64,000 bases of DNA from Eledone cirrhosa (taxonomy: Eukaryota): contig OZ024744.1 in the NCBI GenBank assembly GCA_964016885.1, positions 8,928,001-8,992,000 on the forward strand, given 5' to 3'. The position numbers were made by a program, and so were the translations under genes. Position 1 is the stretch's first letter, and every line of letters begins with the position of its first letter. Of the stretch, positions 1-64,000 are shown in pieces. The notes beneath the pieces are model-generated. The model was not told the DNA's origin. It ran no database searches and worked only from the letters and a program-made list of their open reading frames with translations.

Positions 1-3000
1 TATTATTTTTCTGCATCCTCCTGCATTGAACCACCTAGATACTATGACATAACCTGTGTATATGCTGACATTAGCGTACATCTGTGCGCATATGTTAGTA
101 GATATACTAAATTCTCTATATTTATATCCAAATCACTTTTTCGAGCAAACCTGCCAAAACCACTACTAAATTTTTGGTGTGTTAGTAGGCTTCTGTCATC
201 TTACCATCCCACTCCTACCGACTAGCCTCAGTGTCACGTGATTGATTCTTTAGAATCTACCATTTGACCAGTGACAGCGAGATTTTCAGTGCATGGAATC
301 CAGTCCCCGCTAGCTGTTCCATTTACCGAATTATTATTATTTTTATATGAGTCCCCAGTGTCCGCGCATTGCCTGGAGACTTAGCTGAGAATAGACCTCC
401 CTGATGATGCAATGAATTCTCAACAGTTTATTACGTAACTGTCTTTATCCCATTGCAGAAACTAATTAGTTGGAGTGAAAATTTTAGTAAGTTAATTTTA
501 AAAAAAATTTTTTTAATTTTCATATTTTACATCTTTTATATTATTGTTCTGCATCCTCCTGCATTGAACCACCTAGGTACTATGACATAACCTGTGTATT
601 TGCTGACATTAGCGTACATCTGTGCGCATATGTTAGTAGATATACTAAATTCTCTATATTTATCTCCAAATCACTTTGTCGAGTAAACCTGCCAAAACCA
701 CTACTAAATTTTTGGTGTGTTAGTAGGCTTCTGTCATCTTACCATCCCACTCCTACCGACTAGCCTCAGTGTCACGTGATTGATTTTTTAGAATCTACCA
801 TTTGACCAGTGACAGCGAGATTTTCAGTGCATGGAATCCAGTCCCGGCTAGCTGTTCCATTTACCGAATTATTATTATTTTTATATATGAGTCCCCAGTG
901 TCCGCGCATTGCCTGGAGACTTAGCTGAGAATAGACCTCCCTGATGACTCAATGAATTCTCAACAGTTTATTACGTAACTGTCTTTATCCCATTGCAGAA
1001 ACTAATAAGTTGGAGTGAAAATTTTAGTAAGTTAATTTTTAAAAAATTTTTTTAAATTTTCTTATTTTACGTCTTTTATATTATTGTTCTGCATCCTCCT
1101 GCATTGAACCACCTAGATACTATGACATAACCTGTGTATTTGCTGACACTAGCGTACATCTGTGCGCATATGTTAGTAGATATACTAAATTCTCTATATT
1201 TATCTGCAAATCACATTGTCGAGCAAACCTGCCAAAACCACTACTAAATTTTTGGTGTGTTAGTAGGCTTCTGTCATCTTACCATCCCACTCCTACCGAC
1301 TAGCCTCAGTGTCACGTGATTGATTCTTTAGAATCTACCATTTGACCAGTGACGGCGAGATTTTCAGTGCATGGAATCCAGTCCCCGCTAGCTGTTCCAT
1401 TTACCGAATTATTATTATTTTTATATGAGTCCCCAGTGTCCGCGCATTGCCTGGAGACTTAGCTGAGAATAGACCTCCCTGATGACGCAATGAATTCTCA
1501 ACAGTTTATTACGTAACTGTCTTTATCCCATTGCAGAAACTAATTAGTTGGAGTGAAAATTTTAGTAAGTAAGTTAATTATTTAAAAATTTTTAAAATTT
1601 TCTTATTTTACGTCTTTTATATTATTGTTCTGCATCCTCCTGCATTGAACCACCTAGATACTATGACATAACCTGTGTATTTGCTGACATTAGCGTACAT
1701 CTGTGCGCATATGTTTGTAGATATACTAAATTCTCTATTTTTAGCTCCAAATCACTTTGTCGAGCAAACCTGCCAAAACCACTACTAAATTTTTGGTGTG
1801 ATAGTAGGCTTCTGTCATCTTACCATCCCACTCCTACCGACTAGCCTCAGTGTCACGTGATTGATTTTTTAGAATCTACCATTTGACCAGTGACAGCGAG
1901 ATTTTCAGTGCATGGAATCCAGTCCCCGCTAGCTGTTCCATTTACCAAATTATTATTATTTTTATATGTGTCCCCAGTGTCCGCGCATTGCCTGGAGACT
2001 TAGCTGAGAATAGACCTCCCTGATGACGCAATTAATTCTCAACAGTTTATTACGTAACTGTCTTTATCCCATTGCAGAAACTAATTAGTTGGAGTGAAAA
2101 TTTTAGTAAGTAAGTTAATTTTTTTAAAAATTTTTTTAATTTTCTTATTTACGTCTTTTATATTATTGTTCTGCATCCTCCTGCATTGAACCACCTAGAT
2201 ACTATGACATGGCCTGTGTATTTGCTGACATTAGCGTGCATCTGTGCGCATATGTTAGTAGATATACTAAATTCTCTATAATCAGTTTGTCGAGCAAACC
2301 TCCAAAACCACTACTAAATTTTTGGTGTGTTAGTAGTCTTCTGTCATCTTACCATCCCACTCCTACCGACTAGCCTCAGTGTCACGTGATTGATTTTTTA
2401 GAATCTACCATTTGAACAGTGACAGCGAGATTTTCAGTGCATGGAATCCAGTCCGCGCTAGCTGTTCCATTTACCGAATTATTATTATTTTTATATGAGT
2501 CCCCAGTGTCCGCGCATTGCCTGGAGACTTAGCTGAGAATAGACCTCCCTGATGATGCAATGAATTCTCAACAGTTTATTACGTAACTGTCTTTATCCCA
2601 TTGCAGAAACTAATTAGTTGGAGTGAAAATTTTAGTAAGTAAGTTAATTTTTAAAAAAATTTTTTTAATTTTCTTATTTTACGTCTTTTATATTATTGTT
2701 CTGCATCCTCCTGCATTGAACCACCTAGGTACTATGACATAACCTGTGTATTTGCTGACATTAGCGTACATCTGTGCGCATATGTTAGTAGATATACTAA
2801 ATTCTCTATATTTAACTCCAAATCAGTTTGTCGAGCAAACCTCCAAAACCACTACTAAATTTTTGGTGTGTTAGTAGGCTTCTGTCATCTTACCATCCCA
2901 CTCCTACCGACTAGCCTCAGTGTCACCTGATTGATTTTTTAGAATCTACCATTTGACCAGTGACAGCGAGATTTTCAGTGCATGGAATCCAGTCCCCGCT

Positions 3001-6000
3001 AGCTGTTCCATTTACCGAATTATTATTATTTTTATATGAGTCCCCAGTGTCCGCGCATTGCCTGGAGACTTAGCTGAGAATAGACCTCCCTGATGACGCA
3101 ATGAATTCTCAACAGTTTATTACGAAACTGTCTTTATCCCATTGCAGAAACTAATTAGTTGGAGTGAAAACTTTAGTAAGTAAGTTAATTTTTTAAACAT
3201 TTTAAAAATTTTCTTATTTTACGTCTTTTATATTATTGTTCTGCATCCTCCTGCATTGAACCACCTAGATACTATGACATAACCTGTGTATTTGCTGACA
3301 TTAGCGTACATCTGTGCGCATATGTTAGTATATATACTAAATTCTCTATATTTATCTCCAAATCAGTTTGTCGAGCAAACCTGCCAAAACCACTACTAAA
3401 TTGTTGGTGTGTTAGTAGGCTTCTGTCATCTTACCATCCCACTCCTACCGACTAGCCTCAGTGTCACGTGATTGATTCTTTAGAATCTACCATTTGACCA
3501 GTGACAGCGAGATTTTCAGTGCATGGAATCCAGTCCCCGCTAGCTGTTCCATTTACCGAATTATTATTATTTTTATATGAGTCCCCAGTGTCCGCGCATT
3601 GCCTGGAGACTTAGCTGAGAATAGACCTCCCTGATGACGCAATGAATTCTCAACAGTTTATTACGTAACTGTCTTTATCCCATTGCAGAAACTAATTAGT
3701 TGGAGTGAACATTTTAGTAAGTAAGTTAATTTTTTAGAAGTTTTTTTTAAATTTCTTATTTTACGTCTTTTGTATTATTTTTCTGCATCCTCCTGCATTG
3801 AACCACCTAGATACTATGACATAACCTGTGTATATGCTGACATTAGCGTACATCTGTGCGCATATGTTAGTAGATATACTAAATTCTCTATATTTATATC
3901 CAAATCACTTTTTCGAGCAAACCTGCCAAAACCACTACTAAATTTTTGGTGTGTTAGTAGGCTTCTGTCATCTTACCATCCCACTCCTACCGACTAGCCT
4001 CAGTGTCACGTGATTGATTCTTTAGAATCTACCATTTGACCAGTGACAGCGAGATTTTCAGTGCATGGAATCCAGTCCCCGCTAGCTGTTCCATTTACCG
4101 AATTATTATTATTTTTATATGAGTCCCCAGTGTCCGCGCATTGCCTGGAGACTTAGCTGAGAATAGACCTCCCTGATGATGCAATGAATTCTCAACAGTT
4201 TATTACGTAACTGTCTTTATCCCATTGCAGAAACTAATTAGTTGGAGTGAAAATTTTAGTAAGTTAATTTTAAAAAAAATTTTTTTAATTTTCATATTTT
4301 ACATCTTTTATATTATTGTTCTGCATCCTCCTGCATTGAACCACCTAGGTACTATGACATAACCTGTGTATTTGCTGACATTAGCGTACATCTGTGCGCA
4401 TATGTTAGTAGATATACTAAATTCTCTATATTTATCTCCAAATCACTTTGTCGAGTAAACCTGCCAAAACCACTACTAAATTTTTGGTGTGTTAGTAGGC
4501 TTCTGTCATCTTACCATCCCACTCCTACCGACTAGCCTCAGTGTCACGTGATTGATTTTTTAGAATCTACCATTTGACCAGTGACAGCGAGATTTTCAGT
4601 GCATCGAATCCAGTCCCGGCTAGCTGTTCCATTTACCGAATTATTATTATTTTTATATATGAGTCCCCAGTGTCCGCGCATTGCCTGGAGACTTAGCTGA
4701 GAATAGACCTCCCTGATGACTCAATGAATTCTCAACAGTTTATTACGTAACTGTCTTTATCCCATTGCAGAAACTAATAAGTTGGAGTGAAAATTTTAGT
4801 AAGTTAATTTTTAAAAAATTTTTTTAAATTTTCTTATTTTACGTCTTTTATATTATTGTTCTGCATCCTCCTGCATTGAACCACCTAGATACTATGACAT
4901 AACCTGTGTATTTGCTGACACTAGCGTACATCTGTGCGCATATGTTAGTAGATATACTAAATTCTCTATATTTATCTGCAAATCACATTGTCGAGCAAAC
5001 CTGCCAAAACCACTACTAAATTTTTGGTGTGTTAGTAGGCTTCTGTCATCTTACCATCCCACTCCTACCGACTAGCCTCAGTGTCACGTGATTGATTCTT
5101 TAGAATCTACCATTTGACCAGTGACGGCGAGATTTTCAGTGCATGGAATCCAGTCCCCGCTAGCTGTTCCATTTACCGAATTATTATTATTTTTATATGA
5201 GTCCCCAGTGTCCGCGCATTGCCTGGAGACTTAGCTGAGAATAGACCTCCCTGATGACGCAATGAATTCTCAACAGTTTATTACGTAACTGTCTTTATCC
5301 CATTGCAGAAACTAATTAGTTGGAGTGAAAATTTTAGTAAGTAAGTTAATTATTTAAAAATTTTTAAAATTTTCTTATTTTACGTCTTTTATATTATTGT
5401 TCTGCATCCTCCTGCATTGAACCACCTAGATACTATGACATAACCTGTGTATTTGCTGACATTAGCGTACATCTGTGCGCATATGTTAGTAGATATACTA
5501 AATTCTCTATTTTTAGCTCCAAATCACTTTGTCGAGCAAACCTGCCAAAACCACTACTAAATTTTTGGTGTGATAGTAGGCTTCTGTCATCTTACCATCC
5601 CACTCCTACCGACTAGCCTCAGTGTCACGTGATTGATTTTTTAGAATCTACCATTTGACCAGTGACAGCGAGATTTTCAGTGCATGGAATCCAGTCCCCG
5701 CTAGCTGTTCCATTTACCAAATTATTATTATTTTTATATGTGTCCCCAGTGTCCGCGCATTGCCTGGAGACTTAGCTGAGAATAGACCTCCCTGATGACG
5801 CAATTAATTCTCAACAGTTTATTACGTAACTGTCTTTATCCCATTGCAGAAACTAATTAGTTGGAGTGAAAATTTTAGTAAGTAAGTTAATTTTTTTAAA
5901 AATTTTTTTAATTTTCTTATTTACGTCTTTTATATTATTGTTCTGCATCCTCCTGCATTGAACCACCTAGATACTATGACATGACCTGTGTATTTGCTGA

Positions 6001-9000
6001 CATTAGCGTGCATCTGTGCGCATATGTTAGTAGATATACTAAATTCTCTATAATCAGTTTGTCGAGCAAACCTCCAAAACCACTACTAAATTTTTGGTGT
6101 GTTAGTAGTCTTCTGTCATCTTACCATCCCACTCCTACCGACTAGCCTCAGTGTCACGTGATTGATTTTTTAGAATCTACCATTTGAACAGTGACAGCGA
6201 GATTTTCAGTGCATGGAATCCAGTCCGCGCTAGCTGTTCCATTTACCGAATTATTATTATTTTTATATGAGTCCCCAGTGTCCGCGCATTGCCTGGAGAC
6301 TTAGCTGAGAATAGACCTCCCTGATGATGCAATGAATTCTCAACAGTTTATTACGTAACTGTCTTTATCCCATTGCAGAAACTAATTAGTTGGAGTGAAA
6401 ATTTTAGTAAGTAAGTTAATTTTTAAAAAAATTTTTTTAATTTTCTTATTTTACGTCTTTTATATTATTGTTCTGCATCCTCCTGCATTGAACCACCTAG
6501 GTACTATGACATAACCTGTGTATTTGCTGACATTAGCGTACATCTGTGCGCATATGTTAGTAGATATACTAAATTCTCTATATTTAACTCCAAATCAGTT
6601 TGTCGAGCAAACCTCCAAAACCACTACTAAATTTTTGGTGTGTTAGTAGGCTTCTGTCATCTTACCATCCCACTCCTACCGACTAGCCTCAGTGTCACCT
6701 GATTGATTTTTTAGAATCTACCATTTGACCAGTGACAGCGAGATTTTCAGTGCATGGAATCCAGTCCCCGCTAGCTGTTCCATTTACCGAATTATTATTA
6801 TTTTTATATGAGTCCCCAGTGTCCGCGCATTGCCTGGAGACTTAGCTGAGAATAGACCTCCCTGATGACGCAATGAATTCTCAACAGTTTATTACGAAAC
6901 TGTCTTTATCCCATTGCAGAAACTAATTAGTTGGAGTGAAAACTTTAGTAAGTAAGTTAATTTTTTAAACATTTTAAAAATTTTCTTATTTTACGTCTTT
7001 TATATTATTGTTCTGCATCCTCCTGCATTGAACCACCGAGATACTATGACATAACCTGTGTATTTGCTGACATTAGCGTACATCTGTGCGCATATGTTAG
7101 TATATATACTAAATTCTCTATATTTATCTCCAAATCAGTTTGTCGAGCAAACCTGCCAAAACCACTACTAAATTGTTGGTGTGTTAGTAGGCTTCTGTCA
7201 TCTTACCATCCCACTCCTACCGACTAGCCTCAGTGTCACGTGATTGATTCTTTAGAATCTACCATTTGACCAGTGTCAGCGAGATTTTCAGTGCATGGAA
7301 TCCAGTCCCCGCTAGCTGTTCCATTTACCGAATTATTATTATTTTTATATGAGTCCCCAGTGTCCGCGCATTGCCTGGAGACTTAGCTGAGAATAGACCT
7401 CCCTGATGACGCAATGAATTCTCAACAGTTTATTACGTAACTGTCTTTATCCCATTGCAGAAACTAATTAGTTGGAGTGAAAATTTTAGTAAGTAAGTTA
7501 ATTTTTAAAAAATTTTTAAAATTTTCTTATTTTACGTCTTTTATATTATTGTTCTGCATCCTCCTGCATTGAACCACCTAGATACTATGACATAACCTGT
7601 GTATTTGCTGACATTAGCGTACATCTGTGCGCATATGTTAGTAGATATACTAAATTCTCTATTTTTAACTCCAAATCACTTTGTCGAGCAAACCTGCCAA
7701 AACCACTACTAAATTTTTGGTGTGATAGTAGGCTTCTGTCATCTTACCATCCCACTCCTACCGACTAGCCTCAGTGTCACGTGATTGATTTTTTAGAATC
7801 TACCATTTGACCAGTGACAGCGAGATTTTCAGTGCATGGAATCCAGTCCCCGCTAGCTGTTCCATTTACCGAATTATTATTATTTTTATATGTGTCCCCA
7901 GTGTCCGCGCATTGCCTGGAGACTTAGCTGAGAATAGACCTCCCTGATGACGCAATGAATTCTCAACAGTTTATTACGTAACTGTCTTTATCCCATTGCA
8001 GAAACTAATTAGTTGGAGTGAAAACTTTAGTAAGTAAGTTAATATTTTTAAAAATTTTTTTAATTTTCTTATTTTACGTCTTTTATATTATTGTTCTGCA
8101 TCCTCCTGCATTGAACCACCTAGATACTATGACATAACCTGTGTATTTGCTGACATTAGCGTGCATCTGTGCGCATATGTTAGTAGAGATACTAAATTCT
8201 CTATATTTATCTCCAAATCAGTTTGTCGAGCAAACCTGCCAAAACCACTACTAAATTTTTGGTGTGTTAGTAGGCTTCTGTCATCTTACCATCCCACTCC
8301 TACCGACTAGCCTCAGTGTCACGTGATTGATTTTTTAGAATCTACCATTTGACCAGTGACAGCGAGATTTTCAGTGCATGGAATCCAGTCCCTGCTAGCT
8401 GTTCCATTTACCGAATTATTATTATTTTTATATGAGTCCCCAGTGTCCGCGCATTGCCTGGAGACTTAGCTGAGAATAGACCTACCTGATGACGCAATGA
8501 ATTCTCAATAGTTTATTACGTAACTGTCTTTATCCCATTGCAGAAACTAATTAGTTGGAGTGAAAATTTTAGTAAGTAGGTTAATTTTTTAAAAAATTTT
8601 TAAAATTTTCTTATTTTACGTCTTTTATATTATTGTTCTGCATCCTCCTGCATTGAACCACCTAGGTACTATGACATAACCTGTGTATTTGCTGACATTA
8701 GCGTACATCTGTGCGCATATGTTAGTAGATATACTAAATTCTCTATATTTAACTCCAAATCACTTTGTCGAGCAAACCTGCCAAAACCACTACTACATTT
8801 TTGGTGTGTTAGTAGGCTTCTGTCATCTTACCATCCCACTCCTACCGACTAGCCTCAGTGTCACGTGATTGATTCTTTAGAATCTACCATTTGACCAGTG
8901 ACAGCGAGATTTTCAGTGCATGGAATCCAGTCCCCGCTAGCTGTTCCATTTACCGAATTATTATTATTTTTATATGAGTCCCCAGTGTCCGCGCATTGCC

Positions 9001-12000
9001 TGGAGACTTAGCTGAGAATAGACCTCCCTGATGACGCAATGAATTCTCAACAGTTTATTACGTAACTGTCTTTATCCCATTGCAGAGACTAATTAGTTGG
9101 AGTGAAAATTTTAGTAAGTAAGTTAATTTTTTAAACATTTTTAAAATTTTCTTATTTTACGTCTTTTATATTATTGTTCTGCATCCTCCTGCATTGAACC
9201 ACCTAGGTACTATGACATAACCTGTGTATTTGCTGACATCAGCGTACATCTGTGCGCATATGTTAGTAGATATACTAAATTCTCTATATTTATCTCCAAA
9301 TCACTTTGTCGAGTAAACCTGCCAAAACCACTACTAAATTTCTGGTGTGTTAGTAGGCTTCTGTCATCTTACCATCCCACTCCTACCGACTAGCCTCAGT
9401 GTCACGTGATTGATTTTTTAGAATCTAACATTTGACCAGTGACAGCTAGATTTTCAGTGCATGGAATCCAGTCCCCGCTAGCTGCTCCATTTACCGAATT
9501 ATTATTATTTTTATATATGAGTCCCCAGTGTCCGCGCATTGCCTGGAGACTTAGCTGAGAATAGACCTCCCTGATGACGCAGTGAATTTTCAACAGTTTA
9601 TTACGTAACTGTCTTTATCCCATTGCAGAAACTAATTAGTTGGAGTGAAAATTTTAGTAAGTAAGTTAATTTTTTAAAAACTTTTTTAAATTTTCTTATT
9701 TTACGTCTTATATATTATTGTTCTGCATCCTCCTGCATTGAACCACCTAGATACTATGACATAACCTGTGTATTTGCTGACATTAGCGTACATATGTGCG
9801 CATATGTTAGTAGATATACTAAATTCTCTATATTTAACTCCAAATCACTATGTCGAGCAAACCTGCCAAAACCACTACTAAATTTTTGGTGTGATAGTAG
9901 GCTTCTGTCATCTTACCATCCCACTCCTACCGACTAGCCTCAGTGTCACGTGATTGATTTTTTAGAATCTACCATTTGACCAGTGACAGCGAGATTTTCA
10001 GTGCATGGAATCCAGTCCCCGCTAGCTGTTCCATTTACCGAATTATTATTATTTTTATATGAGTCCCCAGTGTCCGCGCATTGCCTGGAGACTAAGCTGA
10101 GAATAGACCTCCCTGATGAAGCAATGAATTTTCAACAGTTTATTACGTAACTGTCTTTATCCCATTGCAGAATCTAATTAGTTGGAGTGAAAATTTTAGT
10201 AAGTTAATTTTTAAAAAAAATTTTAAAATTTTCTTATTTTACGTCTTTTATATTATTGTTCTGCCTCCTCCTGCATTGAACCACCTAGGTACTATGACAT
10301 AACCTGTGTATTTGCTGACATCAGCGTTCATCTGTGCGCATATGTTAGTAGATATACTAAATTCTCTATATTTATCTCCAAATCACTTTGTCGAGTAAAC
10401 CTGCCAAAACCACTACTAAATTTCTGGTGTGTTAGTAGGCTTCTGTCATCTTACCATCCCACTCCTATCGACTAGCCTCAGTGTCACGTGATTGATTTTT
10501 TAGAATCTACCATTTGACCAGTGACAGCGAGATTTTCAGTGCATGGAATCCAGTCCCCGCTAGCTGCTCCATTTACCGAATTATTATTATTTTTATATAT
10601 GAGTCCCCAGTGTCCGCGCATTGCCTGGTGACTTAGCTGAGAATAGACCTCCCTGATGACGCAATGAATTCTCAACAGTTTATTACGTAACTGTCTTTGT
10701 CCCATTGCAGAAACTAATAAGTTGGAGTGAAAATTTTAGTAAGTAAGTTAATTTTTTAAAAAATTTTTTAAATTTTCTTATTTTACGTCTTTTATATTAT
10801 TGTTCTGCATCCTCATGCATTGAACCACCTAGATACTATGACATAATCTGTGTATTTGCTGACATTAGCGTACATCTGTGCGCATATGTTAGTAGATATA
10901 CTAAATTCTCTATATTTAACTCCAAATCACTTTGTCGAGCAAACCTGCCAAAACCACTACTAAATTTTTGGTGTGATAGTAGGCTTCTGTCATCTTACCA
11001 TCCCACTCCTACCGACTAGCCTCAGTGTCACGTGATTGATTTTTTAGAATCTACCTTTTGACCAGTGACAGCGAGATTTTCAGTGCATGGAATCCAGTCC
11101 CCGCTAGCTGTTCCATTTACCGAATTATTATTATTTTTATATGTGTCCCCAGTGTCCGCGCATTGCCTGGAGACTTAGCTGAGAATAGACCTCCCTGATG
11201 ACGCAGTGAATTCTCAACAGTTTATTACGTAACTGTCTTTATCCCATTGCAGAAACTAATTAGTTGGAGTGAAAATTTTAGTAAGTAAGTTTATTTTTAA
11301 AAAAATTTTTTAAATTTTCTTATTTTACGTCTTTTATATTATTGTTCTGCATCCTCCTGCATTGAACCACCTAGATACTATGACATAACCTGTGTATTTG
11401 CTGACATTAGCGTACATCTGTGCGCATATGTTAGTAGATATACTAAATTCTCTATATTTAACTCCAAATCACTTTATCGAGCAAACCTGCCAAAACCACT
11501 ACTAAATTTTTGGTGTGTTAGTAGGCTTCTGTCATCTTACCATCCCACTCCTACCGACTAGCCTCAGTGTCACGTGATTGATTCTTTAGAATCTACCATT
11601 TGACCAGTGACAGCGAGATTTTCAGTGCATGGAATCCAGTCCCCGCTAGCTGTTCCATTTACCGAATTATTATTATTTTTATATGAGTCCCCAGTGTCCG
11701 CGCATTGCCTGGAGACTTAGCTGAGAATAGACCTCCCTGATGACGCAATGAATTCTCAACAGTTTATTACGTAACTGTCTTTATCCCATTGCAGAAACTA
11801 ATAAGTTGGAGTGAAAATTTTAGTAAGTTAGTTAATTTTTTTAAAATTTTTTAAAATTTTCTTATTTTACGTCTTTTATATTATTGTTCTGCATCCTCCT
11901 GCATTGAACCACCTAGGTACTATGACATAACCTGTGTATTTGCTGACATTAGCGTACATCTGTGCGCATATGTTAGTAGATATACTAAATTCTCTATATT

Positions 12001-15000
12001 TAACTCCAAATCACTTTGTCGAGCAAACCTGTCAAAACCACTACTAAATTTTTGGTGTGTTAGTAGGCTTCTGTCATCTTACCATCCCACTCCTACCGAC
12101 TAGCCTCAGTGTCACGTGATTGATTCTGTAGAATCTACCATTTGACCAGTGACAGCGAGATTTTCAGTGCATGGAATCCAGTCCCCGCTAGCTGTTCCAT
12201 TTACCGAATTATTATTATTTTTATATGAGTCCCCAGTGTCCGCGCATTGCCTGGAGATTTAGCTGAGAATAGACCTCCCTGATGAAGCAATGAATTCTCA
12301 ACAGTTTATTACGTAACTGTCTTTATCCCACTGCAGAATCTAATTAGTTGGTGTGAAAATTTTAGTAAGTAAGTTAACTTTTAAAAAAAATTTTAAAATT
12401 TTCTTATTTTACGTCTTTTATATTATTGTTCTGCCTCCTCCTGCATTGAACCACCTAGGTACTATGACATAACCTGTGTATTTGCAGACATTAGCGTACA
12501 TCTGTGCGCATATGTTAGTAGATATACTAAATTCTATATATTTATCTCCAAATCAGTTTGTCGAGCAAACCTGCCAAAACCACTACTAAATTGTTGGTGT
12601 GTTAGTAGGCTTCTGTCATCTTACCATCCCACTCCTACCGACTAGCCTCAGTGTCACGTGATTGATTCTTTAGAATCTACCATTTGACCAGTGACAGCGA
12701 GATTTTCAGTGCATGGAATCCAGTCCCCGCTAGCTGTCCCATTTACCGAATTATTATTATTTTTATATGAGTCCCCAGTGTCCGCGCATTGCCTGGAGAC
12801 TTAGCTGAGAATAAACCTCCCTGATGACGCAATGAATTCTCAACAGTTTATTACGTAACTGTCTTTATCCCATTGCAGAAACTAATAAGTTGGAGTGAAA
12901 ATTTTAGTAAGTAAGTTTATTTTTTTTAAATTTTTTTAAATTTTCTTATTTTACGTCTTTTATATTATTGTTCTGCATCCTCCTGCATTGAACCACCTAG
13001 GTACTATGACATAACCTGTGTATTTGCTGACATTAGCGTACATCTGTGCGCATATGTTAGTAGATATACTAAATTCTCTATATTTATCTCCAAATCACTT
13101 TGTCGAGTAAACCTGCCAAAACCACTACTAAATTTCTGGTGTGTTAGTAGGCTTCTGTCATCTTACCATCCCACTCCTACCGACTAGCCTCAGTGTCACG
13201 TGATTGATTTTTTAGAATCTACCATTTGACCAGTGACAGCGAGATTTTCAGTGCATGGAATCCAGTCCCCGCTAGCTGTTCAATTTACCGAATTATTATT
13301 ATTTTTATATGTGTCCCCAGTGTCCGCGCATTGCCTGGAGACTTAGCTGAGAATAGACCTCCCTGATGACGCAATGAATTCTCAACAGTTTATTACGTAA
13401 CTGTCTTTATCCCATTGCAGAAACTAATAAGTTGGAGTGAAAATTTTAGTAAGTAAGTTTATTTTTTTAAAATTTTTTAAAATTTTCTTATTTTACGTCT
13501 TTTATATTATTGTTCTGCATCCTCCTGCATTGAACCACCTAGGTACTATGACATAACCTGTGTATTTGCTGACATTAGCGTACATCTGTGCGCATATGTT
13601 AGTAGATATACTAAATTCTCTATATTTATCTCCAAATCACTTTGTCGAGTAAACCTGCCAAAACCACTACTAAATTTCTGGTGTGTTAGTAGGCTTCTGT
13701 CATCTTACCATCCCACTCCTACCGACTAGCCTCAGTGTCACGTGATTGATTTTTTAGAATCTACCATTTGACCAGTGACAGCGAGATTTTCAGTGCATGG
13801 AATCCAGTCCCCGCTAGCTGTTCCATTTACCGAATTATTATTATTTTTATATGTGTCCCCAGTGTCCGCGCATTGCCTGGAGACTTAGCTGAGAATAGAC
13901 CTCCCTGATGACGCAATGAATTCTCAACAGTTTATTACGTAACTCTCTTTATACCATTGCAGAAACTAATTAGTTGGAGTGAAAATTTTAGTAAGTTAAT
14001 TTAAAAAAAAATTTTTTTAATTTTCTTATTTTACGTCTTTTATATTATTGTTCTGCATCCTACTGCATTGAACCACCTAGATACTATGACATAACCTGTG
14101 TATTTGCTGACATTAGCGTACATCTGTGCGCATATGTTAGTAGATATATTAAATTCTCTATATTTATCTCCAAATCACTTTGTCGAGCAAACCTGCCAAA
14201 ATCACTAATAAATTGTTGGTGTGTTAGTAGGCTTCTGTCATCTTACCATCCCACTCCTACCGACTAGCCTCAGTGTCACGTGATTGATTCTTTAGAATCT
14301 ACCATTTGACCAGTGACAGCGAGATTTTCAGTGCATGGAATCCAGTCCCCGCTAGCTGTTCCATTTACCGAATTATTATTATTTTTATATGAGTCCCCAG
14401 TGTCCGCGCATTGCCTGGAGACTTAGCTGAGAATAGACCTCCCTGATGACGCAATGAATTCTCAACAGTTTATTACGTAACTGTCTTTATCCCATTGCAG
14501 AAACTAATAAGTTGGAGTGAAAATTTTAGTAAGTAAGTTAATTTTTTTAAAATTTTTTAAAATTTTCTTATTTTACGTCTTTTATATTATTGTTCTGCAT
14601 CCTCCTGCATTGAACCACCTAGGTACTATGACATAACCTGTGTATTTGCTGACATTAGCGTACATCTGTGCGCATATGTTAGTAGATATACTAAATTCTC
14701 TATATTTAACTCCAAATCACTTTGTCGAGCAAACCTGTCAAAACCACTACTAAATTTTTGGTGTGTTAGTAGGCTTCTGTCATCTTACCATCCCACTCCT
14801 ACCGACTAGCCTCAGTGTCACGTGATTGATTCTTTAGAATCTACCATTTGACCAGTGACAGCGAGATTTTCAGTGCATGGAATCCAGTCCCCGCTAGCTG
14901 TTTCATTTACCGAATTATTATTATTTTTATATGAGTCCCCAGTGTCCGCGCATTGCCTGGAGACTTAGCTGAGAATAGACCTCCCTGATGAAGCAATGAA

Positions 15001-18000
15001 TTCTCAACAGTTTATTACGTAACTGTCTTTATCCCATTGCAGAAACTAATTAGTTGGAGTGAAAATTTTAGTAAGGAAGTTAATTTTTAAAAAAAAATTT
15101 TAAATTTTCTTATTTTACGTCTTTTATATTATTGTTCTCCCTCCTCCTGCATTGAACCACCTAGGTACTATGACATAACCTGTGTATTTGCTGACATTAG
15201 CGTACATCTGTGCGCATATGTTAGTAGATCTACTAAATTCTCTATATTTATCTCCAAATCACTTTGTCGAGCAAACCTGCCAAAACCACTACTAAATTGT
15301 TGGTGTGTTAGTAGGCTTCTGTCATCTTACCATCCCACTCCTACCGACTAGCCTCAGTGTCACGTGATTGATTCTTTAGAATCTACCATTTGACCAGTGA
15401 CAGCGAGATTTTCAGTGCATGGAATCCAGTCCCCGCTAGCTGTCCCATTTACCGAATTATTATTATTTTTATATGAGTCCCCAGTGTCCGCGCATTGCCT
15501 GGAGACTTAGCTGAGAATAAACCTCCCTGATGACGCAATGAATTCTCAACAGTTTATTACGTAACTGTCTTTATCCCATTGCAGAAACTAATAAGTTGGA
15601 GTGAAAATTTTAGTAAGTAAGTTTATTTTTTTTAAATTTTTTAAAATTTTGTTATTTTACGTCTTTTATATTATTGTTCTGCATCCTCCTGCATTGAACC
15701 ACCTAGGTACTATGACATAACCTGTGTATTTGCTGACATTAGCGTACATCTGTGCGCATATGTTAGTAGATATACTAAATTCTCTATATTTATCTCCAAA
15801 TCACTTTGTCGAGTAAACCTGCCAAAACCACTACTAAATTTCTGGTGTGTTAGTAGGCTTCTGTCATCTTACCATCCCACTCCTACCGACTAGCCTCAGT
15901 GTCACGTGATTGATTTTTTAGAATCTACCATTTGACCAGTGACAGCGAGATTTTCAGTGCATGGAATCCAGTCCCCGCTAGCTGTTCCATTTACCGAATT
16001 ATTATTATTTTTATATGTGTCCCCAGTGTCCGCGCATTGCCTGGAGACTTAGCTGAGAATAGACCTCCCTGATGACGCAATGAATTCTCAACAGTTTATT
16101 ACGTAACTGTCTTTATACCATTGCAGAAACTAATTAGTTGGAGTGAAAATTTTAGTAAGTAAGTTAATTTTTAAAAAAATTTTTTTAATTTTCTTATTTT
16201 ACGTCTTTTATATTATTGTTCTGCATCCTACTGCATTGAACCACCTAGATACTATGACATAACCTGTGTATTTGCTGACATTAGCGTACATCTGTGCGCA
16301 TATGTTAGTAGATATATTAAATTCTCTATATTTATCTCCAAATCACTTTGTCGAGCAAACCTGCCAAAATCACTAATAAATTGTTGGTGTGTTAGTAGGC
16401 TTCTGTCATCTTACCATCCCACTCCTACCGACTAGCCTCAGTGTCACGTGATTGATTCTTTAGAATCTACCATTTGACCAGTGACAGCGAGATTTTCAGT
16501 GCATGGAATCCAGTCCCCGCTAGCTGTTCCATTTACCGAATTATTATTATTTTTATATGAGTCCCCAGTGTCCGCGCATTGCCTGGAGACTTAGCTGAGA
16601 ATAGACCTCCCTGATGACGCAATGAATTCTCAACAGTTTATTACGTAACTGTCTTTATCCCATTGCAGAAACTAATAAGTTGGAGTGAAAATTTTAGTAA
16701 GTAAGTTAATTTTTTTAAGATTTTTTTTAATTTTCTTATTTTACGTCTTTTATATTATTGTTCTGCATTCTCCTGCATTGAACCACCTAGGTACTATGAC
16801 ATAACCTGTGTATTTGCTGACATTAGCGTACATCTGTGCGCATATGTTAGTAGATATATTAAATTCTCTATATTTATCTCCAAATCACTTTGTCGAGCAA
16901 ACCTGCCAAAATCACTAATAAATTGTTGGTGTGTTAGTAGGCTTCTGTCATCTTACCATCCCACTCCTACCGACTAGCCTCAGTGTCACGTGATTGATTC
17001 TTTAGAATCTACCATTTGACCAGTGACAGCGAGATTTTCAGTGCATGGAATCCAGTCCCCGCTAGCTGTTCCATTTACCGAATTATTATTATTTTTATAT
17101 GAGTCCCCAGTGTCCGCGCATTGCCTGGAGACTTAGCTGAGAATAGACCTCCCTGATGACGCAATGAATTCTCAACAGTTTATTACGTAACTGTCTTTAT
17201 CCCATTGCAGAAACTAATAAGTTGGAGTGAAAATTTTAGTAAGTAAGTTAATTTTTTTAAAATTTTTTAAAATTTTCTTATTTTACGTCTTTTATATTAT
17301 TGTTCTGCATCCTCCTGCATTGAACCACCTAGGTACTATGACATAACCTGTGTATTTGCTGACATTAGCGTACATCTGTGCGCATATGTTAGTAGATATA
17401 CTAAATTCTCTATATTTAACTCCAAATCACTTTGTCGAGCAAACCTGTCAAAACCACTACTAAATTTTTGGTGTGTTAGTAGGCTTCTGTCATCTTACCA
17501 TCCCACTCCTACCGACTAGCCTCAGTGTCACGTGATTGATTCTTTAGAATCTACCATTTGACCAGTGACAGCGAGATTTTCAGTGCATGGAATCCAGTCC
17601 CCGCTAGCTGTTTCATTTACCGAATTATTATTATTTTTATATGAGTCCCCAGTGTCCGCGCATTGCCTGGAGACTTAGCTGAGAATAGACCTCCCTGATG
17701 AAGCAATGAATTCTCAACAGTTTATTACGTAACTGTCTTTATCCCATTGCAGAAACTAATTAGTTGGAGTGAAAATTTTAGTAAGGAAGTTAATTTTTAA
17801 AAAAAAATTTTAAATTTTCTTATTTTACGTCTTTTATATTATTGTTCTCCCTCCTCCTGCATTGAACCACCTAGGTACTATGACATAACCTGTGTATTTG
17901 CTGACATTAGCGTACATCTGTGCGCATATGTTAGTAGATCTACTAAATTCTCTATATTTATCTCCAAATCACTTTGTCGAGCAAACCTGCCAAAACCACT

Positions 18001-21000
18001 ACTAAATTGTTGGTGTGTTAGTAGGCTTCTGTCATCTTACCATCCCACTCCTACCGACTAGCCTCAGTGTCACGTGATTGATTCTTTAGAATCTACCATT
18101 TGACCAGTGACAGCGAGATTTTCAGTGCATGGAATCCAGTCCCCGCTAGCTGTCCCATTTACCGAATTATTATTATTTTTATATGAGTCCCCAGTGTCCG
18201 CGCATTGCCTGGAGACTTAGCTGAGAATAAACCTCCCTGATGACGCAATGAATTCTCAACAGTTTATTACGTAACTGTCTTTATCCCATTGCAGAAACTA
18301 ATAAGTTGGAGTGAAAATTTTAGTAAGTAAGTTTATTTTTTTTAAATTTTTTAAAATTTTGTTATTTTACGTCTTTTATATTATTGTTCTGCATCCTCCT
18401 GCATTGAACCACCTAGGTACTATGACATAACCTGTGTATTTGCTGACATTAGCGTACATCTGTGCGCATATGTTAGTAGATATACTAAATTCTCTATATT
18501 TATCTCCAAATCACTTTGTCGAGTAAACCTGCCAAAACCACTACTAAATTTCTGGTGTGTTAGTAGGCTTCTGTCATCTTACCATCCCACTCCTACCGAC
18601 TAGCCTCAGTGTCACGTGATTGATTTTTTAGAATCTACCATTTGACCAGTGACAGCGAGATTTTCAGTGCATGGAATCCAGTCCCCGCTAGCTGTTCCAT
18701 TTACCGAATTATTATTATTTTTATATGTGTCCCCAGTGTCCGCGCATTGCCTGGAGACTTAGCTGAGAATAGACCTCCCTGATGACGCAATGAATTCTCA
18801 ACAGTTTATTACGTAACTGTCTTTATACCATTGCAGAAACTAATTAGTTGGAGTGAAAATTTTAGTAAGTAAGTTAATTTTTAAAAAAATTTTTTTAATT
18901 TTCTTATTTTACGTCTTTTATATTATTGTTCTGCATCCTACTGCATTGAACCACCTAGATACTATGACATAACCTGTGTATTTGCTGACATTAGCGTACA
19001 TCTGTGCGCATATGTTAGTAGATATATTAAATTCTCTATATTTATCTCCAAATCACTTTGTCGAGCAAACCTGCCAAAATCACTAATAAATTGTTGGTGT
19101 GTTAGTAGGCTTCTGTCATCTTACCATCCCACTCCTACCGACTAGCCTCAGTGTCACGTGATTGATTCTTTAGAATCTACCATTTGACCAGTGACAGCGA
19201 GATTTTCAGTGCATGGAATCCAGTCCCCGCTAGCTGTTCCATTTACCGAATTATTATTATTTTTATATGAGTCCCCAGTGTCCGCGCATTGCCTGGAGAC
19301 TTAGCTGAGAATAGACCTCCCTGATGACGCAATGAATTCTCAACAGTTTATTACGTAACTGTCTTTATCCCATTGCAGAAACTAATAAGTTGGAGTGAAA
19401 ATTTTAGTAAGTAAGTTAATTTTTTTAAGATTTTTTTTAATTTTCTTATTTTACGTCTTTTATATTATTGTTCTGCATTCTCCTGCATTGAACCACCTAG
19501 GTACTATGACATAACCTGTGTATTTGCTGACATTAGCGTACATCTGTGCGCATATGTTAGTAGATATATTAAATTCTCTATATTTATCTCCAAATCACTT
19601 TGTCGAGCAAACCTGCCAAAATCACTAATAAATTGTTGGTGTGTTAGTAGGCTTCTGTCATCTTACCATCCCACTCCTACCGACTAGCCTCAGTGTCACG
19701 TGATTGATTCTTTAGAATCTACCATTTGACCAGTGACAGCGAGATTTTCAGTGCATGGAATCCAGTCCCCGCTAGCTGTTCCATTTACCGAATTATTATT
19801 ATTTTTATATGAGTCCCCAGTGTCCGCGCATTGCCTGGAGACTTAGCTGAGAATAGACCTCCCTGATGAAGCAATGAATTCTCAACAGTTTATTACGTAA
19901 CTGTCTTTATCCCATTGCAGAAACTAATTAGTTGGAGTGAAAATTTTAGTAAGGAAGTTAATTTTTAAAAAAAAATTTTAAATTTTCTTATTTTACGTCT
20001 TTTATATTATTGTTCTCCCTCCTCCTGCATTGAACCACCTAGGTACTATGACATAACCTGTGTATTTGCTGACATTAGCGTACATCTGTGCGCATATGTT
20101 AGTAGATCTACTAAATTCTCTATATTTATCTCCAAATCACTTTGTCGAGCAAACCTGCCAAAACCACTACTAAATTGTTGGTGTGTTAGTAGGCTTCTGT
20201 CATCTTACCATCCCACTCCTACCGACTAGCCTCAGTGTCACGTGATTGATTCTTTAGAATCTACCATTTGACCAGTGACAGCGAGATTTTCAGTGCATGG
20301 AATCCAGTCCCCGCTAGCTGTCCCATTTACCGAATTATTATTATTTTTATATGAGTCCCCAGTGTCCGCGCATTGCCTGGAGACTTAGCTGAGAATAAAC
20401 CTCCCTGATGACGCAATGAATTCTCAACAGTTTATTACGTAACTGTCTTTATCCCATTGCAGAAACTAATAAGTTGGAGTGAAAATTTTAGTAAGTAAGT
20501 TTATTTTTTTTAAATTTTTTAAAATTTTGTTATTTTACGTCTTTTATATTATTGTTCTGCATCCTCCTGCATTGAACCACCTAGGTACTATGACATAACC
20601 TGTGTATTTGCTGACATTAGCGTACATCTGTGCGCATATGTTAGTAGATATACTAAATTCTCTATATTTATCTCCAAATCACTTTGTCGAGTAAACCTGC
20701 CAAAACCACTACTAAATTTCTGGTGTGTTAGTAGGCTTCTGTCATCTTACCATCCCACTCCTACCGACTAGCCTCAGTGTCACGTGATTGATTTTTTAGA
20801 ATCTACCATTTGACCAGTGACAGCGAGATTTTCAGTGCATGGAATCCAGTCCCCGCTAGCTGTTCCATTTACCGAATTATTATTATTTTTATATGTGTCC
20901 CCAGTGTCCGCGCATTGCCTGGAGACTTAGCTGAGAATAGACCTCCCTGATGACGCAATGAATTCTCAACAGTTTATTACGTAACTGTCTTTATACCATT

Positions 21001-24000
21001 GCAGAAACTAATTAGTTGGAGTGAAAATTTTAGTAAGTAAGTTAATTTTTAAAAAAATTTTTTTAATTTTCTTATTTTACGTCTTTTATATTATTGTTCT
21101 GCATCCTACTGCATTGAACCACCTAGATACTATGACATAACCTGTGTATTTGCTGACATTAGCGTACATCTGTGCGCATATGTTAGTAGATATATTAAAT
21201 TCTCTATATTTATCTCCAAATCACTTTGTCGAGCAAACCTGCCAAAATCACTAATAAATTGTTGGTGTGTTAGTAGGCTTCTGTCATCTTACCATCCCAC
21301 TCCTACCGACTAGCCTCAGTGTCACGTGATTGATTCTTTAGAATCTACCATTTGACCAGTGACAGCGAGATTTTCAGTGCATGGAATCCAGTCCCCGCTA
21401 GCTGTTCCATTTACCGAATTATTATTATTTTTATATGAGTCCCCAGTGTCCGCGCATTGCCTGGAGACTTAGCTGAGAATAGACCTCCCTGATGACGCAA
21501 TGAATTCTCAACAGTTTATTACGTAACTGTCTTTATCCCATTGCAGAAACTAATAAGTTGGAGTGAAAATTTTAGTAAGTAAGTTAATTTTTTTAAAATT
21601 TTTTTAAATTTTCTTATTTTACGTCTTTTATATTATTGTTCTGCATTCTCCTGCATTGAACCACCTAGGTACTATGACATAACCTGTGTATTTGCTGACA
21701 TTAGCGTACATCTGTGCGCATATGTTAGTAGATATACTAAATTCTCTATATTTATCTCCAAATCACTTTGTCGAGTAAACCTGCCAAAACCACTACTAAA
21801 TTTCTGGTGTGTTAGTAGGCTTCTGTCATCTTACCATCCCACTCCTACCGACTAGCCTCAGTGTCACGTGATTGATTCTTTAGAATCTACCATTTGACCA
21901 GTGACAGCGAGATTTTCAGTGCATGGAATCCAGTCCCCGCTAGCTGTTTCATTTACCGAATTATTATTATTTTTATATGAGTCCCCAGTGTCCGCGCATT
22001 GCCTGGAGACTTAGCTGAGAATAGACCTCCCTGATGAAGCAATGAATTCTCAACAGTTTATTACGTAACTGTCTTTATCCCATTGCAGAAACTAATTAGT
22101 TGGAGTGAAAATTTTAGTAAGGAAGTTAATTTTTAAAAAAAAATTTTAAATTTTCTTATTTTACGTCTTTTATATTATTGTTCTCCCTCCTCCTGCATTG
22201 AACCACCTAGGTACTATGACATAACCTGTGTATTTGCTGACATTAGCGTACATCTGTGCGCATATGTTAGTAGATCTACTAAATTCTCTATATTTATCTC
22301 CAAATCACTTTGTCGAGCAAACCTGCCAAAACCACTACTAAATTGTTGGTGTGTTAGTAGGCTTCTGTCATCTTACCATCCCGCTCCTACCGACTAGCCT
22401 CAGTGTCACGTGATTGATTCTTTAGAATCTACCATTTGACCAGTGACAGCGAGATTTTCAGTGCATGGAATCCAGTCCCCGCTAGCTGTTCCATTTACCG
22501 AATTATTATTATTTTTATATGAGTCCCCAGTGTCCGCGCATTGCCTGGAGACTTAGCTGAGAATAGACCTCCCTGATGACGCAATGAATTCTCAACAGTT
22601 TATTACGTAACTGTCTTTATCCCATTGCAGAAACTAATTAGTTGAAGTGAACATTTTAGTAAGTAAGTTAATTTTTTAAAAATTTTTTAAAATTTTCTTA
22701 TTTTACGTCTTTTATATTATTGTTCTGCATCCTCCTGCATTGAACCACCTAGGTACTATGACATAACCTGTGTATTTGCTGACATTAGCGTACATCTGTG
22801 CGCATATGTTAGTAGATATACTAAATTCTCTATATTTATCTCCAAATCACTTTGTCGAGTAAACCTGCCAAAACCACTACTAATTTTTTGGTGTGTTAGT
22901 AGGCTTCTGTCATCTTACCATCCCACTCCTACCGACTAGCCTCAGTGTCACGTGATTGATTTTTTAGAATCTACCATTTGACCAGTGACAGCGAGATTTT
23001 CAGTTCATGGAATCCAGTCCCCGCTAGCTGTTCCATTTACCGAATTATTATTATTTTTATATGAGTCCCCAGTGTCCGCGCATTGCCTGGAGACTTAGCT
23101 GAGAATAGACCTCCCTGATGACGCAATGAATTCTCAACAGTTTATTACGTAACTGTCTTTATACCATTGCAGAAACTAATTAGTTTGAGTGAAAATTTTA
23201 GTAAGTAAGTTAATTTTTAAAAAGATTTTTTTAATTTTCTTATTTTACGTCTTTTATATTATTGTTCTGCATCCTACTGCATTGAACCACCTAGATACTA
23301 TGACATAACCTGTGTATTTGCTGACATTAGCGTACATCTGTGCGCATATGTTAGTAGATATATTAAATTCTCTATATTTATCTCCAAATCACTTTGTCGA
23401 GCAAACCTGCCAAAATCACTAATAAATTGTTGGTTTGTTAGTAGGCTTCTGTCATCTTACCATCCCACTCCTACCGACTAGCCTCAGTGTCACGTGATTG
23501 ATTCTTTAGAATCTACCATTTGACCAGTGACAGCGAGATTTTCAGTGCATGGAATCCAGTCCCCGCTAGCTGTTCCATTTACCGAATTATTATTATTTTT
23601 ATATGAGTCCCCAGTGTCCGCGCATTGCCTGGAGACTTAGCTGAGAATAGACCTCCCTGATGACGCAATGAATTCTCAACAGTTTATTACGTAACTGTCT
23701 TTATCCCATTGCAGAAACTAATAAGTTGGAGTGAAAATTTTAGTAAGTAAGTTAATTTTTTTAAAATTTTTTAAAATTTTCTTATTTTACGTCTTTTATA
23801 TTATTGTTCTGCATCCTCCTGCATTGAACCACCTAGGTACTATGACATAACCTGTGTATTTTCTGACATTAGCGTACATCTGTGCGCATATGTTAGTAGA
23901 TATACTAAATTCTCTATATTTATCTCCAAATCACTTTGTCGAGTAAACCTGCCAAAACCACTACTAAATTTCTGGTGTGTTAGTAGGCTTCTGTCATCTT

Positions 24001-27000
24001 ACCATCCCACTCCTACCGACTAGCCTCAGTGTCACGTGATTGATTTTTTAGAATCTACCATTTGACCAGTGACAGCGAGATTTTCAGTGCATGGAATCCA
24101 GTCCCCGCTAGCTGTTCCATTTACCGAATTATTATTATTTTTATATGTGTCCCCAGTGTCCGCGCATTGCCTGGAGACTTAGCTGAGAATAGACCTCCCT
24201 GATGACGCAATGAATTCTCAACAGTTTATTACGTAACTGTCTTTATACCATTGCAGAAACTAATTAGTTGGAGTGAAAATTTTAGTAAGTAAGTTAATAT
24301 TTAAAAAAATTTTTTTAATTTTCTTATTTTACGTCTTTTATATTATTGTTCTGCATCCTACTGCATTGAACCACCTAGATACTATGACATAACCTGTGTA
24401 TTTGCTGACATTAGCGTACATCTGTGCGCATATGTTAGTAGATATATTAAATTCTCTATATTTATCTCCAAATCACTTTGTCGAGCAAACCTGCCAAAAT
24501 CACTAATAAATTTTTGGTGTGTTAGTAGGCTTCTGTCATCTTACCATCCCACTCCTACCGACTAGCCTCAGTGTCACGTGATTGATTCTTTAGAATCTAC
24601 CATTTGACCAGTGACAGCGAGATTTTCAGTGCATGGAATCCAGTCCCCGCTAGCTGTTTCATTTACCGAATTATTATTATTTTTATATGAGTCCCCAGTG
24701 TCCGCGCATTGCCTGGAGACTTAGCTGAGAATAGCCCTCCCTGATGAAGCAATGAATTCTCAACAGTTTATTACGTAACTGTCTTTATCCCATTGCAGAA
24801 ACTAATTAGTTGGAGTGAAAATTTTAGTAAGGAAGTTAATTTTTAAAAAAAAATTTTAAATTTTCTTATTTTACGTCTTTTATATTATTGTTCTCCCTCC
24901 TCCTGCATTGAACCACCTAGGTACTATGACATAACCTGTGTATTTGCTGACATTAGCGTACATCTGTGCGCATATGTTAGTAGATCTACTAAATTCTCTA
25001 TATTTATCTCCAAATCACTTTGTCGAGCAAACCTGCCAAAACCACTACTAAATGTTGGTGTGTTAGTAGGCTTCTGTCATCTTACCATCCCACTCCTACC
25101 GACTAGCCTCAGTGTCACGTGATTGATTCTTTAGAATCTACCATTTGACCAGTGACAGCGAGATTTTCAGTGCATGGAATCCAGTCCCCGCTAGCTGTTC
25201 CATTTACCGAATTATTATTATTTTTATATGTGTCCCCAGTGTCCGCGCATTGCCTGGAGACTTAGCTGAGAATAGACCTCCCTGATGACGCAATGAATTC
25301 TCAACAGTTTATTACGTAACTGTCTTTATACCATTGCAGAAACTAATTAGTTGGAGTGAAAATTTTAGTAAGTAAGTTAATATTTAAAAAAATTTTTTTA
25401 ATTTTCTTATTTTACGTCTTTTATATTATTGTTCTGCATCCTACTGCATTGAACCACCTAGATACTATGACATAACCTGTGTATTTGCTGACATTAGCGT
25501 ACATCTGTGCGCATATCTTAGTAGATATATTAAATTCTCTATATTTATCTCCAAATCACTTTGTCGAGCAAACCTGCCAAAATCACTAATAAATTTTTGG
25601 TGTGTTAGTAGGCTTCTGTCATCTTACCATCCCACTCCTACCGACTAGCCTCAGTGTCACGTGATTGATTTTTTAGAATCTACCATTTGACCAGTGACAG
25701 CGAGATTTTCAGTTCATGGAATCGAGTCCCCGCTAGCTGTTCCATTTACCGAATTATTATTATTTTTATATGAGTCCCCAGTGTCCGCGCATTGCCTGGA
25801 GACTTAGCTGAAAATAGACCTCCCTGATGACGCAATGAATTCTCAACAGTTTATTACGTAACTGTCTTTATCCCATTGCAGAAACTAATTAGTTGGAGTG
25901 AAAATTTTAGTAAGTAAGTTAATTTTTTAAAAATTTTTTTAATTTTCTTATTTTACGTCTTTTATATTATTGTTCTGCATCCTCCTGCATTGAACCACCT
26001 AGGTACTATGACATAACCTGTGTATTTGCTGACATTAGCGTACATCTGTGCGCATATCTTAGTAGATATATTAAATTCTCTATATTTATCTCCAAATCAC
26101 TTTGTCGAGCAAACCTGCCAAAATCACTAATAAATTTTTGGTGTGTTAGTAGGCTTCTGTCATCTTACCATCCCACTCCTACCGACTAGCCTCAGTGTCA
26201 CGTGATTGATTTTTTAGAATCTACCATTTGACCAGTGACAGCGAGATTTTCAGTTCATGGAATCGAGTCCCCGCTAGCTGTTCCATTTACCGAATTATTA
26301 TTATTTTTATATGAGTCCCCAGTGTCCGCGCATTGCCTGGAGACTTAGCTGAAAATAGACCTCCCTGATGACGCAATGAATTCTCAACAGTTTATTACGT
26401 AACTGTCTTTATCCCATTGCAGAAACTAATTAGTTGGAGTGAAAATTTTAGTAAGTAAGTTAATTTTTTAAAAATTTTTTTAATTTTCTTATTTTACGTC
26501 TTTTATATTATTGTTCTGCATCCTCCTGCATTGAACCACCTAGGTACTATGACATAACCTGTGTATTTGCTGACATTAGCGTACATCTGGACGCATATGT
26601 TAGTAGATATACTAAATTCTCTATATTTATCTCCAAATCAGTTTGTCGAGCAAACCTGCCAAAACCACTACTAAATTTTTGGTGTGTTAGTAGGCTTCTG
26701 TCATCTTACCATCCCACTCCTACCGACTAGCCTCAGTGTCACGTGATTGATTCTTTAGAATCTACCATTTGACCAGTGACAGCGAGATTTTCAGTGCATG
26801 GAATCCAGTCCCCGCTAGCTGTTCCATTTACCGAATTATTATTATTTTTATATGAATCCCCAGTGTCCACGCATTGCCTGGAGACTTAGTTGAGAATAGA
26901 CCTCCCTGATGACGCAATGAATTCTCAACAGTTTATTACGTAACTGTCTTTATCCTATTGCAGAAACTAATTAGTTGGAGTGAAAATTTTAGTAAGTAAG

Positions 27001-30000
27001 TTAATTTTTTAAAAAATTTTTAAAATGTTCTTATTTTACGTCTTTTATATTATTGTTCTGCATCCTCCTGCATTGAACCACCTAGGTACTATGACATAAC
27101 CTGTGTATTTGCTGACATTAGCGTACATCTGTGCGCATATCTTAGTAGATATACTAAATTCTCTATATTTAACTCCAAATCACTTTGTCGAGCAAACCTG
27201 CCAAAACCACTACTAAATTTTTGGTGTGTTAGTAGGCTTCTGTCATCTTACCATCCCACTCCTACCGACTAGCCTCAGTGTCACGTGATTGATTTTTTAG
27301 AATCTACCATTTGACCAGTGACAGCGAGATTTTCAGTTCATGGAATCCAGTCCCAGCTAGCTGTTCCATTTACCGAATTATTATTATTTTTATATGAGTC
27401 CCCAGTGTCCGCGCATTGCCTGGAGACTTAGCTGAGAATAGACCTCCCTGATGACGCAATGAATTCTCAACAGTTTATTACGTAACTGTCTTTATCCCAT
27501 TGCAGAATCTAATTAGTTGGAGTGAAAATTTTAGTAAGTAAGTTTATTTTTTTAAAATTTTTTAAATTTTCTTATTTTACGTCTTTTATATTATTGTTCT
27601 GCATCCTCCTGCATTGAACCACCTAGGTACTATGACATAACCTGTGTATTTGCTGACATTAGCGTACATCTGGACGCATATGTTAGTAGATATACTAAAT
27701 TCTCTATATTTATCTCCAAATCAGTTTGTCGAGCAAACCTGCCAAAACCACTACTAAATTTTTGGTGTGTTAGTAGGCTTCTGTCATCTTACCATCCCAC
27801 TCCTACCGACTAGCCTCAGTGTCACGTGATTGATTCTTTAGAATCTACCATTTGACCAGTGACAGCGAGATTTTCAGTGCATGGAATCCAGTCCCCGCTA
27901 GCTGTTCCATTTACCGAATTATTATTATTTTTATATGAGTCCCCAGTGTCCGCGCATTGCCTGGAGACTTAGCTGAGAATAGACCTCCCTGATGACGCAA
28001 TGAATTCTCAACAGTTTATTACGTAACTGTCTTTATCCCATTGCAGAGACTAATTAGTTGGAGTGAAAATTTTAGTAAGTAAGTTAATTTTTTAAACATT
28101 TTTAAAATTTTCTTATTTTACGTCTTTTATATTATTGTTCTGCATCCTCCTGCATTGAACCACCTAGATACTATGACATAACCTGTGTATTTGCTGACAT
28201 TAGCGTACATCTGTGCGCATATGTTAGTAGATATACTAAATTCTCTATATTTAACTCCAAATCACTTTGTCGAGCAAACCTGCCAAAACCACTACTAACT
28301 TTTTGGTGTGATAGTAGGCTTCTGTCATCTTACCATCCCACTCCTACCGACTAGCCTCAGTGTCACGTGATTGATTTTTTAGAATCTACCATTTGACCAG
28401 TGACAGCGAGATTTTCAGTGCATGGAATCCAGTCCCCGCTAGCTGTTCCATTTACCGAATTATTATTATTTTTATATGAATCCCCAGTGTCCACGCATTG
28501 CCTGGAGACTTAGTTGAGAATAGACCTCCCTGATGACGCAATGAATTCTCAACAGTTTATTACGTAACTGTCTTTATCCTATTGCAGAAACTAATTAGTT
28601 GGAGTGAAAATTTTAGTAAGTAAGTTAATTTAAAAAAAAATTTTTTAAATGTTCTTATTTTACGTCTTTTATATTATTGTTCTGCATCCTCCTGCATTGA
28701 ACCACCTAGGTACTATGACATAACCTGTGTATTTGCTGACATTAGCGTACATCTGTGCGCATATGTTAGTAGATATACTAAATTCTCTATATTTAACTCC
28801 AAATCACTTTGTCGAGCAAAGCTGCCAAAACCACTACTAAATTTTTGGTGTGTTAGTAGGCTTCTGTCATCTTGCCATCCCACTCCTACCGACTAGCCTC
28901 AGTGTCACGTGATTGATTTTTTAGAATCTACCATTTGACCAGTGACAGCGAGATTTTCAGTGAATGGAATCCAGTCCCCGCTACCTGTTCCATTTACCGA
29001 ATTATTATTATTTTTATATGAGTCCCCAGTGTCCGCGCATTGCCTGGAGACTTAGCTGAGAATAGACCTCCCTGATGACGCAATGAATTCTCAACAGTTT
29101 ATTACGTAACTGTCTTTATCCCATTGCAGAAACTAATTAGTTGGAGTGAAAATTTTAGTAAGTAAGTTAATTTTTTAAACATTTTTAAAATTTTCTTATT
29201 TTACGTCTTTTATATTATTGTTCTGCATCCTCCTGCATTGAACCACCTAGATACTATGACATAACCTGTGTATTTGCTGACATCAGCGTACATCTGTGCG
29301 CATATGTTAGTAGATATACTAAATTCTCTATATTTAACTCTAAATCACTTTGTCGAGCAAACCTGCCAAAACCACTACTAACTTTTTGGTGTGATAGTAG
29401 GCTTCTGTCATCTTACCATCCCACTCCTACCGACTAGCCTCAGTGTCACGTGATTGATTTTTTAGAATCTACCATTTGACCAGTGACAGCGAGATTTTCA
29501 GTGCATGGAATCCAGTCCCCGCTAGCTGTTCCATTTACCGAATTATTATTATTTTTATATGAATCCCCAGTGTCCACGCATTGCCTGGAGACTTAGTTGA
29601 GAATAGACCTCCCTGATGACGCAATGAATTCTCAACAGTTTATTACGTAACTGTCTTTATCCTATTGCAGAAACTAATTAGTTGGAGTGAAAATTTTAGT
29701 AAGTAAGTTAATTTTTTAAAAAATTTTTAAAATGTTCTTATTTTACGTCTTTTATATTATTGTTCTGCATCCTCCTGCATTGAACCACCTAGATACTATG
29801 ACATAACCTGTGTATTTGCTGACATTAGCGTACATCTGTGCGCATATGTTAGTAGATATACTAAATTCTCTATATTTATCTCCAAACAACTTTGTCGAGC
29901 AAACCTGCCAAAACCACTACTAAATTTTTGGTGTGTTAGTAGGCTTCTGTCATCTTACCATCCCACTCCTACCGACTAGCCTGAGTGTCACGTGATTGAT

Positions 30001-33000
30001 TCTTTAGAATCTACCATTTGACCAGTGACAGCGAGATTTTCAGTGCATGGAATCCAGTCCCCGCTAGCTGTTCCATTTACCGAATTATTATTATCTTTAT
30101 ATGAGTCCCCAGTGTCCGCGCATTGCCTGGAGACTTAGCTGAGAATAGACCTCCCTGATGACGCAATGAATTCTCAACAGTTTATTACGTAACTGTCTTT
30201 ATCCCATTGCAGAAACTAATTAGTTGGAGTGAAAATTTTAGTAAGTAAGTTAATTTTTAAAAAAAATTTTTAATTTTCTTATTTTACGTCTTTTATATTA
30301 TTGTTCTTCATCCTCCTGCATTGAACCACCTAGATACTATGACATAACCTGTGTATTTGCTAACATTAGCGTACATTTGTGCGCATATGTTAGTAGATAT
30401 ACTAAATTCTCTATATTTATCTCCAAATCACTTTGTCGAGCAAACCTGCCAAAACCACTACTAAATTTTTGGTGTGTTAGTAGGCTTCTGTCATCTTACC
30501 ATCCCACTCCTACCGACTAGCCTCAGTGTCACGTGATTGATTTTTTAGAATCTACCATTTGACCAGTGACAGCGAGATTTTCAGTTCATGGAATCCAGTC
30601 CCCGCTAGCTGTTCCATTTACCGAATTATTATTATTTTTATATGAGTCCCCAGTGTCCGCGCATTGCCTGGAGACTTAGCTGAGAATAGACCTCCCTGAT
30701 GACGCAATGAATTCTCAACAGTTTATTACGTAACTGTCTTTATCCCATTGCAGAAACTAATTAGTTGGAGTGAAAATTTTAGTAAGTAAGTTAATTTTTT
30801 AAAAATTTTTTAAATTTTCTTATTTTACGTCTTTTATATTATTGTTCTGCATCCTCCTGCATTGAACCACCTAGGTACTATGACATAACCTGTGTATTTG
30901 CTGACATTAGCGTACATCTGGACGCATATGTTAGTAGATATACTAAATTCTCTATATTTATCTCCAAATCACTTTGTCGAGCAAACCTGCAAAAACCACT
31001 ACTAAATTGTTGGTGTGTTAGTAGGCTTCTGTCATCTTACCATCCCACTCCTACCGACTAGCCTCAGTGTCACGTGATTGATTCTTTAGAATCTACCATT
31101 TGACCAGTGACAGCGAGATTTTCAGTGCATGGAATCCAGTCCCCGCTAGCTGTTCCATTTACCGAATTATTATTATTTTTATATGAGTCCCCAGTGTCCG
31201 CGCATTGCCTGGAGACTTAGCTGAGAATAGACCTCCCTGATGACGCAATGAATTCTCAACAGTTTATTACGTAACTGTCTTTATCCCATTGCAGAAACTA
31301 ATTAGTTGGAGTGAAAATTTTAGTAAGTAAGTTAATTTTTTAAACATTTTTAAAATTTTCTTATTTTACGTCTTTTATATTATTGTTCTGCATCCTCCTG
31401 CATTGAACCACCTAGATACTATGACATAACCTGTGTATTTGCTGACATTAGCGTACATCTGTGCGCATATGTTAGTAGATATACTAAATTCTCTATATTT
31501 AACTCCAAATCACTTTGTCGAGCAAACCTGCCAAAACCACTACTAACTTTTTGGTGTGATAGTAGGCTTCTGTCATCTTACCATCCCGCTCCTACCGACT
31601 AGCCTCAGTGTCACGTGATTGATTCTTTAGAATCTACCATTTGACCAGTGACAGCGAGATTTTCAGTGCATGGAATCCAGTCCCCGCTAGCTGTTCCATT
31701 TACCGAATTATTATTATTTTTATATGAGTCCCCAGTGTCCGCGCATTGCCTGGAGACTTAGCTGAGAATAGACCTCCCTGATGACGCAATGAATTCTCAA
31801 CAGTTTATTACGTAACTGTCTTTATCCCATTGCAGAAACTAATTAGTTGGAGTGAACATTTTAGTAAGTAAGTTAATTTTTTAAAAATTTTTTAAAATTT
31901 TCTTATTTTACGTCTTTTATATTATTGTTCTGCATCCTCCTGCATTGAACCACCTAGGTACTATGACATAACCTGTGTATTTGCTGACATTAGCGTACAT
32001 CTGTGCGCATATGTTAGTAGATATACTAAATTCTCTATATTTATCTCCAAATCACTTTGTCGAGTAAACCTGCCAAAACCACTACTAATTTTTTGGTGTG
32101 TTAGTAGGCTTCTGTCATCTTACCATCCCACTCCTACCGACTAGCCTCAGTGTCACGTGATTGATTTTTTAGAATCTACCATTTGACCAGTGACAGCGAG
32201 ATTTTCAGTTCATGGAATCCAGTCCCCGCTAGCTGTTCCATTTACCGAATTATTATTATTTTTATATGAGTCCCCAGTGTCCGCGCATTGCCTGGAGACT
32301 TAGCTGAGAATAGACCTCCCTGATGACGCAATGAATTCTCAACAGTTTATTACGTAACTGTCTTTATACCATTGCAGAAACTAATTAGTTTGAGTGAAAA
32401 TTTTAGTAAGTAAGTTAATTTTTAAAAAGATTTTTTTAATTTTCTTATTTTACGTCTTTTATATTATTGTTCTGCATCCTACTGCATTGAACCACCTAGA
32501 TACTATGACATAACCTGTGTATTTGCTGACATTAGCGTACATCTGTGCGCATATGTTAGTAGATATATTAAATTCTCTATATTTATCTCCAAATCACTTT
32601 GTCGAGCAAACCTGCCAAAATCACTAATAAATTGTTGGTTTGTTAGTAGGCTTCTGTCATCTTACCATCCCACTCCTACCGACTAGCCTCAGTGTCACGT
32701 GATTGATTCTTTAGAATCTACCATTTGACCAGTGACAGCGAGATTTTCAGTGCATGGAATCCAGTCCCCGCTAGCTGTTCCATTTACCGAATTATTATTA
32801 TTTTTATATGAGTCCCCAGTGTCCGCGCATTGCCTGGAGACTTAGCTGAGAATAGACCTCCCTGATGACGCAATGAATTCTCAACAGTTTATTACGTAAC
32901 TGTCTTTATCCCATTGCAGAAACTAATAAGTTGGAGTGAAAATTTTAGTAAGTAAGTTAATTTTTTTTAAATTTTTTAAAATTTTCTTATTTTACGTCTT

Positions 33001-36000
33001 TTATATTATTGTTCTGCATCCTCCTGCATTGAACCACCTAGGTACTATGACATAACCTGTGTATTTTCTGACATTAGCGTACATCTGTGCGCATATGTTA
33101 GTAGATATACTAAATTCTCTATATTTATCTCCAAATCACTTTGTCGAGTAAACCTGCCAAAACCACTACTAAATTTCTGGTGTGTTAGTAGGCTTCTGTC
33201 ATCTTACCATCCCACTCCTACCGACTAGCCTCAGTGTCACGTGATTGATTTTTTAGAATCTACCATTTGACCAGTGACAGCGAGATTTTCAGTGCATGGA
33301 ATCCAGTCCCCGCTAGCTGTTCCATTTACCGAATTATTATTATTTTTATATGTGTCCCCAGTGTCCGCGCATTGCCTGGAGACTTAGCTGAGAATAGACC
33401 TCCCTGATGACGCAATGAATTCTCAACAGTTTATTACGTAACTGTCTTTATACCATTGCAGAAACTAATTAGTTGGAGTGAAAATTTTAGTAAGTAAGTT
33501 AATATTTAAAAAAATTTTTTTAATTTTCTTATTTTACGTCTTTTATATTATTGTTCTGCATCCTACTGCATTGAACCACCTAGATACTATGACATAACCT
33601 GTGTATTTGCTGACATTAGCGTACATCTGTGCGCATATGTTAGTAGATATATTAAATTCTCTATATTTATCTCCAAATCACTTTGTCGAGCAAACCTGCC
33701 AAAATCACTAATAAATTTTTGGTGTGTTAGTAGGCTTCTGTCATCTTACCATCCCACTCCTACCGACTAGCCTCAGTGTCACGTGATTGATTCTTTAGAA
33801 TCTACCATTTGACCAGTGACAGCGAGATTTTCAGTGCATGGAATCCAGTCCCCGCTAGCTGTTTCATTTACCGAATTATTATTATTTTTATATGAGTCCC
33901 CAGTGTCCGCGCATTGCCTGGAGACTTAGCTGAAAATAGACCTCCCTGATGACGCAATGAATTCTCAACAGTTTATTACGTAACTGTCTTTATCCCATTG
34001 CAGAAACTAATTAGTTGGAGTGAAAATTTTAGTAAGTAAGTTAATTTTTTAAAAATTTTTTTAATTTTCTTATTTTACGTCTTTTATATTATTGTTCTGC
34101 ATCCTCCTGCATTGAACCACCTAGGTACTATGACATAACCTGTGTATTTGCTGACATTAGCGTACATCTGGACGCATATGTTAGTAGATATACTAAATTC
34201 TCTATATTTATCTCCAAATCAGTTTGTCGAGCAAACCTGCCAAAACCACTACTAAATTTTTGGTGTGTTAGTAGGCTTCTGTCATCTTACCATCCCACTC
34301 CTACCGACTAGCCTCAGTGTCACGTGATTGATTCTTTAGAATCTACCATTTGACCAGTGACAGCGAGATTTTCAGTGCATGGAATCCAGTCCCCGCTAGC
34401 TGTTCCATTTACCGAATTATTATTATTTTTATATGAATCCCCAGTGTCCACGCATTGCCTGGAGACTTAGTTGAGAATAGACCTCCCTGATGACGCAATG
34501 AATTCTCAACAGTTTATTACGTAACTGTCTTTATCCTATTGCAGAAACTAATTAGTTGGAGTGAAAATTTTAGTAAGTAAGTTAATTTTTTAAAAAATTT
34601 TTAAAATGTTCTTATTTTACGTCTTTTATATTATTGTTCTGCATCCTCCTGCATTGAACCACCTAGGTACTATGACATAACCTGTGTATTTGCTGACATT
34701 AGCGTACATCTGTGCGCATATCTTAGTAGATATACTAAATTCTCTATATTTAACTCCAAATCACTTTGTCGAGCAAACCTGCCAAAACCACTACTAAATT
34801 TTTGGTGTGTTAGTAGGCTTCTGTCATCTTACCATCCCACTCCTACCGACTAGCCTCAGTGTCACGTGATTGATTTTTTAGAATCTACCATTTGACCAGT
34901 GACAGCGAGATTTTCAGTTCATGGAATCCAGTCCCAGCTAGCTGTTCCATTTACCGAATTATTATTATTTTTATATGAGTCCCCAGTGTCCGCGCATTGC
35001 CTGGAGACTTAGCTGAGAATAGACCTCCCTGATGACGCAATGAATTCTCAACAGTTTATTACGTAACTGTCTTTATCCCATTGCAGAATCTAATTAGTTG
35101 GAGTGAAAATTTTAGTAAGTAAGTTTATTTTTTTAAAATTTTTTAAATTTTCTTATTTTACGTCTTTTATATTATTGTTCTGCATCCTCCTGCATTGAAC
35201 CACCTAGGTACTATGACATAACCTGTGTATTTGCTGACATTAGCGTACATCTGGACGCATATGTTAGTAGATATACTAAATTCTCTATATTTATCTCCAA
35301 ATCAGTTTGTCGAGCAAACCTGCCAAAACCACTACTAAATTTTTGGTGTGTTAGTAGGCTTCTGTCATCTTACCATCCCACTCCTACCGACTAGCCTCAG
35401 TGTCACGTGATTGATTCTTTAGAATCTACCATTTGACCAGTGACAGCGAGATTTTCAGTGCATGGAATCCAGTCCCCGCTAGCTGTTCCATTTACCGAAT
35501 TATTATTATTTTTATATGAGTCCCCAGTGTCCGCGCATTGCCTGGAGACTTAGCTGAGAATAGACCTCCCTGATGACGCAATGAATTCTCAACAGTTTAT
35601 TACGTAACTGTCTTTATCCCATTGCAGAGACTAATTAGTTGGAGTGAAAATTTTAGTAAGTAAGTTAATTTTTTAAACATTTTTAAAATTTTCTTATTTT
35701 ACGTCTTTTATATTATTGTTCTGCATCCTCCTGCATTGAACCACCTAGATACTATGACATAACCTGTGTATTTGCTGACATTAGCGTACATCTGTGCGCA
35801 TATGTTAGTAGATATACTAAATTCTCTATATTTAACTCCAAATCACTTTGTCGAGCAAACCTGCCAAAACCACTACTAACTTTTTGGTGTGATAGTAGGC
35901 TTCTGTCATCTTACCATCCCACTCCTACCGACTAGCCTCAGTGTCACGTGATTGATTTTTTAGAATCTACCATTTGACCAGTGACAGCGAGATTTTCAGT

Positions 36001-39000
36001 GCATGGAATCCAGTCCCCGCTAGCTGTTCCATTTACCGAATTATTATTATTTTTATATGAATCCCCAGTGTCCACGCATTGCCTGGAGACTTAGTTGAGA
36101 ATAGACCTCCCTGATGACGCAATGAATTCTCAACAGTTTATTACGTAACTGTCTTTATCCTATTGCAGAAACTAATTAGTTGGAGTGAAAATTTTAGTAA
36201 GTAAGTTAATTTTTTAAAAAATTTTTAAAATGTTCTTATTTTACGTCTTTTATATTATTGTTCTGCATCCTCCTGCATTGAACCACCTAGATACTATGAC
36301 ATAACCTGTGTATTTGCTGACATTAGCGTACATCTGTGCGCATATGTTAGTAGATATACTAAATTCTCTATATTTATCTCCAAATCACTTTGTCGAGCAA
36401 ACCTGCCAAAACCACTACTAAATTTTTGGTGTGTTAGTAGGCTTCTGTCATCTTACCATCCCACTCCTACCGACTAGCCTGAGTGTCACGTGATTGATTC
36501 TTTAGAATCTACCATTTGACCAGTGACAGCGAGATTTTCAGTGCATGGAATCCAGTCCCCGCTAGCTGTTCCATTTACCGAATTATTATTATCTTTATAT
36601 GAGTCCCCAGTGTCCGCGCATTGCCTGGAGACTTAGCTGAGAATAGACCTCCCTGATGACGCAATGAATTCTCAACAGTTTATTACGTAACTGTCTTTAT
36701 CCCATTGCAGAAACTAATTAGTTGGAGTGAAAATTTTAGTAAGTAAGTTAATTTTTAAAAAAAATTTTTAATTTTCTTATTTTACGTCTTTTATATTATT
36801 GTTCTTCATCCTCCTGCATTGAACCACCTAGATACTATGACATAACCTGTGTATTTGCTAACATTAGCGTACATTTGTGCGCATATGTTAGTAGATATAC
36901 TAAATTCTCTATATTTATCTCCAAATCACTTTGTCGAGCAAACCTGCCAAAACCACTACTAAATTTTTGGTGTGTTAGTAGGCTTCTGTCATCTTACCAT
37001 CCCACTCCTACCGACTAGCCTCAGTGTCACGTGATTGATTTTTTAGAATCTACCATTTGACCAGTGACAGCGAGATTTTCAGTTCATGGAATCCAGTCCC
37101 CGCTAGCTGTTCCATTTACCGAATTATTATTATTTTTATATGAGTCCCCAGTGTCCGCGCATTGCCTGGAGACTTAGCTGAGAATAGACCTCCCTGATGA
37201 CGCAATGAATTCTCAACAGTTTATTACGTAACTGTCTTTATCCCATTGCAGAAACTAATTAGTTGGAGTGAAAATTTTAGTAAGTAAGTTAATTTTTTAA
37301 AAATTTTTTAAATTTTCTTATTTTACGTCTTTTATATTATTGTTCTGCATCCTCCTGCATTGAACCACCTAGGTACTATGACATAACCTGTGTATTTGCT
37401 GACATTAGCGTACATCTGGACGCATATGTTAGTAGATATACTAAATTCTCTATATTTATCTCCAAATCACTTTGTCGAGCAAACCTGCAAAAACCACTAC
37501 TAAATTGTTGGTGTGTTAGTAGGCTTCTGTCATCTTACCATCCCACTCCTACCGACTAGCCTCAGTGTCACGTGATTGATTCTTTAGAATCTACCATTTG
37601 ACCAGTGACAGCGAGATTTTCAGTGCATGGAATCCAGTCCCCGCTAGCTGTTCCATTTACCGAATTATTATTATTTTTATATGAGTCCCCAGTGTCCGCG
37701 CATTGCCTGGAGACTTAGCTGAGAATAGACCTCCCTGATGACGCAATGAATTCTCAACAGTTTATTACGTAACTGTCTTTATCCCATTGCAGAAACTAAT
37801 TAGTTGGAGTGAAAATTTTAGTAAGTAAGTTAATTTTTTAAACATTTTTAAAATTTTCTTATTTTACGTCTTTTATATTATTGTTCTGCATCCTCCTGCA
37901 TTGAACCACCTAGATACTATGACATAACCTGTGTATTTGCTGACATTAGCGTACATCTGTGCGCATATGTTAGTAGATATACTAAATTCTCTATATTTAA
38001 CTCCAAATCACTTTGTCGAGCAAACCTGCCAAAACCACTACTAACTTTTTGGTGTGATAGTAGGCTTCTGTCATCTTACCATCCCACTCCTACCGACTAG
38101 CCTCAGTGTCACGTGATTGATTTTTTAGAATCTACCATTTGACCAGTGACAGCGAGATTTTCAGTGCATGGAATCCAGTCCCCGCTAGCTGTTCCATTTA
38201 CCGAATTATTATTATTTTTTAAATGAATCCCCAGTGCCCACGCATTGCCTGGAGACTTAGTTGAGAATAGACCTCCCTGATGACGCAATGAATTCTCAAC
38301 AGTTTATTACGTAACTGTCTTTATCCTATTGCAGAAACTAATTAGTTGGAGTGAAAATTTTAGTAAGTAAGTTAATTTTTTTAAAAATTTTTAAAATGTT
38401 CTTATTTTACGTCTTTTATATTATTGTTCTGCATCCTCCTGCATTGAACCACCTAGGTACTATGACATAACCTGTGTATTTGCTGACATTAGCGTACATC
38501 TGTGCGCATATGTTAGTAGATATACTAAATTCTCTATATTTAACTCCAAATCACTTTGTCGAGCAAACCTGCCAAAATCACTACTAAATTTTTGGTGTGT
38601 TAGTAGGCTTCTGTCATCTTACCATCCCACTCCTACCGACTAGCCTCAGTGTCACGTGATTGATTCTTTAGAATCTACCATTTGACCAGTGACAGCGAGA
38701 TTTTCAGTGCATGGAATCCAGTCCCCGCTAGCTGTTCCATTTACCGAATTATTATTATTTTTATATGAGTCCCCAGTGTCCGCGCATTGCCTGGAGACTT
38801 AGCTGAGAATAGACCTCCCTGATGAAGCAATGAATTCTCAACAGTTTATTACGTAACTGTCTTTATCCCATTGCAGAATCTAATTAGTTGGAGTGAAAAT
38901 TTTAGTAAGTAAGTTAATTTTTTTAAAATTTTTTAAAATTTTCTTATTTTACGTCTTTTATATTATTGTTCTGCATCCTCCTGCATTGAACCACCTAGGT

Positions 39001-42000
39001 ACTATGACATAACCTGTGTATTTGCTGACATTAGCGTACATCTGTGCGCATATGTTAGTAGATATACTAAATTCTCTATATTTATCTCCAAATCACTTTG
39101 TCGAGTAAACCTGCCAAAACCACTACTAAATTTCTGGTGTGTTAGTAGGCTTCTGTCATCTTACCATCCCACTCCTACCGACTAGCCTCAGTGTCACGTG
39201 ATTGATTTTTTAGAATCTACCATTTGACCAGTGACAGCGAGATTTTCAGTGCATGGAATCCAGTCCCCGCTAGCTGCTCCATTTACCGAATTATTATTAT
39301 TTTTATATATGAGTCCCCAGTGTCCGCGCATTGCCTGGAGACTTAGCTGAGAATAGACCTCCCTGATGACGCAATGAATTCTCAACAGTTTATTACGTAA
39401 CTGTCTTTATCCCATTGCAGAAACTAATAAGTTGGAGTGAAAATTTTAGTAAGTAAGTTAATTTTAAAAAAAATTTTTAAATTTTCTTATTTTACGTCTT
39501 TTATATTATTGTTCTGCATCCTCCTGCATTGAACCACCTAGATACTATGACATAACCTGTGTATTTGCTGACATTAGCGTACATCTGTGCGCATATGTTA
39601 GTAGATATACTAAATTCTCTATATTTAACTCCAAATCACTTTGTCGAGCAAACCTGCCAAAACCACTACTAAATTTTTGGTGTGATAGTAGGCTTCTGTC
39701 ATCTTACCATCCCACTCCTACCGACTAGCCTCAGTGTCACGTGATTGATTTTTTAGAATCTACCATTTGACCAGTGACAGCGAGATTTTCAGTGCATGGA
39801 ATCCAGTCCCCGCTAGCTGTTCCATTTACCGAATTATTATTATTTGTATATGTGTCCCCAGTGTCCGCGCATTTCCTGGAGACTTAGCTGAGAATAGACC
39901 TCCCTGATGACGCAATGAATTCTCAACAGTTTATTACGTAACTGTCTTTATCCCATTGCAGAAACTAATTAGTTGGAGTGAAAATTTTAGTAAGTAAGTT
40001 AATTTTCTAAAAATTTTTTTTAATTTTCTTATTTTACGTCTTTTATATTATTGTTCTGCATCCTCCTGCATTGAACCACCTAGATACTATGACATAACCT
40101 GTGTATTTGCTGACATTAGCGTACATCTGTGCGCATATGTTAGTAGATATATTAAATTCTCTATATTTATCTCCAAATCAGTTTGTCGAGCAAACCTGCC
40201 AAAATCACTAATAAATTTTTGGTGTGTTAGTAGGCTTCTGTCATCTTACCATCCCACTCCTACCGACTAGCCTAAGTGTCACGTGATTGATTCTTTAGAA
40301 TCTACCATTTGACCAGTGACAGCGAGATTTTCAGTGCATGGAATCCAGTCCCCGCTAGCTGTTACATTTACCGAATTATTATTATTTTTATATGAGTCCC
40401 CAGTGTCCGCGCATTGCCTGGAGACTTAGCTGAGAATAGACCTACCTGATGACGCAATGAATTCTCAATAGTTTATTACGTAACTGTCATTATCCCATTG
40501 CAGAATCTAATTAGTTGGAGTGAAAATTTTAGTAAGTAAGTTAATTTTTTAAAAATTTTTTTAAATTTTCTTATTTTACGTCTTTTATATTATTGTTCTG
40601 CATCCTCCTGCATTGAACCACCTAGGTACTATGACATAACCTGTGTATTTGCTGACATTAGCGTACATCTGTGCGCATATGTTAGTAGATATACTAAATT
40701 CTCTATATTTAACTCCAAATCACTTTGTCGAGCAAACCTGCCAAAACCACTACTAAATTTTTGGTGTGTTAGTAGGCTTCTGTCATCTTACCATCCCACT
40801 CCTACCGACTAGCCTCAGTGTCACGTGATTGATTCTTTAGAATCTACCATTTGACCAGTAACAGCGAGATTTTCAGTGCATGGAATCCAGTTCCCGCTAG
40901 CTGTTTCATTTACCGAATTATTATTATTTTTATATGAGTCCCCAGTGTCCGCGCATTGCCTGGAGACTTAGCTGAGAATAGACCTCCCTGATGAAGCAAT
41001 GAATTCTCACCAGTTTATTACGTAACTGTCTTTATCTCATTGCAGAAACTAATTAGTTGGAGTGAAGATTTTAGTAAGTAAGATAATTTTTAAAAAAAAA
41101 TTTTAAATTTTCTTATTTTACGTCTTTTATATTATTGTTCTGCCTCCTCCTGTATTGAACCACCTAGGTACTATGACATAACCTGTGTATTTGCTGACAT
41201 TAGCGTACATCTGTGCGCATATGTTAGTAGATATACTAAATTCTCTATATTTATCTCCAAATCACTTTGTCGAGCAAACCTGCCAAAACCACTACTAAAT
41301 TGTTGGTGTGTTAGTAGGCTTCTGTCATCTTACCATCCCACTCCTAGCGACTAGCCTCAGTGTCACGTGATTGATTCTTTAGAATCTACCATTTGACCAG
41401 TGACAGCGAGATTTTCAGTGCATGGAATCCAGTCCCCGCTAGCTGTTCCATTTACCGAATTATTATTATTTTTATATGAGTCCCCAGTGTCCGCGCATTG
41501 CCTGGAGACTTAGCTGAGAATAGACCTCCCTGATGACGCAATGAATTCTCAACAGTTTATTACGTAACTGTCTTTATCCCATTGCAGAAACTAATTAGTT
41601 GGAGTGAAAATTTTAGTAAGTAAGTTAATTTAAAAAAAATTTTTTTTAATTTTCTTATTTTACGTCTTTTATATTATTGTTCTTCATCCTCCTGCATTGA
41701 ACCACCTAGATACTATGACATAACCTGTGTATTTGCTGACATTAGCGTACATCTGTGCGCATATGTTAGTAGATATACTAAATTCTCTATATTTATCTCC
41801 AAATCACTTTGTCGAGCAAACCTGCCAAAACCACTACTAAATTTTTGGTTTGTTAGTAGGCTTCTGTCATCTTACCATCCCACTCCTACCGACTAGCCTC
41901 AGTGTCACGTGATTGATTTTTTAGAATCTACCATTTGACCAGTGACAGCGAGATTTTCAGTTCATGGAATCCAGTCCCCGCTAGCTGTTCCATTTACCGA

Positions 42001-45000
42001 ATTATTATTATTTTTATATGAGTCCCCAGTGTCCGCGCATTGCCTGGAGACTTAGCTGAGAATAGACCTACCTGATGACGCAATGAATTCTCAATAGTTT
42101 ATTACGTAACTGTCATTATCCCATTGCAGAATCTAATTAGTTGGAGTGAAAATTTTAGTAAGTAAGTTAATTTTTTAAAAATTTTTTTAAATTTTCTTAT
42201 TTTACGTCTTTTATATTATTGTTCTGCATCCTCCTGCATTGAACCACCTAGGTACTATGACATAACCTGTGTATTTGCTGACATTAGCGTACATCTGTGC
42301 GCATATGTTAGTAGATATACTAAATTCTCTATATTTAACTCCAAATCACTTTGTCGAGCAAACCTGCCAAAACCACTACTAAATTTTTGGTGTGTTAGTA
42401 GGCTTCTGTCATCTTACCATCCCACTCCTACCGACTAGCCTCAGTGTCACGTGATTGATTCTTTAGAATCTACCATTTGACCAGTAACAGCGAGATTTTC
42501 AGTGCATGGAATCCAGTTCCCGCTAGCTGTTTCATTTACCGAATTATTATTATTTTTATATGAGTCCCCAGTGTCCGCGCATTGCCTGGAGACTTAGCTG
42601 AGAATAGACCTCCCTGATGAAGCAATGAATTCTCACCAGTTTATTACGTAACTGTCTTTATCTCATTGCAGAAACTAATTAGTTGGAGTGAAGATTTTAG
42701 TAAGTAAGATAATTTTTAAAAAAAAATTTTAAATTTTCTTATTTTACGTCTTTTATATTATTGTTCTGCCTCCTCCTGTATTGAACCACCTAGGTACTAT
42801 GACATAACCTGTGTATTTGCTGACATTAGCGTACATCTGTGCGCATATGTTAGTAGATATACTAAATTCTCTATATTTATCTCCAAATCACTTTGTCGAG
42901 CAAACCTGCCAAAACCACTACTAAATTGTTGGTGTGTTAGTAGGCTTCTGTCATCTTACCATCCCACTCCTAGCGACTAGCCTCAGTGTCACGTGATTGA
43001 TTCTTTAGAATCTACCATTTGACCAGTGACAGCGAGATTTTCAGTGCATGGAATCCAGTCCCCGCTAGCTGTTCCATTTACCGAATTATTATTATTTTTA
43101 TATGAGTCCCCAGTGTCCGCGCATTGCCTGGAGACTTAGCTGAGAATAGACCTCCCTGATGACGCAATGAATTCTCAACAGTTTATTACGTAACTGTCTT
43201 TATCCCATTGCAGAAACTAATTAGTTGGAGTGAAAATTTTAGTAAGTAAGTTAATTTAAAAAAAATTTTTTTTAATTTTCTTATTTTACGTCTTTTATAT
43301 TATTGTTCTTCATCCTCCTGCATTGAACCACCTAGATACTATGACATAACCTGTGTATTTGCTGACATTAGCGTACATCTGTGCGCATATGTTAGTAGAT
43401 ATACTAAATTCTCTATATTTATCTCCAAATCACTTTGTCGAGCAAACCTGCCAAAACCACTACTAAATTTTTGGTTTGTTAGTAGGCTTCTGTCATCTTA
43501 CCATCCCACTCCTACCGACTAGCCTCAGTGTCACGTGATTGATTTTTTAGAATCTACCATTTGACCAGTGACAGCGAGATTTTCAGTTCATGGAATCCAG
43601 TCCCCGCTAGCTGTTCCATTTACCGAATTATTATTATTTTTATATGAGTCCCCAGTGTCCGCGCATTGCCTGGAGACTTAGCTGAGAATAGACCTCCCTG
43701 ATGACGCAATGAATTCTCAACAGTTTATTACGTAACTGTCTTTATCCCATTGCAGAAACTAATTAGTTGGAGTGAAAATTTTAGTAAGTTAATTTTTTTA
43801 AAAATTTTTTTAATTTTCTTATTTTACGTCTTTTATATTATTGTTCTGCATCCTCCTGCATTGAACCACCTAGGTACTATGACATAACCTGTGTATTTGC
43901 TGACATTAGCGTACATCTGTGCGCATATTTTAGTAGATATACTAAATTCTCTATTTTTAACTCCAAATCACTTTGTCGAGCAAACCTGCCAAAACCACTA
44001 CTAAATTTTTGGTGTGTTAGTAGGCTTCTGTCATCTTACCATCCCACTCCTACCGACTAGCCTCAGTGTCACGTGATTGATTCTTTAGAATCTACCATTT
44101 GACCAGTGACAGCGAGATTTTCAGTGCATGGAATCCAGTCCCCGCTAGCTGTTCCATTTACCGAATTATTATTATTTTTATATGAGTCCCCAGTGTCCGC
44201 GCATTGCCTGGAGACTTAGCTGAGAATAGACCTCCCTGATGACGCAATGAATTCTCAACAGTTTATTACGTAACTGTCTTTATCCCATTGCAGAAACTAA
44301 TTAGTTGGAGTGAAAATTTTAGTAAGTAAGTTAATTTTTTAAACATTTTTAAAATTTTCTTATTTTACGTCTTTTATATTATTGTTCTGCATCCTCCTGC
44401 ATTGAACCACCTAGATACTATGACATAACCTGTGTATTTGCTGACATTAGCGTACATCTGTGCGCATATGTTAGTAGATATACTAAATTCTCTATATTTA
44501 ACTCCAAATCACTTTGTCGAGCAAACCTGCCAAAACCACTACTAACTTTTTGGTGTGATAGTAGGCTTCTGTCATCTTACCATCCCACTCCTACCGACTA
44601 GCCTCAGTGTCACGTGATTGATTCTTTAGAATCTACCATTTGACCAGTGACAGCGAGATTTTCAGTGCATGGAATCCAGTCCCCGCTAGCTGTTCCATTT
44701 ACCGAATTATTATTATTTTTATATGAATCCCCAGTGTCCACGCATTGCCTGGAGACTTAGTTGAGAATAGACCTCCCTGATGACGCAATGAATTCTCAAC
44801 AGTTTATTACGTAACTGTCTTTATCCTATTGCAGAAACTAATTAGTTGGAGTGAAAATTTTAGTAAGTAAGTTAATTTTTTTTAAATGTTTAAAATTTTC
44901 TTATTTTACGTCTTTTGTACTATTGTTCTGCATCCTCCTGCATTGAACCACCTAGGTACTATGACATAACCTGTGTATTTGCTGACATTAGCGTACATCT

Positions 45001-48000
45001 GTGCGCATATGTTAGTAGATATACTAAATTCTCTATATTTAACTCCAAATCACTTTGTCGAGCAAACCTGCCAAAACCACTACTAAATTTTTGGTGTGTT
45101 AGTAGGCTTCTGTCATCTTACCATCCCACTCCTACCGACTAGCCTCAGTGTCACGTGATTGATTCTTTAGAATCTACCATTTGACCATTGACAGCGAGAT
45201 TTTCAGTGCATGGAATCCAGTCCCCGCTAGCTGTTCCATTTACCGAATTATTATTATTTTTATATGAGTCCCCAGTGTCCGCGCATTGCCTGGAGACTTA
45301 GCTGAGAATAGACCTCCCTGATGACGCAATGAATTCTCAACAGTTTATTACGTAACTGTCTTTATCCCATTGCAGAAACTAATAAGTTGGAGTGAAAATT
45401 TTAGTAAGTAAGTTAATTTTTTTAAAATTTTTTAAAATTTTCTTATTTTACGTCTTTTATATTATTGTTCTGCATCCTCCTGCATTGAACCACCTAGGTA
45501 CTATGACATAACCTGTGTATTTGCTGACATTAGCGTACATCTGTGCGCATATGTTAGTAGATATACTAAATTCTCTATATTTATCTCCAAATCACTTTGT
45601 CGAGTAAACCTGCCAAAACCACTACTAAATTTCTGGTGTGTTAGTAGGCTTCTGTCATCTTACCATCCCACTCCTACCGACTAGTCTCAGTGTCACGTGA
45701 TTGATTTTTTAGAATCTACCATTTGACCAGTGACAGCGAGATTTTCAGTGCATGGAATCCAGTCCCCGCTAGCTGCTCCATTTACCGAATTATTATTATT
45801 TTTATATATGAGTCCCCATTGTCCGCGCATTGCCTGGAGACTTAGCTGAGAATAGACCTCCCTGATGACGCAATGAATTCTCAACAGTTTATTACGTAAC
45901 TGTCTTTATCCCATTGCAGAAACTAATAAGTTGGAGTGAAAATTTTAGTAAGTAAGTTAATTTTTAAAAAATTTTTTTAAATTTTCTTATTTTACGTCTT
46001 TTATATTATTGTTCTGCATCCTCCTGCATTGAACCACTAGATACTATGACATAACCTGTGTATTTGCTGACATTAGCGTACATCTGTGCGCATATGTTAG
46101 TAGATATACTAAATTCTCTATATTTAACTCCAAATCATTTTGTCGAGCAAACCTGCCAAAACCACTACTAAATTTTTGGTGTGATAGTAGGCTTCTGTCA
46201 TCTTACCATCCCACTCCTACCGACTAGCCTCAGTGTCACGTGATTGATTTTTTAGAATCTACCATTTGACCAGTGACAGCGAGATTTTCAGTGCATGGAA
46301 TCCAGTCCCCGCTAGCTGTTCCATTTACCGAATTATTATTATTTGTATATGTGTCCCCAGTGTCCGCGCATTGCCTGGAGACTTAGCTGAGAATAGACCT
46401 CCCTGATGACGCAATGAATTCTCAACAGTTTATTACGTAACTGTCTTTATCCCATTGCAGAAACTAATTAGTTGGAGTGAAAATTTTAGTAAGTAAGTTA
46501 ATTTTTTAAAATTTTTTTTAAATTTTCTTATTTTACGTCTTTTATATTATTGTTCTGCATCCTCCTGCATTGAACCACCTAGATACTATGACATAACCTG
46601 TGTATTTGCTGACATTAGCGTACATCTGTGCGCATATGTTAGTAGATATATTAAATTCTCTATATTTATCTCCAAATCACTTTGTCGAGCAAACCTGCCA
46701 AAATCACTAATAAATTTTTGGTGTGTTAGTAGGCTTCTGTCATCTTACCATCCCACTCCTACCGACTAGCCTAGGTGTCACGTGATTGATTCTTTAGAAT
46801 CTACCATTTGACCAGTGACAGCGAGATTTTCAGTGCATGGAATCCAGTCCCCGCTAGCTGTTCCATTTACCGAATTATTATTATTTTTATATGAGTCCCC
46901 AGTGTCCGCGCATTGCCTGGAGACTTAGCTGAGAATAGACCTACCTGATGACGCAATGAATTCTCAATAGTTTATTACGTAACTGTCTTTATCCCATTGC
47001 AGAAACTAATTAGTTGGAGTGAAAATTTTAGTAAGTTAATTCTTAAAAAAATTTTTTTAATTTTCTTATTTTACGTCTTTTATATTATTGTTCTGCATCC
47101 TCCTGCATTGAACCACCTAGGTACTATGACATAACCTGTGTATTTGCTGACATTAGCGTACATCTGTGCGCATATGTTAGTAGATATACTAAATTCTCTA
47201 TATTTAACTCCAAATCACTTTGTCGAGCAAACCTGCCAAAACCATTACTAAATTTTTGGTGTGTTAGTAGGCTTCTGTCATCTTACCATCCCACTCCTAC
47301 CGACTAGCCTCAGTGTCACGTGATTGACTCTTTAGAATCTACCATTTGACCAGTGACAGCGAGATTTTCAGTGCATGGAATCCAGTCCCCGCTAGCTGTT
47401 TCATTTACCGAATCATTATTATTTTTATATGAGTCCCCAGTGTCCGCGCATTGCCTGGAGACTTAGCTGAGAATAGACCTCCCTGATGACGCAATGAATT
47501 CTCAACAGTTTATTACGTAACTGTCTTTATCCCATTGCAGAAACTAATAAGTTGGAGTGAAAATTTTAGTAAGTAAGTTAATTTTTTTTTAATTTTTTTA
47601 AATTTTCTTATTTTACGTCTTTTATATTATTGTTCTGCATCCTCCTGCATTGAACCACCTAGGTACTATGACATAACCTGTGTATTTGCTGACATTAGCG
47701 TACATCTGTGCGCATATGTTAGTAGATATACTAAATTCTCTATATTTATCTCCAAATCACTTTGTCGAGTAAACCTGCCAAAACCACTACTAAATTTCTG
47801 GTGTGTTAGTAGGCTTCTGTCATCTTACCATCCCACTCCTACCGACTAGTCTCAGTGTCACGTGATTGATTTTTTAGAATCTACCATTTGACCAGTGACA
47901 GCGAGATTTTCAGTGCATGGAATCCAGTCCCCGCTAGCTGCTCCATTTACCGAATTATTATTATTTTTATATTTGAGTCCCCAGTGTCCGCGCATTGCCT

Positions 48001-51000
48001 GGAGACTTAGCTGAGAATAGACCTCCCTGATGACGCAATGAATTCTCAACAGTTTATTACGTAACTGTCTTTATCCCATTGCAGAAACTAATAAGTTGGA
48101 GTGAAAATTTTAGTAAGTAAGTTAATTTTTAAAAAATTTTTTTAAATTTTCTTATTTTACGTCTTTTATATTATTGTTCTGCATCCTCCTGCATTGAACC
48201 ACCTAGATACTATGACATAACCTGTGTATTTGCTGACATTAGCGTACATCTGTGCGCATATGTTAGTAGATATACTAAATTCTCTATATTTAACTCCAAA
48301 TCATTTTGTCGAGCAAACCTGCCAAAACCACTACTAAATTTTTGGTGTGATAGTAGGCTTCTGTCATCTTACCATCCCACTCCTACCGACTAGCCTCAGT
48401 GTCACGTGATTGATTTTTTAGAATCTACCATTTGACCAGTGACAGCGAGATTTTCAGTGCATGGAATCCAGTCCCCGCTAGCTGTTCCATTTACCGAATT
48501 ATTATTATTTGTATATGTGTCCCCAGTGTCCGCGCATTGCCTGGAGACTTAGCTGAGAATAGACCTCCCTGATGACGCAATGAATTCTCAACAGTTTATT
48601 ACGTAACTGTCTTTATCCCATTGCAGAAACTAATTAGTTGGAGTGAAAATTTTAGTAAGTAAGTTAATTTTTTAAAAATTTTTTTAAATTTTCTTATTTT
48701 ACGTCTTTTATATTATTGTTCTGCATCCTCCTGCATTGAACCACCTAGATACTATGACATAACCTGTGTATTTGCTGACATTAGCGTACATCTGTGCGCA
48801 TATGTTAGTAGATATATTAAATTCTCTATATTTATCTCCAAATCACTTTGTCGAGCAAACCTGCCAAAATCACTAATAAATTTTTGGTGTGTTAGTAGGC
48901 TTCTGTCATCTTACCATCCCACTCCTACCGACTAGCCTAGGTGTCACGTGATTGATTCTTTAGAATCTACCATTTGACCAGTGACAGCGAGATTTTCAGT
49001 GCATGGAATCCAGTCCCCGCTAGCTGTTCCATTTACCGAATTATTATTATTTTTATATGAGTCCCCAGTGTCCGCGCATTGCCTGGAGACTTAGCTGAGA
49101 ATAGACCTACCTGATGACGCAATGAATTCTCAATAGTTTATTACGTAACTGTCTTTATCCCATTGCAGAAACTAATTAGTTGGAGTGAAAATTTTAGTAA
49201 GTTAATTCTTAAAAAAATTTTTTAAATTTTCTTATTTTACGTCTTTTATATTATTGTTCTGCATCCTCCTGCATTGAACCACCTAGGTACTATGACATAA
49301 CCTGTGTATTTGCTGACATTAGCGTACATCTGTGCGCATATGTTAGTAGATATACTAAATTCTCTATATTTAACTCCAAATCACTTTGTCGAGCAAACCT
49401 GCCAAAACCATTACTAAATTTTTGGTGTGTTAGTAGGCTTCTGTCATCTTACCATCCCACTCCTACCGACTAGCCTCAGTGTCACGTGATTGACTCTTTA
49501 GAATCTACCATTTGACCAGTGACAGCGAGATTTTCAGTGCATGGAATCCAGTCCCCGCTAGCTGTTTCATTTACCGAATCATTATTATTTTTATATGAGT
49601 CCCCAGTGTCCGCGCATTGCCTGGAGACTTAGCTGAGAATAGACCTCCCTGATGAAGCAATGAATTCTCAACAGTTTATTACGTAACTGTCTTTATCCCA
49701 TTGCAGAAACTAATTAGTTGGAGTGAAAATTTTAGTAAGTAAGTTAATTTTTAAAAAAAAATTTTAAATTTTCTTATTTTACGTCTTTTATATTATTGTT
49801 CTGCCTCCTCCTGCATTGAACCACCTAGGTACTATGACATAACCTGTGTATTTGCTGACATTAGCGTACATCTGTGCGCATATGTTAGTAGATATACTAA
49901 ATTCTCTATATTTATCTCCAAATCACTTTGTCGAGCAAACCTGCCAAAACCACTAATAAATTTTTGGTGTGTTAGTAGGCTTCTGTCATCTTACCATCCC
50001 ACTCCTACCGACTAGCCTCAGTGTCACGTGATTGATTCTTTAGAATCTACCATTTGACCAGTGACAGCGAGATTTTCAGTGCATGGAATCCAGTCCTCGC
50101 TAGCTGTTTCATTTACCGAATTATTATTATTTTTATATGAGTCCCCAGTGTCCGCGCATTGCCTGGAGACTTAGCTGAGAATAGACCTACCTGATGACGC
50201 AATGAATTCTCAATAGTTTATTACGTAACTGTCTTTATCCCATTGCAGAAACTAATTAGTTGGAGTGAAAATTTTAGTAAGTAAGTTAATTTTTTAAAGT
50301 TTTTTTAAAATTTTCTCATTTTACGTCTTTTATATTATTGTTCTGCATCCTCCTGCATTGAACCACCTAGGTACTATGACATAACCTGTGTATTTGCTGA
50401 CATTAGCGTACATCTGTGCGCATATGTTAGTAGATATACTAAATTCTCTATATTTATCTCCAAATCACTTTGTCGAGCAAACCTGCCAAAACCACTACTA
50501 AATTTTTGGTGTGTTAGTAGGCTTCTGTCATCTTACCATCCCACTCCTACCGACTAGCCTCAGTGTCACGTGATTGATTCTTTAGAATCTACCATTTGAC
50601 CAGTGACAGCGAGATTTTCAGTGCATGGAATCCAGTCCCCGCTAGCTGTTCCATTTACCGAATTATTATTATTTTTATATATGAGTCCCCAGTGTCCGCG
50701 CATTGCCTGGAGACTTAGCTGAGAATAGACCTCCCTGATGACGCAATGAATTCTCAACAGTTTATTACGTAACTGTCTTTATCCCATTGCAGAAAGTAAT
50801 AAGTTGGAGTGAAAATTTTAGTAAGTAAGTTAATTTTTTAAAAATTTTTTTTAATTTTCTTAATTTACGTCTTTTATATTATTGTTCTGCATCCTCCTGC
50901 ATTGAACCACCTAGATACTATGACATAACCTTGTATTTGCTGACATTAGCGTACATCTGTGCGCATATCTTAGTAGATATACTAAATTCTCTATATTTAA

Positions 51001-54000
51001 CTCCAAATCACTTTGTCGAGCAAACCTGCCAAAACCACTACTAAATTTTTGGTGTGATAGTAGGCTTCTGTCATCTTACCATCCCAATCCTACCGACTAG
51101 CCTCAGTGTCACGTGATTGATTTTTTAGAATCTACCATTTGACCAGTGACAGCGAGATTTTCAGTGCATGGAATCCAGTCCCCGCTAGCTGTTCCATTTA
51201 CCGAATTATTATTATTTTTATATGAGTCCCCAGTGTCCGCGCATTGCCTGGAGACTTAGCTGAGAATAGACCTCCCTGATGACGCAATGAATTCTCAACA
51301 GTTTATTACGTAAGTGTCTTTATCCCATTGCAGAAACTAATTAGTTGGAGTGAAAATGTTAGTAAGTAAGTTAATTTTTTAAAAAAATTTTTAAATTTTC
51401 TTATTTTACGTCTTTTATATTATTGTTCTGCATCCTCCTGCATTGAACCACCTAGGTACTATGACATAACCTGTGTATTTGCTGACATTAGCGTACATCT
51501 GTGCGCATATGTTAGTAGATATACTAAATTCTCTATATTTATCTCCAAATCACTTTGTCGAGCAAACCTGCCAAAACCACTACTAAATTTTTGGTGTGTT
51601 AGTAGGCTTCTGTCATCTTACCATCCCACTCCTACCGACTAGCCACAGTGTCACGTGATTGATTTTTTAGAATCTACCATTTGACCAGTGACAGCGAGAT
51701 TTTCAGTTCATGGAATCCAGTCCCCGCTAGCTGTTCCATTTACCGAATTATTATTATTTTTATATGAGTCCCCAGTGTCCGCGCATTGCCTGGAGACTTA
51801 GCTGAGAATAGACCTCCCTGATGACGCAATGAATTCTCAACAGTTTATTACGTAACTGTCTTTATCCCATTGCAGAAACTAATTAGTTGGAGTGAAAATT
51901 TTAGTAAGTAAGTTAATTTTTTTAAACTTTTTTTAAATTTTCTTATTTTACGTCTTTTATATTATTGTTCTGCATCCTCCTGCATTGAACCACCTAGGTA
52001 CTATGACATAACCTGTGTATTTGCTGACTTTAGCGTACATCTGTGCGCATATGTTAGTAGATATACTAAATTCTCTATATTTATCTCCAAATCACTTTGT
52101 CGAGCAAACCTGCCAAAACCACTACTAAATTTTTGGTGTGTTAGTAGGCTTCTGTCATCTTACCATCCCACTCCTACCGACTAGCCTCAGTGTCACGTGA
52201 TTGATTCTTTAGAATCTACCATTTGACCAGTGACAGCGAGATTTTCAGTGCATGGAATCCAGTCCCCGCTAGCTGTTCCAGTTACCGAATTATTATTATT
52301 TTTATATGAGTCCCCAGTGTCCGCGCATTGCCTGGAGACTTAGCTGAGAATAGACCTCCATGATGACGCAATGAATTCTCAACAGTTTATTACGTAACTG
52401 TCTTTATCCCATTGCAGAAACTAATTAGTTGGAGTGAAAATTTTAGTAAGTAAGTTAATTTTTTAAAAAATTTTTAAAATGTTCTTATTTTACGTCTTTT
52501 ATATTATTGTTCTGCATCCTCCTGCATTGAACCACCTAGATACTATGACATAACCTGTGTATTTGCTGACATTAGCGTACATCTGTGCGCATATGTTAGT
52601 AGATATACTAAATTCTCTATATTTATCTCCAAATCACTTTGTCGAGCAAACCTGCCAAAACCACTACTAAATTTTTGGTGTGTTAGTAGGCTTCTGTCAT
52701 CTTACCATCCCACTCCTACCGACTAGCCTCAGTGTCACGTGATTGATTCTTTAGAATCTACCATTTGACCAGTGACAGTGAGATTTTCAGTGCATGGAAT
52801 CCAGTCCTCGCTAGCTGTTCCATTTACCGAATTGTTATTATTTTTATATGAGTCCCCAGTGTCCGCGCATTGCCTGGAGACTTAGCTGAGAATAGACCTC
52901 CCCGATGACGCAATGAATTCTCAACAGTTTATTACGTAACTGTCTTTATCCCATTGCAGAAACTAATTAGTTGGAGTGAAAACTTTAGTAAGTAAGTTAA
53001 TTTTTTTAAGTTTTTTTTAAATTTTCTTATTTTACGTCTTTTAACCACCTAGGTACTATGACATAACCTGTGTATTTGCTGACATTAGCGTACATCTGTG
53101 CGCATATGTTAGTAGATATACTAAATTCTCTATATTTATCTCCAAATCACTTTGTCGAGCAAACCTGCCAAAACCACTACGAAATTTTTGGTGTGTTAGT
53201 AGGCTTCTGTCATCTTACCATCCCACTCCTACCGACTAGCCTCAGTGTCACGTGATTGATTCTTTAGAATCTACCATTTGACCAGTGACAGCGAGATTTT
53301 CAGTGCATGGAATCCAGTCCCCGCTAGCTGTTCCATTTACCGAATTATTATTATTTTTATATGAGTCCCCAGTGTCCGCGCATTGCCTGGAGACTTAGCT
53401 GAGTATAGACCTCCCCGATGACGCAATGAATTCTCAACAGTTTATTACGTAACTGTCTTTATCCCATTGCAGAAACTAATTAGTTGGAGTGAAAACTTTA
53501 GTAAGTAAGTTAATTTTTTAAAGTTTTTTTTAAATTTTCTTGTTTTACGTCTTTTAACCACCTAGGTACTATGACATAACCTGTGTATTTGCTGACATTA
53601 GCGTACATCTGTGCGCATATGTTAGTAGATATACTAAATTCTCTATATTTATCTCCAAATCACTTTGTCCAGCAAACCTGCCAAAACCACTACTAAATTT
53701 TTGGTGTGTTAGTAGGCTTCTGTCATCTTACCATCCCACTCCTACCGACTAGCCTCAGTGTTACGTGATTGATTCTTTAGAATCTACCATTTGACCAGTG
53801 ACAGCGAGATTTTCAGTGCATGGAATCCAGTCCCCGCTAGCTGTTCCATTTACCGAATTATTATTATTTTTATATGAGTCCCCAGTGTCCGCGCATTGCC
53901 TGGAGACTTAGCTGAGAATAGACCTCCCTGATGACGCAATGAATTCTCAACAGTTTATTACGTAACTGTCTTTATCCCATTGCAGAAACTAATTAGTTGG

Positions 54001-54179
54001 AGTGAACATTTTAGTAAGTAAGTTAATTTTTTTTAATTTTTTTAAAATTTTCTTATTTTACGTCTTTTATATTATTGTTCTGCATCCTCCTGCATTGAAC
54101 CACCTAGGTACTATGACATAACCTGTGTATTTGCTGACATTAGCGTACATCTGTGCGCATATGTTAGTAGATATACTAA

Positions 54180-54184
<5 letters not shown>
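1..54184 (+). repeat. Tandem satellite array, ~541-bp monomer, about 100 copies (runs off the left edge of the window)
   Basis: The same unit (TATTATTGTTCTGCATCCTCC...TTTTACGTCTTTTA) recurs every ~540-542 bp with only scattered substitutions and small indels. The last copy is truncated at ...ACTAAATTCT, running into (TA)n. Confidence 0.99.
397..475 (+). ncRNA. Type I hammerhead ribozyme-like motif (first copy shown; one per monomer)
   Basis: Stem I CTCC 397-400/GGAG 472-475; core CTGATGA 401-407; stem II TGCAATG 408-414/CATTGCA 451-457 enclosing hairpin ACAGTT 423-428/AACTGT 437-442; GAAA 458-461; palindromic stem III ACTAATTAGT 461-470; GUU triplet 469-471. Order and pairing match the hammerhead consensus. 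Folded by eye only. Confidence 0.7.

Positions 54185-54221
<37 letters not shown>
54184..54221. repeat. (TA)n microsatellite at the array terminus
   Basis: Pure TA run directly abutting the truncated last monomer. Confidence 0.97.
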
Positions 54222-54222
<1 letters not shown>

Positions 54223-55089
54223 TTGGGGAGGGTCATATTTGTGTAATATTGCCAGAATTAATAACGGAACACACTCACTGTTTGGTTGGTTTTCGCTTTT
54301 CGCTTCTGTGTCTTTTATATCGGCAATCTAATTTATTCGGTCCTCGATGTTGCCATTGACTGACCAACGGTCAAATATAATACAGATACAATATAGACAC
54401 AAACACATATATATAGTTTATCAAAGTTCTTTCGTTGCACATCTGCAACATCGTCAGCGGTGCTATTGTTTCCTCCCGTTGCATTGTATTTTCTACATAT
54501 ATATAGGCAAACATACTTAGACTCACATACATATATCCCACACATATTTTTCCTGTTTTATTATATACATATTCGCACACATCTTTCACTATATAAATTC
54601 ATATTCATGCACACACATGCATATATCATACATATATCATACATTTAACAATATGCATATTCGAAATTTTAACATCTTTTCATTTCATTTCACTTAAATC
54701 TGCTCCCATACAAACAAGTCTATCCGATCGATTTTTAAGTCCCTTATAGGGTTAGTCCCTTGATAATGGGATCTTTAAATTTGCTAAGGTAAGATTCTTT
54801 TGTTATTTTGTCAATTTAACATTCTTCATACGCATTGTATTGGTCTTCAAATTTAAATTTGTATTTCATATATATACATAGATACATGATGGTTTCCCCC
54901 TCGTTATCAAGTATGGCCTTCGCACGATATACCATTATTAATAATTATTAATTAATTATATCGTGCAATGCCTGTGCGTGAAGATATTTTTTAAAGTGAG
55001 GAAAGACTGTGCACTGAACCAATCCCACTCTCTGAGCGACAGTAGCTATAACCCGAAAAGAAGAAAAGATCAACATCATCAGTAACTAC

Positions 55090-55425
55090 TGAGTCGCAGG
55101 TTTTATATCGGAGTTATCCCAGGTTCCTGAGTTGCCTTCTCCTAGAAGAATGCCCTGACAAAGGCTCGGGGTCCTTCACTCCCAGTGGTTTAACCGTGCG
55201 GTACATGTGTATATACATATTTACACACTTCCGGATGGCCGTTGATTATTATTAGTTCTTCCGCTCTTTGTCAGGTTTTGTTTTTGTCCTCAGGATGTCC
55301 AAAATCACCCTCCTCGCCAAGTAAACTTGGTGGGGTTGCCGGTTTAGTCGCCGACGAGCCGACCATGCGACAGGTTGTACTGGATTACATGTTACCAGAA
55401 GCACTCAAGAGTGACCCGACATAAC
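55090..55425 (-). mobile_element. Probable interspersed repeat fragment (possibly RTE-LINE related)
   Basis: GC-richer island. The minus strand GAGCCTTTGTCAGGGCATTCTTCTAGGAGAAGGCAACTC resembles a motif I recall from RTE-clade elements. No coding motif seen; unverified. Confidence 0.3.
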
Positions 55426-55527
55426 GTAGATACATAGATACAAACATACCTACATACCTACACACAGACGCAAACAAACACAGACCAACCCCACACACAC
55501 GCACACATATATATATATATAAAATAG

Positions 55528-55714
55528 TTGTTTCTACTTTTGGCACAAGGCCAGCAAATAACCCAGTGCATAACTGGTACTTTATTTTATCTACCCCGTA
55601 AGGATAAAAGTAAAGTTAACCTCGACGGGATTTGAACTCAGACCGTAAAGGGACGTAACTATGCTGGAAAGCATGGCGTCCGACTCTCTACCGATACTGC
55701 CAATCTACCGCACT
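55528..55714 (-). mobile_element. tRNA-derived SINE
   Basis: Minus strand has A-box TGGCAGTATCGG (55691-55702) and B-box GAGTTCAAATCC (55628-55639), followed by a core-like CTTTTATCCTTACGGGGTAGATAAAATAAAGTACCAG. Flanked by short TA runs. Confidence 0.85.
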
Positions 55715-55809
55715 TATATATATATAATAGTAAAAGAGGAAAACAGTAGAAAATGCTAAAGGGTTTTTCTCATAGAATAACAGCAATACATTTACAAAAA
55801 GGAATTTAT

Positions 55810-55852
55810 CGTACCGGTTTCAGCCAAGGGTTGTTGGGTTCTTCATGCTACG
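55810..55852 (-). ncRNA. Degenerate minimal hammerhead of Penelope pLTR type
   Basis: Minus strand reads CATGAAGA-ACCCAA-caaccc-TTGGCT-GAAACCGGTA: near-core CUGAAGA, imperfect stem II, palindromic ACCGGT stem III and GUA triplet. Lies downstream of the Penelope-like ORF on the same strand. Confidence 0.5.
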
Positions 55853-56105
55853 GAAGTGTATAATGAAATTTATAATGGAGTTAAGTTGTATATTAATAGG
55901 AATGTGCCATGAAAGACTATGGTTTACACATATAATATTGAATAGTTCACATTTTTGTTTATCGCTTTCCCTCTCTTTCTCTCCTCCTTGGTGGTGTTGA
56001 CTATAACTGCAGTAGTGGAGGGTGGAGAACCAGCTCGTTCTATGTTCTTGTCCGGCTGGTGTTGCCCTCGACTGTAGTGATAGCAGTGGCAGTAGTAGAG
56101 GGGGA

Positions 56106-56270
56106 GAAGAAGAAGAAGAAGAAGAAGAAGAAGAAGAAGAAGAAGAAGAAGAAGAAGAAGAAGAAGAAGAAGAAGAAGAAGAAGAAGAAGAAGAAGAAGA
56201 AGAAGAAGAAGAAGAAGAAGAAGAAGAAGAAGAAGAAGAAGAAGAAGAAGAAGAAGAAGAAGAAGAAGAA
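56106..56270. repeat. (GAA)n microsatellite, ~55 units
   Basis: Uninterrupted GAA run; explains the poly-E/K/L ORFs. Confidence 0.98.
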
Positions 56271-56663
56271 GGAGAGGTGTGGTAGTAATAATCGGCAAAG
56301 AAGGATGAGAAAGACGAAAGAGGGGTGGGCGCAGCAGAAGGAGACGACGACGAGGAGGTGGTAGAAATAGTATCCCTATTAATAGTAGTAAAGGGAACTG
56401 TCCGTGGGATTGTCCTAAGTTGTAGAGTGACATTAAAGTTGACCGAGGAAGTAATTATTTCTAAATATATCTATCTTAGGATTTCTGTCGGTAATACTGG
56501 CACTCTTAGTTTGTATATTGGTGTAAAAAATTGACCTGCAGAATGATTGTATCTGAAGATGTCTATCTTCCTTGGTATTTCTGAATGAAATACTATCTTT
56601 CTTAATTTGTCCATTGGTGTTAATGTTGGTTGTTCGTGGCAGTTTCGTCTGTTGTAGATGCAT

Positions 56664-57101
56664 TTAAAAGGGGTTCGTATTTAGTGATAATGTGTGATTC
56701 TTTGTTAATGTGCTGCAAATCGTTGTCTTTAAATTTGTAGAGGGGAAAATTCTGAAATTGAGTTGTTCATTAGAGGCGCAGGTAGCAATGTGTTTACTCA
56801 GTGCTATCTTTCTGTATTTCCGTATTTTAATTTGGGATCTATGAACGACTATACGTTGACGGAGACAGTTTTTAGTCTGTCCTATGTAGTGTTTTCGAGA
56901 GCCTGAACAAGTCAACACATAGATAAGGTTTTCTAATGCGCATGTGAAATTGTATTTAACTGTAAAGTGTTGTCCTTGTTTGAAGTGGAACTCCGATCCC
57001 TCTATTATCTTGATACACAGTTGAGTCTTCCGCATTTTTTTATTTTTTGGTTTTGTTGTTAAGGTCGACTGGACTTTGGCCTGTGTAAGGATGTTTTTCA
57101 T
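56664..57101 (-). pseudogene. GIY-YIG endonuclease domain of the Penelope-like element
   Basis: ORF contains FTCALENLIYVLTC...HYIGQTKNCLRQRIVVH, the IY-x-YIG-QT-R-H signature, downstream of RT motifs. Confidence 0.85.
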
Positions 57102-58080
57102 TGATTTGCTTTATTATTTGATCTCTTTTTAGTAAAGGTATGTTCTGGAGGATGGTGTCGAAGGACTCGTTGTTAAGGGGGTTGTGTGTGGAGATGTCTG
57201 GTAGGGCTTTCAGTTGCGATTCATTTTTTAGTTTGGGATGTCTAAGATCCTGGATTCTGAGTTTTAGGGCAGGTTGGAATCCATTGTTAATTAGAGATGG
57301 TAGGTAATTCCTGCTAATGAGAGTCTTTTAATTCTTGTAGTTGTATGTAACAGGTGTTTCTATCAGATACTATTGTACAAATCCTTTGTAGGGGATATTC
57401 ATTTCGGTGTATCTAGGTTGTCGGGGATATTCATTTCGGTGTATCTCGGGTGGCATGAGCTGAATGGAAGGTATTGTTTGGAGTCTGTGGGCTTATATTA
57501 TATATAGCTGATGGCTCTATTCTATCGTAAGTTGATTGTTTGTGTTAAGTCCATTCAGAAGTGTTTTAAATTCAATAAGACTTTCCATATTTTCAAGCCA
57601 GAGGATGAAACAATCATCCAAATATCTCTTTCAGTTATTTTCTATGTGGAGGTAGGAGTTTCCATATTCATCTGGTACGTTTCGGTAGAGGGTGATTTCC
57701 AGGTAGCCCATAACAAGGTTGGCATCAGAGGGGGCCATTTCCGTGCCTATCGCAGTCCCAGATATCTGTCTGTAGAATTTGTCATTGAATACGAAGTAGT
57801 TATTCTCCAAGATAAATTTGAGCCCTTCTATTACGAATTATTTTATGATGCGGTGTGGTAGTTCATTGGGGTAATTTTCTAGCCAGATATTGGAATATAG
57901 ATTGACTACATAAAAAAACACTAGTAGGGTTTGTTCATTATTAAGTGTTTTGAAGAGGTGGTTGACCATATCGTCCCTTATGTAGCTTTTAATGTGTTTA
58001 AAGAATGGTTTTAACAGGATATCTAGTAAGTTGCTGAGAAAGTGGGTTTCGCAAGCGGGACCTGCTATTATAGGCCTTAA
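56664..58080 (-). mobile_element. Decayed, 5'-truncated Penelope-like retroelement (RT + GIY-YIG endonuclease)
   Basis: Minus-strand translations give LRPIIAGPACETHFLSNLLDILLKP (~58080-58005), LKFILENNYFVFNDKFYRQISGTAIGTEMAPSDANLVMGYLE (~57820-57695), KRYLDDCF (~57631-57608) and then the GIY-YIG ORF. Stops and frameshifts are present. Confidence 0.9.
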
Positions 58081-58295
58081 GCTCCGTTTAATTGATTATT
58101 TGTCAGGTCAATTTCTACAGACCAAAAGGAAAGACTAGGTAAATTTTATCTGACTGTTCCTCACAGAGGAAAGTCTGTAACATTTATCTGTTAATTCTTC
58201 AAAGTTACATTTTAAACTTAGCTCCGTTTAAATTATTATTTATCTGGTTGATTTCTACGGACTAAAAAGGAAAATAATTGTCTGACTGTTCTTCA
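58080..58295. repeat. Diverged two-copy direct repeat (~140-bp spacing)
   Basis: AGCTCCGTTTAA...ATTTCTAC.GAC.AAAAGGAAA...TCTGACTGTTC occurs at ~58080 and ~58220. Confidence 0.8.
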
Positions 58296-58625
58296 AACTT
58301 ACAATTTTATATATATATATATATATCAAAATGAAGTAACGGATCAGAAACTCGCTTTAGTCCCTGTAATTCATGAGTTCAAAGGAAAAAGAATCCTGGG
58401 CGCTTCACCTGGATGAATACAATTCCAACACGGATTTCTGGTTAAACAATCTCTCTGAGTTTGTACGTGTGTGATATATAGTTATAAAGGTCGGTTGGTT
58501 CATTTTAAATTATATTTTTAATTATAATGTATCTACCTCACCTTTCTTAGTTTATAGGTTCTATACGCTAGTGGTATTCCCTGTACGTTGATAAACACAC
58601 TCTCTCTAGTGTGTCTTTTTCTCTT

Positions 58626-58630
<5 letters not shown>

Positions 58631-58685
<55 letters not shown>

Positions 58686-58812
58686 GTATGTAAGTATGTG
58701 TGTATGTATGTAAGTATGTATATATATGTATGTATGTAGGTGTGTATGTATGTATGTATGTATGTGTGTATGTTTGTGTGTGCGCGTGTGTGTGCGTGTG
58801 TGTTTATGTATG
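58631..58812. repeat. Compound (TA)n/(TATG)n/(TG)n microsatellite
   Basis: Direct reading. Confidence 0.95.
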
Positions 58813-59087
58813 CCGAGACAGAGCGGGAGTGAATGAGGAGGTTTGAAAATGACGTGAGAGAGAATACTTAAGAATGCTGTTGGATATTGAGCGTTATTTA
58901 TGCTTTCAAATTGAGTAATTCTTGGAATGAAACTGTTGCGATGTATAGAAGAAGCCAAAGAAATATTGAGGCAGATGGATCAATGACGACGACGACGACG
59001 ATAACCACAAGGACGACGAAGACGACAACGGCAATAGCGATAATAACAGCTATATTAATGATGGCGATCATAATAAAATGCCATTAA

Positions 59088-59124
59088 GTGTATGTGTAAG
59101 TATATGTATATGTATACATACATG

Positions 59125-59169
<45 letters not shown>

Positions 59170-59292
59170 GTATATATATATATATACACACATATATATA
59201 TATATACATATATACATATATACATATATAGATATGTATATATATATATATGTGTATATATATATATATATATAACAGTATATATACATATA
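59088..59292. repeat. Degenerate (TA)n/(TACA)n tract
   Basis: Direct reading. Confidence 0.95.
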
Positions 59293-59589
59293 CTGTTTCG
59301 ACAGCTTGATTCAGAGAAGTAGGCAGGTATATAGATAGATAGATGGAGAGGGGGGGGGACATAAAAAAGAAGTCAGTTATAGAGATACAATTCCAATAAT
59401 GAAGATCTGAGGAAAGTTTGTAAAAAGATCTAAAAACTGTGTTGTGTATGAGGTACGTAACACGTCATTGAAATATTACATAAGGTTTCATCAATAGAAT
59501 CTACGTGATAGCTTATCTTTTATCTAACTCACACACATCTACACATATATACATATGTAGATAGAAAAATATATAGATACATACATATA

Positions 59590-59700
59590 TATTATACACA
59601 TACACACGCATATACATATACACGCAAATATGTATACATATCTGATAAACACACACTTACACACACACGCACACAGGTACACACACACACACACACACAT

Positions 59701-59761
<61 letters not shown>

Positions 59762-59766
59762 TATAT
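59590..59766. repeat. Compound (CA)n/(TA)n microsatellite
   Basis: Direct reading. Confidence 0.95.
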
Positions 59767-59927
59767 AAGTTTATATAGAAAATGCTTCTACAGGACAAGA
59801 ACTGTTACATGCGTACGAATGAAAGAGTTCTATTTCTTTAGAAGCTTTTCTATATAAACGCCTATCTCCACTCTACCCATGTATTGTGTACCATATTTAG
59901 TGTGGTTACATCCGACTCATCTCAGAA

Positions 59928-59929
<2 letters not shown>

Positions 59930-59983
<54 letters not shown>
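59930..59983. repeat. (TA)n microsatellite
   Basis: Direct reading. Confidence 0.97.
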
Positions 59984-59986
<3 letters not shown>

Positions 59987-60244
59987 TAAGTCAACAGGTT
60001 AAAATTAACTTTGATTCATACAGTGATAACTATTACGCAACAGGTATGACCTCATCAGACATCTAGAAATTGAACAGAAAAAACAGAAAAAACATAACAA
60101 TGGAATACATTATGGTGTTGTTTTCTCAATGAACTGGTAGCACATAACTTAGAATGAAGAAGTTCACAGCATGGGTAGAATTCACCTCCTTTCCATTGGT
60201 CAGATTTCATTTCACCATCTCAGTAACAAGTCTATTGAATTTCT

Positions 60245-60323
60245 TAGGTCAATTGTCCTGGAATTAGTTCAGTCGGTTGGGGTTGTTTTGCGGCCAGGGG
60301 GTCCGTCGTGGATTCGAACGCTG

Positions 60324-60327
<4 letters not shown>
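60245..60327 (-). mobile_element. Possible 5'-truncated tRNA-derived SINE fragment
   Basis: Minus-strand B-box GTTCGAATCC (60310-60319) in a GC-rich patch. No A-box; that position is occupied by (CA)n. Confidence 0.35.
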
Positions 60328-60420
<93 letters not shown>

Positions 60421-60462
60421 AACACACTCTCACGTACACACACACACACGCACACAACACAT
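60328..60462. repeat. (CA)n microsatellite
   Basis: Direct reading. Confidence 0.97.
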
Positions 60463-60554
60463 AAATATCTATATCTATATCTAAATCTAATTATCTATAT
60501 ATCTATAGCAATATTTATATATAATATAAAAGATTAGAACCCCCGTCATCCTTT

Positions 60555-60920
60555 CGAGAAACATGGACCAACCACGTCTATGCAATGACACATGTTTAAC
60601 TGTCAAGTGGATGATAAGTGGATCTTATAGAGGGTAATATTCTTGGAGGCAACCATCAAGGAGAAAATACATTTATTCCCAAGATTCCTTTTATCCCTTC
60701 CTCTACCGAGCTGCCGTTCAAATTGTCAAGATTTCAGTTCCCTGTTAGAATCAGTTTTGCTCTGACCATAAATAAAGGCGCAAAGTTTCAAAGTTGTAGA
60801 ATCAAATACTTGAGAATCGATTATAAGTCATGGACAGTTATATGTAGATTTTTCACGAGTGAAAGCACCTAGAAATCTTTATACGCTATGAAGAATGTGG
60901 TGTATATGGAAGATATGTTT
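60555..60920 (+). pseudogene. Helitron RepHel PIF1-family helicase C-terminal fragment
   Basis: RNMDQPRLCND; FIPKIPFIPSSTELPFKLSRFQFPVRISFALTINK; after frameshifts SHGQLYVDFSRV and KNVVYMED. These match LRNL..LCNG, IPRI..QFPVRLAFAMTINKSQG, HGQLYVALSRV and KNIVYKE. Confidence 0.88.
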
Positions 60921-60952
60921 TACTGTTTTTGTTTGTTTCTTTGTTTCTTTGT

Positions 60953-61010
60953 CACACACACACGCACACACGCACACACAGACAGACACACAGACATATA
61001 CACACGCACG

Positions 61011-61092
<82 letters not shown>

Positions 61093-61111
61093 CACACACA
61101 CACACGTACAC
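60953..61111. repeat. (CA)n-rich microsatellite inside the Helitron 3' region
   Basis: Direct reading. Confidence 0.95.
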
Positions 61112-61261
61112 CACGGTCTCCCCTCATACTGTAAACCAGATAGCACATCCAATACAGTCGTTTTCTTTTCTACCTGTCTTCTTTTCTCATATGTTTACCC
61201 GGGGGAAGATAGGTATGTTAGCTAGTATATATATACAAATTTAAATTTTGATATCAAAGTT

Positions 61262-61318
61262 ATCACATAATACAATACAGGTATAAAAGCATATTATACC
61301 TGTATTGTATTATGTGAT
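61262..61318. repeat. Perfect inverted repeat, 25-bp arms with 7-nt loop
   Basis: ATCACATAATACAATACAGGTATAA (61262-61286), loop AAGCATA, TTATACCTGTATTGTATTATGTGAT (61294-61318). Confidence 0.95.
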
Positions 61319-61693
61319 GCCTTTGCCATACTGTGATATATATATATGCTTAGTACCATTGCTTGTTTCTTACAGGGTTATTTATACGTTTGCATATGTA
61401 CTGCTAATGTCCTCGTTTTGCGAGTAACTTTCTTCTTTAATTCCTCTATAATTGTTGTATTATTCTTTTATAATATTTGTCACATCCACTGATACTGACC
61501 ACATCATCTTCACTCTTTAAATATGACACTGTTAATGACAACAGTAACATCTATGTAGCTTTACGATTTTTCTGTGGAATAGGAGGTTAATTATATGTCT
61601 AAACTCTGCTAGTGATTCGATGATCAAAACTTTCGTTTGGAAGAAACGATTGTCAGCAATAAAATGTTTTGAACATAGTTTGATTATTCTGTA

Positions 61694-61697
<4 letters not shown>

Positions 61698-61746
<49 letters not shown>
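61698..61746. repeat. (TA)n microsatellite
   Basis: Direct reading. Confidence 0.97.
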
Positions 61747-61747
<1 letters not shown>

Positions 61748-61812
61748 CTGTCTATATACATCCACCTAGGTGTACATCTATTTATCTATGTTTGAGAATG
61801 TATCTATCTTCA

Positions 61813-61864
61813 AACAAGAACAACAACAATAACAACAACAACAACAAAAACAACAACAACACAA
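61813..61864. repeat. Imperfect (CAA)n microsatellite
   Basis: Direct reading. Confidence 0.92.
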
Positions 61865-62159
61865 TGCATGAATTTCAATGGAAGATGAAAGATCAATAGA
61901 TATATAGGTAAATTCATGGTTAATTATTAGATATATATTCGATAATGATTCAATAATTTATAGAAGTTGATTATTTTAATTGATTTAAATAAATGTAAAA
62001 TGAAATGTGCTAATGGCCTGAGTAACATGAGGGAGCAGGCGTAGGAAAACAGGAGGAGGTAAGCATCTTTATAAAGAATGTTGTGAACAGCGAATTATTG
62101 AATTGAATATTTTCTTTAATATACACCTCATTTATGACGGAAATTATATTTATATATGT

Positions 62160-62247
62160 ACACATACACACACACACTACACACACACACACACACACAC
62201 ACACACGTACGTACACACACACGTACGCACGCACACACGCACGCACG

Positions 62248-62297
<50 letters not shown>
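62160..62297. repeat. (CA)n/(CGCA)n microsatellite
   Basis: Direct reading. Confidence 0.95.
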
Positions 62298-62299
<2 letters not shown>

Positions 62300-62390
62300 A
62301 TTTAACTGAAAGGACTGCGAAGGATAGGCGGCTCGTAACAACAGAGAAATAAATATCTTCGTTGGTATAATGTTTGTGTTGGGATAGGTC

Positions 62391-62412
62391 AGATAGATAG
62401 ATAGATTGATAG

Positions 62413-62509
<97 letters not shown>

Positions 62510-62525
62510 CGGAGAGAGAGAGAGA
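62391..62525. repeat. Compound (GATA)n/(GA)n microsatellite
   Basis: Direct reading. Confidence 0.96.
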
Positions 62526-63484
62526 AATAAACCACGTCCATACGAATAATTGATAGAAAGAAAGGAATAAAATGGACGCGTGGTAACTGCTTGAAGACTT
62601 GATAGCTGATGAGCGTATTTTAATATTTGTGATCTCTCAACCATTCTATTTCTTCCTTTCAATTATTTGAGTCAACTCACTTCCAGCCGTTTTATCATTT
62701 CTGTCCTTCCAACGACGTTTCAACAGTATTTTGCTGTTTTAAGAGTTTCCTTATGCCGAGTTTTTCCATTTTCCTACGAATTATAACACTCTCGCGTCTT
62801 GAAACTCGATATTCGTGTTAATTTTGTTTATATATATATAGTAGTGATAGAGTGAAGAATAACATGGTCTGCTGTACAAAAAGGGTTTATTTACAGTATT
62901 AACAATTGTTTCATTGATCAGGTGAGTCTAAAGGCCGCTAATCACTCGAAGTTGCGTCACTTGACCTTAAATACAGTGTGTGTCTCTGATCAAATCATCG
63001 TAATACTGGAGGGTGTAACACATGGCATTGGTATTTATAGATACATCGGAGAATCAAGTGAATGAAAATAATAACATCAATAATAACAGATAATAAAAGA
63101 TAATAATAATAAAGAAGTTATAAGGAAAATGGTAAAGATGTAGAAAATTAGTAAAAAATAAGTACAAAATACGATTGCTGATAATAGTAGGAGTAGTGGT
63201 GGTAGTTGAAGTTATAGTGGTGAGTAAGTGGATGTGTAAAATAGTGATGATGGTAAAGATAACAATAACATGAAAAGTATACGAAATACGTGATATGTCG
63301 TATATAGAGTTTATAAATTGGCGAAATAAAAATGCAAGAGGTACAATAAAATCTCAGAGGATTAAAATAAAAAAAATGAAAAATAAGGAGTAAAAGAGTA
63401 AGAGATAAGGGTCAGGAGACAGAGAGTGAGGATAAGTATACGAGGGTGAGGAATAAAGGGTAGGACTAAAGACGGGGAAGCAGT

Positions 63485-63496
63485 AGATAGATAGAC

Positions 63497-63582
<86 letters not shown>
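63485..63582. repeat. (GATA)n microsatellite
   Basis: Direct reading. Confidence 0.97.
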
Positions 63583-63583
<1 letters not shown>

Positions 63584-63834
63584 GAAAGGGGCAGTGATGA
63601 TATATGGGTGATTAATGTCTGGCAGATTGATTGTTTTATCTTAATGGAGGTGATGCGGCTATAGAAAGAGAGAGTGAAAGAAATGTTGGGAGATTCATGA
63701 TGTTGATTTAATGATCGGTTGGTCGGTTGACAGCTAATAACAGAGGAGTGGTGTGAAGCTAGTACATTAAAACCCGGTGGTTTCGACCGAATTCTGAGAT
63801 TGCTGGATCGAATCATGCTGGTTGTAGTTTGAAG

Positions 63835-64000
63835 ATATAGAGAATTTGGTGGCTGCTTTGTGCCTACAGAAAATTGATCGTTCTATCTTGTTGTTAAGCA
63901 TCATTTGATCATACTTATGGAGCAGCTCCATATTGCATAGTTTGCTGTGGGACATTCCATTTTCGTAGGCCCTTGCACCCGATAACTTCGACCAGCTAAT
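63835..64000 (-). pseudogene. Probable C-terminus of a second Penelope-like ORF (continues beyond the window)
   Basis: Minus strand ISWSKLSGARAYENGMSHSKLCNMELLH...MLNNKIERSIFCRHK resembles, from memory, the I.W.IL..A..Y.NG...C.LC..EK...LN.R.E....CRH tail of Penelope GIY-YIG proteins. Confidence 0.55.

Follow-up and report, generated by a model that had tools for sequence, protein, structure and literature searches.

What is the long tandem array at this Eledone cirrhosa locus, and how did it come to be there? An earlier note on the window (the whole stretch of DNA that was analysed, 64,000 nt, positions 8,928,001 to 8,992,000 of contig OZ024744.1) had described about 100 hammerhead-bearing units of ~541 bp, all on the + strand and with no conserved open reading frame. 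This description held up. Positions 1..54184 carry 100 unit anchors on the + strand and none on the - strand, spaced 542 bp apart in 55/99 intervals and 541 bp apart in 26/99 (range, 513-544), and no stop-free frame in the array exceeds 100 amino acids. As judged from anchor spacing and from the extent of the whole array, these units form only its right-hand part. The whole array spans 199.5 kb (8,782,639-8,982,184 of the contig) and comprises 369 direct hammerheads plus one inverted arm, which starts the ~145 kb lying to the left of the window. The right end falls at 54184, within the microsatellite (TA)19 (54184..54221, no strand).

The unit lacks the reverse transcriptase and GIY-YIG reading frame expected of an autonomous Penelope-like element (PLE). 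Its GC content is 36-38%, and the monomer is predicted to fold upon itself as a circle (z = -5.1 relative to 40 shuffles; the opposite strand reaches -6.1), a low-GC, self-paired predicted fold of the kind seen in non-LTR retrozymes. A tRNA scan of the window returned nothing, and a promoter scan gave chance-level results with a bacterial model, which is not applicable to an animal host. A metagenome scan for the unit gave 0 matches. The unit was present in three runs of one sample, none of them listed as RNA; their contigs contained the 541 tandem joint but no splice-like or ORF joint, and are uninformative on expression and copy number.

The first hammerhead motif lies at 397..475 (+), exactly where the earlier note had placed it, and was supported by a core and stem search and by covariation. 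It runs from CTCC (397-400) through CTGATGA (401-407) and GAAA (458-461) to GGAG (472-475), with stem I formed by CTCC/GGAG and the predicted cut at 471/472, after GUU. Stem II (408..457, +) consists of a 6-bp GCAATG/CATTGC helix, a pyrimidine-rich internal loop and an apical ACAG/CTGT hairpin, flanked by an unpaired base at 408 (C in most copies, T in the first) and an extra A at 457. Stem III is the 10-nt palindrome ACTAATTAGT (461..470, +), predicted to pair two hammerheads (duplex, -9.0 kcal/mol; monomer hairpin, +1.5 kcal/mol). The CUGAnGA, GAAA and NUH core elements thus surround three helices with stem I open, the type I arrangement, and a permissive type I descriptor picked out the real unit, on the + strand only, and 0/20,000 shuffled units. 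Rfam, the check proposed in the earlier note, came back empty: nothing reached the gathering score, and no hammerhead family matched positions 1-1700 at E<=10. Core, stems I and II and palindrome are all intact in 56/100 copies in the window and 258/369 in the array, and the core is broken in 13/100 and 31/369, respectively, leaving it preserved in 338/369. Among adjacent unit pairs, 160/368 are fully canonical, as befits a tandem non-coding retrozyme. We identified no canonical loop 1-loop 2 contacts.

At one point the motif departs from the type I consensus, in which the 10.1-11.1 pair is followed directly by G12. An unpaired C before G10.1 and an extra A after C11.1 are each present in 97/98 dispersed copies; the extra A can equally be read as a C.A mismatch closing stem II. 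The U10.1 allele of copy 1 occurs in only 21/369 array copies, against C in 325/369, and the near-universal C and A in dispersed copies indicate that U is not the functional form. The C.A step that most copies have at the stem II base is a family-wide feature rather than decay.

Consistent with a retrozyme-like type I hammerhead in tandem repeats, as had been proposed, stem I, stem II and the apical hairpin covary across subfamilies. In a set of 30 distinct dispersed motifs, minus 7 near-duplicates or damaged copies, 97.8% of cells were paired and 50 were changed on both sides; the sequences are interrelated, and stem III is invariant and was fixed by the search pattern. For paired cells, double-sided changes and the covariation score, 0/500 shuffles did as well, while two of the five measures failed to exceed them (279/500 and 497/500). 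Stem II is fully paired in 24/30 distinct dispersed motifs, and one of its pairs occurs in all four Watson-Crick forms. Given the palindromic stem III, cutting is predicted to depend on dimers. In the folding model, a double hammerhead gains 7.4 kcal/mol over two monomers, a two-unit RNA left to fold freely reaches an energy 5.2 kcal/mol below that of the double hammerhead, and the lowest-energy fold of the isolated motif buries the core.

The unit is not confined to this locus. Pattern counts across the genome gave 4,343 exact 25-mers, 13,041 17-mers and 9,507 full motifs, with 0 for each reversed-pattern control, so the unit is not a local satellite. The subfamilies seen range from 72 to 98% identity to the array unit, and all are non-coding and 522-594 bp long. 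The insertions that we examined contain 1-4 units, lie in (TA)n, carry an inverted 5' arm as PLEs do, and stop at two fixed points, ~73 and ~195 nt past the predicted cut. Among 90 distinct arm ends, the short site in TA accounts for 43, the long site in TA for 35 and other positions for 12, and none runs on into foreign, non-unit sequence. Of 31 two-armed insertions, 20 pair a short end with a long one and none pairs like with like (11 were unparsed). These interspersed copies thus bear the marks of retrotransposition expected of non-LTR retrozymes, and the combination of inverted 5' arm, one-sided tail (~122 nt) and microsatellite target is that of PLE-mobilised elements. Target-site duplications are unreadable inside (TA)n. 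Copies sharing an insertion were not consistently more similar to one another than to those of other insertions, and divergence within and between insertions gave no means of telling a circular template from a linear one. Forward-strand excesses gave a hint, no more, of other long arrays.

The same anatomy is present in the window. The short end site maps to approximately 524..541 (+), and the last hammerhead motif (53924..54002, +) is followed by a long conserved hairpin (54126..54176, +; 57-107 in the first partial unit) with 21 pairs, 3 of them changed on both sides among 11 sequences. Just 3' of it lies the long 3' end (54177..54184, +), ~186-195 nt past the cut, which merges with the TA target. 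In the same TA tract ends a 3' UTR remnant of H2, another TA-targeting PLE family (54218..54489, -; 90.8% identity over 272 bp to the PLE at locus L163), with a hammerhead-like motif of its own, found by eye, near 54420-54461. An inverted repeat flanking the array was considered as a MITE and rejected, since it consists of the 3' ends of H2.

Which element mobilises the unit? The best candidate is H1 (locus L235), a young TA-targeting PLE with an open 995-codon frame and a hammerhead ~155 or 215 nt before its TA ends. H1 copies have inverted arms at 42/78 readable junctions, and 24/31 two-armed copies combine short and long ends. At a single locus, L191 (1/78), an H1 arm that has a short end is fused head-to-head to a unit arm that has a long end, through 6 bp of microhomology and with no TA between the arms; this chimera could also be a later deletion between adjacent insertions. 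On the shared end pattern and this fusion, we consider H1 the likely mobiliser, though it has no DNA homology to the unit: comparison of the H1 and H2 3' UTRs with the unit gave no convincing similarity (best E, 0.007, in AT-rich sequence). Two other candidates were set aside. A decayed PLE at 56,650-58,080 and its 784-aa relatives have a different 3' UTR with no family hammerhead attached, and a GIY-YIG sequence between two family hammerheads at C1:30.68 Mb reflects independent insertions.

It is possible, though we hold it the less probable reading, that the unit is instead the detached pLTR of an autonomous PLE of its own, extant or past, that was missed here, and that H1 is not the driver; the retrozyme interpretation would stand and only the partner would differ. 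In Xenopus, 24/57 retrozyme families match transposable elements, and 21/22 of those elements are PLEs, matched at their termini (10.64898/2026.07.22.740005). The 4-bp stem I, long stem II, unpaired base past position 9 and palindromic stem III are likewise of PLE type (PMC4209133). Our screen found no PLE with the unit as its own terminal repeat in 76 + 37 PLE loci, and these ~110 loci were drawn from >10,000 candidates per query and tens of thousands overall. Against a pLTR origin, however, none of the 90 arm ends continues into other sequence, L191 is alone among 93 5' junctions in being joined to a PLE reading frame, and the subfamilies seen are all non-coding.

A less probable alternative is that the motif is a degenerate or slow hammerhead that rarely cuts and is kept for recognition by reverse transcriptase or for splicing, with an uncut multimer as the template. 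GUU is a slower hammerhead substrate than GUC, and the extra A between C11.1 and G12 and the competing inactive fold point the same way, as does the presence of both sides of the cut site in every insertion. GTAAGT lies 8-30 nt past the cut in 92/98 copies, and pyrimidines make up 79% of the tract preceding NCAG. (A YAG acceptor overlaps the hammerhead core, with GTAAGT 28 nt further on.) Minimal hammerheads of PLEs also cut poorly in vitro (PMC4209133). However, the core nucleotides, the stem I covariation and the GUU fixed in 98/98 dispersed copies are the features needed for cleavage; GTAAGT is no better conserved than other blocks of the unit; and other hammerhead-like families in the genome have an unpaired T.T at the stem II base with no splice-like signals. 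Moreover, axolotl HHR_Amex2, with U.U at that position, cleaves.

How did one locus reach 369 units? The array units cluster together (weak support, 83/84) inside a subfamily of dispersed copies, at 96.5-98% identity; outside the array, this subfamily has 59 matches (289 minus 230). As in dispersed insertions, one end is short and the other long: the inverted arm stops at the short site, and the right edge, at 54184, at the long one, indicating one insertion that was later amplified. Rather than a homogeneous, stand-alone satellite family, the array is a single expanded insertion of an interspersed retroelement. Amplification was most likely by DNA-level block duplication: 276/368 units are distinct, with a mean pairwise difference of 3.0%; adjacent units are never identical (0/367), while 17 identical pairs occur at an offset of 4 and 17 at an offset of 13; and a run of 12 units recurs exactly 13 units further on. 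An assembly artefact or a single step of rolling-circle reverse transcription is very unlikely: over-assembly can yield exact repeats like those of some 7-12-unit blocks, and the exact copy number may be off, but the diversity of units, the block pattern (not expected from one rolling copy) and the proper insertion ends on both sides all speak against it. No selection on the ribozyme was detected within the array, where core sites have 0.73 variant alleles each and other sites 0.68; by this measure the ribozyme is a passenger there, drifting neutrally.

Among known systems, the closest are the metazoan non-LTR retrozymes, which share non-coding, low-GC tandem units with a type I hammerhead each, dispersed short tandems with rare long arrays, and co-existing PLEs. 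Their hammerheads are canonical, whereas that of the unit is PLE-like and missed by Rfam, and the unit is known here from DNA only, with no homologous parent PLE found. The unit exceeds the 150-450 bp of metazoan retrozymes but falls within the 51-972 bp of a preprint survey, in which arrays reach 300 units and only 1/9 tested frog retrozyme dimers cleaved (10.64898/2026.07.22.740005). Long arrays include 62-mers in coral and up to 180 units in axolotl and 300 in beetle (PMC7229834; 10.64898/2026.07.22.740005), and 369 units is above the maximum in the 35 genomes of that survey. Neither the length of the monomer nor the size of the array, on which the earlier note had based a possibly undescribed family, thus lacks a precedent.

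The hammerheads of PLE pLTRs (PMC4209133) share with the unit a 4-5-bp stem I, G10.1-C11.1 and predicted action as dimers; the unit differs in its extra A, its 10-nt palindrome, its 50-nt stem II with internal loop and apical hairpin, and the lack of an attached ORF. EN+ PLEs (Neptune, Nematis, Hydra and Naiad) likewise show 5' truncation, incomplete tandem copies, a 5' copy in inverted orientation and a tail on one side only, and Hydra and Naiad also target (TA)n, but the unit is non-coding and its tail is longer than their 30-40 nt (PMC8557442). Newt and axolotl satellite 2 (HHR_Amex1 and HHR_Amex2) resembles the unit in its satellite-like arrays, weak palindromic stem III and dimer dependence, and HHR_Amex2 in its mismatch at the stem II base, but differs in sequence and size (330-350 bp). 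The LTR retrozymes of plants, which carry type III hammerheads in LTRs, a PBS and a PPT, do not correspond to this tandem unit of type I topology.

Taken together, these data support, with a probability of roughly 0.8, a model in which the unit, a mobile element without coding capacity, is of the non-LTR retrozyme type and likely copied by a PLE, and the array is one insertion expanded to 369 units. We classify it as a new non-LTR retrozyme family. In the proposed mechanism, tandem copies would be transcribed, and neighbouring hammerheads would base-pair via the palindrome and, cutting after GUU, yield ~541-nt RNAs that are probably circularised. A PLE reverse transcriptase/GIY-YIG protein, for which H1 is the best candidate, would then nick (TA)n, prime from both strands of the target at the sites 73 and 195 nt past the cut, and copy over the cut junction for one to four rounds. 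More tentatively, and at less than even odds, a retrozyme with no kinship to its driver may have captured PLE machinery by RNA shape alone (hammerhead, hairpin and two TA-like priming sites); the fixed ends would then record twin priming on circular RNA, and L191 one integration complex loading both RNAs.

Searches of full-text literature found no description of this family in an octopus, although supplements may list it. The giant squid genome paper already lists, without analysing them, 235 Rfam hits to hammerheads; in cephalopods, hammerheads in general are therefore no novelty. As this variant escapes Rfam, such families are probably undercounted. The mobiliser of animal retrozymes is still a proposal, drawn from co-occurrence and pLTR homology; the question becomes directly testable here, given copies that are young and number in the thousands, their fixed ends, a candidate PLE that is itself young and one chimera. 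The array also shows a satellite born of a single insertion of a retroelement, whose two original ends are still in place. If PLE machinery was indeed captured by RNA shape, the family would provide direct genomic evidence on the way retrozymes and PLEs integrate, together with a complete account of a single insertion giving rise to a 200-kb satellite.

Within the window, the + strand carries 100 units in head-to-tail order, most of them 541-542 bp long, up to an array right end at 54184 that runs into (TA)19. The first hammerhead motif lies at 397-475 (+), with a predicted cut after 471, in agreement with the earlier note, which had described about 100 + strand copies with a hammerhead in each; its view that the units hold no conserved open reading frame is borne out by a longest stop-free frame of 100 aa anywhere in the array. 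The Rfam comparison it had proposed did not detect the motif. In a specificity control, a loose hammerhead descriptor matched 0 of 20,000 shuffled units. A deletion and a broken core (CCGATGA) are common to two 513-bp units close to the right end (52,866-53,892); units of 512 bp that resemble them are found further inside the array.

The motif has a 4-bp stem I. Stem II, 6 bp long, has an unpaired C just before it and an extra A just after it and is extended by an internal loop and an apical hairpin; stem III is formed by the palindrome ACTAATTAGT, and the cleavage triplet is GUU. Among 98 dispersed copies (units in insertions outside the array), 97 have the C, 97 the A and all 98 the GUU, so the T that replaces the C in window copy 1, and in 21/369 array copies overall, is a derived variant. 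Over 24 related sequences drawn from several subfamilies, pairing holds in 97.8% of cells and 50 cells are changed on both sides; all four Watson-Crick forms are seen at one stem II pair. Of five covariation measures, three were better than every one of the 500 shuffles, and the other two failed to be. This set excluded 7 of 30 motifs, and stem II is fully paired in 24 of the whole 30. Penelope-like element (PLE) hammerheads, in the available text of PMC4209133, likewise have a short stem I, a long stem II, a base left unpaired after position 9 and a stem III that is palindromic; the extra A is not among the traits given there. The axolotl HHR_Amex2, which cleaves better as a dimer, is mismatched at the same step, at the base of stem II (PMC7229834).

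Folding models give -9.0 kcal/mol for the palindrome duplex versus +1.5 for the monomer hairpin and place the double hammerhead 7.4 kcal/mol better than two monomers, yet the free fold is 5.2 kcal/mol lower still and the lone motif's fold buries the core; together, these values predict slow, dimer-dependent cutting. Each unit has a pyrimidine tract with a terminal CAG (444-458, +) that overlaps the core, and GTAAGT follows 28 nt beyond the tract (487-492, +; 92/98 dispersed copies). The two possibly delimit a micro-exon; if it were spliced, this would compete with folding of the ribozyme.

The family is widely dispersed in this microsatellite-rich, 3.0-Gb animal genome assembly. Exact matches to the 3' part of the motif number 4,343 (25-mer) and 13,041 (17-mer), and full motifs 9,507, with all controls at 0. 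The insertions examined carry between one and four units, whose identity to the array unit is 72-98%. Of 90 arm ends, 43 stop ~73 nt after the cut (short end) and 35 at ~195 nt (long end), both in (TA)n, and the other 12 are mostly close to these sites. The 93 5' junctions comprise 55 inverted unit arms, 26 TA and 12 others; among 31 two-armed insertions, 20 pair short with long, none has two ends of the same type, and 11 were unparsed. In the available part of PMC8557442, PLE insertions are characterised by partial tandems, inversion of the 5' copy and a tail on one side.

A conserved hairpin immediately precedes the long end, where TC-repeat runs are frequent before the TA (L207, L218, L219, L222, L229, L233), which suggests slippage at priming. 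The element TGTCACGTG (232-240, +), present in every unit and invariant across five divergent representatives, could be part of a promoter; it resembles an E-box/CLEAR site. With the array removed, forward matches still exceed reverse ones by ~340 (25-mer) and ~660 (17-mer), and another subfamily has 433 versus 351, a hint of further long arrays.

We propose that copying would start downstream of the cut and run back across the cut junction. Because all insertion ends lie downstream of the cut and the copy crosses back over it, the template would be either an uncut multimer or a re-ligated circle. Comparing divergence within and between insertions favoured neither; the circle is preferred by analogy, as circular RNA is shown for other retrozymes (PMC7229834).

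The full array spans G000:C28:8,782,639-8,982,184 in contig coordinates and comprises 369 direct hammerheads plus one short inverted arm. The short end is on that arm and the long end on the window side, with TA at both. The array units cluster together, with weak support, within a dispersed subfamily for which 59 matches lie outside the array. This structure argues that the array is a single ordinary insertion, later expanded; the earlier satellite reading thus holds for the tandem arrangement and fails for a stand-alone satellite. Array units differ by 3.0% on average, and since adjacent units are never identical while multi-unit blocks repeat exactly, growth by unequal exchange or slippage is indicated rather than one rolling copy. 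Motifs are intact in 258/369 units, and no selection on the ribozyme is seen within the array, as core sites vary as often as the remaining unit. Both array flanks (L037:4587-4624; window 54218-54489) are 3' ends of H2, a TA-targeting PLE family, and both face into the same TA tract; TA tracts thus gather successive PLE-type insertions.

A decayed PLE beside the array (56,656-58,080, -) retains remnants of RT and GIY-YIG and is 58-67% identical to a 784-aa family that is abundant and has an upstream ORF of ~455 aa. It is ruled out, together with those relatives, as the unit's parent: their 3' end is unrelated, and no hammerhead was detected near it. One PLE protein of this genome has its nearest named relative in Octopus vulgaris (65% identity), suggesting an octopus host. 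The better candidate driver is H1, a second TA-targeting PLE family with a 995-codon open frame (L235) and 150 scored copies at 97-100% protein identity. H1 carries its own hammerhead and ends ~155 or 215 nt later in TA. Of its 78 readable junctions, 42 have an inverted arm, and 24 of its 31 two-armed copies show short-plus-long ends. At locus L191, an arm of H1 meets a unit arm head-to-head through 6-bp microhomology, and the two keep the short-plus-long rule; it is the sole such case among 90 H1 loci (78 readable), and a deletion at a later time could produce the same picture. No convincing DNA similarity links H1 with the unit, and no PLE carrying the unit was found in 113 PLE loci. By eye, H1 resembles Hydra PLEs in its RW motif and Neptune/Nematis PLEs in its CX4CxxC linker. 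At least three further hammerhead-like families occur in the genome (L117:977, L125:4373, L126:8644; L120:7803, L128; L123:3064-3222); in these, stem III is palindromic or short, and stem II has unpaired bases at its lower end.

Retrozymes with monomer lengths of 51-972 bp, in arrays reaching 300 units, and their origin from PLEs are already reported (preprint 10.64898/2026.07.22.740005, available text), so this kind of element is known; only one of nine dimers tested there cleaved. The long monomer and array size that had suggested an undescribed family are therefore precedented, although the present array, at 369 units, exceeds that range. Literature searches found no prior description of the family, the hammerhead variant, the host group or the 369-unit birth record, matters on which supplements and the dimeric PLE hammerhead paper may bear; all four, including this intact record of an array's birth, appear undescribed. 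Judged from its sequence, the unit family works like a non-LTR retrozyme and agrees with the testable criteria for one.
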